Below are positions 1 through 64,000 of a stretch of 64,000 nt of DNA, piece after piece. The stretch spans positions 4,615 through 68,614 of the IMG/VR virus record IMGVR_UViG_3300008050_000001; one strand, 5' to 3'. Under the pieces are notes generated by a model. The model did not search any database, was not told the DNA's origin, and saw only the letters and a list, made by a program, of their open reading frames with translations. Each line of letters starts with the position of its first letter. Within the stretch, counting starts at the first letter, position 1. Made by a program: the position numbers and the translations under genes. This stretch comes from a virus.

Positions 1-305
1 TTACAATTAGAACAAATCAAGTAGTAAAAATGGCGAGAGGAACAGACTACAATGTATCCACTTATGCGGTTAGTGACGCAGAAAAGTCGGATGCTATCAA
101 ATACCTAGTTTGTTGTGATTGTCTAAGGGTGCTGATAGATACAGCCCCAATGTATGTGCCTGAGAATGAGTTTAGACAACAGGACATAAGGTTGAGAACT
201 CAATTAGAAACTATGCAAAAACAGGCTAACGAAGTCCTTGCACTCATAGCGGAAGAAGGCGGAACTGCATTCTACACGACACAGAGTAGCACAAGGATTG
301 AATAA
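1..305 (+). CDS. Virion/head-associated protein, probably 5'-truncated by the window edge
   Basis: The frame of ORF 30..305 is open back to position 3. Helical protein leading the structural operon. Confidence 0.45.
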
Positions 306-307
306 GC

Positions 308-1861
308 ATGGTTAATTTCTATTGGTATCCGACAAGCGGCAATGATGCTGATACATTAGCCAATTGGAATACTACCGCAGGGGGCGGAGGTTCAGCCCCT
401 GCTGATTTAGCGGCTCTGAAAGCCGGAACTTTGATATTTACTGGTAATACAGACGAAGTTAATTTTAACTTAACTGACTCTGATGGTATCCATATATTGG
501 AAGATTGGGCTAAATCGGGTCCTGTTGCACACGCTTTTAATTTAGAAGCAAATGTGACTACTAACCACCTTATCCTAAAGGGTGGTAAAATGGTAGTAGC
601 AGACCCATATACAATTACTGTAGATAGTGCTAATGCGATACAAACGAGCAACGGAACTCTTATTGAGTTCGGAGGTATATTCGGTTATTATGGAACTGCG
701 AGAGAAAAATTAACCTTTGATATGAGAAACGGAACTGGTGGTATCCTTCGCTTTGATGATGGTTTATATCCTAATGTGACCGTCACAAGTGGTAGTTTTT
801 CTGCCGAACACATCACTACTGCAAGCACTCATGGTAAAGTAGATTTCTACAGTCTTAATTTTACGAGCGGTGCATTATTGACTGAAACAAGCGCGGCTTC
901 ATATTCTAGCAACGATAGTGATAAATCATTCTATTTAGCAACCAGCGAACTCACTATAGCAACCGCCTTTTTCCATTGTGGTCTTTCTCAATGGACTTTT
1001 CAAGGAGAAACAAGTGGGTTTTTTGAGATTCCATCTAATGGTAATGTTGAGTATTATGGTAATGCTGGTGCTTTTAATTATTCATGTCGTTCATTAACAA
1101 TTGATACTACAGAAAATGGTGCAGGTTCTAAGGCAAGGATTGGGAAAGGAGCAATTCTCAATTTAGAATACTTGAAAATAGAATCAGGGGCAGTATTAGC
1201 CGCAACAGATGGTGGTTTAATTTACTGTTCAAGCGCACCAAATATAGAAGGGTCTTGGGCTTTCAAGCAGACTGCTACTGGTGTTTATATCCCCATAGAT
1301 GATGATATTATGATAGGAACAGGACATGGTGGAACAGGCAAAACAACATTGGGTCTTAGTAATCAAGTTCTTAGAGTAAATAGCGGTAGAACAGGCTTAG
1401 AATGGGCTACTGTGACTTCCGGCGGCCCTACTGGTTCTACAGGTCCTACCGGACCGGCCGGACCAAGTGGGCCGGAAGGCCCCGCTGGACCAACAGGACC
1501 ATCCGGTCCTACTGGGTCTACAGGAATAGCAGGGCCAACTGGACCTACTGGTCCTACAGGGCCTACTGGAGCGGATAGCACAGTTGCTGGCCCTACTGGG
1601 GCTACTGGTTCTACAGGGCCAACTGGACCTACTGGTTCAGTAGGACCCACAGGACCAACGGGTCCTTCGGGTCCAACAGGTGTTGCTGGCCCTACTGGTT
1701 CATCAGGGGCTACAGGCTCTACAGGTCCAAGTGGACCAACTGGTCCTACTGGTCCTACTGGAACAGTAGGGGAAGGTATGTCTATTATTGATATTGGGTC
1801 ATTAGTCACAGACGGAACAGATTGTTCGACCATCATATTTGGTGAAATAAACACAAGTTAG
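308..1861 (+). CDS. Virion fibre protein with C-terminal collagen-like (GPT)n repeat
   Basis: Beta-rich N-terminus ([11 protein letters not shown]), a GHGGTG-type fibre motif and about 110 aa of Gly-X-Y repeat. Confidence 0.75.
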
Positions 1862-1896
1862 AAATATCATTGACGAGTAAAGAGAGGTAGATATAG

Positions 1897-8079
<6,183 letters not shown>

Positions 8080-8083
8080 TTAA

Positions 8084-8701
8084 ATGGCCTCAATTAACTT
8101 AGGTGTTGTTGGTTGTATAGCCGCAAGCGCGGCGGGGTTTTCAACGCCAGCGCAGACTATTGCTACTACTTCTACGGGTAATTACGATATGGCTTTTGAA
8201 GTCCACCCAACAGGAAATGTTTGGCCTAACCATAATGTTTGGCCGGGTGGAAAAATGGATGGTTCTCAGTTTACTCAAACCGGGAACAAAGAATCTACCG
8301 GAAGTATGAATTGGTCCACCGGGAGTTTGAACCTGTGGGCTAGCAGTAGTTATGGGGCCATACAGTTGTATAGTGGCGGTTATGCAAGACACAGCCTTTC
8401 AAGTCCTTCCTATACTTGGGAAATCTTGGGGGTATCTTCCAGTCTGAGTAATGGGGTCACTTTAGCCCTCAGTCCTAGTGTGCAATACAAGACAGTTCAA
8501 GATTGCACAGGCATTAACGATACCGCCTCATCTACAGGGATATGCACCGGTGACCAAGTGAGCCTTACCTTTGGTGGAGGTCGTGGTGGTATTCTTTACC
8601 CTGCGGCCGGTGATACTATGGAATGGATAGTTAAAATGACTCTTAATACGAATGTTAATCTAACATTCTCTTCTAAAGTAGACATAACATGGGTGGCTTA
8701 A
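8084..8701 (+). CDS. Hypothetical, probably fibre-associated structural protein
   Basis: S/T/G-rich beta protein directly after the fibre gene, with a GGGGTGA SD. Confidence 0.55.
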   Translation: MASINLGVVGCIAASAAGFSTPAQTIATTSTGNYDMAFEVHPTGNVWPNHNVWPGGKMDGSQFTQTGNKESTGSMNWSTGSLNLWASSSYGAIQLYSGGYARHSLSSPSYTWEILGVSSSLSNGVTLALSPSVQYKTVQDCTGINDTASSTGICTGDQVSLTFGGGRGGILYPAAGDTMEWIVKMTLNTNVNLTFSSKVDITWVA

Positions 8702-9262
8702 ATGAGTAGAATAGAAGTAAATATCCCCGAAGGAGTATTGGGTGATTATGAGGTTGCTCACTATACATCAGAAACAACAGATAATATGTGGAACATCTAT
8801 CTAACGATGAAGAACGAAACCCATGCTTCTCATACAGTTCTACTCAAGGCAGGTTGCCCTATGCCTATCATGCAAGACTCAGAAGCAGAATACAATGAAC
8901 ATCAATGGTTATGGGATAATGCAACAGGAAGAGTATTAGTGGGTGGTCTTGGTTTAGGTATGATTCATCAGGCGTTAATTGATAACCCAAATGTTGAATC
9001 GGTCACAATTATAGAGTCAGAACAAGATGTAATAGATTTAGTGTGGGAGCATTGTGCAAAGAATGACTCTTTCACATTGGTGGTTGCAGATTTTGAAACA
9101 TGGGAACCACCCGAAGGTTCAGATTTTGATACTGTTTGGGCTGATACTTGGTTAGTAGATAATCCTATTACATTGAAGGAATATAATGAGTTAATTATTA
9201 GTAAATACTCACATTTTACCGCTAACATTGGATTTTGGGGTGTAAACCAACCCAATGTTTAA
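8702..9262 (+). CDS. Class I SAM-dependent methyltransferase, spermidine-synthase-like
   Basis: VLVGGLGLG motif I, VTIIE motif II and FDTVWAD. Confidence 0.8.
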   Translation: MSRIEVNIPEGVLGDYEVAHYTSETTDNMWNIYLTMKNETHASHTVLLKAGCPMPIMQDSEAEYNEHQWLWDNATGRVLVGGLGLGMIHQALIDNPNVESVTIIESEQDVIDLVWEHCAKNDSFTLVVADFETWEPPEGSDFDTVWADTWLVDNPITLKEYNELIISKYSHFTANIGFWGVNQPNV

Positions 9263-9286
9263 TACCTACCAACTTTAGGTGATATT

Positions 9287-9838
9287 ATGAGAAAACACCC
9301 TGCTTGGATAATGTGGGAAGCGGAGTTGAGCGACGAAGAATGCGATTTTATCATTGCATCCGGCCAAACCTTGGAACCACAAAACGCAAGGACATTTAAG
9401 GACCAAGATGACCCTAACAGAAAAACACAAGTTAGATGGATTCACCGTGATAAGTTTCCCGGCATTTTAGATGTAGTAGATAAGTATGCAAGAGAGGCTA
9501 ACAAGCACTTTAAGTTGCATATAACAGAACTTCCTTATCTTCAATATACTGAATACAAAGACATAGGGCATTTCTATGGCGACCACCATGATGTAGATTG
9601 GGATAGAGATGATGGATTACATAGAAAAATATCTGTTGTTATCCAATTATCAGACCCTAAAGATTACGAAGGGGGGGAGTTTTCCTTTATGACTACACAA
9701 AACCCTGATTCCGAAGCGGTTAAGAAGCGAGGAACAATCATAGCATTTGTATCATATTATGACCACGCAGTATCTCCCATTACAGAAGGTAATAGGAATA
9801 GTTTGGTAGGATGGTATGAAGGACCTAGATGGTGTTAA
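9287..9838 (+). CDS. 2OG-Fe(II) oxygenase (PKHD/prolyl 4-hydroxylase-like)
   Basis: HxD (HHD), RKISVVIQLSDPKDYEGGEF, distal H (DHAV) and RNSLVGW. Confidence 0.9.
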   Translation: MRKHPAWIMWEAELSDEECDFIIASGQTLEPQNARTFKDQDDPNRKTQVRWIHRDKFPGILDVVDKYAREANKHFKLHITELPYLQYTEYKDIGHFYGDHHDVDWDRDDGLHRKISVVIQLSDPKDYEGGEFSFMTTQNPDSEAVKKRGTIIAFVSYYDHAVSPITEGNRNSLVGWYEGPRWC

Positions 9839-9839
9839 T

Positions 9840-10007
9840 ATGAAAGAAGGAAAAATAGTATACCAACCACCCGAAAAGTGCTATACAAGAGTTCTCATAG
9901 AAGAAACCACACATGGCTACAAAATCTATAGAGCAGGTGAAGATGGCCCATTTACAGTAATTCCACATTCCGCAGTTAAGGAAATACAATACAAGGGGGG
10001 TGAATGA
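9840..10007 (+). CDS. Small hypothetical protein
   Basis: MKEGKIVY... fills the operon gap; start chosen after the previous stop. Confidence 0.55.
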   Translation: MKEGKIVYQPPEKCYTRVLIEETTHGYKIYRAGEDGPFTVIPHSAVKEIQYKGGE

Positions 10008-10317
10008 TATACAGATTTATGGAGTAGAGTTAGAGATATGGCTTGGATTGGCCGCCGCAGTAGGCGCAGGTGCAATATGGGGCCTTAAGAAGTATCAACA
10101 AATCAATGCTGATGGTAAGATAACACTTGATGAAGTTCTTGGAGCAGTAGAAGAAAGCGAAGAGTTCGCAGACAAAATAGTTGATGCCGCAGAAGATTTG
10201 GAAGAGGCTCTTGAAACCAAGAAAAAGGCTGAGTTAATCGCTATCGCTAAAGAAAAGGGTCTTTCTACTACCGGAACTAAAGCCGATTTAATCGAGCGTA
10301 TTTCCGGTGTTGAGTAG
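10000..10317 (+). CDS. Membrane-anchored protein with EF-hand-like loop and C-terminal SAP domain
   Basis: TM helix IWLGLAAAVGAGAIWGL, NADGKITLDEV, and KKAELIAIAKEKGLSTTGTKADLIERI (SAP). Confidence 0.75.
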   Translation: MNDIQIYGVELEIWLGLAAAVGAGAIWGLKKYQQINADGKITLDEVLGAVEESEEFADKIVDAAEDLEEALETKKKAELIAIAKEKGLSTTGTKADLIERISGVE

Positions 10318-10695
10318 ATGTTAAGTTCAGACTATTGGGAAGATGAACAGGGCGGTGTCTTGTTTCTCTTCTTGATATGTCTACTTACCATTACTGCAAG
10401 TTCATTATCCCCTTACAAGCCGTCAGGCTTGATATTTACGGATGATTGCTATTGGGTAGAAGGGTATGTAGTAGATAAATACTACGAAACAGGCTATTTA
10501 ACTACTGATTATTACATAGTGTTCAATGGAACAGCAAATAACGAAACTGATTTTGAAGGAAGCGTTTATACGACCTTCCCTACATATTTCATAACGCCAG
10601 TAGGTTATCATATCGAGGGGGGCGAGTTTTGCGAAGTTCAGACAGTAAGGGAGTGGATTCAGAGCGGGAACCTAACCCTGACTTTAGTAGAGTAG
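10318..10695 (+). CDS. Hypothetical membrane-anchored protein
   Basis: N-terminal hydrophobic helix; abuts the previous gene. Confidence 0.55.
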   Translation: MLSSDYWEDEQGGVLFLFLICLLTITASSLSPYKPSGLIFTDDCYWVEGYVVDKYYETGYLTTDYYIVFNGTANNETDFEGSVYTTFPTYFITPVGYHIEGGEFCEVQTVREWIQSGNLTLTLVE

Positions 10696-10877
10696 AATGG
10701 AGATTACACCGTTTAGAAGAGAGGGTTATAGCAATGGCTACCACGATACAGAATATACAGTATGAAAAGTTGGTTAAATATGACCGGCAGATTGATAGGT
10801 CAGCGACCCTAATGAACAGAATAGTGTGGGCCTTAAGGCTCTGTGCATTATGTTTCTTAGTGGGTGTGTTTCTTTGA
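10629..10877 (+). CDS. Small coiled-coil protein with C-terminal TM helix (start uncertain)
   Basis: RLHRLEERV heptads and a hydrophobic C-terminus. Confidence 0.4.
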   Translation: MRSSDSKGVDSEREPNPDFSRVEWRLHRLEERVIAMATTIQNIQYEKLVKYDRQIDRSATLMNRIVWALRLCALCFLVGVFL

Positions 10878-11413
10878 GTTATTACTGTTCTAATTCTGAT
10901 GTGGGCCAAAGATTGGGCCTTGATTCTGCACAAAGAAGCAGGGCCGCTACAAGACTAACAAGTGCTATTAGAAGGGCTACAATAGACATAGACCAAGCCT
11001 TTAGAGATTACGGAAGAGATGCACCAAGCAGAGAAATAGGCGAAACCACCTTGAATGGGGCAGTTGCCGCAGGTGCTACAACAGTAGTTTTGACTGATGG
11101 TGCTTCTTTTGCTTCTGCTGGTAATGGAAATATAGATGGAGATTCATTCGCATGGACTGGTAAATCTACACATACCTTAACTGGAGTATCAGGAATATCC
11201 GCAGACCATTTATCCGGCGTAGCCGTTCAAGAAGGAGAGTTTGCTCATGTTATTAGAGAGATTTGCGCTGATTTGGCCGCCTCCTACTACTTGGAAGATG
11301 ACTCTGTGTTTCAGCAAGGTGGTTTAAGGGATGGTGGTTTGAGAACCAACACCCTAAGGTCAAGAGGTAATGATTCTCTAACTCGTTTAGCCCACCTTGG
11401 AAGTGTTGACTAA
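10874..11413 (+). CDS. Head-tail adaptor (gp6/gp15-like) with inserted beta domain
   Basis: YYCSNSDVGQRL...AIRRATIDID...IREICADLAASYYL pattern; likely TTG start at 10874. Confidence 0.65.
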   Translation: MSYYCSNSDVGQRLGLDSAQRSRAATRLTSAIRRATIDIDQAFRDYGRDAPSREIGETTLNGAVAAGATTVVLTDGASFASAGNGNIDGDSFAWTGKSTHTLTGVSGISADHLSGVAVQEGEFAHVIREICADLAASYYLEDDSVFQQGGLRDGGLRTNTLRSRGNDSLTRLAHLGSVD

Positions 11414-12141
11414 TGCCGTATACCCGCCAATTAGCCCCTTATCGCCGCCGTAGTGGTGGAGCAAACATGGGTTCTGCGTTGCAGTTTAGAGTAGGGTATT
11501 ACGATAGAGGACTTATCAAAGCCATAGAAGACTTAGATACTGAAATAAATGATTCAAAACAATGGTTAGCGTATGAGATTTGGGGTTATTTGAAATCAGA
11601 GGTAATACCTGCGGCCCAAGTGCAACTCAAAAAGAAAGACCCCCAAACATGGAATAAAACGCTACCACCAACAAGACAATTCAAAGCAAGTAAGAGCATC
11701 TACAGAAGAGTTGCTGACTCTTTAGATGCAGAGGTTATGCCTGATGGAATAGTAAGGGCGGGTTCCTTCCCTATTCCTTACGGTGTTAAGGGCCAAAGGC
11801 AACCCGAAAATACAAAGAAAACCATTGCTCAAATAGTAAAGCGTGGTATGAGTCCATTCACCTATAGGAAAAAGGGTAGATTAACCAGCCTACCACCTAC
11901 TGTAAGGTCATCTGTTAGATACGGAAACCTAAAGAAGGCGGCCGGTGTAAACCCATATAGCGTAATGAGTTCATTACCAATGTCGTTAAAGGGCAAACAC
12001 CCCGGATTTACAGGTAGAAAAAGATATGATTATACTGCCTTTATGGAAAATATGATTAGGCAAGATTTCAGAGAAAAGTGGATACCAAGACGACTTGAGT
12101 TCTTGGGAAGCGCATTAGGATTTAGAAGTGGAAGTGTGTAG
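11413..12141 (+). CDS. Putative neck/tail-completion protein (HK97 gp10-like position)
   Basis: Basic protein with a late HPG motif, lying between adaptor and terminator. Confidence 0.5.
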   Translation: MPYTRQLAPYRRRSGGANMGSALQFRVGYYDRGLIKAIEDLDTEINDSKQWLAYEIWGYLKSEVIPAAQVQLKKKDPQTWNKTLPPTRQFKASKSIYRRVADSLDAEVMPDGIVRAGSFPIPYGVKGQRQPENTKKTIAQIVKRGMSPFTYRKKGRLTSLPPTVRSSVRYGNLKKAAGVNPYSVMSSLPMSLKGKHPGFTGRKRYDYTAFMENMIRQDFREKWIPRRLEFLGSALGFRSGSV

Positions 12142-12142
12142 A

Positions 12143-13228
12143 ATGGCTATATCAGATAGAACTCATTATTGGACCAGTAGAACTAATTTATCAGACCCAA
12201 GTAGTGCTAACGGGGCAAACAATATAGATTGGACTCGAACTGCTGGAGATGCTGGAGATGGTTCAGCAAATGATAATAATTGGAGAATAGTGAGTGGTTC
12301 GGGAGGCCAAACATGGAAGGTAAGTGCCGAAAGTAGCAACACTCTCGTTGCTAGTTTTGTCTATGTTGCTAAACCGGATGCTGATGAAGTCGTTATGGCT
12401 ATTGATAATGGAACCCATAGAGCAGAAGTGCAAATAGCAAGTAGCAACGAGCAAATTAAATTAGTTGGTGCTACTACTGCTACCAAATCAGATTTGGATT
12501 TAGATGCAAGCGAAGATTGGTCTGTTCCTGTTTTGCTTAGGCTTACCTTAGACTCTAGCGGTAATGCTAAACTGTATTTTGACGACATTATAGAGGATGA
12601 TGATGCAAATACGCACTATTTGAGCGTCACAGGCTCTTCATCTAGTAGTAATGGTGTTTATTGGGGCAACACTACAGGAACTTTAGATTGGGAACTTGTT
12701 TATTGCACTACACATGGCGCATATTCGCCCGATGAAATGGATATTAGCGATTTTGTGACTACATCTTTCATTAGAACTGGGTTATCTGTAGTAGAAGTTC
12801 TCAAGAACTCTAAGAGATTCTTCATTAAGAACCATGTGACCCCTTCCTCTATCATTTATGGCTATGATTTATCTAGTGGTATGGTAAGTAGGCTTACGCC
12901 GCCCACTATTCATGTAGTTATTACTACTTCTGCATCCCCCCAATTCAATACTTTGGCTGGAGCAAACACAGAACAAGATTATACTATTGATTTGTATGTG
13001 ACTACAAGAGGAACAGATTACAAAAACGCATATAGATTAGGTCTTTCTATCTTAGGAGAATGTTTTGATGAATTGTATACTAAGACTGGTTTAGAGGGCA
13101 GTATTGATTCCTTAATTGGGTATAATCTCACATTTGATTCAAAAATGGATGAAGATGAGGTGGTTTGTATCCACCAACTTAATTTATCATACATGAAAAG
13201 AGTAAACATGACTCGTAGAGAGATATGA
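12143..13228 (+). CDS. Putative tail terminator with N-terminal beta-sandwich extension
   Basis: C-terminal PTIHVV...DYTIDLYVTT terminator-like fold, immediately before the tail tube gene. Confidence 0.55.
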   Translation: MAISDRTHYWTSRTNLSDPSSANGANNIDWTRTAGDAGDGSANDNNWRIVSGSGGQTWKVSAESSNTLVASFVYVAKPDADEVVMAIDNGTHRAEVQIASSNEQIKLVGATTATKSDLDLDASEDWSVPVLLRLTLDSSGNAKLYFDDIIEDDDANTHYLSVTGSSSSSNGVYWGNTTGTLDWELVYCTTHGAYSPDEMDISDFVTTSFIRTGLSVVEVLKNSKRFFIKNHVTPSSIIYGYDLSSGMVSRLTPPTIHVVITTSASPQFNTLAGANTEQDYTIDLYVTTRGTDYKNAYRLGLSILGECFDELYTKTGLEGSIDSLIGYNLTFDSKMDEDEVVCIHQLNLSYMKRVNMTRREI

Positions 13229-13278
13229 TAACAGTTAAATATCACAGGCTAAGTGTATTGGTTTAGAGGCGACGATAC

Positions 13279-14325
13279 ATGACGACATTCGCAAATAGAT
13301 ATGTAGCAGTTGGGAAGGAAGCGACCTATGGAACCCCCGTCAGCGCAACCGCATACGGTGAAGTTGATGATGAAGGATTCCAAGAGTCTTTTGATGTTCT
13401 ACAACGCTCAGATATGAACAGATATGGAACGCAAAAGGCAATTGATTCAAAACATTATGGTGATGGGTCCTTTTCAATGCCGCTACAACCTGATAGATTC
13501 ACGATGATGTGTCTACACGGTCTTTTCGGCACACACACCCCCGGCGGAACTCCCGGAACTAATGATACTCTTACAGAAATAAGCACAGGTATGCTTAACT
13601 CTTTCACCTTTAGGGTTGGTAGAGATGAAAAGGAGTTCATGTATGGTGGTCAGGCTATTGAGAGTTGTTCGATTAGCGCATCCGTTGGCGAATACGCTAT
13701 GATTTCCTTTAACACAACTGGTATGCGAAGCAACTTTAGTCTAGCAACCGGAGCGGCAGTAGCCCCCGGCACTTTAGCAAGTCCTACTTATGATTATACC
13801 GGAGATGCGGCACACTTCGTAGGTGCTTTTGTTAATTTCGAGGGAGCCGCATCTACTTCCGCTTATTCCAAGTTGGTTCAAAGTATTTCTGTTGATATTA
13901 AGACAAACAGAGATATTGATAATTCATATAATTTGGGAGATTCTACCTGCACACGCAATCCACCCTTGGGTCTGAGAGAGATTTCAGGAACAATTACTTT
14001 CCATAAGAATGTTCTAAGCGGAGATATAGCGGCTAACGAACCTGATTTCGTTAATCTACTAACTGGAGATTTGGTAAATGGAAGCGCGGCCGCGCCAGCC
14101 ATTTCAATGCTCTTCTATGTAGATGCAAGCAACCACATTCGTTTAGATGTTCATAAGGTTCATTATGAGGCCCCACAGACAAGTGTAAGCGGTAGAGATA
14201 GTCAAACAATGTCGGTCAACTTCATGGGATTGTATGACGAAACGGAAACAGAGATGGCTAAGATTACCTTCTCATCTGCATCTACGGCCTTCACAGGTGG
14301 AGCAAAAGTAGATTTGGATGCGTGA
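13279..14325 (+). CDS. Major tail tube protein
   Basis: YVAVGKEATYGT start, SFTFRVG, REISGTITF; position before chaperones and tape measure. Confidence 0.8.
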   Translation: MTTFANRYVAVGKEATYGTPVSATAYGEVDDEGFQESFDVLQRSDMNRYGTQKAIDSKHYGDGSFSMPLQPDRFTMMCLHGLFGTHTPGGTPGTNDTLTEISTGMLNSFTFRVGRDEKEFMYGGQAIESCSISASVGEYAMISFNTTGMRSNFSLATGAAVAPGTLASPTYDYTGDAAHFVGAFVNFEGAASTSAYSKLVQSISVDIKTNRDIDNSYNLGDSTCTRNPPLGLREISGTITFHKNVLSGDIAANEPDFVNLLTGDLVNGSAAAPAISMLFYVDASNHIRLDVHKVHYEAPQTSVSGRDSQTMSVNFMGLYDETETEMAKITFSSASTAFTGGAKVDLDA

Positions 14326-14335
14326 AGGTGATTAG

Positions 14336-14521
14336 ATGGGAGCCATAACTGCCGCAAGCAACTTAACAGTCAATACCATTATTGGCTCGCATACTGGCTT
14401 AGGGGCAAGTGTGCAAACCTTCCTTAGGACACTTTCAAATGGTGATATTATTCACGATATTACCATCGTCAAAAAGGCCGCAGGTAATAATTACATTGCG
14501 TATATTACCTACGAAACATGA
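14336..14521 (+). CDS. Small hypothetical protein
   Basis: GGTGA SD; lies within the operon. Confidence 0.6.
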   Translation: MGAITAASNLTVNTIIGSHTGLGASVQTFLRTLSNGDIIHDITIVKKAAGNNYIAYITYET

Positions 14522-14564
14522 GATTAGTTAGAGAATAGATTAGAATAGTAAAGAGTGAGAAGAT

Positions 14565-14918
14565 ATGCCTGTATTGAAAAAAGAAATAGAACTAGATGAT
14601 GGAAGCAAGGTCTTGGTGCGCCAAGTATCAGGGCTTGAACGATTAGCGTTAGATGCGAAGCAAGCAAGAGTGTTTCGCTCAATGCGTGAGTTTGGGGCTA
14701 ACCCCCTAGACTGGTCAGAAGACCAACAAATGCAATTCGCAGAGGCTTTAGATGAAGCAGACTGCGGCCCCGCCGCTCAAATAGCGAATTGGGTTCCACT
14801 ATGTATTCTCTCGGAAAATGTCGATGTTAATGATTTAACTTCCTCAGAACTACAAGAAATCCTTAGATTTGTTAGGGGCGACGATGAAGGGGGCGGTATC
14901 CCTTTGTCGAGTTCCTGA
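14565..14918 (+). CDS. Tail assembly chaperone (gpG-like)
   Basis: Lies between tail tube and tape measure; slippery site near the 3' end. Confidence 0.75.
   Translation: MPVLKKEIELDDGSKVLVRQVSGLERLALDAKQARVFRSMREFGANPLDWSEDQQMQFAEALDEADCGPAAQIANWVPLCILSENVDVNDLTSSELQEILRFVRGDDEGGGIPLSSS
14900..14906 (+). other. -1 programmed frameshift slippery heptamer C CCT TTG
   Basis: X XXY YYZ in frame; the -1 frame is open into ORF 14918..15205. Confidence 0.7.
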
Positions 14919-15205
14919 TGGTAGCCCCTGCGTTATGTTCTTCATTCAAAGGCGTTTTGCCGAGCGAATTAAGGATGAAATACTCACAAGAGGGGGGCAG
15001 ACACATGATGGAAATAGATTTGGCGGTAGCATCTGAAATCTCCGAAAGAATCGCAGAACAAACCGACCAAGATTCCCCTGCCGCCGCTTCAAGGAAGGCT
15101 ACAAAGGCCGTTCATAGGCGAAATCAACGCAGAGCGGCCACGATAGATGGTAAGGGCTTAGGGGAAGCGTTAAATGAGGCGTTTGGTAATATGGAGAATG
15201 ATTAA
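14918..15205 (+). CDS. Tail assembly chaperone C-terminal extension (gpT-like)
   Basis: In the -1 frame relative to the upstream chaperone; directly precedes the tape measure. Confidence 0.7.
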   Translation: MVAPALCSSFKGVLPSELRMKYSQEGGRHMMEIDLAVASEISERIAEQTDQDSPAAASRKATKAVHRRNQRRAATIDGKGLGEALNEAFGNMEND

Positions 15206-15207
15206 GT

Positions 15208-18200
15208 ATGGCTTCACGAACAGGCTCGGCAAGAGTATTCTTCGAGGTAGTGGGTTCTTTTCAGGCTCAAAGGCTACTCAAAGATGTTGAATCCACTTCA
15301 ACGGTCATGCAAGCAATCTTACTCGATGCCGCAGGGGGTGTTGTAGAAGCAGTCCAGTTCGCAGTAGAAGGAGTTAGCGACTTAATCCAAGAACAAATTG
15401 ATTCTTTCTATGCTTTTGAAGAGCAAATGATTCAAGTTAGAAAGTTCTATCAAGGTGGAGCAGAAGATGTGCAGTTCTTTGCCGATGAATCAAAAAGACT
15501 TGGAGAAACCTTTGCTTTTAGCGGTGCAGAAGCACTCAGAGCCGCCGCTAATATGGCTCAAATGAAGTCTGTTTTGGGTAGTAAAGAAGCAGTTATTACA
15601 GGAACAGAAATGGGTCTTCTCTTTGCTGAAATAGGAAACATGGAAACCCAAGAAGGAATGAAGAAACTAACAAGCCTAATGCAACAAACACAATTCCACA
15701 TGGGCGGGATGACTAAGGCACAGTATGACCTATTAGATGCCGAAGAACAAGCAAACATTATTCGTGGGAACACAATAAGGGTTCTTGACCAACTAAACAC
15801 TATTGAGAACTCAAGCGTTGCTACAATGCAAGACATGACTTTCGTTCTCAACCAATTCGCATCTCAGGCTAATCTTGCTGGAGAAACAATGGGAAGTATG
15901 GCCGCATTAGCCGCTATGCTACTTGAGGCTGGAGAAGAAACAAGCAGAGCGGGAACTGGTCTGCGTATGATATTCTCCCGATTAGCAGTAGACGGTGGAG
16001 ATGCCTCAATAGCGTTAGCCGAGGTTATACCGCATTTAGAAGCACAAGAAATAGCAATGATGAGCCTAACTGATATTATCACAGAACTTACTCCTTACTA
16101 CAAAGACTTATCAGACCTTGAAAAGATTAGATTAACACAAGCAGTAGCCGGAAACAGACACTATGTTAAATTACAAAAGTTGTTGGAAAACCAAGAACGG
16201 TTGCTAACTCTAAATGAAATGGCCTATTCGGGAGCCTATACTGCGGCAGACGAGTTCGCTAACAGGCAAGCATCAGATGTTTTCAAAATTGATAAGGCAA
16301 ATGCCGCTATTGAGAACCTAAGAGTAGAAGTGGGAGAGAATCTTGTTGATGCTTACATTAGGGCAATGGGGCCGCAATACTATTTCCTACAGGGTCTTGA
16401 GAAGATAACCGATGAACAAACTAAGTTCATGGGTATTGGCGTTGGGAAAAGAATGAACACCTTTATTGGTAATTTGATGTTTCTTGCTGAAACAATGCAA
16501 CAAATGGAAGTTCCAATTAACTTCCTTATGGGAATAGGAAATATCTTTGTATCTATGAAAACACTCCAAGTTATCCTCAAACAAACTAACCAAATGGAAA
16601 ATATGCACACAGAAGCCTTCCAAAGAAGGTTGTTTATGAGAGAACAAGATGCCGCTCTAAGAAAGAAGTTCGCTCACGAAGAGATTTTAGCAATCAAAGA
16701 TATTCAAGCCGCAGAGTTCGGTAGGATGAACCAAACCATCCAACGAATTAACATACAGAAAGCAAATGCGGCCAGTTCTAAAGCAAGCCATGAAAGGGCT
16801 ATCCTTAGGATTCACGAAGAAGTCGTAGCAATGGGCCAAATAGACAATTACAAGAAACAACTTAGAAGCAATGAGTTGATGAAGGATAAAGAGTATAGAT
16901 TAGAGAAAATAGCCGAACATAATGAAATGTTGATTATGAAAGATGGGGAAGCACAAGCACTAATGCGGATTCGCACAATCCAAGAACAAGTAATGAAGGG
17001 GCAACTTGACTACTATACTCTTGGGGCTGGTTTTAGAGCAAATCAACAAAAGGAGCAAAGGCAGTTCCTAGGCCACATTCAAAGAGAAGCAGATTACTTA
17101 GCAAACCATGTTGTTTTGTTTACTGAGTTAAGTGACGAAGAATTAAACCACTTAGCAATAAGACAACAAGGAAACAACGAGAGGATGCTAACTGAGCAAC
17201 TGTTGTTAGGAGAGGCAAGAAGGAGAATAGAACTTGATGATTTATCCGAAGAAGAAATGATGAATACTCAGACCGAAATAACCATGAGAAAAGCAAACAT
17301 TCAAGCCTTAGGAGAAGAAAGAGTAGGTATTGAAGGTCTAATAAATGCTAATGACCAATTAGGACAGAGAAACCGAGCAACTGCACTAACCCTAAATACT
17401 TTGGAACACCACATGGAATCATTAGGTGATGAAGCAAACCTTCTAACTGCGGGATTCCTATATTTTGCTGAAACTCAAGAGTATGTTCAAAACCAAATGT
17501 TCGGAACCGCCGAAGCCGCGAAAACTTCGGTAAATAGTATGATGACTTCTATGAACGGTTTACTTGGTATGACTGCTATGTTCACACATAATCAAGATTT
17601 AATGAACGCTTCTCTAATAGGTGGAACAATTGTTAATGCGGGTGCGAGCGCATCTATGTGGGCTGTGGGTAAATCCGCCGAAGGTATGGCCGCAAGAGCA
17701 ATTTTAGCAAGAGGGGCTATGATTGCTTTAGGCGGTGGAATAGCCGCAATAGTGGCGTTGGGTATTGGTTCGTTGCTTTGGAAAAAGTTTAAGCCTGATA
17801 ATGACTTTGTGAATGATTTAGAGGCGGTAAATGATGTGACGAAAAACCTAAATCAATTCCATACTACACTTACAGACCTATCAAAGAAAGGTGATGTTCG
17901 GATAGACGAGGCTCTTTTGGGTGGAATTACTTTCAATGACTTAAGAAAAGATGCAGAACTAACTGCTTCGTCGCTTGCTGGATTACAAGGCCAGTATGAT
18001 TATTACAAGGAGTTATCAGAAGATGTTAATAAATACACCGAAGCAGAACTAATTGCTTTGGAAACAAAGGCTGGATATTACTACAGATTAACACAAGAGG
18101 TTAGCGCACTAAACGATGCTCATGTTTCTTTAGCAACGACAGAAACGAGATTAGCAAGTCAAGCGTTTTTGTATACAGGTAAAAAGCATAGTGGAGCAAG

Positions 18201-18786
18201 GACCGCAGAGCAATTATATGACGAAAGGTTTTGGAGTGATGAGTTCAAACAATTTGAATCCGTTGACCAAGAAACCAAAATCCAAGCCATATTGGATGGT
18301 ATGTATGATGAATACCCTGAATACCTAGAACGGTGGTTCAACGCAGACTATTGGAGTATTCCGGGTTATGACTTTTTCTTTGCTACAGAAGAAGAAATGT
18401 TAGCAAAATTAGTAGAATTAAATGGTCACTCCTTCGACCAAGTAAAGGCAGATGCCGAAGCCGCCGGACAAGCGGTGCATGACTATTATTCTGATTTATT
18501 GATTTCTGTTGGGGATAGTGTAGGTATGTTTGGTGACGCAACAGGAACTGCTTTAGAGGCCCTTAATGAGTTTGATAACAAAAGAGAAGAGTTATTTTTC
18601 GGCAACCAAGCACAATTCCAAGGGGCCATTTACAGACAAATTACTCAAGGTGGCGTAGAGAGTTTGCTACATCGTGTCGAGATTATGCAAACCAATGTGT
18701 TTAACGGAGTGACCTTAGATGAAGCAATAGAGAGAGTGTCCGAGGGGGTAATAACAAGCCTACGAGGACAAGGTGTGCCTGTGTGA
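15208..18786 (+). CDS. Tail tape measure protein (TP901-like core)
   Basis: AGTGLRMIFSRL motif, long helical body and hydrophobic segments. Confidence 0.9.
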   Translation: MASRTGSARVFFEVVGSFQAQRLLKDVESTSTVMQAILLDAAGGVVEAVQFAVEGVSDLIQEQIDSFYAFEEQMIQVRKFYQGGAEDVQFFADESKRLGETFAFSGAEALRAAANMAQMKSVLGSKEAVITGTEMGLLFAEIGNMETQEGMKKLTSLMQQTQFHMGGMTKAQYDLLDAEEQANIIRGNTIRVLDQLNTIENSSVATMQDMTFVLNQFASQANLAGETMGSMAALAAMLLEAGEETSRAGTGLRMIFSRLAVDGGDASIALAEVIPHLEAQEIAMMSLTDIITELTPYYKDLSDLEKIRLTQAVAGNRHYVKLQKLLENQERLLTLNEMAYSGAYTAADEFANRQASDVFKIDKANAAIENLRVEVGENLVDAYIRAMGPQYYFLQGLEKITDEQTKFMGIGVGKRMNTFIGNLMFLAETMQQMEVPINFLMGIGNIFVSMKTLQVILKQTNQMENMHTEAFQRRLFMREQDAALRKKFAHEEILAIKDIQAAEFGRMNQTIQRINIQKANAASSKASHERAILRIHEEVVAMGQIDNYKKQLRSNELMKDKEYRLEKIAEHNEMLIMKDGEAQALMRIRTIQEQVMKGQLDYYTLGAGFRANQQKEQRQFLGHIQREADYLANHVVLFTELSDEELNHLAIRQQGNNERMLTEQLLLGEARRRIELDDLSEEEMMNTQTEITMRKANIQALGEERVGIEGLINANDQLGQRNRATALTLNTLEHHMESLGDEANLLTAGFLYFAETQEYVQNQMFGTAEAAKTSVNSMMTSMNGLLGMTAMFTHNQDLMNASLIGGTIVNAGASASMWAVGKSAEGMAARAILARGAMIALGGGIAAIVALGIGSLLWKKFKPDNDFVNDLEAVNDVTKNLNQFHTTLTDLSKKGDVRIDEALLGGITFNDLRKDAELTASSLAGLQGQYDYYKELSEDVNKYTEAELIALETKAGYYYRLTQEVSALNDAHVSLATTETRLASQAFLYTGKKHSGARTAEQLYDERFWSDEFKQFESVDQETKIQAILDGMYDEYPEYLERWFNADYWSIPGYDFFFATEEEMLAKLVELNGHSFDQVKADAEAAGQAVHDYYSDLLISVGDSVGMFGDATGTALEALNEFDNKREELFFGNQAQFQGAIYRQITQGGVESLLHRVEIMQTNVFNGVTLDEAIERVSEGVITSLRGQGVPV

Positions 18787-21700
18787 TAAACATGAGAACT
18801 ACAGATGATGATTTTAGCGTATGGTTGGTAGGATACTATGACGACTTCCAGTCATGTAGGTCTATAGCAGATGACCTTAACGACGCAAGTAAGACGACCC
18901 CTGACCACACACTAACGCATCATGGAAATCCCATGAACGGCCATGCCTTACTCAACCCTACCTTTCGTTATTCCTATCCTGATAGAGCGCAAAGTGCTTC
19001 TTATCTTTCTGCTGATGATTCTTTTTCTTCCGCTCAGTTATTTGCTACAGTTGCTAAAAAGGCAGATAGCAACGACGGACACCACGAATGGCTAACTCTT
19101 GATTTAAGCAAGAGTAAAGCAAAGAGATGGGAAGGTAGAGCGCAACTACAATATCCTGACTCAAGAAGAGGAACAAGACAAAGGTTCAATGGTGCGGCCG
19201 GTGATTCCTATGAAGCATTTGTGAATGGTAATGATACTTTGGGAACATATTACGCCCCACTCAAAGCAATGGATTCTACGGCAGGTAGGTCGAGAGTGTA
19301 TGAATCAGGGGCTAAAGACAATGACGGGGATATGTTCGAGGGAGCGGGAGCGCACCTAAGAGTAGAAACAGAAGGACATTTTGCATCCCATTCTGTGTCT
19401 TTAGCAGGGGTTCTAATGGGTGAAAGAATGAATACTGCCTATGCAAGCAGGGCTAGTGCTACAAAGCATCTATTCCCCCTTAAATCCCCCTCAGGTAAGC
19501 CATTCTTAGTATCTAAGTTGTATGGAACAGGAACAGGTAAACATAGAATCCTAAATTATGATGGTCCTATGAGATACCAAGGTTTAGGAGATACATTCAC
19601 CATTCGTATAGCATCACACGCAATGGGGGGGTGGACTGATGCTCGATATACTCTTAATTTGGGATACAAAAAAGCAGATGGGTTTAACAAAAGCACTCAA
19701 GTGTTTGGTAGCAATCCGTTGCTATCTCTTGATATATCAACCAGCCACCTAAATTACAATAGCGGAAATTATTTGGAAATAGACAACTATACTGCGGCGG
19801 ATAACGATAGCCAATGGACTGATATAGATGTTGTTTTGGATTTTTCCGCTAATACCTACAAAGCATACGCTGACGGCTCTTTGATTAGTAGTGGTTCATT
19901 TACTAACAATTGGTCTGCATCCGACATATATGGTTGGTCCTTAGATGTAAATTGTGCTGGAACTATGCCTCAAAATGTAGGAATGATTACCTGTATTGAT
20001 AGGGCTTCTCTTTACATTAGTTTAGGTGATGCAGTAGAAGATACGGATTACACTCCTTTACATCAAGTTCAGATTAACAATACAAGTGATGCTCTTTCAA
20101 CGGCATTGGTCACTATTTTAGATGACGATAATAGATTTTCCGTTGCTCCGTTGCTATCTTCTACTGGGTTTGAAGAATGGGGCGTGGTAATTTTCAAAGG
20201 AAATCTAAATAGGCCCGTATGGTGGGGAACATTAACAGGTATAACACACACACAAGGAAGCAGAAGAAATACATTAGATACCCAGTTTCTAGCAGAAGAA
20301 AGGTATGGCTTGCTTGATAGACAACTTCCTATTTGGGAAATGGGGCAGTCTACATATTTATCACAAGAAGGCCACTTAGCACTTAACACTAAGATAGAGA
20401 AGAGGTATAACCAAGTCAAGAATATGGGAGATATTTTGAATACTGGTGCATCAAGCCTTAAGTTCCTGAACTCTACTATTGGGTTTGTTAATTCTGACTT
20501 TGCAGAAATAGAAAAACAAAGAACTTCTCTTAATTCCTCGCATCCTATTCAAATGTATATCAACGAAGATGTAAGCGGGCCAAATAGTGCAGAGAGAGAA
20601 TGGGATGGTTTCGATTCACCGAAATATATGCTAACCGATGTAAGATATATCCAAAACCCTACTGGGAACTACCAACATTACATTGTAGATTCAAGCGCAT
20701 ATTTGGTTGGTAGTAGTGGGGTATCTGCTTCCGACCAAGTTATGGTCACACACACTAACACAACCGGAACTACTAATGTTTTCACCATAGATTCAATAAT
20801 TAGCAAGAGCAGAAGTAGCGATGCCCCTGATGAAACTCCTACTTCTTACAAAGCAATTAAGGTTTCAGACAGTAGTAGAAGAAACCTAACCCCTAATGCG
20901 TTATGCACACAATATACATGGATTAGTAGCGATAAAGTCAATACTACCAAGAAGATGTTGCGTTTTACTACTGCTTCTGCACACAATCTTTCTTTGGGTG
21001 ATGAGATTTTATTTGGTTCTGTAATAGATTCTTCAAGTAATAACGAAATAGTAAGCGGTAGTTTCTTATTTGATGGTGGGAGATATAGAGTGTTAGGGGT
21101 TCCTACAACAACCACCTTCGATATAGAAGTCACTAATATGAATATAACGGAAGTAGCCAGCACAACCAATTTTGGGAATGCTAACTACCGCTTGCCTATC
21201 TTAGATGAAGACCATAACGATTATGGGGTCACAGATAACAACTTACATATCATAGGTAAACAACAAACAGATTACTACACATCAAAGGCTGATAGAGCAA
21301 GTAGAAATGTTCATACTCGCTGGATGAGAGATATTTCTGAATCGTTATGGTTCAAATCTAAGTTCGGGATTATCTCTAAGGATTGCTACCATAGCGCAGG
21401 TAAATCTACCATTACGAATAATCCAGTTTCCCCTAATGAAGAATCGAATTATTCGCCTGATACTTCTACTATGGTTGGTATTTCTACTTTCACTACAGAT
21501 AGCACCACTCTTACTTGTGATGACCCCGCTATTTGGTATTGGAATGTAGTAAAGGGCAAAGCGGGGATTTTAGATGTAATTAACCCCGATACTTTAGAAC
21601 GAGATACTGTTCTCTTCAATGGAACTACTGCGCCTAGTAATGCCGCGCTTACATACATTCAATTTAATGGCGGTTCTTTCGTTAGTATTGGGAATAAGAA

Positions 21701-24700
21701 TTGGCGTAATGGGTTTCAAGTTAGCAACGAACTTATCAAACTGTGGGATATTGTAGTTCATACTGGTTTTGATGACTGGAGATTGAATGGTGTATTCCAA
21801 GTAAGCGGTATTTACTCGCAGGGTAGTGGGGTCACTAAGTATGCCGCAGTTAGAATAGAAGGCTTTGATAGCAAATCAAAGGATATTAACGACTCTACAT
21901 CTCCTTGGTTTAGCGACCCTGATAAATTATGGCCTATTTTGGGTAAGAAAACCACTACTACTTTCGACAATTTTACGGTGTATGAGTATACGAATACCAT
22001 AGGTAGCCCTACAACTAATAACACTAACTACAATGTTTCACCTACTGTGGTATCCTATGCTTCAAAGACAGGTCTTGTGCATTATGGTTCTTACACAATA
22101 AACAATGTGAAGGGGCAAAGGAAGGATTGGACTCAGGGAGATTTTCTTTACAGATATAGAAAGTTAGACGAAAGCAACGGCTACAAACACCTTTGGTTGC
22201 TATGGAGGGATATGAGAAATGATGGTAATGCTGATGCTAACGGAGGATACAATGTAAGTGATTTTGGTTTAATGCTTCCTACTATTGAAAATTACAATTT
22301 GAATATCGCTTTTGCTGAACAGTTTGACGAAGATGGAGATAACACCGCCTTTATTACTTTGAAAATAGGAGAGGAACTTGATATATGGAACATAGATGCT
22401 GATGTAGAACCATATAGTGGGGGCGATTGGTCTGATTTAGCAAATGCTTCTGATACATACAAGATAGCAGACCTAACTGGAACTGGTAGCAACCCATATT
22501 CTGATTGGAAGAATAAAGGTGGTTCTTTCTTAATTATTGATGCAAGCAAGTTCTTCAATTTGAATACCGAAGCAAGCAACGGGAGGCCGGGGTATGATGT
22601 TGGAGGCATAGCACATTTTAGTGATTACGATATTCCTATTGCTGGAACCCCATACTTATTGGATAACTATTGGAAATATGCCGTTGCTAATTACCAAATT
22701 AGCGGAACTAATTTAGCCGGAACTACTACTACTAACATAGCAAACCACCCAAACCAATTTAACTTCCTAAATGATGCTACTGCGTTAGCAGAAGATGGTA
22801 TTAGTGGTAATCAAACAACATTAGCCCTCGAAGATGCTACTCATTTCAATTTAGGTTCAGGTGTTGACGGGTATGGTGTAATTTTAGCAACGAAGAAGAA
22901 TGAACAATATCTATATGCTCTTAGATGGAATGGAGTAAGTGGAAATACACTAACTAATGTATATGTTCAGGGATATGGTGATGCAAACACAGACCCTGTA
23001 AGCATACGAGCATTCTTAGATGAAGATTCAGGACTTTGGTCTGACGGTAGCCAAATACAAATCCTGTTCAATGATGAAGATAGCACCGTAGACGGTTATG
23101 ATTCAATAGTTGTTTACAATACACCAGCCGCACTATATGGTCTAAGGTTGCTAATGAACTTGGAAGGTTTTGTAGAAGATAAAAACATAGGAACATATTT
23201 TGAAAGTGATAAACTCAGGCTCTTACAAACCATTGCTACACTAGACAGTTGGACTCGAAACTCTCATCTTAATGGTTTAGCAGATATTAACAATGTGCCT
23301 ATCACAAAAGATATGACCACAACCCAAGTTGCTCATAGTGGAACTGATTATGAAGATTATGGAAGCGTTAGCGACTTAAGAGCAACCACCTTTGCGGGGG
23401 GAGTTGATATTGCGAGAAGAAATAGTGGCTCAGGTTCAGGCGGCACAACTAAGACCTTTACAAGAGTAGTAGGAAGGGATGGTAGATATGACTACAGACC
23501 AGCCTACAATACTGGTATTACCCTAACAAGAAACAATATGAAAAACGCTAACCTAACTATAGAATCAACTGGTATTATCACAAATGTTAGGGCTTATTAC
23601 GATGGTAATAAATCATTTGTAGATTACCCTACACCAACAACAGGTTTAGAGGCAAGATGGAAAATAATAGATTTATCAAGAGTGCGAAGCAAAACAGAAG
23701 CATTAGCATTAGCGAAGAAAGAATATGATATGAACCAAACAAGCGCATTCACGGTTAATGTGGACCTAATAGGTAGTGGAACAGAAACAGATGCTTTGTT
23801 TTCAGGAGGCAAACATGGGTATATTGCTGACCCCGCAGTCGTCACATTAGATTTGACCGGATATAAACAGTATGCTTGTTCTTGGACTTCTCTATTCGGT
23901 GGTATCCCATATCCGGGAATGTGTAATGCCTTAGATGGTAGATTTAGTCGTGCAGATGCTGGAACTGCGGTGGTAAGTGCTGTATTTAATGATAGAACCA
24001 CACCTTTCGCAATCAATTTAACTCCATTAGGAACTAACCAAACAGTAGGGAATAATGGTAAGTTGAAATGGAGAACTTCTACAAACACTATAGATTGGTT
24101 TAAGGACTCTCTCGATGTTTCTGCTACGGCAAGCCACGCATTAGGCGACCCTGCTTTGTCTGTTAATCAAAACAAAGTAATTACCTTAACAGGAAGCGGT
24201 CACTCAATAACACTTTATGTGACCAGTTTACATGGTATTTCAGATACCCAAGAAAACATAGAATACATTAGGACATATAATGCTGATGAATCCTACTATA
24301 ATTACGGGTCAAGAAGTTTATCTCATGCTATGCAAATAGTTCATATCCCAAAAGATGTTCCAAGCGTAAGTGCTAATTGGGGGTCAGAACTAAGGATGGG
24401 AATTAGTGTAGCAAGTGGAACAAGTGCCGATGATGCGGTCTTTACTGTTCGCGCAATAGATTATTCCTTTGCTAATACTGGTTCCCCTTCTCAGTTTACC
24501 CCTACATACAAATCAGATAGTTCAGTAAGTGTTTTCGGTAGTGGTTTTTATGAATTAGCATTCCCGTCTACCTATGGCGCACCAGCAGGTTCTAAAATGA
24601 TTATTTCGGTAAATGCAGAATACCTAAGAGCAATTTTACGAAACAGATGTGGCGACCAAATCAAAAATGCTAATAACATTCCGGGCCTTTCAACATTCAC

Positions 24701-25772
24701 CGGAAACGACGCAAGGTCATTATACCCACTAGGTTTTAGAGAATACCAAAACGAAGGTGGTATATCAGATGTTGATGATAGGCTAATATGGTATGCTCCG
24801 AGATTACATATTGTTGATGATATGAACTATTACCCATCTACAAATCTAACAATAACAGACGCTAATTTGGACTTAGCATCTCAAAGTATGGTAATAAACT
24901 CGATAGCATATAGTAGAAGCCACCAAACAGAACCCACTCTAAAATTATCATTAGAAAGAAATGAATCTCGCTTCAAGAAAACATTAGCATCCCTATTCAA
25001 AGATGGTAAGCCTAAAACCGGAGTTCAGGATGGCGAAGGACAACAAATGTTCCAACCTTCACAACCCCAAGGACAAGGCCCAACCTCTCCTAACAAAGAA
25101 GGAGGAAGGAGAGATGGAGGCCAAAGTATCAACACCTTTAGTTCGACTACTATGGCTAGGCTTACTGGTAAAACAGAGTTCACAGGGGATAACACAAGTA
25201 GCGAAGCCGAGTGGGGTATACTTGGTCAAAAGAAGATAGGTAAATCCTCTTCTGCTAATAGCACTATAGACGGATTCGATTCCATAGTAAGTGGTAGTGG
25301 TAGCGTTAATTGTAGTGATGGGTTCGTATTGCCGGGAGTTTACATTACTTCTGATGGAGCAGACAGAACAGGGCTAAAACACGAACAAACATTTTCTGTT
25401 AGAATACCAAGTGATGCCTTAGATTCCTATGTGACTATCAAAGCCAAAGCAACTCTTGATGGAACTAAACAAACAACAGCACAAAACGCAGTTATGACTA
25501 TCAAAGTAGAGTCCAAAGAAAGCAACTATTACTCTACTACTACCAAGACTATTGCTTCCGGCTCTACTGATAGGAAGGAGTATACTCTGTTCTCTGAGAA
25601 CATAAAGGGAGCAATTGCTGGTAGTAATCTCAAAATAACAATCAGTAGAAATCCCGGAAGTGGTAGTGATACTGCTAAATACAGAGCATTGAGAATACAT
25701 AATGTATCTCTTGCTACAAGAAGGGCAACAAACCCCTCTATATCACAGGCTAAGAAGTTCAAGCCCTATTGA
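18783..25772 (+). CDS. Giant tail-tip/baseplate hub protein (2329 aa)
   Basis: Follows the tape measure; lectin-like beta regions; ITNVRAYY...EALALAKKE hub-like segment. Confidence 0.7.
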   Translation: MINMRTTDDDFSVWLVGYYDDFQSCRSIADDLNDASKTTPDHTLTHHGNPMNGHALLNPTFRYSYPDRAQSASYLSADDSFSSAQLFATVAKKADSNDGHHEWLTLDLSKSKAKRWEGRAQLQYPDSRRGTRQRFNGAAGDSYEAFVNGNDTLGTYYAPLKAMDSTAGRSRVYESGAKDNDGDMFEGAGAHLRVETEGHFASHSVSLAGVLMGERMNTAYASRASATKHLFPLKSPSGKPFLVSKLYGTGTGKHRILNYDGPMRYQGLGDTFTIRIASHAMGGWTDARYTLNLGYKKADGFNKSTQVFGSNPLLSLDISTSHLNYNSGNYLEIDNYTAADNDSQWTDIDVVLDFSANTYKAYADGSLISSGSFTNNWSASDIYGWSLDVNCAGTMPQNVGMITCIDRASLYISLGDAVEDTDYTPLHQVQINNTSDALSTALVTILDDDNRFSVAPLLSSTGFEEWGVVIFKGNLNRPVWWGTLTGITHTQGSRRNTLDTQFLAEERYGLLDRQLPIWEMGQSTYLSQEGHLALNTKIEKRYNQVKNMGDILNTGASSLKFLNSTIGFVNSDFAEIEKQRTSLNSSHPIQMYINEDVSGPNSAEREWDGFDSPKYMLTDVRYIQNPTGNYQHYIVDSSAYLVGSSGVSASDQVMVTHTNTTGTTNVFTIDSIISKSRSSDAPDETPTSYKAIKVSDSSRRNLTPNALCTQYTWISSDKVNTTKKMLRFTTASAHNLSLGDEILFGSVIDSSSNNEIVSGSFLFDGGRYRVLGVPTTTTFDIEVTNMNITEVASTTNFGNANYRLPILDEDHNDYGVTDNNLHIIGKQQTDYYTSKADRASRNVHTRWMRDISESLWFKSKFGIISKDCYHSAGKSTITNNPVSPNEESNYSPDTSTMVGISTFTTDSTTLTCDDPAIWYWNVVKGKAGILDVINPDTLERDTVLFNGTTAPSNAALTYIQFNGGSFVSIGNKNWRNGFQVSNELIKLWDIVVHTGFDDWRLNGVFQVSGIYSQGSGVTKYAAVRIEGFDSKSKDINDSTSPWFSDPDKLWPILGKKTTTTFDNFTVYEYTNTIGSPTTNNTNYNVSPTVVSYASKTGLVHYGSYTINNVKGQRKDWTQGDFLYRYRKLDESNGYKHLWLLWRDMRNDGNADANGGYNVSDFGLMLPTIENYNLNIAFAEQFDEDGDNTAFITLKIGEELDIWNIDADVEPYSGGDWSDLANASDTYKIADLTGTGSNPYSDWKNKGGSFLIIDASKFFNLNTEASNGRPGYDVGGIAHFSDYDIPIAGTPYLLDNYWKYAVANYQISGTNLAGTTTTNIANHPNQFNFLNDATALAEDGISGNQTTLALEDATHFNLGSGVDGYGVILATKKNEQYLYALRWNGVSGNTLTNVYVQGYGDANTDPVSIRAFLDEDSGLWSDGSQIQILFNDEDSTVDGYDSIVVYNTPAALYGLRLLMNLEGFVEDKNIGTYFESDKLRLLQTIATLDSWTRNSHLNGLADINNVPITKDMTTTQVAHSGTDYEDYGSVSDLRATTFAGGVDIARRNSGSGSGGTTKTFTRVVGRDGRYDYRPAYNTGITLTRNNMKNANLTIESTGIITNVRAYYDGNKSFVDYPTPTTGLEARWKIIDLSRVRSKTEALALAKKEYDMNQTSAFTVNVDLIGSGTETDALFSGGKHGYIADPAVVTLDLTGYKQYACSWTSLFGGIPYPGMCNALDGRFSRADAGTAVVSAVFNDRTTPFAINLTPLGTNQTVGNNGKLKWRTSTNTIDWFKDSLDVSATASHALGDPALSVNQNKVITLTGSGHSITLYVTSLHGISDTQENIEYIRTYNADESYYNYGSRSLSHAMQIVHIPKDVPSVSANWGSELRMGISVASGTSADDAVFTVRAIDYSFANTGSPSQFTPTYKSDSSVSVFGSGFYELAFPSTYGAPAGSKMIISVNAEYLRAILRNRCGDQIKNANNIPGLSTFTGNDARSLYPLGFREYQNEGGISDVDDRLIWYAPRLHIVDDMNYYPSTNLTITDANLDLASQSMVINSIAYSRSHQTEPTLKLSLERNESRFKKTLASLFKDGKPKTGVQDGEGQQMFQPSQPQGQGPTSPNKEGGRRDGGQSINTFSSTTMARLTGKTEFTGDNTSSEAEWGILGQKKIGKSSSANSTIDGFDSIVSGSGSVNCSDGFVLPGVYITSDGADRTGLKHEQTFSVRIPSDALDSYVTIKAKATLDGTKQTTAQNAVMTIKVESKESNYYSTTTKTIASGSTDRKEYTLFSENIKGAIAGSNLKITISRNPGSGSDTAKYRALRIHNVSLATRRATNPSISQAKKFKPY

Positions 25773-26485
25773 TTAGGCTCATAATCCTCTCTAATTGAGA
25801 GTATTCTCTCAGCAGTAGGGTTGCTAATCCCCCTTACTTTTGTAAGAGCCTTCTTGTTAGTCTTCTTCAACAGCAGATTTCTCAAAGAACCGAACTCCTT
25901 TAGCAACGCATGAGCAGAATCTAATGTGACTCCGGGTATTGTTGCTAACATAACTGCCCTATAATCCTCAGAAAAATCTCCACTTCTTCGTATCCTTTTC
26001 TCGGTTGCTATAGCCTTGCTAATTGTTAATTTGGTATGTGATGTGACTATCCAATCTACATAGTCTTCCATAGTAGCGAACTCTATGTATCTAACTTTGG
26101 GGAAACGAGCATACAGATTCAATTTGAAATTACGAATAACACCCTTCATCTTCATTACTTCTTGAGCAACCGTTTTCTTGGTTGTTCCTCTTGTGAAATA
26201 AGGCTTCAATTGGCTACCATATACTGCTAAAATGGGGTATTCGTATGCGTCGCATAGGTCTGCTAATTGTTGGGTTAGATTTCTATTCCTTCCTATACCC
26301 AAAATAGAGCGGTATAGGTCATTTATTTCCTTTGCTTCTACACCCCAACTACCTATCACATAGTCACCCGTTGCTAATCGTTTTACCTTACCAGCACCCT
26401 TGCTGGTGTTATCAGCATCACCTAATCTACCTAACAACAGATGTATGAGTGCGGGGTTCTCTCTGTCGTCTATGTAGACTACCAC
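25766..26485 (-). CDS. XPF/ERCC4 (Hef-like) structure-specific nuclease with HhH motifs
   Basis: IDDRE, GDYVIG, VEAKEINDL (ERKxxxD-type), IPGVT and VRGIS HhH motifs. Confidence 0.9.
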   Translation of the reverse strand: MVVYIDDRENPALIHLLLGRLGDADNTSKGAGKVKRLATGDYVIGSWGVEAKEINDLYRSILGIGRNRNLTQQLADLCDAYEYPILAVYGSQLKPYFTRGTTKKTVAQEVMKMKGVIRNFKLNLYARFPKVRYIEFATMEDYVDWIVTSHTKLTISKAIATEKRIRRSGDFSEDYRAVMLATIPGVTLDSAHALLKEFGSLRNLLLKKTNKKALTKVRGISNPTAERILSIREDYEPNQ

Positions 26486-26521
26486 ACTACTGCGACTTTA
26501 TTACGCCTTAATCAATAGTTG

Positions 26522-26662
26522 CTAATCTCCGCAACAACCGACTACTTTTGTTTTACAGTTCAGACACGCTTTGGAGCCATGAACTTCCACAAACCCTCTC
26601 ATGCTTCCGCAAAAGGGGCAACTTTGCATTATTCTACATTCTTCTGCTTCTCTAATTACCAC
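26522..26662 (-). CDS. Small CPxCG zinc-finger protein (not in ORF track)
   Basis: Hand translation: ...MQSCPFCGSMRGFVEVHGSKACLNCKTKVVGCCGD*. Confidence 0.65.
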   Translation of the reverse strand: MVIREAEECRIMQSCPFCGSMRGFVEVHGSKACLNCKTKVVGCCGD

Positions 26663-27659
26663 AATACCAACAACCTTTACCGTCGCACAAATTATTCTTT
26701 CTATACCAAACCGGCGACGGGTAGCGTTTGTATTTCAGTAGCGACTTAACTGCTTTTCGGGTCACGCTTGCCTTGTAGTCAGACCAGTTCAATGTAGATA
26801 TGAATGAGCAAATCTCATCCTCGATAAATTGCGTTTGTTCGGCCGTTAAGTCCTCAGGGTCAGCATACCACCTAAGGGTAGCCGCCATGTGTTGGCCGAG
26901 CGCAACACGCACATGATGAGGGGGATTAGACACCCGTATAGCCCTCTCTAAGCAGGTAGGGAGGGGAACACTACCCTGAGAGGGTTCGAGGTCGTCAGGG
27001 AGCGTTGTAGAGGCTTCTGTGGGTGCTTCAAACAAATGTTTGTTATCCCTACACCACTTGGTAAGACTGATTCTCTCAGCCAATGGAACCCCATTAAAAG
27101 GATTAAGATTACTCAGGTTTGGGTCAGGTAATTTTGGTATCTTGTAGCCGAAGGGGTCTTGAGAAAACGCTCTTGCGTCAATTGTGACCGCCCACCTACC
27201 CCTTTTGGGGTTATATGTATCGGGAACTCTTGCTAACTTCTCAGGATAACCTACGCCATCTAAGGACACTAAACCTTCGGCCATCTTCTTTTCATAAGCA
27301 TCTAACTTCGTAGCCCAAGCCCTACCAATTACTGGCTTATCAAAGAATTGGTGAACATGGAATCCTCTTCCCGTAGCAACGGCCCTAACATCTCCATCCA
27401 AACGATTTATCAAATTAGCAACATCACTTTTCACTTGGTCCATAGTTAGATTATTTGTAATATCAAAATCCCACCAAGCCCTATCCATAATTGCTGAATC
27501 ATAATCTACCTTTCTATCGTCAAGCAGGTTATCAAACGCATACAGACTGGTGTATGTGGATGATAGGTTTCTAAGCCTGTTGATATATTGGTTGAAATCG
27601 TTTTCTGTAAGGCACAAGGCTCTCTTCAATCCTATTTGTCGGGGAAAAGATAGCAACAT
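26652..27659 (-). CDS. priS: Archaeo-eukaryotic primase: PriS catalytic domain fused to PriL-CTD-like domain
   Basis: WWDFD, TGRGFHVH, RVPDTYN; C-terminal PTCL..PPHHVR...C..C..C. Confidence 0.85.
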   Translation of the reverse strand: MLLSFPRQIGLKRALCLTENDFNQYINRLRNLSSTYTSLYAFDNLLDDRKVDYDSAIMDRAWWDFDITNNLTMDQVKSDVANLINRLDGDVRAVATGRGFHVHQFFDKPVIGRAWATKLDAYEKKMAEGLVSLDGVGYPEKLARVPDTYNPKRGRWAVTIDARAFSQDPFGYKIPKLPDPNLSNLNPFNGVPLAERISLTKWCRDNKHLFEAPTEASTTLPDDLEPSQGSVPLPTCLERAIRVSNPPHHVRVALGQHMAATLRWYADPEDLTAEQTQFIEDEICSFISTLNWSDYKASVTRKAVKSLLKYKRYPSPVWYRKNNLCDGKGCWYCGN

Positions 27660-27661
27660 GA

Positions 27662-27820
27662 TTAGACCACCCTTGTTTCTATTACGCCTTCATGCCCGCA
27701 AATAGAACATCTAGCCGTGATAACTTCTAAAGTTGGGTTATCTTCTTGTCCGGTCACTTGAACATACGATTGTATGTTCTCAAAATCTGCTGAGTCGCAT
27801 TCTTCACATTGTATCGTCAA
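27662..27820 (-). CDS. Zinc-ribbon protein resembling the TFS/TFIIS C-terminal domain (not in ORF track)
   Basis: TTG start after GGTG; MTIQCEECDSADFENIQSYVQVTGQEDNPTLEVITARCSICGHEGVIETRVV*. Confidence 0.65.
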   Translation of the reverse strand: MTIQCEECDSADFENIQSYVQVTGQEDNPTLEVITARCSICGHEGVIETRVV

Positions 27821-28688
27821 AGGTCACACCTGCTATTTCTTCTTCACAGGACATATTGAAAGAACACCATTGAGGGCATCTCCAATCATCCCAATTCATC
27901 TCCCATTCGTGGTTCCTGATGCGCTCAAGAAAAGCCTCGAAGCGGGATTCAAAGGATGATACACTTCTCTTATTAACTTTTTCTACCAAAGTAATGCCGG
28001 CTTCCTTGCCTACCCAAACAGTCTTGCTTTTCTTCGATAGGAGAGATTGTAATAATTTTGAATCTGTTGCGTCGGGAAGAACATAGATAAATCGAGTTGC
28101 TAACTCCCCATCCATGTCGTTGAGAACCATCCTATAGAAGCACAATTCCTTTCTAGTCTTGGAGATTTTACTTTGGTTGCTATTCCCTGTTTTCAATTCG
28201 AGTATTGCTAAAGTTCCATCTTCGTGCCTAACTACACCATCAATCATACCTGTGATAACAATATCATATTTTTCGTTGTAATAGATACGCTTCTTTTCTG
28301 CTTCTACTGGGGGGAAATGTTCGATACCCCATTCTTCTAATCTTCGTTGCTCTAATTGTGCTAATGTTTCAAACACTTCATCCTCAGGGAATAAGGGTAT
28401 TAAGTGGTGTTGACCATCCCATGTTTCGTAGAAATCTTCTAACCCTTGATGAACATAGGTTCCCCTTACCATTGCGTCGCTTGGCGGCATTCTTAGGTCC
28501 TTTAGTATCACCTTATCCCAATAGTATTGACGAGGGCAATACTCGTAATTCATAAATGATGACTTAGATACTCTTAGGACCTTACCCTCGTCTGTGGGGT
28601 CATAGGAAGATAACTCAGACAACTGCTCGTCTGTTGCACATTTCATACAAATCCCAGTATCGGGATGAATAACACAATCACAAGGCAT
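27804..28688 (-). CDS. Cas4/RecB-like PD-(D/E)xK exonuclease with Fe-S cysteines
   Basis: YCPRQY, RGTYVH, GMIDG, ELKTG and CPQWCSFNMSC. Confidence 0.85.
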   Translation of the reverse strand: MPCDCVIHPDTGICMKCATDEQLSELSSYDPTDEGKVLRVSKSSFMNYEYCPRQYYWDKVILKDLRMPPSDAMVRGTYVHQGLEDFYETWDGQHHLIPLFPEDEVFETLAQLEQRRLEEWGIEHFPPVEAEKKRIYYNEKYDIVITGMIDGVVRHEDGTLAILELKTGNSNQSKISKTRKELCFYRMVLNDMDGELATRFIYVLPDATDSKLLQSLLSKKSKTVWVGKEAGITLVEKVNKRSVSSFESRFEAFLERIRNHEWEMNWDDWRCPQWCSFNMSCEEEIAGVTFDDTM

Positions 28689-28769
28689 TTGGATTCCTCT
28701 TACACGGATTGCATATATTTTTTTCTCTCGCGTATAGAACTACCGAACAGATAGAACATAACCTATCGG

Positions 28770-29054
28770 TCATTCTTCCTCTTCCTTCTCATCTATATTC
28801 TTACCACAGAACCTACATTGTAATGTATCAACTTCCATACCCTCTATCAGAGGGATATTGTTCAAAGAACCGCAATTAACACAATTTGCTTGCCTTAATT
28901 TTCCTCTCTCCTTTAGGTCGTGTAGTAATAAGGTAGATACGATATTACACTCGGCAAGGACTACCTGTATTCCTCTATGTAGGTTTTCAATTTGGCTTTG
29001 TATATCAGCAACATCGTTGCTAAGTTCTCTTGTTGTTTTTCTTCTACTCATCAC
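28770..29054 (-). CDS. Coiled-coil plus zinc-ribbon protein
   Basis: CVNCG...CRFCG. Confidence 0.65.
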   Translation of the reverse strand: MMSRRKTTRELSNDVADIQSQIENLHRGIQVVLAECNIVSTLLLHDLKERGKLRQANCVNCGSLNNIPLIEGMEVDTLQCRFCGKNIDEKEEEE

Positions 29055-29349
29055 AATCTCTCCATTCGTATGTCCTATACATCGAAGTGTTCCCAGTAAT
29101 ACCCTTTACCTTAACATGACCAACTGGTTGTATGAATCTACTTCTGCTGAACTTACCTGATAAAGTGGCGGCACAACAACGCATCCTCTTCGCGTAGTAG
29201 ACATTCTCTCTTAGCCAACTTTCTGCTTCTACAGAAGTAAACGGCTTATGGTTTCTTTCTTCCCACATTTGGCGAATCCATTTCAAGGCCCACCATCTTT
29301 CCATTCTGCCTTCCAATCTCTTCATAACCCTATCACCATGCTTGTTCAT
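29044..29349 (-). CDS. Small basic winged-helix-like protein (start may be 29325)
   Basis: PFTSVEA...TLSGKFSRSRFIQPVG...RTYEW. Confidence 0.55.
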   Translation of the reverse strand: MNKHGDRVMKRLEGRMERWWALKWIRQMWEERNHKPFTSVEAESWLRENVYYAKRMRCCAATLSGKFSRSRFIQPVGHVKVKGITGNTSMYRTYEWRDCDE

Positions 29350-31583
29350 ATAAACCCAACAGTTGGTAATCTATGTAGGGCATTGTATATTGGTTGTATA
29401 TCCCACTCAGCCAATTCGTAAAAGGGTTCTATCTTCTTTACTACGAACCTCTCTAAAATATGGTAATGCCCCACAGTAGCAAAGCCCTCTACATCATTTG
29501 GTTCATTAAAAGCAATGTATTTTCCGTTGCTATCTAAGGTCAATAAGAAGGTGCTTCCTTGGCGATAACCCTTACCGAGATTATCATTAGCCCACTTAGC
29601 ACCTGCTGACGCACCCGACAAAACCTTGTATCTACTCAGGTCCTTTTTGAGTTCCGTTTTCATACACAATTCTTCTATAGGATATTTTTCGGCCAACACA
29701 TCTTCGATTATTTCCACTATCTGACGAGTCACATAACCTTGGTCGGAACCTAACAGTATAGATTTAATCACATAGGTTAGCAAGTTCTTGACGAGAGGGA
29801 ACATCTTTGCTTGTTTCAGTTCAATCCCCTTAACATATAGTTCAGTATCATGGGTCTTACCGTCAGACCATTCCACCAAACCGGCATACCTATTCTTCGC
29901 TTTTAGCAACATAGCAGAACACCATTTCTCGAACTCGCACACAATAGGACTCATTGCTTCGTTCAGTTCAGCAGTCAATAGCAACCCTATTTCGGGGTTT
30001 GGAACAACAACAAAGGCAGAATCTGTGTGCGAATACAGGACTTCGTGGCCTCTGTTCTCACATTCTGTTCTTAATCTTTTGAGAGTCATCCGAGATGTGT
30101 ATGTGATAGCCGCCGCTACCTTCGGGTGATAAAGCCCATATTTTGAATCCCCTGCCGCACCATACAAAGAAGCAACCAATGATTTTGTAGCAAATTGTAA
30201 AGCATCATAGCGACTTCTTTCTTCGTCACTTTTAGCAAGCCTAAGTTGTTCTTTGTATTCTTGCCTAAGAGTAGTCATCTTATTCATTTGTCTAAGCAAC
30301 AGACTTGGTTTACCTTGGCTAAAACATACGCCGTTTCCACAATCCTTACCGTTGCTATCTAATGTTTCGTGTCCTATGTTGTGTAAATCAACATTAGAAT
30401 GATACATAGCCTGTATGTCTAGGATAGCAACATTCTCATATACGCCAGCATTGCTAATTTCTATTGATGCTCCATCATAGGGTTCATAGTCGAATTGCGG
30501 TTTGGTTGGTATTCTTAGGTCAAAGTCCTTATCTCTCAGAGCAAGAACAGTTAGAATCTTAGTGATAAATGGGGTGGTTCGTATATCGCAACCAACGATA
30601 TGTTGTATAGCCGTGTAATGTTCTATACAATTATTCAATGAGTTCAATTTAGGCAACAATTTCACATCTTGGATAGCATACGATAGGTATGTTCCAAAGT
30701 CAGAGTAATATGTATCGTGTCCGTCTGCTAACTCTACCTTTGTTTCACCCAAACACTCAGAAGCGACCGTTGCTAACTTCTTATTTGGTAGTTGTCCGTT
30801 CTTCATTACCCATAATCTTGTGAATGATAACATCATATCAACTACATTGATACCACCTATTGGTTGCGCCCACTCACCAAAGGTATACCTAATCCTATTG
30901 ATAGGGGATAGGCTTCTTGGGTCCAACCCGTTTGCTTGGAATCTCTTAATGATTTTTTGAATATCCGCATTAACCACATTCCAACCAGTAATTATGTCGG
31001 GGTCTTGTTTCTTAAGGTGTTTAGCAAATGCCCTTAGCATGGCCTTTTCGTCTTTGAAAGCAATCGCTGGCTTGCTAAGATTGAGTTCTGTTAAACCGTC
31101 AGGGTGATTAAAGCAAGGAAATGTATCATGGTATCCCGCCTCGTAGTCGGGATGAGTAAAGAATACGAAGTAGTCGTTGCTAAAAGTATCATAGACAACC
31201 ATGATTGTTAGTTTCCCCGTATTAACAGACCATTCGCAATCCAAATACCAAGTTCTATGGTTGTAATTGTCGGGTAATAACCCGTTCTCTGCTAACGCTC
31301 TGTTTACATACGGTATGTTTGCTTCCCATGTTTCTAAGTGGGGGAAGGATTGTCTTATCTCATAAATGTCTTCGGGAGTATGGGTATATACCTTAGTTAG
31401 TGATTGACCATAGACCCCCTTATGCCCTGTTTCGTAGCGCAAAACCCCATTGTGTTGTAGGGGAACTGCATTATCTTCTACATAGAAGAATGGTTGGCAG
31501 ATATGTTCCTCTGTTATCCGCTTTCCGTCTTCTTGCCGTCGTCGGATAGTGATTTTATTACGGCCTTTGCGCTCAATTATCAC
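29346..31583 (-). CDS. polB: Family B DNA polymerase
   Basis: Exonuclease motifs YLDCE, ITGWN...D and YAIQDV; polymerase motifs DIQAMYHS, KSLVASLYG, YSHTDS and KNRY. Confidence 0.95.
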   Translation of the reverse strand: MIIERKGRNKITIRRRQEDGKRITEEHICQPFFYVEDNAVPLQHNGVLRYETGHKGVYGQSLTKVYTHTPEDIYEIRQSFPHLETWEANIPYVNRALAENGLLPDNYNHRTWYLDCEWSVNTGKLTIMVVYDTFSNDYFVFFTHPDYEAGYHDTFPCFNHPDGLTELNLSKPAIAFKDEKAMLRAFAKHLKKQDPDIITGWNVVNADIQKIIKRFQANGLDPRSLSPINRIRYTFGEWAQPIGGINVVDMMLSFTRLWVMKNGQLPNKKLATVASECLGETKVELADGHDTYYSDFGTYLSYAIQDVKLLPKLNSLNNCIEHYTAIQHIVGCDIRTTPFITKILTVLALRDKDFDLRIPTKPQFDYEPYDGASIEISNAGVYENVAILDIQAMYHSNVDLHNIGHETLDSNGKDCGNGVCFSQGKPSLLLRQMNKMTTLRQEYKEQLRLAKSDEERSRYDALQFATKSLVASLYGAAGDSKYGLYHPKVAAAITYTSRMTLKRLRTECENRGHEVLYSHTDSAFVVVPNPEIGLLLTAELNEAMSPIVCEFEKWCSAMLLKAKNRYAGLVEWSDGKTHDTELYVKGIELKQAKMFPLVKNLLTYVIKSILLGSDQGYVTRQIVEIIEDVLAEKYPIEELCMKTELKKDLSRYKVLSGASAGAKWANDNLGKGYRQGSTFLLTLDSNGKYIAFNEPNDVEGFATVGHYHILERFVVKKIEPFYELAEWDIQPIYNALHRLPTVGFI

Positions 31584-31893
31584 GCTTCACCCTTCCTCTT
31601 CTTCTCGTTGCTATTCCATGCTTCTTAAGCCATAGATTGATAGTCATTGGAGATACAGCGTATTTGAGAGCAAGGTCTTGCATTGTTTTTCCTTGTTCCT
31701 CATATAGTGAACGAAGAGTATCGGCATCCCTATACCCCCTATCTCTATTGTCTTGTGCGTGGCCGGATATGTTGACTACGAAGGTAGTTCCGCATGAACA
31801 TAGGATAAGATGACTAGATGCACCAACGCCGCACGATATGTCGTATCGCATATCCTTATTACAAGCACTACATCTAAACCTCAACTGGAACAC
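31573..31893 (-). CDS. Zinc ribbon plus HTH DNA-binding protein
   Basis: CSAC...CSCG; LRSLYEEQGKTMQDLALKYAVSPMTINLWLKKHGI. Confidence 0.75.
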   Translation of the reverse strand: MFQLRFRCSACNKDMRYDISCGVGASSHLILCSCGTTFVVNISGHAQDNRDRGYRDADTLRSLYEEQGKTMQDLALKYAVSPMTINLWLKKHGIATRRRGRVKRDN

Positions 31894-32713
31894 CTACCTG
31901 TAATACCAAAGCATCACCATCACTAAACACTAACACATAATTACCTCCATAATCCCTCATGTCGTAGATATACAACCTAATGTCCTCCCCAAAGACGGGA
32001 AGTAGGTTTTCTAAACCACCACCGAACCTAAAGGGTTCCGTTGGTGGATGGTGGGCATGAACAATAGTAGAAGTCTGTCCTTTCAGCGCATTACCAGTCC
32101 TAATGATAGTGCAACCCGCTTGTTCTTGCATACTACAACTTGACTCGTTTTGCCCGTTCAAGTTAGCAACCGACAAAGCATCAACCAACACATCTCTTTT
32201 CAGATTGATAATACATACGGGGCTGTGCTTCTTTCCCTTGGTATCGGTGTAGATAGCCATATTCATATCAAACCGGCTTGCTATTCCGATTGCATCTTGG
32301 TTTTGTTTTATGATTGAATTACGAGAAGAAGGGTAAGCCTTTGCTAAAGGTGAAGACATGAATGTTGTCTGCCTTTTGTTTGAGTAAATTAGCAATTTAC
32401 CATTAGGTTTGTGTGATAGGTATACAATATCACCGTGTGTTTTCAAAGCCCCTATTACATCATTCAGGTTGGGAATACACAATTCGCATTCAACTGCCGG
32501 TTCCTCCAAAGCAATTGGTATATTATGCACACTTGTTATTCCGTCTTTGACTCCGCTCACAATGTTAGCAATCTCCGGCCCGACCTTAATGATACAAGCA
32601 TAGCATTGCGGTTGCTTTGTGCCGCCAACAAATGTTATCCTTCTTGCGGCCTTTAGAGCATCTTGGAGAGCCTTATTCCTAAACGCAACATCATTGTTTT
32701 TTCTTCCGCTCAT
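31874..32713 (-). CDS. Putative PCNA-like sliding clamp
   Basis: About 280 aa alpha/beta pattern in the replisome block with PolB and RFC; divergent. Confidence 0.55.
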   Translation of the reverse strand: MSGRKNNDVAFRNKALQDALKAARRITFVGGTKQPQCYACIIKVGPEIANIVSGVKDGITSVHNIPIALEEPAVECELCIPNLNDVIGALKTHGDIVYLSHKPNGKLLIYSNKRQTTFMSSPLAKAYPSSRNSIIKQNQDAIGIASRFDMNMAIYTDTKGKKHSPVCIINLKRDVLVDALSVANLNGQNESSCSMQEQAGCTIIRTGNALKGQTSTIVHAHHPPTEPFRFGGGLENLLPVFGEDIRLYIYDMRDYGGNYVLVFSDGDALVLQVGVPVEV

Positions 32714-33008
32714 ATATACCTCTCTCCCTATCGCCATATAAACCCCTATACTGTGGTTTTATCTCGTATAGGTTTCTTTGAGAGTTAGTCTTTGCGCGAA
32801 TCACCTTGACTTCTTTCATTCTCGACACTATCGCACCGACCTTAACGGCCGATATGTTAGCAGACCGCCGAGAGTTCCTATTGATTTTGGGGTCACGGTG
32901 CTTTTTGATTATATCAACTATCGTTCTCGCGGGGATTGGTTTATCCACGGTAGAAAGAGCAGTAATTATCCATCGTTTTACGAAATAATTACGCCTCGTC
33001 ATTAGCAT
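32691..33008 (-). CDS. Small basic winged-helix-like protein
   Basis: KPIPARTIVDII...SAVKVGAIVSRMKEV...RNLYEI. Confidence 0.6.
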   Translation of the reverse strand: MLMTRRNYFVKRWIITALSTVDKPIPARTIVDIIKKHRDPKINRNSRRSANISAVKVGAIVSRMKEVKVIRAKTNSQRNLYEIKPQYRGLYGDRERGIYERKKKQ

Positions 33009-33957
33009 CCTCTTCCTTCTTGCCGTTGCCCCAATGCAAGAAAGGAAGCCCATACCATGTGACCTGACCATCATTTACAGTAAGCACATCATGTGTTGTG
33101 CCTAGGTATTCTTGATGAAGACCCTTCATTTCACTAACGGTTGCTCTAACAACCCACTCGTTGCTATTTAGGCTCTTATCAGACCTAACCCCTGCCGCTA
33201 AGTCGCCCTTTTTGCTATATCGAGTAAGCCATATCTGTTGAGAAAACAACCTCTTTGTTCCGTTCTCCCATTCGGGGGCTTCACCAACCTTAGTCAACCC
33301 CTTTTGGCCGTTCCCAATATCCATGTATTCCTTTACATCTTTCAGATGGAAGGTATAGCCAACGAAGGGAACTTGAAGTTGATGCGCTCGGTTGATAACA
33401 TCACGGAACAGTTGGTTTCTTGTTCGCCACTCCTTCTGATTGAAAGCATCCCCCTCTTGCTCTATGACTCCCCTTCTGAGAAGAACCTCAGTCATACTGA
33501 ACTCACACCACTTGAGGAAGGTCGAGCAACCATCTATGATTACTGCCCCTACATCTCCCTTTCTGCTCTGTTCACCTAAGATACGCATGAACCAACTCAT
33601 CTTATCAACCAAAGCAACCCAATTAGTTGAGTTATCTTCGTTGAAGATGGAGGCATCAGCCGCATCATAGATGGGGATGACCTTTATTCGGTTGTTATTT
33701 GGGTAGTTCACCATAACAGTCTGCGACGCGCTATTATCAATATCCAAAATGATAATGTCCTTGTCGGTATTGTTGAGAGCCATATCAATTAGCAACCCTG
33801 TTTTGGCGGTGTTTTCTTTACCAACCGCCGCTATTCTAACTGGGAATTGATTGACCTTTGATTCAGTCAGTAGACCAGTATAGTATTCCTTGTTGTAGGT
33901 AGTCCTTTCTTCAATAGGCTTCTCCGTAGAGGAAGGAACGGCTTGACCCCAAGACAT
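32989..33957 (-). CDS. RecA-superfamily ATPase (AAA_24/Sak4/RadB-like)
   Basis: Walker A GKENTAKT and Walker B VIIDG; adjacent to the SSB-like gene. Confidence 0.7.
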   Translation of the reverse strand: MSWGQAVPSSTEKPIEERTTYNKEYYTGLLTESKVNQFPVRIAAVGKENTAKTGLLIDMALNNTDKDIIILDIDNSASQTVMVNYPNNNRIKVIPIYDAADASIFNEDNSTNWVALVDKMSWFMRILGEQSRKGDVGAVIIDGCSTFLKWCEFSMTEVLLRRGVIEQEGDAFNQKEWRTRNQLFRDVINRAHQLQVPFVGYTFHLKDVKEYMDIGNGQKGLTKVGEAPEWENGTKRLFSQQIWLTRYSKKGDLAAGVRSDKSLNSNEWVVRATVSEMKGLHQEYLGTTHDVLTVNDGQVTWYGLPFLHWGNGKKEEDANDEA

Positions 33958-35180
33958 TACTCCCACCCCTCTACTTCATCGGAGGCCCCTTCGGTTGCCT
34001 CTTCCAATGGAACTTCGGCCGGCTTTAGATTATCCATAACACACCAACCTGTAATACTCATTCTACCGTCACCATCTCTACCCATCCATGCTTGACCGAC
34101 GGCCATAACAGTTGAGCCTACCCCAAAGTCAATGTATTTTTCCTGTGACTTTGGTATCCAAAGGTCAATAGGCATAGATAGACTGGTGTAATCCAAATCA
34201 CCCAAAGTCACTACAAACCCTCCGTTATCCTGAGGGTCAATGTGTAGAACCTCTAAGCGAACTGCACACAAAGCATCCCACTTTTCCTTTTCACCGAGAG
34301 AACCAACATACTCTTCTATCGAGTCAAGACCCTCAAGAGGGGTGACTCCTAAGTCTAATAGGTTCCATTCGTGGGGAGGGGAACCAAACATGGTTGCTAC
34401 TTCGTGGTCATCAGTCCATGTGCTAAGGTCAGCCTTTAGGTAAAGTCTGTCGTTGTTAGCGTTTGCCTTACCTGCGATAAACCCTGTAGTTAGTGTTGGG
34501 AAGGAAGCCCTACTCAACTTACCACTTGCATAGACCTTCATTAGAGAAGGCTCATTATCTGTTCCCTTCTTCCTTCCTAAGAATGTTGATACTCTTTCAG
34601 GTTCTGAAAGCGGCCTTGGTTGACCGTATTTGTAATTAGCATTCCCATTAGGGAATGTAGGCATGGTGTTATTCCATACGCAAGAGAACAGGGTTCCATC
34701 GTTCAAAGTCATGGTGTGCTTAGGTAAATTAGCAACTGTAGATTGGGCTGTCTGCCCTGCTTCAAAGGGCAACTTAGCAACGAGGCTAGGGTTCGCAAGG
34801 CGCGTATACCCACCATCACCCATACGGGTGTAAAGAATCACCTGTCCGTTAGCAACTAAGTTCTCCCTACCGCCGGCATCCAAACCATTGAGTATTCCCG
34901 CAGTCTTATTGTAGGCCATTTCAGCAAAGTCCTTTGCTCTCGGCACACTCAAGAATACTCCTTCATACTCTTCAAGTCCACTTCTCGACAGGGCCATTGA
35001 CCTCTTCCTTACTGTGGAAGAAGCCATCCTCAAACACAAAGTGTTTGCTTCCTCGTCGGTCTTACCTGCCGCAAGGAAATTAGCATGGTGGTCAATCTTG
35101 ACCGCTTCATGCGCTTTCATCAGTTCTTCACTTGTGCAACCTATGTTGGCCGCAATCTTCTCAATCATTCCATCTAACAT
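33957..35180 (-). CDS. Putative OB-fold ssDNA-binding protein (RPA-like)
   Basis: C-terminal OB pattern (VTLGD..IDLW..FGVGSTVMAVG) and an acidic tail. Confidence 0.6.
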   Translation of the reverse strand: MLDGMIEKIAANIGCTSEELMKAHEAVKIDHHANFLAAGKTDEEANTLCLRMASSTVRKRSMALSRSGLEEYEGVFLSVPRAKDFAEMAYNKTAGILNGLDAGGRENLVANGQVILYTRMGDGGYTRLANPSLVAKLPFEAGQTAQSTVANLPKHTMTLNDGTLFSCVWNNTMPTFPNGNANYKYGQPRPLSEPERVSTFLGRKKGTDNEPSLMKVYASGKLSRASFPTLTTGFIAGKANANNDRLYLKADLSTWTDDHEVATMFGSPPHEWNLLDLGVTPLEGLDSIEEYVGSLGEKEKWDALCAVRLEVLHIDPQDNGGFVVTLGDLDYTSLSMPIDLWIPKSQEKYIDFGVGSTVMAVGQAWMGRDGDGRMSITGWCVMDNLKPAEVPLEEATEGASDEVEGWE

Positions 35181-35185
35181 CTATC

Positions 35186-36139
35186 TCACCTATCTGTTGT
35201 AATCTGTCCTAAATCCCATCTCCCTATAAACCCCCTACAAAGCATCGTGCAAAAAGCCCACTTCACTATATCCTCTTGAACGCCATTGATACAATCACGC
35301 TCACAAATGATAGCGGCTTCTACAACCTTCATCTTGGATTCAGGAGTTGCGTCGGAAGAAATAGCAAACGAGAATACTTCTCGGATAACCTTCCGTGTGT
35401 CGTAAGGACTTAGCAACCTAACTGCTGACTCAATGTCCTTATCTCGGAAACACATTCTCAGAAACAATTTGTAATCTAATTGTGAATCCCCCATTGCTAA
35501 AGTGAATCTATCTCTATCATCTACATGAACACAAGACATAGCCTGTAGTGCGTTTATAGCACTCCGTAAATCTCCTGTATGTGCTTTAGCAATCCTGTTG
35601 ATACATATTATGTGCTTCTCGTCAATAGGTATACCCTCGTCTGTTGCTATTTCTAGTAGTGTCGATACCATCCAATCTATGGGGATGGGTCGGAACCTCT
35701 TTACCGAACATCTCGATTGTATCCAAGGTGATAACTTGCTAATATCATTACAAGTCAAAATGAACACACCATCTGCATTCTCTATTACACCTTTTAGTGC
35801 GGATTGGGCGGCGGTTGTTAATTGGTCTGCCTCGTCTAAGAGATAGACAGTCTTCGCGCCCACATTGCACAAAGGGATGATTTCTTCTTCAATGAACTCA
35901 ATACCTCTCATCTTCTTTGTTGAAGCATTGAACTCATGTATAGGCCACCCTATTTCTTTAGCAAATGCTCTCGCAACTGTGGTCTTCCCTGTTCCGGCCT
36001 GTGGGCTGTAGAAAATATAGTGTTGGGGGGATACTTCGCCTTCTACTACTGATTGTAGTTCTGCTATAATTGCATCTTGCCCTGCTACATTCTCAAGATA
36101 AGAAGGGCGGTATTTTTCCGACCATACTGTTTTCAACAT
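35186..36139 (-). CDS. rfcS: Replication factor C small subunit (clamp loader)
   Basis: WSEKYRP, GTGKTT, FNAS, LDEAD, QSRC and GDLRSAIN. Confidence 0.95.
   Translation of the reverse strand: MLKTVWSEKYRPSYLENVAGQDAIIAELQSVVEGEVSPQHYIFYSPQAGTGKTTVARAFAKEIGWPIHEFNASTKKMRGIEFIEEEIIPLCNVGAKTVYLLDEADQLTTAAQSALKGVIENADGVFILTCNDISKLSPWIQSRCSVKRFRPIPIDWMVSTLLEIATDEGIPIDEKHIICINRIAKAHTGDLRSAINALQAMSCVHVDDRDRFTLAMGDSQLDYKLFLRMCFRDKDIESAVRLLSPYDTRKVIREVFSFAISSDATPESKMKVVEAAIICERDCINGVQEDIVKWAFCTMLCRGFIGRWDLGQITTDR
35220..35233 (-). promoter_or_regulatory. TATA-box promoter GGGTTTATAGGGAG
   Basis: Identical 14-mer at 36775-36788 and 43835-43848; upstream of the SSB-like gene. Confidence 0.7.
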
Positions 36140-36754
36140 TCACTCAACCTTCTTGATTTCTACTTGGTTATTTAGCAACCAATCAGTAGTCCATCTTTGA
36201 AGGGCCTCTTGGTCACTAAGGCTACTATCTAACGCTAATGTGTGGTGTGGTAGCATACTCTCTGCTATTGTTAGGTTATCGGGGTCAAGTGCATTTTCGC
36301 TTGGATGCTCTAATGCGGCCTCCGAAGCACCACGACGAAGAAGGGTTTGCGTATCACATACGAGTCTAACGATAAATCCGCCATTTTTGATAATATACTC
36401 TACTTCGTTTGGGTAGCGCACATCATCAATGAATATCACCTTCTTATCAGAGAAGTTCTTTCTAACATCTTTAGAAAGTTGTTCTACCCAATAATCCTTG
36501 CTGATTAGCACTCTTTTACCATGACCAAACGCCTGTAAGATAGGTCGTATTGTTCCTTTGTCGGCGGCTTCTTGGGCCATAAGGTGTGCGTGGGGGTCTG
36601 TGGTGTGACCGAAGAAGGCTTCGGCAACTTCCTTTCTAACATATTGTGCAAAAGATAGAACTGTGCTGTTGTTATTGTAGGCTAAGACATTAGCAAGAGT
36701 GGATTTACCGCTTCGCATCTTTCCTGTTATTCCAATAATTACTGGTGTCGTCAT
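36140..36754 (-). CDS. Deoxynucleoside monophosphate kinase
   Basis: GITGKMRSGKST, SFA, RPILQAFG, IDDVRYPNE and HPSE. Confidence 0.85.
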   Translation of the reverse strand: MTTPVIIGITGKMRSGKSTLANVLAYNNNSTVLSFAQYVRKEVAEAFFGHTTDPHAHLMAQEAADKGTIRPILQAFGHGKRVLISKDYWVEQLSKDVRKNFSDKKVIFIDDVRYPNEVEYIIKNGGFIVRLVCDTQTLLRRGASEAALEHPSENALDPDNLTIAESMLPHHTLALDSSLSDQEALQRWTTDWLLNNQVEIKKVE

Positions 36755-36774
36755 ACCTCTAAGGGGGATAGTTG

Positions 36775-36788
36775 CTCCCTATAAACCC
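36775..36788 (-). promoter_or_regulatory. TATA-box promoter GGGTTTATAGGGAG
   Basis: About 25 nt upstream of the dNMP kinase ATG (leaderless spacing). Confidence 0.75.
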
Positions 36789-37180
36789 TTAATACAATGA
36801 AGACAGATATTACTGTCTTTGGGGAAGATTCTGTGTCTTCCACATTGAGGACACCTTTCTGCTAAGGTTCTCTCTTGAGCGGTCATACAAGACATTGGCC
36901 TCGTTTGTTCTATATCTTCTCGGTTGCTAATCAAATCACGCTTAATGTCGAATACCATGTGTTTTGTTTTGTTCCCGTTTAGTTTCTCTACCTTAGCAAA
37001 GCCTACTGATTCCAATTGAACATTCTTAGCAAGCACACTCGAAAGGCTGTTATCGCTCGGAACCTCTCTGAGAGAGCGTAATTTAGCAAGTTTTTCTGCT
37101 ATTTGTGTCCTTGTTAGAGGCCCTTCTACGAACAATATATCCACGACGAGCCGACGCAACCGCCTATTGTTCGCACTCAT
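36779..37180 (-). CDS. Winged-helix-like protein with C-terminal zinc finger
   Basis: GPLTRTQIAEKL...LSSVLAKN; CPQCG...CLHC. Confidence 0.65.
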   Translation of the reverse strand: MSANNRRLRRLVVDILFVEGPLTRTQIAEKLAKLRSLREVPSDNSLSSVLAKNVQLESVGFAKVEKLNGNKTKHMVFDIKRDLISNREDIEQTRPMSCMTAQERTLAERCPQCGRHRIFPKDSNICLHCIKGL

Positions 37181-37208
37181 CTACCACAGGCAGTTAATTG
37201 CGAGTATA

Positions 37209-37382
37209 TTATTGGTTGTTGAACGAAGATACCCAAGTCCACTCTTCTGTAGTGGGGGATTCTCCGCTACCGACAATACCTCTAAGCCAAATACGGAGTA
37301 AACCAACGCCGAGAGGGATGAAGAAATACGATATAGCAACTATCCAAAACGCGACCCAACAAGCCGCCGCACTTGCGGTCAT
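37209..37382 (-). CDS. Small membrane protein (not in ORF track)
   Basis: MTASAAACWVAFWIVAISYFFIPLGVGLLRIWL...; overlaps the upstream stop. Confidence 0.55.
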   Translation of the reverse strand: MTASAAACWVAFWIVAISYFFIPLGVGLLRIWLRGIVGSGESPTTEEWTWVSSFNNQ

Positions 37383-38023
37383 ATAGAATCCTCCGTTTGT
37401 ATTGTCTTCTTTACTCCTTTAGGTATCAAATCAGGAGCAACTTCTCTCAACTCATTAGCAACCTCTTGTGAATTGCGTATTATGAAGTCAATATACTGGT
37501 CGGATTCTCTAAACAAAGGATGAGAAGTTGGTTTTGTTTTCTTCCCTCCTACTTTAGCAACCTTAGGGTGTGGCTTAACACCAAACGCTACCAAGGCCCT
37601 TACATATTCATCAGGTAAAACCATGTTTGCCTTAGCAACCAAGTTCCAAAGCCGGTAATCTCTGATGTTAGAACAAGCCGCTAAAAGGTAGGGTATAGGA
37701 ACCCTCTGTAGTCGCTTTAGCAACATATCCCTCTGTGGGAATCTATAGATGCCCGAAATAGTTGTGTTGAAGTTCTCCTTTCTTTCTTCCCAATCAACAA
37801 CAACATTCCCCCCACTACCAAATGTTGGTTTTCTATTAGGTGTAATTACCAACCTATACTCAACAGAGGGTGCTAAATCAATTGCTTCTTCTAAGGACAT
37901 ATTGCCGCTTAGAGCGTATGTGACCCCCGCCCCTGTGGGGGGATACTTAAGTCTACCCTGCATATAGACAGTATCGCTGTCTGTATACCTATCAGGCTTG
38001 TTCGTGTAGATAACCACGCCCAT
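37379..38023 (-). CDS. Hypothetical protein
   Basis: 214-aa ORF within the operon. Confidence 0.6.
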   Translation of the reverse strand: MGVVIYTNKPDRYTDSDTVYMQGRLKYPPTGAGVTYALSGNMSLEEAIDLAPSVEYRLVITPNRKPTFGSGGNVVVDWEERKENFNTTISGIYRFPQRDMLLKRLQRVPIPYLLAACSNIRDYRLWNLVAKANMVLPDEYVRALVAFGVKPHPKVAKVGGKKTKPTSHPLFRESDQYIDFIIRNSQEVANELREVAPDLIPKGVKKTIQTEDSI

Positions 38024-38252
38024 TCTCTGTCCTCCTGTAGATTTTCTTACCTAACTTTTTTCTCGATTCTACCACGCCTTTAGCCTCAAACCCAGTTAGT
38101 ATTCTCGACACCGAGAATACTGTTAATCCACCTCTCGGTTGAGTGTTCAACTGTGATGCTAAGTCTAATAATTCACCTGCTGTGAACCATTCACTTCTCG
38201 CCCATTGTTTGACCGCCGCCGCGACCGCCTTCCGCCTATATGTCTTCGTCAT
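37992..38252 (-). CDS. Small winged-helix protein
   Basis: WFTAGELLDLA...TVFSVSRILTGFEAKGVVESRK..KIYR; start trimmed to the non-overlapping ATG. Confidence 0.65.
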   Translation of the reverse strand: MTKTYRRKAVAAAVKQWARSEWFTAGELLDLASQLNTQPRGGLTVFSVSRILTGFEAKGVVESRKKLGKKIYRRTENGRGYLHEQA

Positions 38253-38583
38253 CAGTTGGTGAGAATGGGTCATGGCTATAAACCCATCCCATGAATCTGC
38301 TCCATTGGGATTGAGAAAGGCCCCATATCTCTCTAACGGCCGACGCTGATACTCGGTATCTACCACTATACCATTGGTAGCCTCCCAAATGTAGGATACA
38401 AACTAACCCATCCTCTACCATCCTTTCTACTATCTTAGGGAACTCTGATTTGGGGATGGGGCGAGCAATCAGTTGGTTGAAGTGTGGCCTCCATCTAATC
38501 TTTTCTCCGGCCTCTCTATTCACCATAATAACACGCCTCCTTCCCTTCACAATCATGGAGGGGGTTTTGTATCTCCGCTCCAC
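38236..38583 (-). CDS. Hypothetical, possibly HTH protein (start uncertain)
   Basis: SAVREIWGLSQSQWSRF HTH-like segment. Confidence 0.5.
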   Translation of the reverse strand: MERRYKTPSMIVKGRRRVIMVNREAGEKIRWRPHFNQLIARPIPKSEFPKIVERMVEDGLVCILHLGGYQWYSGRYRVSASAVREIWGLSQSQWSRFMGWVYSHDPFSPTDDEDI

Positions 38584-38680
38584 AATGCTTACAGACGCAA
38601 GCGCACCAGTAGTCGTGCGCGAATGTTGCTAACTGGTTGCATTTATCACAAATGATGAACATAGCAGATGGATTCATCAT
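38516..38680 (-). CDS. Small zinc-finger protein
   Basis: CDKC...CKHCG. Confidence 0.45.
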   Translation of the reverse strand: MMNPSAMFIICDKCNQLATFAHDYWCACVCKHCGAEIQNPLHDCEGKEACYYGE

Positions 38681-38814
38681 ATCCACCCAAATACTTTCGC
38701 CAACACAACCAAAGACAGGATGATGTTCACCGCTGACCCGACAGTTCGATATAGAGCCAGTCGCGCAAAACGCTCTTCGCACCATTGTTCGGTTTCACTA
38801 TCAAGGCCATTCAT
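38677..38814 (-). CDS. Small membrane protein (not in ORF track)
   Basis: MNGLDSETEQWCEERFARL...VNIILSLVVLAKVFGWI*. Confidence 0.5.
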   Translation of the reverse strand: MNGLDSETEQWCEERFARLALYRTVGSAVNIILSLVVLAKVFGWI

Positions 38815-39431
38815 TCAACTACCTCGAACTCTACATCTATAGTAGGGGCTTTTAGTGCCGCTAATCGCAACTCCATTTGATTTAGCAACGCAGGTTCATC
38901 ACGCAGAACATCTACCAGCACACCCATAACACCGTTGATTTGTTGGTGGGCTAATAGCAACTGTGAATCAACCCCAATTTCCTTTTTCAATGTTCCAATG
39001 AGTTTGAGATTGGTATTTGCCGCCGCTACCAGTTTCGTTGCCTCGCCAATCCATTCTCTTGAAATCCCTTCTTGGTCTTTCTTTTGTTCCCACTCATCTA
39101 ACCATGATTGAATACGAGAGAAAACATCTTCCGCCATTTCTAAGGTAGTAATGCTTTCATCACGCAACTTCTCTATACGACCCGCCTCTTCGGGGTCATA
39201 TTCTATGTGTTCATTCATGTGTTCGGTGATAATACCACTCGCCCACCCATACTTTTCTTCCAAATAAGAGGGGGATTGAGTGCCTTTAGCAACGATATAT
39301 TCTATGTCTTTTCTTTGGTTGTGATTGCACAGGGGGCATTCGGGGCTTTCTAACACCCATTTTAGCACCTTGATTGTTTCAGGGTCCTCTTCATAGGCCA
39401 ACCTTTGCTCTATCAACCACTTTGATTTCAT
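38811..39431 (-). CDS. Zn/HTH DNA-binding protein with helical C-terminus
   Basis: CPLCNH..RKDIE...LEEKYGW...EHMNEH. Confidence 0.6.
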   Translation of the reverse strand: MKSKWLIEQRLAYEEDPETIKVLKWVLESPECPLCNHNQRKDIEYIVAKGTQSPSYLEEKYGWASGIITEHMNEHIEYDPEEAGRIEKLRDESITTLEMAEDVFSRIQSWLDEWEQKKDQEGISREWIGEATKLVAAANTNLKLIGTLKKEIGVDSQLLLAHQQINGVMGVLVDVLRDEPALLNQMELRLAALKAPTIDVEFEVVE

Positions 39432-39538
39432 AACCTATTCCTCTTCCCTACACCTTTCACATATTCCTATCCACAAATCATAAGTATGATTTTCACAATC
39501 TTTGTTTCCGCATTTTTTTGCTATTCTTCCGCTCAAGT

Positions 39539-39742
39539 TTATTCCTCTTCATCGGTAGTTTCGCTCTTTGCTAAATTAGCAAGTGTCTGCAAAACCCCTA
39601 TGTATCTAATTCCTTCGAGTGTTATATCAAGGCTAAGGTTGCCGTTTTCGGGGTCTATTCCGCAGTCCAATATCCTTGCTTTACCAAGGCAGTTATCTCT
39701 TGAAGACCACCTCGCAAACATAATCCATTTCCTATCGCTCAT
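39539..39742 (-). CDS. Hypothetical protein
   Basis: ATGA-type overlap within the operon. Confidence 0.5.
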   Translation of the reverse strand: MSDRKWIMFARWSSRDNCLGKARILDCGIDPENGNLSLDITLEGIRYIGVLQTLANLAKSETTDEEE

Positions 39743-39999
39743 TCCTCTTCTTCCCCCATTGCTAATTCATCTGCTAATGACCATAGGCTAATCGAATCTC
39801 TAGTCATTCCTACAACTACAAACCTCTTATCAATTCTCAATAACTGTCCTAACTCAGCCACGCTCGGCCTTCCGTGGTATTTCTTACCTCTACTATTGCG
39901 AACATTATCTATGAGTTCTATAGTGGTTGTTGGACCTGTGTTTAGCAGGTAATTCAAACAAGATTGGATGAAATGGACCCTTTTTCTACGCATTACCAT
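39739..39999 (-). CDS. Small winged-helix-like protein
   Basis: GPTTTIELID...PSVAELGQLLRIDKRFVVVG...SLWSL. Confidence 0.65.
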   Translation of the reverse strand: MVMRRKRVHFIQSCLNYLLNTGPTTTIELIDNVRNSRGKKYHGRPSVAELGQLLRIDKRFVVVGMTRDSISLWSLADELAMGEEEE

Positions 40000-41332
40000 T
40001 ACCCCATGTAGCGAACTCGTCGGGTTCCGGCGGCTTCTCTCCTATACGACAAGCAACCCCCCTTCTTCCTCTTTTACCAACTACCTTCGGGGTATATTCT
40101 TCATACCAAGACTCCCCCACAAGGTTTTCCTCTACCCACCTCTTAGCACTTTGATAATCACCGTTGGTGATTATTTTAGCAATCTCCTTTAGCATAGTAG
40201 ACTTTGGTATTTCTTGACCCCAATACATGGACTTAATCAGAGCAACATCAGCATCCATAACTGTCCTTCTCATTGCTAATGATTGTGATAGGATAAGTGA
40301 AAGCCGCTCATCAATATCAACGAGCAATGGTTTCCCTCCTTCGTAATCGGGTTGCATCATAGCATATCCAATTGCTAATCTTCTAAATAGGTCTGCTTCA
40401 AAGGACCTTACAGTATCTCGTAAAACCCATTCCTCGAACTTAGGGGAGAATGATACACTCGTTGGTGGAGTTAGTATAGCCTCTTCCATGCGCTTGAAGA
40501 ACCACGCTCTCATTTCCATAGCCTGTGTTGCTAAATCCGCTCTCTCTGATGGAGTCATGCGAGCCTGTTTGTTTTGTGCTATCTTGTATTCCAACTCAAT
40601 TGTAGGGGTCATCTCAATCTCTATGATGAAGAACCTACGGTCAAGACCCGACTCTAACTCAAACCTTGCAGGTTGCGTTCCCGCCCAACAAGTGTAGCGG
40701 GTGTTGTATCTAACCCAACCATGCCTCATACCCTTGTTTACTCTCCCACTATCAAGACTTGTTAGCAACTGGTTCTTCATATCCATACTATGGTCTTTCT
40801 TTGTAGCATCTGTTAGGGATGAGAACTCTTCAAACCCAAGGAACCCGCCGCATAACTCTCTTGCTACAGGTCTTCCGGCAACATAACCATCCTCATTTAC
40901 GCTACCAAATAATCCCGCCTCTGTGATAGAGTTAGCACCTATCATAGTCCTAAACCCAACACCATTGAACCCTTCGGGATTCCATAGTAGACCAGTTCCT
41001 TCTGCTAAGAATAAATCAATCAAAACATTCTTTCCTGACCCTTTCTTTCCTCGCATAAGGATATGCACTCTTGTGTCTGCAAGCCTACTCATAGGTGTGT
41101 ATATTGGGTTGTTTTCATGTCGCAAAGGACAATTGGGGATTGAGAAATACCCATCAACGGGGTTCTCAACTGTGAAATCGCAACGAGAGCATTTGTTTAT
41201 TGCATTGAATATGTGCGCCCCCACACTACAAATGAAGATTGGTAATTTATCATCAACTGCTACATAGTGGTTAGAATCACAGAACGACTGCAACTCATTG
41301 AATATGTCCGTCTTACTCTCGTTAGCCATCAA
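39986..41332 (-). CDS. mcm: MCM-like replicative helicase, AAA+ core only
   Basis: HILMRGKKGSGKN, ITEAGLFGSV, GGFLGFEEF and SGLDRRFF arginine finger. Confidence 0.75.
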   Translation of the reverse strand: MMANESKTDIFNELQSFCDSNHYVAVDDKLPIFICSVGAHIFNAINKCSRCDFTVENPVDGYFSIPNCPLRHENNPIYTPMSRLADTRVHILMRGKKGSGKNVLIDLFLAEGTGLLWNPEGFNGVGFRTMIGANSITEAGLFGSVNEDGYVAGRPVARELCGGFLGFEEFSSLTDATKKDHSMDMKNQLLTSLDSGRVNKGMRHGWVRYNTRYTCWAGTQPARFELESGLDRRFFIIEIEMTPTIELEYKIAQNKQARMTPSERADLATQAMEMRAWFFKRMEEAILTPPTSVSFSPKFEEWVLRDTVRSFEADLFRRLAIGYAMMQPDYEGGKPLLVDIDERLSLILSQSLAMRRTVMDADVALIKSMYWGQEIPKSTMLKEIAKIITNGDYQSAKRWVEENLVGESWYEEYTPKVVGKRGRRGVACRIGEKPPEPDEFATWGNGNA

Positions 41333-42063
41333 GTAAACATACCTCCAAGCCCCGAATCTGCTTCAAGCATCTCGCCCATATCCCACTCGGATTCGTATTC
41401 ATCATAAGAATCTTGCGCCTTATCTATGTCTACAGGCAGTTCTATCATAGAGAACAAGCCCACCCCATCAGCAAACATTTGTTGAGTCATTATTTGGTCT
41501 ATGCTTGCTCGGAAGAAGACAATAGTAGCATCAATCCCTCTTCGGTCTGCTAACCACGCGCTCACATACGCGAACATCGGAAGTATCTCATCAGTTAGGC
41601 TCCTGTATTGCTTGCTAAAATGGGTAGATTCGCTTTCGCTCTTTACTAGATACTTCTTTGGCTCCGCACAATAAATAGTAGATGTTGCTATTATCACAGA
41701 AGGAATAGATGGTTGCTCTGATACACGGTCCAATACTGACTCTACCGTTTCTCTAACAATAGGATAACCAAACAACCAATGATTGCCTCCCCCTATTGAA
41801 TGAAAGTCACGGAAGTTGATAACTAATGTTTTGCCGTGTTGGTAAACCACAGTTCCGAAATCAGAATCAGTATCAAAGAAAGGCATAACTCGACCCAGTT
41901 TGGATAGAACAGTAGCAATCCTGTTTCCCTCTTTCTCTATGTTGTCGGTTAGGATAGTGGGGATAGGGCATGGTTCTTGGGCGCACACAACAACTATTCT
42001 TGTTATCTCGCCCTCTATTTCCTTCTCCCAATAAATATCTACATCATTAGCACTCTCTCTCAT
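41329..42063 (-). CDS. Possible PAC2/PbaA-B-like proteasome chaperone homolog
   Basis: AWLADRRGIDATIVF...ELPVDIDKA...acidic tail ending GGMFT. Confidence 0.45.
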   Translation of the reverse strand: MRESANDVDIYWEKEIEGEITRIVVVCAQEPCPIPTILTDNIEKEGNRIATVLSKLGRVMPFFDTDSDFGTVVYQHGKTLVINFRDFHSIGGGNHWLFGYPIVRETVESVLDRVSEQPSIPSVIIATSTIYCAEPKKYLVKSESESTHFSKQYRSLTDEILPMFAYVSAWLADRRGIDATIVFFRASIDQIMTQQMFADGVGLFSMIELPVDIDKAQDSYDEYESEWDMGEMLEADSGLGGMFT

Positions 42064-42425
42064 TGTATCATCTCCTTCATTGCTTTGCGTAGCATTAGTG
42101 GGTATTTGTGTATGGGCCTTTTGGAAGCAATTGCTTTAGCGGCCGCTTCTTCCAAAGGAACAGCACCCCACAAATTAACCTGTCCTATTGTTGGTATATA
42201 CACTAGACCTACGGGTCGAAATAGAACACTTGTAGCCATAACTGCCGCTAACCTTCTTGAGTTAGTTCCATGATTCTGACCACGAATCTGTTTGTTCGTG
42301 TGGTAGGGGCGGGCATTAAAGCGACGCGCTAAGGCATCAGCAGTTGCCGGCCCTTCATCCTGTATTATCCTGTAAACAGTTTGTTGTAATCTCTTTGTTT
42401 GACCTGCTCTTCCGCTACCCATCAT
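42060..42425 (-). CDS. Winged-helix-like protein, paralog of 48089..48469
   Basis: GPATADALARRF...LAAVMATSVLF...LWGAVPLEE...KYP. Confidence 0.7.
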   Translation of the reverse strand: MMGSGRAGQTKRLQQTVYRIIQDEGPATADALARRFNARPYHTNKQIRGQNHGTNSRRLAAVMATSVLFRPVGLVYIPTIGQVNLWGAVPLEEAAAKAIASKRPIHKYPLMLRKAMKEMIQ

Positions 42426-42444
42426 ACCTATGGTATGTGGCTGT

Positions 42445-42456
42445 CCGTATAAACCC
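42445..42456 (-). promoter_or_regulatory. Archaeal TATA-box promoter GGGTTTATA heading the replication arm
   Basis: About 25 nt upstream of ATG 42425; same core at 29347, 32734, 35220, 36775 and 43835. Confidence 0.7.
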
Positions 42457-42459
42457 GCT

Positions 42460-42625
42460 TATTCTTTCTATTGTTTCTGCTCATTTTAGACCATATTACT
42501 GCGGAGCAGTATCACCTTTTTTCTATTCTTTCTATTGTTCAAGGGGTATATCAGGGAGTTATACTAATGTATATTCCCTAAATGTCCTATAGAGAATAGA
42601 AAGAATTAGCAAATCGCTTTACTGC
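42460..42625. repeat. Imperfect palindromic element A (homolog of the 61-kb element)
   Basis: 16-bp direct repeat at 42460 and 42524, inverted 12-mer at 42595, and GCAGTA...TACTGC arms. Confidence 0.7.
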
Positions 42626-43383
42626 TAAGTTGTAATTTGGTTTTTCTTTTCTTCCAATAACTGAAAGAATAACTCATTCTCTAATATATCGACCTCTTCG
42701 TCAAACATCCCGAACCTTAGGTTTTGGTGACCCAAAACATCCTCTACCTTTGCTAACTCATCCGATGTTCTTACTGCATACATTTGCGCTTCGTCTATCT
42801 TGTTGAATACCTTGCCCTTTAGGGGTCTAACGCCATAACCTATCGTATAAACAAAGTATTTGTTGGTGCATTTGCTTTCTAAGATAGCAACATAATACCT
42901 TGTAGCGTCAAAAAGAGTCAGTTCCGACATTCCTGTGTATTCCTTACTGGCTATCGGTATGTTGCTAAGTGGCTTCTTGATTGCTCTTGCTAACCCATTA
43001 TCTTCTATCTTGAACCCAACAAAGGCTTCATCACTCTCTACTAAGAACCATCCAACCTCTTCTAAGAAGGACATTGTTTCTGTATCGTAGAACTCATATC
43101 CTTTCATAACCGAATTGATTGGTATTCTTGGTAAATTAGGCTGGATTGCGTCTAAGAACTCCCATACAGCACTATAACCAACCAATTTTAGCAATGTTTC
43201 CCCACATCTAAGGGTCAAATAGGGTGAGAATCTGCGCCTCTTTCTTTCCTCTCTTGGGTTGTTTATCTTTCTCCATGCTTTGAAATCTACAACTTCTATC
43301 AAATCCGGTGTTGTGAGTAGGAAGTTCCCACCGAATAGCAACGGGTGTCGCATATACCGAGTAGGTATCTGCGGATATATCAC
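42625..43383 (-). CDS. Hypothetical protein
   Basis: 252-aa ORF. Confidence 0.65.
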   Translation of the reverse strand: MIYPQIPTRYMRHPLLFGGNFLLTTPDLIEVVDFKAWRKINNPREERKRRRFSPYLTLRCGETLLKLVGYSAVWEFLDAIQPNLPRIPINSVMKGYEFYDTETMSFLEEVGWFLVESDEAFVGFKIEDNGLARAIKKPLSNIPIASKEYTGMSELTLFDATRYYVAILESKCTNKYFVYTIGYGVRPLKGKVFNKIDEAQMYAVRTSDELAKVEDVLGHQNLRFGMFDEEVDILENELFFQLLEEKKNQITT

Positions 43384-43599
43384 GGTTTGCCTATCTGTTG
43401 TTCTTCTATGAGCCGTTTTTTTTTCGCTCTCATAGGAATCTAAAGGTGGGGGATAGCAACGGGCGCAATTGTCTAATCTCTCTCCGACCCTTCTTGGCTT
43501 ATCCTACTTTTATACGGCTCTGCGGGATGCCGTCATCCCTATACTGCGGGTAATTAGTTCCGCATTTAGATTTACACCGAACATGGTTTAGGTTTTGGG

Positions 43600-43806
43600 C
43601 TAACACCTTGATAGCACATAGAGTGCTTTCGTTAGCCACGCCAGTTCTTTAGTTGCTATTCCCCCTTTTTGTGTGGTGGTAGTAGAGAAGGAGCGACTCT
43701 TGACGAAAGACTTACTGAAACAATGTGTGACTAACAATCGGCCTTTTCTGCTCATGTCCAAAGCAAATACGGCCCCTCGGTTAGTTATGATAGCAACCTT
43801 CTCCAA
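43600..43806 (-). CDS. Hypothetical protein
   Basis: GGAGGT SD and an upstream TATA box. Confidence 0.55.
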   Translation of the reverse strand: MEKVAIITNRGAVFALDMSRKGRLLVTHCFSKSFVKSRSFSTTTTQKGGIATKELAWLTKALYVLSRC

Positions 43807-43816
43807 CTACCTCCAA

Positions 43817-44023
43817 TTATTCCTTGGTTTGGTTCTCCCTATAAACCCGTAAGCAATCGGGGCATTTTTGTCGCAGGTGTGTTAGTGAATCGTCAAGGTA
43901 TTCCTTTGGAAAAGTTGACTCATAGTCTTGCATCTTTTCATTCCATTTAGAGTCATATTTGAATCCACAAATGGGGCCGTTCCCACTATCAAAATGTAGC
44001 AACGGTGGCTCGCCTTTACTCAT
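43817..44023 (-). CDS. Small zinc-binding protein
   Basis: H..ICG...CPDC. Confidence 0.55.
   Translation of the reverse strand: MSKGEPPLLHFDSGNGPICGFKYDSKWNEKMQDYESTFPKEYLDDSLTHLRQKCPDCLRVYRENQTKE
43835..43848 (-). promoter_or_regulatory. TATA-box promoter GGGTTTATAGGGAG
   Basis: Third identical copy; upstream of ORF 43600..43806. Confidence 0.65.
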
Positions 44024-44318
44024 TCAACCACTCCATCTCAAACAACTTTGGCCTTCGGCGGGTATACCTTTCTCGTTGGCTATCTTCCATAGCCGCCCAT
44101 ACTGCGTTAGCACAAGTTAGACTTGGGTCTGCTAAGACGCTACTTGCTATTTGAACAGGTGCTGATACGATGCTTCTCGCTATTACCCAAACGCCTATCT
44201 TGTCTAATAGACAAAACCATTCCTCTTCCGAATAGGTGGCGTTGCTTTCTTCATACCTAACTAATACTTCACTACCACGGATTTTCTTTATCTTCCCGTT
44301 CTTTGCTATGTATAGCAA
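44016..44318 (-). CDS. Hypothetical protein
   Basis: Overlapping operon ORF. Confidence 0.55.
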   Translation of the reverse strand: MLYIAKNGKIKKIRGSEVLVRYEESNATYSEEEWFCLLDKIGVWVIARSIVSAPVQIASSVLADPSLTCANAVWAAMEDSQRERYTRRRPKLFEMEWLNE

Positions 44319-44346
44319 TCCATTAGTTGGTAATACCTGATACTTC

Positions 44347-44724
44347 TCATACTTGCTCAGGTGAGAACCCCTCCCATTCTAAGGCATCTCCGCTAATAAT
44401 CCAATCTTCGTAAGCAAGTTCTTCTGCGTAATCATACACCGAAGTTAGCAACCTATCCCCTTCTCTCTCAGGAATACCTGTGTCTTCCCATACCTCTCTC
44501 CGAGGCTCGCGTTGGCCGTCATACCCAGTATACCCAGTTAGCACCCATAGTGTGCCTGTATCTCTGTTCGTATCATACGCCAAATGTGTTTTATCCCATC
44601 CATGCGAGCGCATGAAGTCCTCAGCCATACCATCCCATATTTCTGCGGTCCACTCCATCCTTTCATCGGCCATTTCGTAATACCAAATGTGTTCTAGCAA
44701 CTCATCTGTTAGTGTTCCTTTCAT
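44347..44724 (-). CDS. Acidic hypothetical protein
   Basis: 125-aa D/E/W-rich ORF. Confidence 0.6.
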   Translation of the reverse strand: MKGTLTDELLEHIWYYEMADERMEWTAEIWDGMAEDFMRSHGWDKTHLAYDTNRDTGTLWVLTGYTGYDGQREPRREVWEDTGIPEREGDRLLTSVYDYAEELAYEDWIISGDALEWEGFSPEQV

Positions 44725-44873
44725 TCCGCTCGTTCCTCCGCCTCTTTTGTGATAGCGTTTAGCAACTTTGTTGCTCTTGACTTAATGGCCTTGGATGCGC
44801 TCGCGCTTGCTAAGTGCTTGCAGACCTGCCCCATATCTCGCTCTGCTTGAAAGTAATCCCAATCACTACTCAT
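44721..44873 (-). CDS. Small hypothetical protein (not in ORF track)
   Basis: MSSDWDYFQAERDMGQVCKHL...; overlaps both neighbours. Confidence 0.5.
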   Translation of the reverse strand: MSSDWDYFQAERDMGQVCKHLASASASKAIKSRATKLLNAITKEAEERAE

Positions 44874-45201
44874 CTACTATCCCAACTCCTTCGTCTTCAC
44901 CATTGACTATCTCAATTGGTATTCCGAGCGATTGAACTATGCGCCATTCGCTACCATACACGGTGAAGATTGTTCCACTCTTCATGTGTATATCCACCAA
45001 TGTTGCTTCGGTGTTCTTCGAGTTGGTTGTTATTGCGCTAACATCATCCAACCGCAGGTAAGTGCTACCGCTCGTTGTTTTGATAGGCCCAATAAGGCTT
45101 CCTCTTGCTATTTTTCTTTCGTTTCTATCCATGTTCTCATTCCTCTGTTTGTCCTCATTTATCACCCGTCGGGGGATGGGATATAAACACTCCATCCACA
45201 T
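44866..45201 (-). CDS. Hypothetical protein (true start probably downstream, near MDRNE)
   Basis: YLRLDDVSAI...IHMKSG beta domain. Confidence 0.55.
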   Translation of the reverse strand: MWMECLYPIPRRVINEDKQRNENMDRNERKIARGSLIGPIKTTSGSTYLRLDDVSAITTNSKNTEATLVDIHMKSGTIFTVYGSEWRIVQSLGIPIEIVNGEDEGVGIVDE

Positions 45202-45700
45202 TGTAGGGTAAATCTCTAATGTCTGTATCTGTTAATGCAGGGTGCGTTAGCAAGTGACTTATGTTTAGCAACCACGCATCGCCGTGAGAACGGAGGGTAT
45301 GCTCTTCCATTGCTCGGTTGATGTAATCCTCTACTACTTCTTTCGACAGGCAGTTCACCTTTGCTAAATGTCTAATGGTTCTGCTTCCGGCCCCTACAGA
45401 GAGGCTTCTGCCTATGTGCTTCGCTTGGTGGCAAAGCGGGCATAATGCCTGTAGCCTTTGTAGTGTCTGAATCCTATGCTCGTCGTCGTATGACCATACT
45501 TCGTGGGCTTCTACTCGGTGCTTTCTACCCTGTGCTAATCCGTCGCTACCGCAAACCTCGCATTGGTAGTCTGCCTCTTTGTATGTTGCTGTTCGCAACC
45601 TATCCCATGTGCAACCTCTAAGCAGACCCCTTAGGTTGTTTCCATAGGAGTTGCTAGGTATCAATTCGATACTCAATTTTACTGTGTCGTGGTCTACCAT
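45155..45700 (-). CDS. HNH endonuclease family protein
   Basis: IELIP..N.R, CEVCG, EAHEVWSY and LCPLCHQAKH. Confidence 0.85.
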   Translation of the reverse strand: MVDHDTVKLSIELIPSNSYGNNLRGLLRGCTWDRLRTATYKEADYQCEVCGSDGLAQGRKHRVEAHEVWSYDDEHRIQTLQRLQALCPLCHQAKHIGRSLSVGAGSRTIRHLAKVNCLSKEVVEDYINRAMEEHTLRSHGDAWLLNISHLLTHPALTDTDIRDLPYNVDGVFISHPPTGDK

Positions 45701-46545
45701 CTTACTACCTCGTCGTCATTCTCATCTGAATCAGGGTCTATCTCTGCCTCGTTCTCAAAATGCCTTTGGAAGGCGGTAGGCATAAACCTCTTGCCCTCAT
45801 CTTCCTCCATAATCTTAGCAATCTCTTCTTCGATATACGGCTCTGCATCTTCGCCCTTTGGCCTGTGCCTTGCTCGCCCACCCATTGGGCCTAGGTTTTC
45901 GTGTAGGAAGGCAAGGAACTGCTCGCATTCCTTTGGTATGTGTTCCTCATCAATAGCAACGAACCCGCGAGCATCCAATATGAATCCGCTTATCCCTGCT
46001 TTTGCGAAGTTCTGTAGAGTTAGTTGCGAACAGGCTAACTTTGTTTCAAACGCAATATCAAGTGCTGTTTGTTTGTCGTATGTCTTTGGTTCGCCTTCTA
46101 CGATTTGAGCAACCATAGGTCGTATTAGCAACTCTTCGTCAGGTATGCTCTCTCCAGTATGTGATGTTATGACTGCATTTTCATATAGTCGTGTGGAGTA
46201 GTGCATGATGAAGGATTCAGGATATACATTGTCCTCGTTGCGTATCATTTCGTATGCCCTATCAATTAGCAAGTGAACCTGCCTAATTTGGGTCATGCTT
46301 AGTGCGTCTGCTATTGCCGAATGTAAAACATTAGGTTCATTTCTGTTAGTCTTCATAATGAACAAACCATCTACAGGGTCTAATGGTAAACCAATGTGAT
46401 GTAATGTCTGCATTAGTTGAACCAAATACCCATAGGCTGTGCGCTTGTCCTTCATGCCGTCGTCGTATGACGATACCAGTTCATCAATCCATTCCTTTAG
46501 CAATTCTAATTCCTTTGGTCTTTCCATATTTATTCCCCCAACCAC
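45694..46545 (-). CDS. Hypothetical acidic protein
   Basis: 283-aa ORF. Confidence 0.65.
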   Translation of the reverse strand: MVGGINMERPKELELLKEWIDELVSSYDDGMKDKRTAYGYLVQLMQTLHHIGLPLDPVDGLFIMKTNRNEPNVLHSAIADALSMTQIRQVHLLIDRAYEMIRNEDNVYPESFIMHYSTRLYENAVITSHTGESIPDEELLIRPMVAQIVEGEPKTYDKQTALDIAFETKLACSQLTLQNFAKAGISGFILDARGFVAIDEEHIPKECEQFLAFLHENLGPMGGRARHRPKGEDAEPYIEEEIAKIMEEDEGKRFMPTAFQRHFENEAEIDPDSDENDDEVVRW

Positions 46546-47255
46546 TCCATCATATCATCTGACCCTAATATAGAGGCCATAATCCTCTCTAAAGCCTTGA
46601 TTGGGATATGCTTTGCTATTTCCATCATCTCTTTCATTTCGGGTTCAAAGTCTTGCCCTCTCACGCTTGCTATTACCCCTCGTTCTATCAAACCGCGAAG
46701 TGCCTCTGTGTTATGGCCTTCGGCCTCTAATTGAATCATAATTGGGTTATCATTGACTTCCAAATTAGCAATGACCTCGGTAGCATTGAGGAAGAACGGG
46801 CGATAATCCTTAGCCGGTATGAACTCTGTTCTTTCGTCATCCTTTGGTATATATCTGCAAATGAGAACTACTCTACCACGAACAAAATGTTCCTTTAGCA
46901 ACTCCTTCTCCTTATCTTGATTCCAATGTAGAAGAAAACAACCTAAGTTGTTGTTGTAAGGTGTTCGGAAGTCATCTTGATTGCTAAGATTGTATAGGGT
47001 TCCACACACCTCTAATCTCGAACCATCCATAGGATGGGGGAATGTTTTGGTGTTGTGAGCATCTGTGCTTGCTATCTGTGCTTCGCCTGTGTGGAAGTTG
47101 CATAGCATCTTCTCTATGGCCCAATACTCGTCAGGGTATGTATGTTGTAGATGTTCGGTCCAGTCCGTATCTAACGGGTCTTCCGCCCATAAGCCATCTA
47201 TAGGAACAGGCTCAGTCTTCTCTGTGGATAACACCCATGCAGTCAGGTTTTCCAT
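46530..47255 (-). CDS. Hypothetical protein
   Basis: 241-aa ORF. Confidence 0.65.
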   Translation of the reverse strand: MENLTAWVLSTEKTEPVPIDGLWAEDPLDTDWTEHLQHTYPDEYWAIEKMLCNFHTGEAQIASTDAHNTKTFPHPMDGSRLEVCGTLYNLSNQDDFRTPYNNNLGCFLLHWNQDKEKELLKEHFVRGRVVLICRYIPKDDERTEFIPAKDYRPFFLNATEVIANLEVNDNPIMIQLEAEGHNTEALRGLIERGVIASVRGQDFEPEMKEMMEIAKHIPIKALERIMASILGSDDMMEWLGE

Positions 47256-47558
47256 TCACTCAGCCCCCTCTTCCAACATATCTCGGATTACCTTTCTTGA
47301 TTCCTCAGGAATGGAGTTCACTATCCTATCCATTATCTCATCAATTCCGGTTCCTAGTTCTCCGAACTCCTTGCTAACTTCCCCCATCGGTTGAAGTCCA
47401 TCTCGTAATACTGCAAGGGCCTGTAGTGTTCTTACCAATGCTACGGTCAACTCGGCGCAATCGTTTATCAACGACTTCACTAATGCAAGCGTCGCATCGG
47501 GGCTAAGTCCTTTCGCTTTCTCTAATATCTCGTTTAGTATTCTCTCTTCATCATTCAT
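47256..47558 (-). CDS. Helical hypothetical protein
   Basis: GGTGA SD; CTTAAA TATA-like element upstream. Confidence 0.65.
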   Translation of the reverse strand: MNDEERILNEILEKAKGLSPDATLALVKSLINDCAELTVALVRTLQALAVLRDGLQPMGEVSKEFGELGTGIDEIMDRIVNSIPEESRKVIRDMLEEGAE

Positions 47559-47631
47559 TCAATCACCGCTTCATCAACTACTAGGGCCACGACCTCTTTA
47601 AGCCCATCGGTAAATCTCTCGTAGGAGCGCA

Positions 47632-48015
47632 TCATTCAAGCCTCCTGTCTGCATACCTATTGCCTTGCCGCCCGACTACCTCATTAAACCAATCGAACAG
47701 GCTTGTTCCGTAGAGGGCCGGCGCGACTCCTGAGCAGTCGGATAGCACCCAATTATCATCCTCTCTAAGGGGTGTAAAGCAATATCCATCTGCTACTTCT
47801 TCCTTGTTTATGGTGAACGGGAGGCGGATTTGGTAAACAATCTCCAAGTTGGAACCCCAAGGTTTGGTATATGCGAATAGCGTTTGACGCTGTAGTGAGA
47901 GTCGCGTCAATGCTCCTATCATTCCCATCCTGTCTATCTCCGCGATTGCGCGGAGTATCGTTTGCTTGCCTTCTGTCCTTCCAATTTCTATTGTGTGTCT
48001 GCTTGTTGCTTTCAT
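47632..48015 (-). CDS. Hypothetical protein
   Basis: GGAGG SD. Confidence 0.55.
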   Translation of the reverse strand: MKATSRHTIEIGRTEGKQTILRAIAEIDRMGMIGALTRLSLQRQTLFAYTKPWGSNLEIVYQIRLPFTINKEEVADGYCFTPLREDDNWVLSDCSGVAPALYGTSLFDWFNEVVGRQGNRYADRRLE

Positions 48016-48088
48016 TCCTTAACCTCCTTACAAGAGTAAATTGCACAATAACCGATTGATTGTTTGCACTTAGGGCAAATAGCAACGG

Positions 48089-48469
48089 TCATTGTTCCCC
48101 CAACTCCTTTTCTATTGCTTCCCTTAGGAAGGAGGGGTATTTGGTGAGTGGTGATTTAGCAAGAATCGCTTTGTTTACCACTTCCTCTATCGGGCGAGCC
48201 GCCCATACTCTGTGTTTGTTCGTATCTTTGTCGTTGCTAACACACTCAAACAGAATGCTACGACGCATAATGTTCCCTAATGTGCTTGCATTCGGTAGGT
48301 TCCCTGCACCTACCTTTGCCCTTACATACGGCTTCTTCCCATCCGTAGTATACCCACCTTTGAATGCCGTCTTATACCAATCAATTATTTGGATAGCAGT
48401 TGCTTCTTTACCGCCGCTTAACCAATCGTAGATTCGCGTTTGTAGCAACCTATGTCTGCCTCTGCTCAT
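48089..48469 (-). CDS. Winged-helix-like protein, paralog of 42060..42425
   Basis: ATAIQIIDWY...LGNIMRRSILF...VWAARPIEE...KYP. Confidence 0.7.
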   Translation of the reverse strand: MSRGRHRLLQTRIYDWLSGGKEATAIQIIDWYKTAFKGGYTTDGKKPYVRAKVGAGNLPNASTLGNIMRRSILFECVSNDKDTNKHRVWAARPIEEVVNKAILAKSPLTKYPSFLREAIEKELGEQ

Positions 48470-48612
48470 TCCAATCCCACCTGTGTTCGTATTGCATCAA
48501 AAGCCGCCCATTTTGTTATGTGACCATTCTCATATCTCATTATGATAGTTCTAATTCTGTTGAGTCTATCATCAGGATTACTATATGTGTAATCATTCAC
48601 TTCGTCACTCAT
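48466..48612 (-). CDS. Small hypothetical protein (not in ORF track)
   Basis: MSDEVNDYTY...QVGLE*; translationally coupled. Confidence 0.45.
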   Translation of the reverse strand: MSDEVNDYTYSNPDDRLNRIRTIIMRYENGHITKWAAFDAIRTQVGLE

Positions 48613-48772
48613 TTTCATCTCCCTCCTTATCGGTCCTTGTGAATGCTAATTCTATCTTCCCATCTCGATATTCTATATCGACATTTAATTTCTGATGGGG
48701 GGCTGTCCTTGCTAACTCTGCGTCTATCTCCTTTCGTATCAACTTCATTACGCTCTTTGGTAATCCCTTCAT
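48605..48772 (-). CDS. Small hypothetical protein (not in ORF track)
   Basis: MKGLPKSVMKLIRKEIDAEL...; translationally coupled. Confidence 0.45.
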   Translation of the reverse strand: MKGLPKSVMKLIRKEIDAELARTAPHQKLNVDIEYRDGKIELAFTRTDKEGDENE

Positions 48773-49068
48773 TCATCTTCCCCCTCGATTTTATCTGCAT
48801 CTGTGTTCCTCATCCACTTAGCAACCCATGTGGTTTTCGTCACAGACACTTCCCTGTGTGTGTCTTCGTTAAGCCACCTCATCTGTTGGTTGCTACTATG
48901 CTCGTCATAGTGAAAAGAGGATGCTACTTTGAACCCACAATGAGGACATTCGCCCATGATGATGATGTTATCGTTGGCTTCGCCGCACCCATCTACATTG
49001 CTATAACCCAACCTGCACTCAAAGTCATGTTCACATACAGGACATATCATTGGGTGGCTTGCGGTCAT
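48769..49068 (-). CDS. Zinc-ribbon protein
   Basis: CPVC...CPHCG. Confidence 0.6.
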   Translation of the reverse strand: MTASHPMICPVCEHDFECRLGYSNVDGCGEANDNIIIMGECPHCGFKVASSFHYDEHSSNQQMRWLNEDTHREVSVTKTTWVAKWMRNTDADKIEGEDE

Positions 49069-49307
49069 TCCTCTTCACCCCTTGGTAATCGGCTATATTC
49101 CATTTGGTAAAACATACCTTCTTCATCTCCTTCTAAAATTATTTCTTTTAGCAATTCTTCTGCCCTTGCTTTCAATTCATACGCAAGACAGGTTTTACAC
49201 CAATGCGATGTATCATAACACATTTGCCCGCCTACCCAATGTCCTGTTATTTCCTCTTCAGTTGCTTCTGCTTCTCCACAGCCTAAACAAACATAGGGCA
49301 CTCTCAT
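49065..49307 (-). CDS. Zinc-finger protein
   Basis: CLGCG...CKTC. Confidence 0.6.
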   Translation of the reverse strand: MRVPYVCLGCGEAEATEEEITGHWVGGQMCYDTSHWCKTCLAYELKARAEELLKEIILEGDEEGMFYQMEYSRLPRGEEE

Positions 49308-49717
49308 TCCTCTTCACCCCCATGGGGGCATTCGTGGATAGGATGCGTCTTATCCAAATGGGCTTGAATGCTATGTGTTGGTAAAACAGTATCACATAGT
49401 GTGCAACGAACATCTGTAATCGAGTAGTTAGCAAGGTCGTTATCAGGATGATTCCAAATACCATTCTCTGTGACTGCTACCACATCTCCTACGATGTGTG
49501 CGTCGCATAGACCGATAGCATTTAGCAACAGGTTCGATTCTAAACCTTCGATAAATCGGCCTTCCTCATTAACATAAATCGTGATGCCCTCCCATTGCAC
49601 ATAGGATTGGGGCAAAGGCTCAATTGGCCCACCTACCGCGCTCTGCATCTCTTCAAGAGATGGGTCTTCGTTCATTGCTATTGCTTCTCCTTGTGTTGTT
49701 ATTCTTTCGTATATCAT
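49304..49717 (-). CDS. DUF3846-like protein with C-terminal C2H2 finger
   Basis: SLEEMQSAVGGPIE...YVNEEG...N...IVGDVV; CTLC...H..H. Confidence 0.75.
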   Translation of the reverse strand: MIYERITTQGEAIAMNEDPSLEEMQSAVGGPIEPLPQSYVQWEGITIYVNEEGRFIEGLESNLLLNAIGLCDAHIVGDVVAVTENGIWNHPDNDLANYSITDVRCTLCDTVLPTHSIQAHLDKTHPIHECPHGGEEE

Positions 49718-49938
49718 ATTACACGCACCTCCTTTGTGTCGTGGTATTCCCCGCCTTCCTGATATTCAGGTAGTGCCTCATGCGCCTCTGCTGTCGTGTT
49801 GCTATCCGTGGAATAGCGACCGTGGGGTGCATCCCAAACCACTTGTTTTGCTATCTTTTCTGCTTCCTCTGCGCTTTCTGCTTCCACTAACAATTCGCTA
49901 ATCAATATCTCACTCACTTTACATACATACTTCGTCAT
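49714..49938 (-). CDS. Small phage protein (VEAESAEEA motif)
   Basis: Common early-gene family motif. Confidence 0.6.
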   Translation of the reverse strand: MTKYVCKVSEILISELLVEAESAEEAEKIAKQVVWDAPHGRYSTDSNTTAEAHEALPEYQEGGEYHDTKEVRVI

Positions 49939-50327
49939 CTTCTTCCCCCCTTGTAGGCGTTCCTTGTGTGTTCCTCATACCATTTCCTGTCTGAGTTCGC
50001 CTTCTCAATGAATGCTCGGTTGCGACTTATGCAAATGCCGTTATCCTTGCATTGGCTCCATGCCTTACGCCCACAGGTAGGTTCAGGACAGTCAACTAGG
50101 AACTGGAACATAACAAAACCTCTGCTATTGCATATCGAATGATATGCTTCGTTTGCCTCTCTGAAAATAAATCCATTGGCTTTCTCTTCCTTTCTGCTTT
50201 GCTTCTCTATCCTGTTGCTAATTGCCTTCACCTTCGGTGAAGAAGAACGACTCACCTTGGGGCGTTCTTTCTTCTTTCCTCTAATCGTGGCTATTACTCC
50301 TTCAAAATCAAAATCAAATAACTTCAT
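49935..50327 (-). CDS. Hypothetical Cys-containing protein
   Basis: CPEPTCG..C..C; start trimmed to MKLF. Confidence 0.5.
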   Translation of the reverse strand: MKLFDFDFEGVIATIRGKKKERPKVSRSSSPKVKAISNRIEKQSRKEEKANGFIFREANEAYHSICNSRGFVMFQFLVDCPEPTCGRKAWSQCKDNGICISRNRAFIEKANSDRKWYEEHTRNAYKGGRR

Positions 50328-50668
50328 TCTTCCTCTTCCTCCTTGTGTATGTTCACCCACAAACACTCAACTCCGTTGCTAATCACGGCGTTTGGTGATT
50401 CGTGAGCGAGATGGAAAATATACGACCCGTCGGACCTTATCGCCCAATCAAGGACAGGCACATGAATGCCCCCATGTTCCTTAGGTAGTCTGACCGTATC
50501 TACGGCGTGTGGGCCAACATACACATCTTCGAGAATGAAGACCGCTCCTAAGGCAGGTTCCCATCTGCCTGTATCTACAATTGTAAGTCCATGTTCATTG
50601 AGAAATGCATCGAACTTTTCTTCTGCGTCTGCTTGTCTTTTTCTTTTCTCATCCAACCCAACAGTCAT
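50324..50668 (-). CDS. Hypothetical protein
   Basis: Translationally coupled ORF. Confidence 0.6.
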   Translation of the reverse strand: MTVGLDEKRKRQADAEEKFDAFLNEHGLTIVDTGRWEPALGAVFILEDVYVGPHAVDTVRLPKEHGGIHVPVLDWAIRSDGSYIFHLAHESPNAVISNGVECLWVNIHKEEEEE

Positions 50669-51135
50669 TCCTCTTCACCACCTGCATACGCATTCCTAAA
50701 GGCTTCAAGCCTTGATGCTACCACATCGACATTACATGGGTCACAACACCTTCCATTGCTAAGTGGTTGAGCATTATGGCCGTAGCCATGGTAGCCTCTC
50801 CCGCAAAGCGAGCATATCTGCTCATCCTCGGTTGCCCTACGCCTACCTGAGATTGCTAAATCGTCTTCGTTGATTCTCCAAACATTTGAGATTGAATCCA
50901 ACTCTGTTGTATCGAAATAACCCGCTTCATCATAAAGCCCCTGCACATAGCCGAAGGCCATGCCGTCTTCTAGCAACTCTGTTGCGAACCAATACCAACC
51001 GGTCATTGATTCCCAACCCGCTAATACGGGTATAGGGTCGGGAAGGTGAGGGTCGGGGTCAGCGGAACCCTCACGCATAGGTAGCACAAACAGACGGCCA
51101 TTGATGGTGTCGAGCCGAAACGACATAATTAGCAA
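50665..51135 (-). CDS. DUF2958-like domain plus zinc-binding domain
   Basis: WYWFATE..AFGYVQG..EAGYF; CSLCG..GYGHNAQPL..GRCCDPCN. Confidence 0.75.
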   Translation of the reverse strand: MLIMSFRLDTINGRLFVLPMREGSADPDPHLPDPIPVLAGWESMTGWYWFATELLEDGMAFGYVQGLYDEAGYFDTTELDSISNVWRINEDDLAISGRRRATEDEQICSLCGRGYHGYGHNAQPLSNGRCCDPCNVDVVASRLEAFRNAYAGGEEE

Positions 51136-51617
51136 CCCCCCGCTCTGTCTGCTTCTGTGTGATTGTATGCCTGCCTCGCAAAGACCTCAGCAATTGTTTG
51201 TAGCCACTCATCTCTGCCTGATGCGGTCAAGTCGTTTGTGTGCTTGTAGCCCTGCAAGTCAATGAATACGCACCAAAGGTAGTGGTCAAGACCACCGTCG
51301 GGATTTTCGCAAGCCGAGCCAACTGCCCTTGCTATTTCTGAATCTCTGTTCTCTGCGTTGCCTGTCGAAGACACATTAACCCATGACCTGAAACCTTCGG
51401 TCCATGCCTCTTGTAGGAACATCAAACCCGCAGGGGCTGTTGCTTCCTCTTTCTGTAGGTTTACAGAAACAAGCGTAGGGCCGGCCACAAGGCCCTTCCT
51501 GACCTCGCCCATGAGAACATCTCCGAACTCATCTATCATAGGTGGAGCATCCATCTTATCGACCTTGAGATAACTCTCGCCGTTGTGTTGCATACTCAAA
51601 CACCCCCCACAGCGCAA
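51129..51617 (-). CDS. Hypothetical protein
   Basis: 162-aa ORF; start uncertain. Confidence 0.55.
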   Translation of the reverse strand: MRCGGCLSMQHNGESYLKVDKMDAPPMIDEFGDVLMGEVRKGLVAGPTLVSVNLQKEEATAPAGLMFLQEAWTEGFRSWVNVSSTGNAENRDSEIARAVGSACENPDGGLDHYLWCVFIDLQGYKHTNDLTASGRDEWLQTIAEVFARQAYNHTEADRAGGC

Positions 51618-51946
51618 TCGAAGTCGTCTATGTAGTCGCCAATGCGAGTTCGCCAGTTGCTAACTTCCACAGCGTCGGGTTCATCTGCTGAAACCGCGTC
51701 AAAGTAGCCTTCTAAGGCCCATAGCAAGTCATTTCCAACCCTCGCCATTCTATTTGCTCTGCTAATTGCCGCATCTCTTTGGAGAAGTAGGCCCTCGTAA
51801 TCCCTTGCTCGTTGCCTTCGTAATTTGCGAGCCTCCTTCCGCTCTTGCCTAAATGCGGGGTCGGGAGGGGAGCGAGCATCAATCTCGCTACCCAATTCGT
51901 CTATCGTTTTTCCATCAATCGTAATATCCATCATGTCGTCGGTCAT
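51596..51946 (-). CDS. Hypothetical protein heading an early operon
   Basis: CTTAAATA TATA-like element upstream (~51980). Confidence 0.6.
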   Translation of the reverse strand: MTDDMMDITIDGKTIDELGSEIDARSPPDPAFRQERKEARKLRRQRARDYEGLLLQRDAAISRANRMARVGNDLLWALEGYFDAVSADEPDAVEVSNWRTRIGDYIDDFDCAVGGV

Positions 51947-52325
51947 GTTCGGTTCAATCGGTCCGTGGTCGGTGTCCTATTTAAGTCCATGGTTCAAAAT
52001 CGGCCAACTCACCTGCTTACAGGCGGTTGCCTGACTTGCTCATCTGCCGGTGTGATGTGGCTATGCGGTTGCCTATGTGTAGGTGAGCGTAGGTGTATAG
52101 GCGAAGGTGTCTGCTTAGGTCTGACTAAGCCCGTTGCTATGTGTAGAGGGTGTATCTTGTATCTCAATACAAAGTGATGAGATACGAAGATTGGATATGT
52201 ATGCTTAGGTTTACGCCAGTAAATAGCGAGAGCCGGCCCAAAGGTCGTTGTGTTTGTTCGCATGATTGCGAGAGTTGGTTGATTCTCCCCTACTTGGTGG
52301 AATCTTGGCGACAGGGCCATTAGCG

Positions 52326-52780
52326 GTTGCTAATTCCACTATGAATAGAAGTTCCTTCTATACATAGTGGGTATGGTTTCTTACTTGGCCGCTTGGTATA
52401 CTTGGTCGCTTGCACTTGGTATACTTGGTCGCTTGGTTAGCGCACACGCGCAAACCCTTAATTTATCAAAAATAAATTAGGACTTTTCCCACGCTTTTTC
52501 GCAAGTTCTGATTGTGATATAGTCTTCTCACCGGCTTTGCATTAACCTCGGTTTCAAAGGTTCTTGCTAGCCGGTGCTAGACCGCAGAGCCGGACATGGG
52601 CTTAGTCCACTAAGAGGGTGGCCTAATCCCCCTCTAACGCGCACGGAATAGGTATCGAAGATACCTATTCGTTGCTAACTGACCTTGCTTTCGCTAGGGT
52701 TCGATTTGAAATGGTTGAATCCACCAAACCGAGAGGGCTTTAGCCCCCTCGGAATGGCTTACGAATGCCGATTTTGGCCT
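52326..52780. other. Non-coding island packed with inverted repeats
   Basis: Stems at 52336-52370, 52459-52479, 52531-52593, 52601-52614, 52646-52670 and 52729-52752. Confidence 0.75.
52392..52435. repeat. 21-bp direct repeat CTTGGTATACTTGGTCGCTTG x2 within a CTTGG array
   Basis: Copies at 52392-52412 and 52415-52435. Confidence 0.85.
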
Positions 52781-52783
52781 GAA

Positions 52784-53062
52784 TCAGGACTCATCCTGAG
52801 ATAGCAAGTCTACGACTTGGTTTGTGATTGCTTGCATATCCTCATCGGTGATTTCTTCACCACGGTGCATGGCTTCTATCATAGCAAACGATTCTTCGGT
52901 TAGAGCCTGAGAAGGCTCATCCTCAAGACCTTCGTTCTTGTAAAGGCTGTAAAGTAGCACTTTAGCAACGAACTCCCTTGACTCGACCTTAGGGTCGAGG
53001 ATTTGCGAGATTAAGTCAGCAATCATAGCAGTTGGATATGTAATATCATCTTGTAGCATCAA
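52784..53062 (-). CDS. Acidic hypothetical protein
   Basis: GGTGA SD; coupled to the VWA-like gene. Confidence 0.65.
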   Translation of the reverse strand: MMLQDDITYPTAMIADLISQILDPKVESREFVAKVLLYSLYKNEGLEDEPSQALTEESFAMIEAMHRGEEITDEDMQAITNQVVDLLSQDES

Positions 53063-54075
53063 TACTCACCCCCTGCTTCGCTACCATCGGTATAGTGAGC
53101 AAGAGCCTCGGTCATCTCGGCAACCATGTGCTTCATGGCGTTCCTTGCTGATATGCTTCCAGCCGGCCAGCCCTTCATTACATGACCTCGGTCAAGCCCT
53201 ATCATCCGTAGGACTTCCGCCTTCTCATCGTCGTTGTAGTCAACATCGGGATAGCCTAGCCCCATTGTGTGGTCAGTTGGGCCTAAGGCCCTCATCATGG
53301 TGAAGATGCCGGTTCTAAAGAACCATGAAGATGAGCCGGAACCCATCAGAGCATCATTGAAGGGGTCCGAAGTGTCCTTCAATTTGTAGGCGTAGAAGCC
53401 ATTTCGATAATCGCCACGGTATACACCGTTCCCTCGGTTAGCAATCCACACTTCAAGATTGAAGCCGGCATCACTCAGAGCCTCGGTAATAGCAACGATA
53501 ACGGCCATAGCCGCCGCTAGAACATCGGCTCCGACATTACAAGACGCTGAAAGCGGCAAAACAAGAGCGATTGACTCCCTCGGTGCTTTGCTTCTTACCC
53601 TTCGGCGGCCGAATGGTTCACCATTTAGCAAGCGGAAGGCATTGACCTTGCAGGGCATTGACTCCACATTTCTCCAACGCCGAGTAAACTCGCTTAGGTC
53701 TATCTGAGCAATCTCTTTCAGAGCATCTTGCCGGAACTTGACCATCAGGTCAATGTCTGCCTTTCGGAATACTCCGTATTGACCGGACATTTTGGCCTCG
53801 GTGATGTGCTTCTTGTCGCCTTCAATCCCTTCGGGCCTTCCGACCCAACTAAGGTCAACTTCGTTGGTTAGGGGGTTCTCAGCACCGGTATACTTGCCGT
53901 TGCTAATCGTTTCACTCATCAACCGGAGGTTGTCCGGTCTGAGGAAGTCAGCCACTTGATGGCTCTGATGAGCCACAAAGCAACGGGCATCGAATACTTC
54001 GCTAACGAAGGTCGAAGCCTGATTGACTCTGTTTACCTCGGAGAGGTAGGATTCAACTTCTTGCTTATCCATCAT
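53059..54075 (-). CDS. VWA-like (CobT/MoxR partner) protein with degenerate MIDAS
   Basis: IALVLPLSASCNV...AITEALSDAGFNLEVW...KLKD...FFR; adjacent to the MoxR ATPase. Confidence 0.65.
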   Translation of the reverse strand: MMDKQEVESYLSEVNRVNQASTFVSEVFDARCFVAHQSHQVADFLRPDNLRLMSETISNGKYTGAENPLTNEVDLSWVGRPEGIEGDKKHITEAKMSGQYGVFRKADIDLMVKFRQDALKEIAQIDLSEFTRRWRNVESMPCKVNAFRLLNGEPFGRRRVRSKAPRESIALVLPLSASCNVGADVLAAAMAVIVAITEALSDAGFNLEVWIANRGNGVYRGDYRNGFYAYKLKDTSDPFNDALMGSGSSSWFFRTGIFTMMRALGPTDHTMGLGYPDVDYNDDEKAEVLRMIGLDRGHVMKGWPAGSISARNAMKHMVAEMTEALAHYTDGSEAGGEY

Positions 54076-54110
54076 TTCACCTCCTTTCGTAGAAAGGTGA
54101 AGGAGCCGTC

Positions 54111-55844
54111 TTAGACGGCCCCCTCAACTCTCGATTCAACAACCGTAGGTTCGATGTAGTTCTCGTTTGCATCCATAACTTCGTTAGCATCAAGGCCAAT
54201 CATCCGAAGGTCATTCTCATTCCAGTCAGCAAGAGCCTCAAGGAAGGCTTGACGGACTGGGAGTCCGTGGACTTCCGTCATTGCATAAGCAACTTGGAGA
54301 TGCCGAGGGCTAATGATACGCTGAATGTTTGCGTTGTTCATCTTCTCCCTTGCATCAATCAATAGGTTCCGTAGTTCAGCATTGGGGCAAAAGGACTTCT
54401 CAAGTGCCTCATCATATCCCCAGTTCACTATGCCTCCGGCAAATCGGTTCAGAGTAGCACCGTCTAACTGGTTAGCGGCATTGTAAGTTCGGTTCCCACC
54501 ATGACCAAAGGTATTAGCGGTGCAAATGAAGACGGAGTCTTCATGGCGGGTTGCTACTGTGCCGTCAGGAAGAGGCCAACTTGAACCGGCTATAGCCGCA
54601 TTTAGAGCAACGGCAGTTCCACTTGCTAATCTGTCGAACTCGTCGAAGACGATGATTCCACCACGCTGATACGCTTCCACGACTTTTGATTGAGTATATA
54701 CTGGAAGTCCATCGGAGATGTTTGGAACAGTAGCCCCAGTAATCTCGGTAGGTAGCATCTCTTCATTACATGAAACAATGACTATTCCAGCATCAGGGTT
54801 ATCGGCAAAGCCGCCCTCTGCTCTTGGTATCTTTAGCAATGCTCTCAAAATCTGCTCTGCACCGAAGGTCTTTCCACTTCCGGCAGGGCCTACAAGTAGA
54901 CTGTTTATTCTGCGGTTCTGAACAAAGGTTCGACAGTTGCGAAGCAGTCTGAGGAACTTGTTGTGTATCATCTCTTCAAAGACTACCTCAGGACTCTCAA
55001 GAGTCGTTAGCCTTAGTGGGGCTGAGGAAGCAATATCTCTGACCTCTTGGGTAAGTTCGGAGAACTTGGTTGCTAATTCAGCATTGTGAACTTGGGTGAA
55101 GTTCCTTCCCCACTCTCTAAGTGGTGCTTCAATCAGGCCGAAGATAGCAGAACCTTCCGCTGAAATCTGAGGCGTGGCCTTTGGCTCAGGTGTAGATTCA
55201 GGTTGAGGGGTAGGTGTCTTTTCCTCAGGTTGAGGTTCAGGACTTGGCCTACCTTCGGTGTAGTGAGAAGCGAACTCCCTAGGGAACTTCCTACCTTCGG
55301 TATCAGGCTGATAGCACTCATTGAGTCCGTTAGGAGTTCCATGACCTAGGGTCAAGTTTGCTAGTCGTGGAGTGTATAGACCCTCTACGGCATGAGTATA
55401 GACAATCAAACGGTTCGCTTCAACTGGATTGCCGGTTGACCTCCGTCTAACCGCGGGAACCCTTCGGTCAGTTATGGCGCAGTCAATATGATACCACGCC
55501 GTTGCTTTCTTGCTTCCCCTTCGGGGTTGAATCAATACATTGACCACTTCGTGACCTTGCATATCCTCATCACAACAAGGGCAAAGTGAGGACTTCTCGG
55601 CTTTCAGCCGATAGGCCCCACTATACTGACCTCTCATTCGCTCTCTTAGCAACCTTCTATGCGAAGCATCAACCATTCCTAGAGTGAAAGGAACTGCTGA
55701 AAGCAATGTTATTGCTAACTGCACCCAGTCACCACTTAGGGATGGCTCTACCTCGCTAAAGACCGTAGGCAGTAGAGCAAAACCTACGGTCAGGGCAATC
55801 ATCATTATCGGCATCAGGACATTTCGACTTCTCGACTCCATCAA
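54111..55844 (-). CDS. MoxR/CobS-type AAA+ ATPase with N-terminal extension
   Basis: GPAGSGKT, IVFDEFD, TANTFG and LDGATLNRF. Confidence 0.9.
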   Translation of the reverse strand: MMESRSRNVLMPIMMIALTVGFALLPTVFSEVEPSLSGDWVQLAITLLSAVPFTLGMVDASHRRLLRERMRGQYSGAYRLKAEKSSLCPCCDEDMQGHEVVNVLIQPRRGSKKATAWYHIDCAITDRRVPAVRRRSTGNPVEANRLIVYTHAVEGLYTPRLANLTLGHGTPNGLNECYQPDTEGRKFPREFASHYTEGRPSPEPQPEEKTPTPQPESTPEPKATPQISAEGSAIFGLIEAPLREWGRNFTQVHNAELATKFSELTQEVRDIASSAPLRLTTLESPEVVFEEMIHNKFLRLLRNCRTFVQNRRINSLLVGPAGSGKTFGAEQILRALLKIPRAEGGFADNPDAGIVIVSCNEEMLPTEITGATVPNISDGLPVYTQSKVVEAYQRGGIIVFDEFDRLASGTAVALNAAIAGSSWPLPDGTVATRHEDSVFICTANTFGHGGNRTYNAANQLDGATLNRFAGGIVNWGYDEALEKSFCPNAELRNLLIDAREKMNNANIQRIISPRHLQVAYAMTEVHGLPVRQAFLEALADWNENDLRMIGLDANEVMDANENYIEPTVVESRVEGAV

Positions 55845-55865
55845 CCATTCGCGCAGGCACTCGCA

Positions 55866-56610
55866 CTAAAACCTACCGTTGCTATAGCAACTTCATACGC
55901 GGTTTTAGGCCATCTCGACTTGACTCAGGTTTAGGGCAACCGAAAAATTATGCTGGATTAACTCAGAGTTAATCTGCACACGGATATGTTTCAACTGGAT
56001 AATCAAAGATTATCCATTTGAAATCACACATCACGATTTCTCAGCGCGGTTCCACGCGGGTTGCTGAAAGCAACCTTCACACGCAGAACCATAGGAGAAT
56101 GCGTCAAGTCCTCCATTTTTCCGAACCACTTAGAGGCGGTATGTGGCTCACGCAAGACCCTGCTCGCGCACATGGGGCTTCTGATGACCCTCCTGAGCGT
56201 ATGTGCGCCGTCTTCGCGCCTAAGTTCATCGGTTTTCGACCCCTTCTCCAATTCTACCTCCCTAAAGTCTGACTTTAGGAAGGTAGTAGCCGGACCTAAA
56301 AAAGTCCTAATAACTTCGTGACTTACAGTCAATATCTGATTAGAAAGAAGTTGAATTGCTGACCAATCGGCCTCAAATCTAAACAACGGGGCAAGGTTTC
56401 GCCGTAGAAGCCACCTTGACTATATGTTCTGAGGACTAACCCCCTTCACCTTCGGTGCTTCCTTAAGTCAAAAAAAGTTTGAAGAACTCCAACCTTAATA
56501 ACAAGACTCTATCGAAGATAGAGAAAAGAGATTAAAATTAGCATTCGGCTCGAATCTCAAACAGCCTACGGCTGAAATTGCCGTTGCTAAAATCGGAGCC
56601 TACGGCTTCC
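55866..56610. other. Second non-coding island packed with inverted repeats
   Basis: Stems at 55956-55974, 55989-56023, 56059-56075, 56166-56208, 56254-56286, 56507-56523 and 56562-56574. Confidence 0.75.
55878..55891. promoter_or_regulatory. Perfect palindrome GTTGCTATAGCAAC (two head-to-head motif half-sites)
   Basis: Seen directly; nested in a CTAAAACC/GGTTTTAG inverted repeat upstream of the AAA+ gene. Confidence 0.6.
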
Positions 56611-56857
56611 TCTTTCCGATTGCTCCATTTGGAATCCTGATAACTCTGTTATCAGAATCCATCTCTTCAACCAAAATGAGGCATTGAGGACCACCTTTGG
56701 TGAAGTTCATCGGAATCTCAGGATTGCTACGCAAATTGCTGAGGATTCTCAGACCTCTTTTGATTTGGTCTAAAGACCAAATATCCTCCTTTCGTCGTCT
56801 TACGACGAAGTAGACATTCACCATTCTCACTTTTTCCAACTTCTCATCTCCATTCAT
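56600..56857 (-). CDS. Hypothetical protein
   Basis: GGAGGG SD. Confidence 0.6.
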   Translation of the reverse strand: MNGDEKLEKVRMVNVYFVVRRRKEDIWSLDQIKRGLRILSNLRSNPEIPMNFTKGGPQCLILVEEMDSDNRVIRIPNGAIGKRKP

Positions 56858-56871
56858 TCACTTTCCCTCCT

Positions 56872-57382
56872 TCAATCGTAGATTGAATCAACACTACTCC
56901 AGTCATTCAGAAAATTGTCCTTTTCGGCTCGCAGTCTTTCGATTTCGTCTTGTTCAAATGCTTCCATTATTTCAGCCCAATCCTCGTCGGACTCAATCGG
57001 ACAATCTGTGCAAGAATCGACGGTTATTGATGGGTCATTGTCGTGGTAAATCATGGTTTCTAGGATGAGTTCGGTAGCCTCTGAGTCTAGCGTTTCTAGG
57101 TCAACAATCGTGGTCCATGCAATCACTACATCTCCTTCATCGTCTTGAAATCGGCAGAGCAGAATTGCGTCTTCTGAGGTCGGGTCATCGTCATTGTAGA
57201 CCTTTAGGTCTAGTATGTCGAAGTGAGGCCATCGGTTGACGGGTATGTCGAACCAATAGCCCTCAGAGGGAAGAAAAATTGCTCCCTCATCGGGTGGTCT
57301 TTCGGATATTGGAACCCTAAAGGGTTCCACATCGTCGGCATTTTCGGGTATATCGTCGCTCCAGTTCGGCATTTTAGCCATG
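56872..57382 (-). CDS. Highly acidic hypothetical protein, first gene of the leftward arm
   Basis: D/E-rich; probable start at MAKMP (~57381); the ORF track starts it at 57399. Confidence 0.6.
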
Positions 57383-57635
57383 TTCAACCGTAAGCACATG
57401 AGAACTTCAACTTATGGTCAACCCAAAACAGGCTCTCAGTCCATCGGTTTTGGTCGTTTTAGCAACCGAAATAGCAAGCAAAAATTGCCGCCAAAAATTG
57501 ACCCCTCGGTGAGGTGGTTGGTCGCCAACCCCCTTTCAAAATATACAATAATTTTTTTCAAAACCGCTAAATCCCCCATAAACAATATAAAACTTACATA
57601 ATCTTAATAAATCAAACGAATACTCGTTAATCTAT

Positions 57636-57959
57636 ATGCCTAAGAACCGACAATTGAAGAATGTAATCATGGGCCACCACATCGTGGATGGCGGAGTGGA
57701 TACCGCAGACCTATCATCAGCAGTCACCGCAGTTTTAGCGGATTATGCAGTCGAGAAGACTACTGCTGGCGGAAGTGCTACTGAGGCCATAACCGTCACA
57801 GGCGTGTCTACATCTTCTAAGATAATTGCTACACTTAAGGATGACGGGTCAAACAATGTGACCATCAAGACCGCTAAGGCTACCGGCGCAAACACCGTGA
57901 CTGTTGTTTTCTCCGCAGACCCCGGTAATGATGCGATAGTTGCTATAGCCGCATTCTAA
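57636..57959 (+). CDS. Putative virion decoration/fibre protein
   Basis: A/T/V-rich beta protein; TTAATAA TATA about 25 nt upstream. Confidence 0.55.
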   Translation: MPKNRQLKNVIMGHHIVDGGVDTADLSSAVTAVLADYAVEKTTAGGSATEAITVTGVSTSSKIIATLKDDGSNNVTIKTAKATGANTVTVVFSADPGNDAIVAIAAF

Positions 57960-59464
57960 AGTCTGAACCTCACATAACGAGAGTTCGCATCCCTATGAAC
58001 GGTAGTTGTAGGTTTATCCTTAGATGCACCCCAACCACCAACCGATGCAGAGTTGCCTACCATAGGAGAATCATTACCCCCCTTACTTTGGAACTGGTCT
58101 ATAGCGTGAGCCAAAGCCATAACAATATCGTTATGTCTACCCTTGTCTACAATAACGCCATTATCCCAAGCATGGGTTTCTAATTCTTCTAACATTTCAT
58201 TCATTACCTTTCTCGTATGGTCATTACCATAGGGGATAACAACTTTACCTTGTTCAAACCAAGACCTAAGCCTCATTAGTAGAGATTGCTTAAGAACTCT
58301 ATTCTGAACAGGGCTTGCTCTATAATCAACATTGGCTCCCTTATTTCTTATGAGAGCCTGATATAATCTTTGGAATCCGGCAGACTCAGCCGCAAAAATA
58401 GGGTTTCTGTAAAGTGTGCATAATCTAATGATTTCTTCTACTTGTTTAGTAGGTTCAAAGTCATTATGTCGCCAAATATCTACTATGTGTAAGAAGCCCT
58501 CCTTATCTTGACGAACTATTACCATAACGCTATAGTCCTTGCCGATACCATGAGAAGGGTCAAAACCAATAACATATCTGCCGCTATGCAATTTTTCATG
58601 TTCTAAGGTAGCATCCATGTTAAGATGTTGTCTTGTTAGTCGAGAGGGATATACCGCAGAGTCATCATCAACAACCCTACATAGGTATTCTTGGGAAAAC
58701 GCTAATTCACCCATAGCAACTCTCTGTTCGAGTAAGAAGTCTACACTTCTATATTCAGGCCATAAGCAAATAGGCTCTATATTCTCAGGGTCTTTGGCCC
58801 ATTCATCATAATTGATGATACTGCCCTTCTTCCAAGACTTCCAAGCCTCATTGTTTAGCATTTCTGTGTGGTATAGGTCAGTTAGAGCCAAAGGTGTTCC
58901 TACTACAAATATAGATGTATCAGGACTCAACATAGGAGTTAGTTTCTTACGAAACCAATTTCTAACTACTTCATCAGACATATCTGCTGAATCGTCTAAC
59001 ACATCGTCTAAAATGATACGCGCAGGGTGTTCTCCACGAATAGCAGAACCTACAGATGATGCCTTAATCCAAGAACCATTAGTTAGACGCAACTCCCACT
59101 TACCACCGCGCTTCTCATCTAACAATTTAGACAAATCGGGATGCCTTCTCAAATCTTCTCTAATCTCTTCAAGCCTGTTAGCGGCTAATTCTTTACTGGC
59201 CGAAAAGAGCCATGTAGTAAATGGTTTATTACGCCACTTCTCAAAAAGAAGGGAATGTAAAGCCTTAACTCTTAGTGTAGTTGATTTACTGTGGTCACGC
59301 GGAGCAATCAATAAGACGCGATGAACTGCCGCGCCCTTTCTATCATTGAATAAATCAAACCACTCACTAATATGTTCGCCCCAAGTATAGCCAAGCCACT
59401 CGTAAAAATGTTGAGGGTCATATCTACTTCGCTGTAGATTGAAACTACTCATCAGGCCAGTCAT
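57956..59464 (-). CDS. terL: Terminase large subunit
   Basis: APRDHSKST, IRGEH, IILDD, VVGTP, FSQEY, GFDPS..DYS and HNDIVMA. Confidence 0.95.
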   Translation of the reverse strand: MTGLMSSFNLQRSRYDPQHFYEWLGYTWGEHISEWFDLFNDRKGAAVHRVLLIAPRDHSKSTTLRVKALHSLLFEKWRNKPFTTWLFSASKELAANRLEEIREDLRRHPDLSKLLDEKRGGKWELRLTNGSWIKASSVGSAIRGEHPARIILDDVLDDSADMSDEVVRNWFRKKLTPMLSPDTSIFVVGTPLALTDLYHTEMLNNEAWKSWKKGSIINYDEWAKDPENIEPICLWPEYRSVDFLLEQRVAMGELAFSQEYLCRVVDDDSAVYPSRLTRQHLNMDATLEHEKLHSGRYVIGFDPSHGIGKDYSVMVIVRQDKEGFLHIVDIWRHNDFEPTKQVEEIIRLCTLYRNPIFAAESAGFQRLYQALIRNKGANVDYRASPVQNRVLKQSLLMRLRSWFEQGKVVIPYGNDHTRKVMNEMLEELETHAWDNGVIVDKGRHNDIVMALAHAIDQFQSKGGNDSPMVGNSASVGGWGASKDKPTTTVHRDANSRYVRFRL

Positions 59465-59675
59465 TGTAGCCCCCTACAGATGTATTGGATATAACCAAGG
59501 GGAAACCTACCCACTCAGCCATATACTCAACTAGACTTTCAATTTCTTGTCTATCAAGAACGGCAGTCATCATGTGTGCATCACTATCAAGTATACAAAG
59601 AATGAGAGAATCTTCATCGTCAGATGATTCTCCAATTATTACGCAAGAGTCTTCTGTAGTCCATGAATCATTCAT
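59445..59675 (-). CDS. Small acidic hypothetical protein
   Basis: GGTGA SD; translationally coupled. Confidence 0.55.
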   Translation of the reverse strand: MNDSWTTEDSCVIIGESSDDEDSLILCILDSDAHMMTAVLDRQEIESLVEYMAEWVGFPLVISNTSVGGYNDWPDE

Positions 59676-60936
59676 TCAAATCACCATTTAACACTTTAAG
59701 TGTTCTAATACCATCTCTTAGGTCTGTAAAGACCTGTATACTTCTCTTATCAGGGGATAAGATAACTAACGGACAGGTAGCCCTTTCTGCTTGATACCCT
59801 ATCATTTCAGAATACCCATCTATCATCTTGTATGACCCCGGCCTTATGGCCCACCTTTCTAAACCATGTCTTGTGAAAGGCTCACTAACTGGAGTATGGT
59901 GATGACCTACTACTCCAATATCGAAATCACACTCGCCATCTTCCCACATCTTTTTGACTACTCTTGCTGGATTCAAAGCAGAGTTGCCTCTTCTCTTGTG
60001 TCTAATCGAGAAATTATAGGGGATATTGTTTACTAACAATCGAACATTGAGTTCGTGTGGATGATAGATAACATCTAAATCACTTGCTTTCTTACCCAAT
60101 GGGTCGTAGTCTGTTAGGCTAGAGGTCCATAGGTCGTGATTACCTGCTACAATAGCCAGTATCTTATCACCGAACATATCTATGTAGTGGTCACACAACT
60201 TCCATTGGGTCGAAGGGGGGATTTTCTGCCTCATTGCTGGTTTAGGCTTATCGACCATGAAGTTGTCTATGAAATCTCCAGCGTGGATAACGAAGCAATT
60301 ATCTGTATCTCGGACTAATTCAGCGTCTTCGCGCATACGAGCGTGGTCGGTTTTGGTATTGCCTATGTGTTGGTCGCTTGCTAATGCAACACCAATATAG
60401 TTCTTTGAGTTGAATGTTATTTCAGCCCACCTTGCACTCTCTAAGTTCTCTATACTCTTTGTTGAAAGTTCTTCAACTGACTCCCATAAGTCTTCTATGG
60501 TCTGACTACTACCTTTGAAGTGTGTTGATGTAAAGTCATTGTTTTGTATAATGGTGATTGCACCATTCATTTTGGCTTGGTGTATTCTTGCTTCCCAACC
60601 CTTTCTACTAATTTCAGGGTGTTCTGAGTGTAATTTGCGAGATAATGAGTTCTGACTACCTTCCCAAGACTTCGGAATGAACTTTGTATAGTCAGATGTT
60701 CTTTCGTAAAAGGTTTCAGGCATCTCGCCCAAATTGTGGTGTCTATAGGTTCGGATATTCCAACGCCAAGCCTCACTCGACTTGTTCGGGTATACGCCCG
60801 CAAGGTATCGTGAAAAGGCTGTATCTGAGCCTAGTTCTTTCCATTCTTCTAAATGGCTTGTTATTACCGACACATGGTCATACTTACTGTTCTTGGTGGT
60901 TCCCATAACCATTGGTAGATAGTGATGCCTTATCAA
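59668..60936 (-). CDS. Calcineurin-like metallophosphoesterase with N-terminal repeated helical domain
   Basis: SDQHIG, AGDFID, GNHD and GHHH; probable start near MVMG (~60912). Confidence 0.85.
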   Translation of the reverse strand: MIRHHYLPMVMGTTKNSKYDHVSVITSHLEEWKELGSDTAFSRYLAGVYPNKSSEAWRWNIRTYRHHNLGEMPETFYERTSDYTKFIPKSWEGSQNSLSRKLHSEHPEISRKGWEARIHQAKMNGAITIIQNNDFTSTHFKGSSQTIEDLWESVEELSTKSIENLESARWAEITFNSKNYIGVALASDQHIGNTKTDHARMREDAELVRDTDNCFVIHAGDFIDNFMVDKPKPAMRQKIPPSTQWKLCDHYIDMFGDKILAIVAGNHDLWTSSLTDYDPLGKKASDLDVIYHPHELNVRLLVNNIPYNFSIRHKRRGNSALNPARVVKKMWEDGECDFDIGVVGHHHTPVSEPFTRHGLERWAIRPGSYKMIDGYSEMIGYQAERATCPLVILSPDKRSIQVFTDLRDGIRTLKVLNGDLNE

Positions 60937-60981
60937 GTTTCATTCTTTTTGGTATTAGAAATAATATCAGACAAATAATAG

Positions 60982-61108
60982 GCTCGCAGTATAGCGGTTT
61001 TGTTATTCTTTCAATACTCTATAGGGTATTTTAGAGAAAGGGGGGAGTATATATCTCCTAATACCCTATAGAGAATAAAAACAATTTGGGAATCGCTATA
61101 CTGCGAGC
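60982..61108. repeat. Long imperfect palindromic element B
   Basis: Perfect 15-bp arms (60982-60996/61094-61108) and 14-bp arms (61017-61030/61060-61073). Confidence 0.9.
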
Positions 61109-61199
61109 AAGTAATTCGTTTTCATTATTTTTGGCTACGAAAAGAATAAACAGACAACTCATGTAAAGGGTGATAAATCATTCTATATTCTCTTCGGAC

Positions 61200-61478
61200 A
61201 TGGATGACGCAACGCTCGCGGTCATGGCTCGATTAGACCTTGTGAGGGATGATGTGTCGGATATTAAGACCGTGCTTAGGGAACAACAAAATGAACATAG
61301 ACAACACGGAAAAAGATTAGACGAAGTAGAGGTTTCATTAGAAGATGTAAAAGAAAACCAAAAGAAGATACTGGAAGGGCCAGTATATAGCCTCGACCGC
61401 TTTATTACTAAGAGAGTAGCACAAATGACTGGTGGTATGGGTATGATTTTGTTTCTTCTCTACCAGTTAATTGCCTGA
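61200..61478 (+). CDS. Coiled-coil protein with C-terminal TM helix
   Basis: Heptads followed by GMGMILFLLYQLIA; ATG 61200 lies about 25 nt after a TATA-like element. Confidence 0.65.
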   Translation: MDDATLAVMARLDLVRDDVSDIKTVLREQQNEHRQHGKRLDEVEVSLEDVKENQKKILEGPVYSLDRFITKRVAQMTGGMGMILFLLYQLIA

Positions 61479-61512
61479 AAAGTTGATATATGAGCGACAA
61501 ACTGGAAGATAT

Positions 61513-62967
61513 ATGGGCCTATTCGATAGAATCTTGGGTAGAAATGCCGAAAAACCCAAAAATACCGAAATAAACATTGCATCTGCTTGGGCTAATGCAA
61601 GAAAAGCAGATACAAGCGAAAATCCGTTGCTACTTGCCGCCGCCGCAGGTCTTAGCGACATAATGGCGGATTCTAACAAACTACGAACAAATACCAACTT
61701 TACTACAGATTTCGATATATACGACTCTATGCTTGAGTTGGACCCCGAATTGAACGGTGCGGTTAGAGCAGTATCTCTTACGGCTAACAATTACAATCTG
61801 AATTACAAGAGCGCAAAGAACGCAAACATCAGAGAATCAGTTAGAATGTTAGTAGAAGAAACAATTGACTTCGATGATATACTCATCAATGCTATGAGGA
61901 ACCTAATGGTATATGGAAATGATATAAACAAACTGGTTGGTAGAACTGGTGTTGGTATAACACAAGTGCAATCTCTACCAATTTCACAAATGACCATTAC
62001 TGATGGAAGACCAAGCACCCAAATGACTGACCGAAATAACCCAATTATTGACCCCACTACTTACATTATCAGAGAGGGCGACCAAACACAAGAAGATTTC
62101 AACGCAGATGAAATACTACACATTAGAATTGACTATAGAAGCAATTGGTTTACAGATGCTGAAAACAGAGAAACCTATGGTGTATGGGGTGCTTCTCGAT
62201 TTTCTTCCCTGAAACAAGCAATCAGAGCAAAATACAATACTCTCAACAACAGAATGGCTTTAGAAGAGTCTATGACCAAACAATTCATTACGATTAACAA
62301 ATCTGCTATAGAGCATATTAGCGACCCCGATGAGCAAAAGGCTCGATTAACATATATCATGGATGAGGTAGTAAAGACCTTAGAATCACTAAGGGGCGAC
62401 CAAGTGCCTATTTTCCCTGACTACATACAGATTCACCACACAGATACAAGAAACACAATTCCTGATAATACATCATTCCTCGATACCGTGAATGCTGATA
62501 TTGCGGCGGTGCTTCAAGTTCCAAGAGTAGCGGCAGGGCAAGAAAGAGGCTCCACCTTCGCGGCCACATATAATGCGAATGTATGGGCCACAACTGCAAT
62601 TAAGAGGCTACAAGGCATTTTGGCGCAATCAGTCCATAATATGTTTTCAAAACACTTAGAATTATTGGGTATTGAGCATCAGATGAAAGACATACCTAAA
62701 TTAGAGTTCTCTCCTGTAGAAGACGAATCTCCTACAGTAAGAATGCAAAGAGCAGTTATTGGTTATAATTCAGGTATTCTTACCCTCAACCAAGCCCTCG
62801 AAACGGTTGGTGAGGAAACACTAGGTAGAAAGGGAGAAGAAAGGAAACAGGAAGGAGAATCCTCAAATAGTGGAGATTTGCCTCGCAGAGATTCACAACC
62901 GGGGCAACCGCAAGATGAACCAGTAGTGGAGGAACCTGAGGTAGAAGAGCCTGAGGTAGACGAATGA
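61513..62967 (+). CDS. Portal protein
   Basis: MGLFDRILG start, LMVYGN, EILHIR, YGVWGAS and IAAVLQVP. Confidence 0.85.
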   Translation: MGLFDRILGRNAEKPKNTEINIASAWANARKADTSENPLLLAAAAGLSDIMADSNKLRTNTNFTTDFDIYDSMLELDPELNGAVRAVSLTANNYNLNYKSAKNANIRESVRMLVEETIDFDDILINAMRNLMVYGNDINKLVGRTGVGITQVQSLPISQMTITDGRPSTQMTDRNNPIIDPTTYIIREGDQTQEDFNADEILHIRIDYRSNWFTDAENRETYGVWGASRFSSLKQAIRAKYNTLNNRMALEESMTKQFITINKSAIEHISDPDEQKARLTYIMDEVVKTLESLRGDQVPIFPDYIQIHHTDTRNTIPDNTSFLDTVNADIAAVLQVPRVAAGQERGSTFAATYNANVWATTAIKRLQGILAQSVHNMFSKHLELLGIEHQMKDIPKLEFSPVEDESPTVRMQRAVIGYNSGILTLNQALETVGEETLGRKGEERKQEGESSNSGDLPRRDSQPGQPQDEPVVEEPEVEEPEVDE

Positions 62968-63482
62968 TAGTCACATTATCTGTTATTGTAGCAGTAATTA
63001 TTGTATCTATTGTTTGGGTGACGATAGCAAAAGTTATAGGTCAAAGGAACCCCTGTCCATCTATGAAGATGGGTAATCCCAATGAGAAGTTGATGTTGAC
63101 CTTCGGTATGGGGGTAGTTATGGCTTGGGTAGTTATAGCCGCATCAGCATCCTATTTTAGTATAGTAGAAGAGAGAGAGATTTCAGACAGCCAATTAACA
63201 GTAATTGGTCTATTGGGTGGTCCGGCTCTTCTTATCATCACATCTGTTCTTGATTTGTTCAAAGGCAAAGAAAGTGCTAAAATCAACATTTTACCTGAAC
63301 AACTTGCATCTGATGTTGCATCAGCAGAGGCTGAAAAGGCTCATGTAAGATTGTTGGAGGAAATTAAGATTAGGCATGACTTGGATATGGAAGCAATGTC
63401 GAAGGCTCACGAACTCAGAATGGAGGCATTTACAGTCACCGGCAACGATGACCACCACATGGATGCTTCTTCTGAGGAATGA
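62964..63482 (+). CDS. Membrane protein (three TM helices)
   Basis: Three hydrophobic segments followed by a coiled coil. Confidence 0.65.
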   Translation: MIVTLSVIVAVIIVSIVWVTIAKVIGQRNPCPSMKMGNPNEKLMLTFGMGVVMAWVVIAASASYFSIVEEREISDSQLTVIGLLGGPALLIITSVLDLFKGKESAKINILPEQLASDVASAEAEKAHVRLLEEIKIRHDLDMEAMSKAHELRMEAFTVTGNDDHHMDASSEE

Positions 63483-63546
63483 TGATGCACTACGACGGCA
63501 ACTCTATTTGGGTTTGGATTCTCAGAAAAATTGGGGTGTTAATCTA

Positions 63547-63885
63547 ATGTGGGAATATCAAGCAAAAGTCCTTAGGGTCGTAGACGGCGATACCGTAGAT
63601 GTGCGGGTAGATTTAGGCTTCAAAGTCCATTTCAATGTTCGTGTGCGTATGTATGGGATGAATGCTCCCGAATCAAGAACACGAAATAAAGAGGAAAAGA
63701 TTAGAGGCTTGGCGGCTAAAGAAAGATTGGAACAATTATTGGAAGATAAAGAAGTTGTAATTAAGTCGCATGGAGTTGGGAAGTTTGGTAGATGCCTTGG
63801 AACATTGTATGTTAATGAGAAGAATATCAACGCACAGTTGATAAGTGAGGGTCATGCTACAGAATACTATGGCGGCAAGAGGTGA
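63547..63885 (+). CDS. Thermonuclease (SNase family)
   Basis: VVDGDTV, VRMYGMNAPE, GKFGRCLG and LISEGHA. Confidence 0.9.
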   Translation: MWEYQAKVLRVVDGDTVDVRVDLGFKVHFNVRVRMYGMNAPESRTRNKEEKIRGLAAKERLEQLLEDKEVVIKSHGVGKFGRCLGTLYVNEKNINAQLISEGHATEYYGGKR

Positions 63886-63887
63886 AG

Positions 63888-64000
63888 ATGTTGAGTCAAG
63901 AAGAGGCAGATTCCATTATTGATACAATCAATGAGAGAGCGACTGAGGTTAGGCAACTAATCATCACGATAGGTTCTATCCTTGCACTTCTCATGCCCGC
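63888..64000 (+). CDS. Partial membrane protein running off the window
   Basis: GGTGA SD; MLSQEEAD...LIITIGSILALLMP. Confidence 0.5.
   Translation, partial: MLSQEEADSIIDTINERATEVRQLIITIGSILALLMP

Follow-up and report, generated by a model that had tools for sequence, protein, structure and literature searches.

A hyper-abundant, lineage-switching genomic word in a tailed virus, putatively recognized by a sequence-specific DNA-binding or DNA-processing protein

The genome of a marine tailed virus of ~68 kb, which carries terminase, portal and tail genes and was analyzed here through a 64,000-nt window (the whole stretch of DNA under study), contains (T)TAGCAA(C), or (G)TTGCTA(A) on the other strand, as a hyper-abundant word. 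It operates as a signal in duplex DNA: orientation does not matter, all frames are used, and genes carry it just as spacers do. The word is kept in place by a directional force, as seen in its occupation of 40% of the synonymous opportunities in the replication arm and in a ~5-fold reduction of synonymous divergence within it. Related words sharing a TGC core replace one another between sister lineages, at ~170–225 copies per genome, and for each lineage examined this force peaks in the replication/early arm and is at its lowest in the head and packaging module. The most likely reading, to which we assign a rough probability of 0.45, is that of a selected, lineage-switching recognition word for a sequence-specific DNA-binding or DNA-processing protein. 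The earlier note on this DNA had proposed a viral DNA-marking system; the part of that proposal that stands is a DNA-level signal concentrated in the replication/early arm and held by selection; the constrained shuffle, conservation and saturation analyses described below show that neither a peptide nor codon usage lies behind it, and that site avoidance alone does not produce it. The protein that would coat, protect, segregate or import the viral genome, as that note suggested, is conjectural.

Counted on both strands of the 64-kb window, the 8-mer TTAGCAAC is found 61 times, whereas 100 dinucleotide shuffles average 2.37 ± 1.58 and never exceed 9; for the core TAGCAA the count is 221, with 39.3 ± 5.3 expected. 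Across the whole genome the core reaches 226 copies where an order-1 Markov model expects 42.1. For the 8-mer, the Markov expectation climbs with model order, from 2.3 (order 1) through 11.7 (order 3) and 44.3 (order 5) to 61.3 (order 6), indicating that the two flanking bases are independent once the core is given. Such gradual accrual with Markov order is in keeping with a compositional origin, in which ~170 avoided words, codon usage and protein composition would together funnel the sequence into "safe" words; AGCA, a neighbor of the forbidden AGCT, is likewise the most enriched 4-mer. Restriction-site avoidance in this genome is extreme, and it had been cautioned that avoidance of AGCT and GTWAC might inflate the counts. 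Shuffling synonymous codons within genes without further constraint, in 200 replicates, yielded 12.5 ± 2.2 copies of the 8-mer and 74.8 ± 6.7 of the core. A protein-preserving codon shuffle in which 93 zero-count words were forbidden and 78 under-represented words capped (171 avoided words, ungapped and of up to six bases) raised these values to 19.7 ± 3.1 (maximum 26) and 102.5 ± 6.4 (maximum 116), based on 27 autocorrelated samples from one chain of 2.6 million proposals. The caution was thus right in direction, but the effect is too small: forbidding the avoided words lifts the expectation ~1.4–1.6-fold, which leaves a 2–3-fold excess (2.2-fold for the core), and the observed counts stand 13 and 18 standard deviations beyond the constrained null.

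Several further observations weigh against a compositional origin. The word has three forbidden single-base neighbors and is therefore not mutationally safe, and the synonymous sites inside it are conserved 5-fold. Two related genomes, G003 and G004, share the avoidance, with identical zero-count 4-mers and 47 of 64 palindromes absent, yet TAGCAA amounts to merely 81 copies per ~70 kb in them; a search for any dispersed word in these two equally site-avoiding genomes found none, their top word being a local repeat block. Moreover, what is enriched in sister lineages includes a palindrome forbidden in this virus: TTGCAA is wholly purged from its genome, as are 47 other 6-bp palindromes. We therefore regard the by-product explanation as scarcely credible and already largely refuted.

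Along the window, the word is distributed over three kinds of zone and several local features, as follows.

25766..57480, unstranded: dense zone, the minus-strand replication/early arm, where every open frame and both strands carry the core, at ~5 per kb (8–14 per 2 kb); per-gene synonymous saturation mostly 50–86%
15208..25772, unstranded: intermediate zone, comprising the tape-measure gene (assigned by Pfam PhageMin_Tail) and a giant 2329-aa tail gene, with 5–10 per 2 kb; saturation 13/32 and 21/47
1..15207, unstranded: first part of the sparse zone, with collagen-like, capsid-region and tail-tube genes (collagen and tail tube assigned by Pfam) and 1–7 per 2 kb; per-gene saturation 14–56%, mostly ≤33%
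57950..64000, unstranded: second part of the sparse zone, with terminase, Mre11-like nuclease and portal genes and 1, 2 and 1 per 2 kb, near background; saturation 1/10, 1/5 and 1/8, and no 8-mers beyond 57466
37455..37724, plus strand: cluster of four perfect TTAGCAAC (direct match)
34729..34856, plus strand: cluster of three perfect TTAGCAAC (direct match)
55878..55891, unstranded: GTTGCTATAGCAAC, an exact double site with its halves head to head, located upstream of the AAA_5 gene starting at 55844
52336..52370, unstranded: hairpin with 16-nt arms (94% complementary) adjoining the word copy at 52326–52333
52641..52675, unstranded: hairpin with 16-nt arms (88% complementary), its 3' arm overlapping the word copy at 52671–52678

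The local observations from which the analysis set out were recovered in full. All seven perfect copies reported, at 37455, 37554, 37632 and 37717 and at 34729, 34774 and 34849, were found; the approximately 11 core matches described in 43450–44815 were counted as 11; the two hairpins abut or overlap the copies at 52326 and 52671 that were said to flank them; and the palindrome at 55878 was confirmed as the single exact occurrence of GTTGCTATAGCAAC in the window, with five further matches at two mismatches. The sparser representation described for the collagen and portal regions also holds (1–7 and 1–2 per 2 kb vs 8–14), and the positional gradient is evident in the 8-mers, 49 of which fall in 25780–57480, with 12 before and none after. 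The edge of the dense zone is not sharp, because 16–25.7 kb is intermediate. Saturation in the head and packaging module is 2–4-fold lower than in the replication arm at equal codon usage; a codon-usage conflict and a recent import were both looked for in the sparse zone, and neither is the cause.

Within this distribution, the word occupies every frame that does not create a stop, bearing out the earlier remark that different frames are used and that no single peptide is involved. Core density in the early arm is 5.08 per kb in genes and 4.20 per kb between them, and spacing between sites is Poisson-like, with no regularity (CV 0.98). Orientation is balanced, both across the genome (118 plus and 108 minus; the cumulative walk stays flat) and within genes (108 sense, 107 antisense). 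Of the synonymous opportunities in the dense zone, 183 of 458 (40%) are filled by the word, compared with 5–20% for nine control word pairs chosen as not themselves absent from the genome.

This strand balance bears on two rival explanations. A virus that encodes PD-(D/E)XK, ERCC4-HhH and Mre11-like nucleases along with a dNMP kinase might employ the word in the manner of Chi, attenuating or redirecting an end-processing helicase–nuclease of host or viral origin (Cas4-like, Mre11-like, XPF) so as to shield the first-entering replication arm, a role that the early-arm bias would fit, or to stimulate recombination-dependent replication. However, no RecBCD/AddAB–Chi system is known in archaea, strand polarity is absent in the genome as a whole and in 26–58 kb (80 of 158 plus), and two of the sister words are palindromes. 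In Chi-rich phages, Chi is the most frequent oligomer, unexplained by codon usage and unevenly placed, and 20 of the 23 Chi sites of phage LLS lie in one orientation (Zheng et al. 2025). The present virus resembles such phages (LLS, P1 and lambdoid phages without Rec modules) in hoarding a short word beyond chance, unexplained by codon usage and unevenly placed along the genome, but its density of one per 0.2–0.3 kb is ~10 times theirs (one per 1.9 kb). Chi is set by the host RecBCD and stays one word throughout a clade's hosts, in contrast to the present word, which is lineage-specific and orientation-neutral; the virus also carries its own nucleases. We consider a Chi-like role improbable.

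Lower still do we rate the possibility that the word is the template recognition site of a viral primase, selected for abundance on either strand so that the lagging strand can be primed, with specificity perhaps contributed by a clade-specific 52-aa zinc ribbon (27662–27820). Strand balance fits this proposal, as does a per-strand spacing of ~200–400 bp, close to the scale of archaeal Okazaki fragments; the zinc-ribbon ORF is common to this genome (G000), G001 and G002 and was undetected in G003 and G004. Phage primases read template words of 3–5 nt, which the 6–8 specified bases here exceed. Furthermore, the whole genome must be replicated, yet the head and packaging module is 2–4-fold less saturated, and the 335-aa "primase" next to the zinc ribbon has no Pfam or PHROG support.

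Comparison with relatives shows that individual copies are retained. Between this genome and G002 (89.5% identity), 169 of 202 word windows are intact vs 57.8% of 57,278 6-mer windows, placing the word third among 119 common words, with the overlapping TGCTAA ranking first. At fourfold sites, divergence affects 8 of 172 (4.7%) inside the word and 979 of 4381 (22.3%) outside it (Fisher p = 3e-10). Conservation of synonymous motif positions in relatives, which had been proposed as a check, is replicated across lineage pairs: TTGCAA is intact at 80/82 and 74/74 sites vs backgrounds of 90.6% and 88.7%, TGCGCA at 46/62 vs 42% and 21/24 vs 28%, and TTGCTA in L076/L077 at 27/44 vs 32%. Codon choice follows the word as well. 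Of 147 Leu-Leu pairs, 43 use TTG-CTA where codon usage predicts ~4.6%, and in G001, whose synonymous saturation for TTGCAA is 141/182, TTG-CAA encodes 66 of the 90 Leu-Gln pairs (~18% expected); the other encodings of both pairs are not forbidden words. The conservation itself fits selection and word-restoring repair alike and cannot separate them. When depletion of a precursor was looked for among the neighbors of the word, no single one was depleted, a result that speaks against repair acting from one particular neighbor.

The sister lineages provide a second line of evidence. G001 has 213 copies of TTGCAA, G007, G009 and G010 have 168–196 copies of TGCGCA, and G008 is more weakly enriched in TTGCGA, so that a TGC core is common to all lineage words (TTGCTA, TTGCAA, TTGCGA and TGCGCA/TTGCGC). 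Copy numbers across lineages are 226, 224, 213, 198, 196, 168 and 178; early-arm genic densities of the lineage words reach 5.08 and 5.09 per kb, and per-gene saturation correlates across orthologues (Spearman 0.55, p = 0.013, n = 20). Among 145 aligned sites, 21 coincide with TTGCAA of G001, where 0.6 are expected and the maximum in 500 permutations is 3. Twenty of these 21 coincidences are hydrophobic-Ala-X codon triplets with the Ala conserved, and the lineages may therefore each write their own word where the protein allows it, such that the coincidences are no proof of ancient site conservation. Single-nucleotide variants of the word are enriched at its outer positions.

These features recall the HIP words of cyanobacteria. 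HIP1 and alternate HIPs are hyper-abundant, have conserved sites, give way to related words in certain lineages, and show an enrichment of single-nucleotide variants at outer positions (Elhai 2015; Xu et al. 2018). All of these hallmarks recur here. By analogy, the word might be a methyltransferase target, created or kept by a methylation-dependent mismatch-repair ratchet or by selection on methylated sites, with word switches following switches of host or methyltransferase. Restriction–modification sites are typically 6-bp palindromes or asymmetric hexamers, and the viral words have this format. Like HIP1 (GCGATCGC), the word is short, occupies all frames, is conserved at individual sites between genomes, is replaced by related words between lineages, and belongs to genomes under heavy restriction–modification pressure. 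Unlike HIP1, which resides in a cellular chromosome, it is carried by a tailed virus of ~68 kb. HIP1 is a palindromic, GC-rich octamer, whereas TAGCAA/TTGCTA is asymmetric, 6–8 bp long and 33% GC, and TTGCAA and TGCGCA of the sister lineages, though palindromes, are AT-containing hexamers. The viral word is also biased to the replication arm rather than periodic over tens of kb, and the word of a sister lineage is wholly purged here.

A methylation-driven origin faces additional difficulties. DNA methyltransferases of four families (PF01555, PF00145, PF02086 and PF02384) were found in none of the five viral genomes searched, with control genomes positive in each search; unlike HIP1, the word has no cognate methyltransferase of these families encoded alongside it, and the proposal must therefore place the enzyme in the host. 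Transition neighbors are not depleted (TAGTAA at 0.86–1.22 of expectation, TTGTAA at 1.56), unlike what a Vsr-type ratchet on methylated C would leave, and extreme site avoidance suggests that the DNA enters unmodified. A genome-wide enzymatic process also poorly explains the conserved 2–4-fold difference between replication arm and head module at equal codon usage. Taken together, we view this explanation as unlikely, although the least so of the rivals.

Other likenesses proposed for the word fared worse. The palindrome at 55878 and the GTTGCT half-site resemble the eukaryotic RFX X-box half-site, and the earlier note had read them as an X-box match. RFX X-box sites are 13–14-bp inverted repeats of GTTGCY, and homology is unsupported: the RFX domain (PF02257) was found in none of five genomes at E-values up to 0.1, a single full palindrome stands against ~225 single words, the sister words TTGCAA and TGCGCA lack the GTTGCY half-site, and the winged helix found here matches Cdt1, Zur, MarR and PadR. 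The analogies to parS, matS and DUS break down over copy number, length or context. Sites of the parS/matS/SlmA kind are 13–16-bp palindromes, bound by dimers and present in a few to a few dozen copies across a chromosomal region; the viral word resembles them as a short site dispersed over a region, where it may likewise be protein-bound, but has ~225 copies of 6–8 bp, one exact 14-bp dyad and Poisson-like spacing. DUS/USS are 9–12-bp words of naturally competent Neisseria and Haemophilus read by the uptake machinery. They share with the viral word a density of at least ~1 copy per kb, both orientations, use of several frames inside genes and lineage dialects, but a tailed virus would have no uptake step of the competence kind.

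Three clade-specific genes were examined, the first as a candidate reader of the word.

37992..38366, minus strand: small winged-helix protein, a candidate reader (lead only), clade-specific
45155..45700, minus strand: HNH endonuclease (PHROG 5200, E = 2.4e-44), restricted to the word-bearing clade among the eight genomes compared
42625..43383, minus strand: 252-aa clade-specific protein, by phyletic pattern

The winged-helix gene is present in 6/6 word-bearing genomes and undetected in two word-less controls. Its N-terminal extension has in-frame stops in G001 and G006, and the protein actually made probably comprises the ~87 C-terminal residues. The AlphaFold2 model has a core at pLDDT 83–90 with a helix-helix-helix-hairpin layout, and its Foldseek matches include the Cdt1 winged-helix domain, Zur, MarR and PadR (best E = 8.4e-4), with sub-threshold matches only in Pfam. 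The 252-aa protein has no Pfam or PHROG match, and its poor model (pLDDT 59.7) gave no structural match. The HNH endonuclease also served as bait for finding further lineages, and the more distant HNH-bearing viruses checked in this way had no such word in any of them. Together with five other genes, the winged-helix and HNH genes track the word across the eight genomes, which amounts to one evolutionary contrast. That the clade has its own winged-helix protein counts in favor of a protein-read word, for which it is no more than a candidate reader.

As to how such a reader would act, the absence of regular spacing and the scarcity of dyads (one exact palindrome) speak against a cooperative coat or a dimeric regulator. 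The intergenic density (4.2 per kb), which does not exceed the genic one (5.1 per kb), counts against the proposed reading as well. What is new here is that sister lineages bear other words at about equal copy number, and a word that is both selected and swapped for a related one in each lineage looks like a protein-read signal. We infer a DNA-binding or DNA-processing protein, most likely virus-encoded, whose specificity would drift in single-base steps; a reader or writer encoded by the host, or mimicry of a word of the host genome, may account for the pattern instead. The non-palindromic TTGCTA would stand here where a sister lineage has the palindrome TTGCAA; since TTGCAA is purged like other palindromes, the switch plausibly occurred under restriction pressure. 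Each copy of the word may then confer a small, additive, local benefit on the replication/early arm of the viral genome.

The core word TAGCAA (TTGCTA on the opposite strand) is present in 221 copies, against 39.3±5.3 in dinucleotide shuffles, and its 8-mer form TTAGCAAC, which adds one flanking base per side, in 61 copies on both strands, against 2.37±1.58; on direct check, every coordinate named in the earlier note proved correct. The base before the core is T in 122 of the 221 copies and the base after it is C in 111/221, and the order-6 model expectation for the 8-mer, 61.3, exactly matches the observed 61; both flanking bases are preferences, not parts of a rigid 8-mer. Maximal-order Markov models did not flag the word, and they are an invalid null here because the word is already among their parameters. 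The collagen-like repeats at window positions 308-8079 and 18783-25772 have over-represented words of their own (CCAGTAGG, 33 against 1.8; GGTCCTACTG, 15 against 0.1) that rival the motif in k-mer rankings. Given the extreme site avoidance in this genome, the codon-shuffle test proposed in the earlier note was run. Permuting synonymous codons within genes (200 replicates) gave 12.5±2.2 copies of the 8-mer and 74.8±6.7 of the core, while a constrained shuffle, a Markov chain in which 93 zero-count words were forbidden and 78 strongly under-represented ones capped, gave 19.7±3.1 (maximum 26) and 102.5±6.4 (maximum 116) over 27 samples. The caveat that avoidance could inflate the motif therefore stands in part: the constrained shuffle does raise the expected counts, yet avoidance is insufficient, leaving a residual 2-3-fold excess (13-18 sd). 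That the word is a pure by-product of composition is essentially excluded.

The signal sits at the DNA level. As had been read from the sequence, the motif falls in different frames, and the core is present in every stop-free one (TAGCAA, 65 and 40 copies; TTGCTA, 43, 52 and 3; intergenic, 18), with similar densities in genic (5.1/kb) and intergenic (4.2/kb) DNA. Of 147 Leu-Leu codon pairs, 43 read TTG-CTA, a share that codon usage would put at ~4.6%. Across the dense zone, the replication/early arm at 25766-57480, the word fills 183 of 458 synonymous opportunities (40%), compared with 5-20% for control words that do occur in the genome; with orientations merged, saturation reaches 50-86% in most replication-arm genes. 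The copies are spaced in a Poisson-like manner (CV 0.98, largest gap 1242 bp), which rules out regular spacing or arrays. Orientation is balanced, with 108 sense and 107 antisense copies, and the orientation walk along the genome is flat. Chi-rich phages, together with cyanobacterial HIP1 and the alternate HIPs, are the closest known systems, but the word differs from Chi in lacking polarity; we consider a Chi-like nuclease signal unlikely and a role as primase sites less likely still.

Comparison with a complete relative (G002; 89.5% identity over 57 kb, even along the genome) indicates that a directional force holds the word sites in place. Of 202 word windows, 169 are intact, compared with 57.8% of 6-mer windows overall, and among 119 common words TAGCAA ranks third in conservation, the overlapping TGCTAA being first. 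Fourfold-degenerate sites differ at 8/172 positions inside the word and 979/4381 outside it (p 3e-10), every codon type changes 2-4 times less inside than outside, and turnover is even, with 33 losses and 34 gains. Across positions 26000-45999, four marine runs other than the source showed only 17 variant positions, too few to be informative about the word, with 0 in 99 core sites where ~0.5 would be expected. Among one-base neighbour words, none is depleted save the forbidden TTGCAA, TAGCTA and TGGCAA, and the outer-position variants are mildly enriched, a pattern that speaks for a slightly degenerate recognition sequence rather than a repair ratchet fed by one precursor. The lack of a specific depleted neighbour also led us to reject Vsr-like directed repair.

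The word is exchanged for a related one from one sister lineage to the next, and at least three such words, probably four, take part. In G001, of a sister lineage at 64% PolB identity, TAGCAA lies at background (44 copies in 66.7 kb) and the palindrome TTGCAA, wholly absent from this genome and G002, reaches 213 copies against 29 expected; its fellow member G005 (51 kb) has 185. Within the G001 dense zone TTGCAA fills 141 of 182 synonymous opportunities, Leu-Gln being written TTG-CAA in 66 of 90 cases, and TTGCAA sites are conserved in 80/82 and 74/74 cases against 90.6% and 88.7% of all windows. Using the clade-specific HNH gene as bait, we found further lineages. The word of loci L076/L077 (G006) is GTTGCTA/AGCAAC, with TTGCTA enriched 6.4-fold, saturation of 32-39% and 27/44 sites conserved versus 32%. 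That of G007, G009, G010, L081 and L090 is TGCGCA, accompanied by TTGCGC and CTGCGC, with saturation of 40-64% in all three frames and conservation of 46/62 versus 42% and 21/24 versus 28%. In L083/L084 (G008), TTGCGA is enriched ~4.3-fold at 23% saturation. HNH-bearing viruses at greater distance have no such word. The lineage words share a TGC core and are linked in a network of single steps (TTGCAA / TTGCTA / TTGCGA / TGCGCA), and the words of other lineages are mostly rare or absent in a given lineage, the exceptions being TTGCAA, at 16-33% of opportunities in L080, L081, L083 and L086, and TTGCTA/TAGCAA, at 17% in L084.

Copies of the respective lineage word number 226, 213, 224 and 198 in this genome (G000), G001, G002 and G006, and 196, 168 and 178 TGCGCA sites occur in G007, G009 and G010. 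The number is strikingly constant, 168-226 per 61-71 kb, in genomes that differ in word, GC content and length, and may reflect saturated opportunities or a set point; early-arm genic density is 5.08 per kb here and 5.09 per kb in G001. When 47 genes were codon-aligned with their G001 orthologues (median 55% amino-acid identity), an exact TTGCAA stood opposite 21 of the 145 aligned word sites; chance predicts 0.6, and 500 permutations never gave more than 3. All but one of these (20/21) fall on hydrophobic-Ala-X triplets whose Ala is conserved, and 12 have different flanking residues, so each lineage puts in its own word at any place the protein permits; the coincidences are no proof of ancient individual sites.

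Two control genomes, G003 and G004 (~50% PolB identity), avoid the same 4-mers and lack 47/64 palindromes, with only 81 copies of TAGCAA each; their PolB loci hold 22 against 17.0 and 20 against 14.1. Their top word, CTACAA, is half of a 14-bp perfect palindrome, CTACAAATTTGTAG, whose copies and halves are packed into a ~10 kb block (G003, 44-54 kb; G004, 64-72 kb; loci L068 and L073) at 16-34 half-sites per 2 kb, largely intergenic in G003. We rejected CTACAA as a third variant: it is a different thing, since it occupies one ~10 kb block and is not conserved (12/47, 25.5%, versus 26.2%), and its saturation of 25% is near the 8-18% seen in other genomes. In the larger ~50% PolB clade, avoidance is confined to AGCT and GATC, and no word is strongly enriched. 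At loci L006-L015, L037 and L042-L044 of that clade, ACCTGC/GCAGGT is ~5-fold over-represented (e.g. 32 against 6.0); the same pair is the top maximal-order Markov 6-mer in the window (55 against 29.4).

The viral genome is a single contig of 68,614 bases, 64,000 of them in the window, whose record is complete, as shown by a 123-bp direct terminal repeat (1-123 and 68492-68614). Its structural and packaging genes in the window encode collagen-like proteins, tail tube, tape-measure protein, portal and terminase, and its archaeal-style replication set comprises a family B polymerase (PolB), an RFC-type clamp loader, ERCC4-HhH and PD-(D/E)XK nucleases, a dNMP kinase, an HNH endonuclease and an Mre11-like phosphoesterase. 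Among named relatives, its PolB comes closest to those of haloarchaeal tailed viruses (~23% identity). The virus was detected in several marine metagenomes, and Poseidoniales are a plausible candidate host; no tRNA genes were found, and one scan of genome contigs with the RFC-like protein returned a sole, unrelated bacterial match. Natural variants include the replacement of 64 nt by 19 other letters at window 43575-43640 in marine run X5, and a 9-nt deletion at 44521 with three substitutions close by in run X4.

The replication/early arm is the most saturated part of the genome, and the tape-measure and giant tail genes come next; the least saturated are the terminase, Mre11-like, portal, capsid-region and tube genes. 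The impression that the motif is sparser in some regions is thus borne out (183/458 in the dense zone versus 30/180, p 9e-9). The corresponding contrast in G001 is 141/182 versus 59/129, the regional pattern is seen again in G001, G002, G006 and G007, and saturation per gene correlates between orthologues (Spearman 0.55, p 0.013, n 20). The sparse zone runs unbroken across the terminal-repeat junction. A codon-usage conflict does not underlie it, as the relevant codon frequencies are equal once word codons are masked, nor does recent import of a sparse module, as identity to G002 is uniform (89-91%). With both ruled out, either the per-site benefit or the exposure to the force varies by region.

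Avoidance of restriction-type sites is extreme. AGCT, GATC, GTAC and ACGT have 0 sites in the window, with 144-262 expected for each; nine 5-mer pairs are absent (CCWGG, GCWGC, GTCTC, GGGAC, CASTG, GTWAC, TGWCA, CCAGA and GGACG), as are 48 of the 64 6-bp palindromes and the degenerate or asymmetric words RAATTY, CYCGRG, RGCGCY, GAGGAG and CCCAGC. The palindromes CAATTG, CTATAG, GTATAC, TAATTA and ATATAT are left untouched. The avoided set varies by lineage, even among close relatives (G000-G008; loci L058-L073 and L096-L107): CTAG, with 57 sites here, is missing from G001 and G002, TGGCAA has 1 here and 27 in G002, and in G006 AGCT and GATC are the only avoided 4-mers, yet 42/64 palindromes are missing. 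These lineage-specific sets look like a record of differing host restriction repertoires. TATA-box-like and A/T-run words are also strongly depleted in the window (TTTAAA, 0; TTATAA, 1-2 against 28; CTTATA, 1 against 45; TTAAAA, 9 against 66; TAAAAA, 10 against 66), which could reflect avoidance of spurious archaeal promoters or further restriction sites. The main text of two magrovirus papers (PMC5434244 and PMC11706807) has no passage on restriction, palindromes or avoidance. Because TTGCAA is fully absent here and 6-bp palindromes are near-universally purged, the asymmetric TTGCTA could plausibly be a restriction-proof substitute for a palindromic word.

None of the five genomes searched encodes a member of four DNA methyltransferase families or an RFX domain. 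A host-methylation, HIP-like process that makes the word would be in keeping with the hyper-abundance, site conservation and lineage variants common to HIPs and this system, but this genome differs from HIPs on both the palindrome and the cognate methyltransferase, and we regard this explanation as doubtful. Seven genes are present in 6/6 word-bearing genomes and undetected in both controls:

dNMP kinase
37992-38366, small protein
42625-43383, 252-aa protein
HNH endonuclease
AAA_5 ATPase
76-aa ORF
Mre11-like nuclease

As they come from a single phyletic contrast, these genes are leads only. The 37992-38366 protein is a predicted winged helix (core pLDDT 83-90), the top structural matches of its model, with weak scores, being the Cdt1 WH domain and the DNA-binding domains of Zur, MarR and PadR. 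Its putative recognition helix does not vary among the three TTGCTA genomes, but that of the TTGCAA, TGCGCA and TTGCGA genomes is different, a pattern that phylogeny alone would also give. The ORF overlaps that at 38236-38583 by 131 nt in a different frame, and G001 and G006 carry two in-frame stops, 26 codons apart, in the stretch homologous to its N-terminal 35-40 codons, so the true product is probably ~87 aa rather than the annotated 124 aa. The 252-aa protein gave a poor model with no structural match.

The word is selected or restored, orientation-neutral and duplex-level, and its identity shifts by single-base steps between lineages. The most economical mechanism, to which we assign a probability of roughly 45%, is recognition of many weak, additive sites by a sequence-specific protein of evolving specificity. 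A bolder reading, to which we give much less weight, is that a virus-encoded reader and its 6-bp word co-evolve as a 'genome identity word' system. The clade-specific winged-helix protein would be the first candidate reader; the word would be written in most synonymous opportunities of the replication/early arm, and every copy would aid that DNA in cis, possibly because it marks, activates or shields the arm that enters first, in a virus unable to modify its own bases. Were host restriction to start cutting the current word (e.g. the palindrome TTGCAA), the lineage would rewrite ~200 sites and the reader would be retuned by one base, a process that would yield the observed one-step network.

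HIP1, Chi and uptake sequences are hyper-abundant selected words of cells, Chi also occurring in some phages, and the role of HIP-like words has been an open question for decades. In freely accessible papers we found no description of such words from archaeal or marine viruses. A HIP/Chi-like phenomenon now appears in a small, compact viral genome, with related words taking one another's place between sister lineages at constant copy number. The question becomes tractable because nature supplies negative controls, the regional gradient is clear and no more than seven genes co-occur with the word, while the word swaps between lineages serve as built-in specificity controls. Positive word selection and extreme restriction-site avoidance jointly shape one genome, with a bearing on k-mer host prediction, on the reading of viral synonymous-site evolution and on the survival of unmodified viral DNA in restriction-rich hosts.
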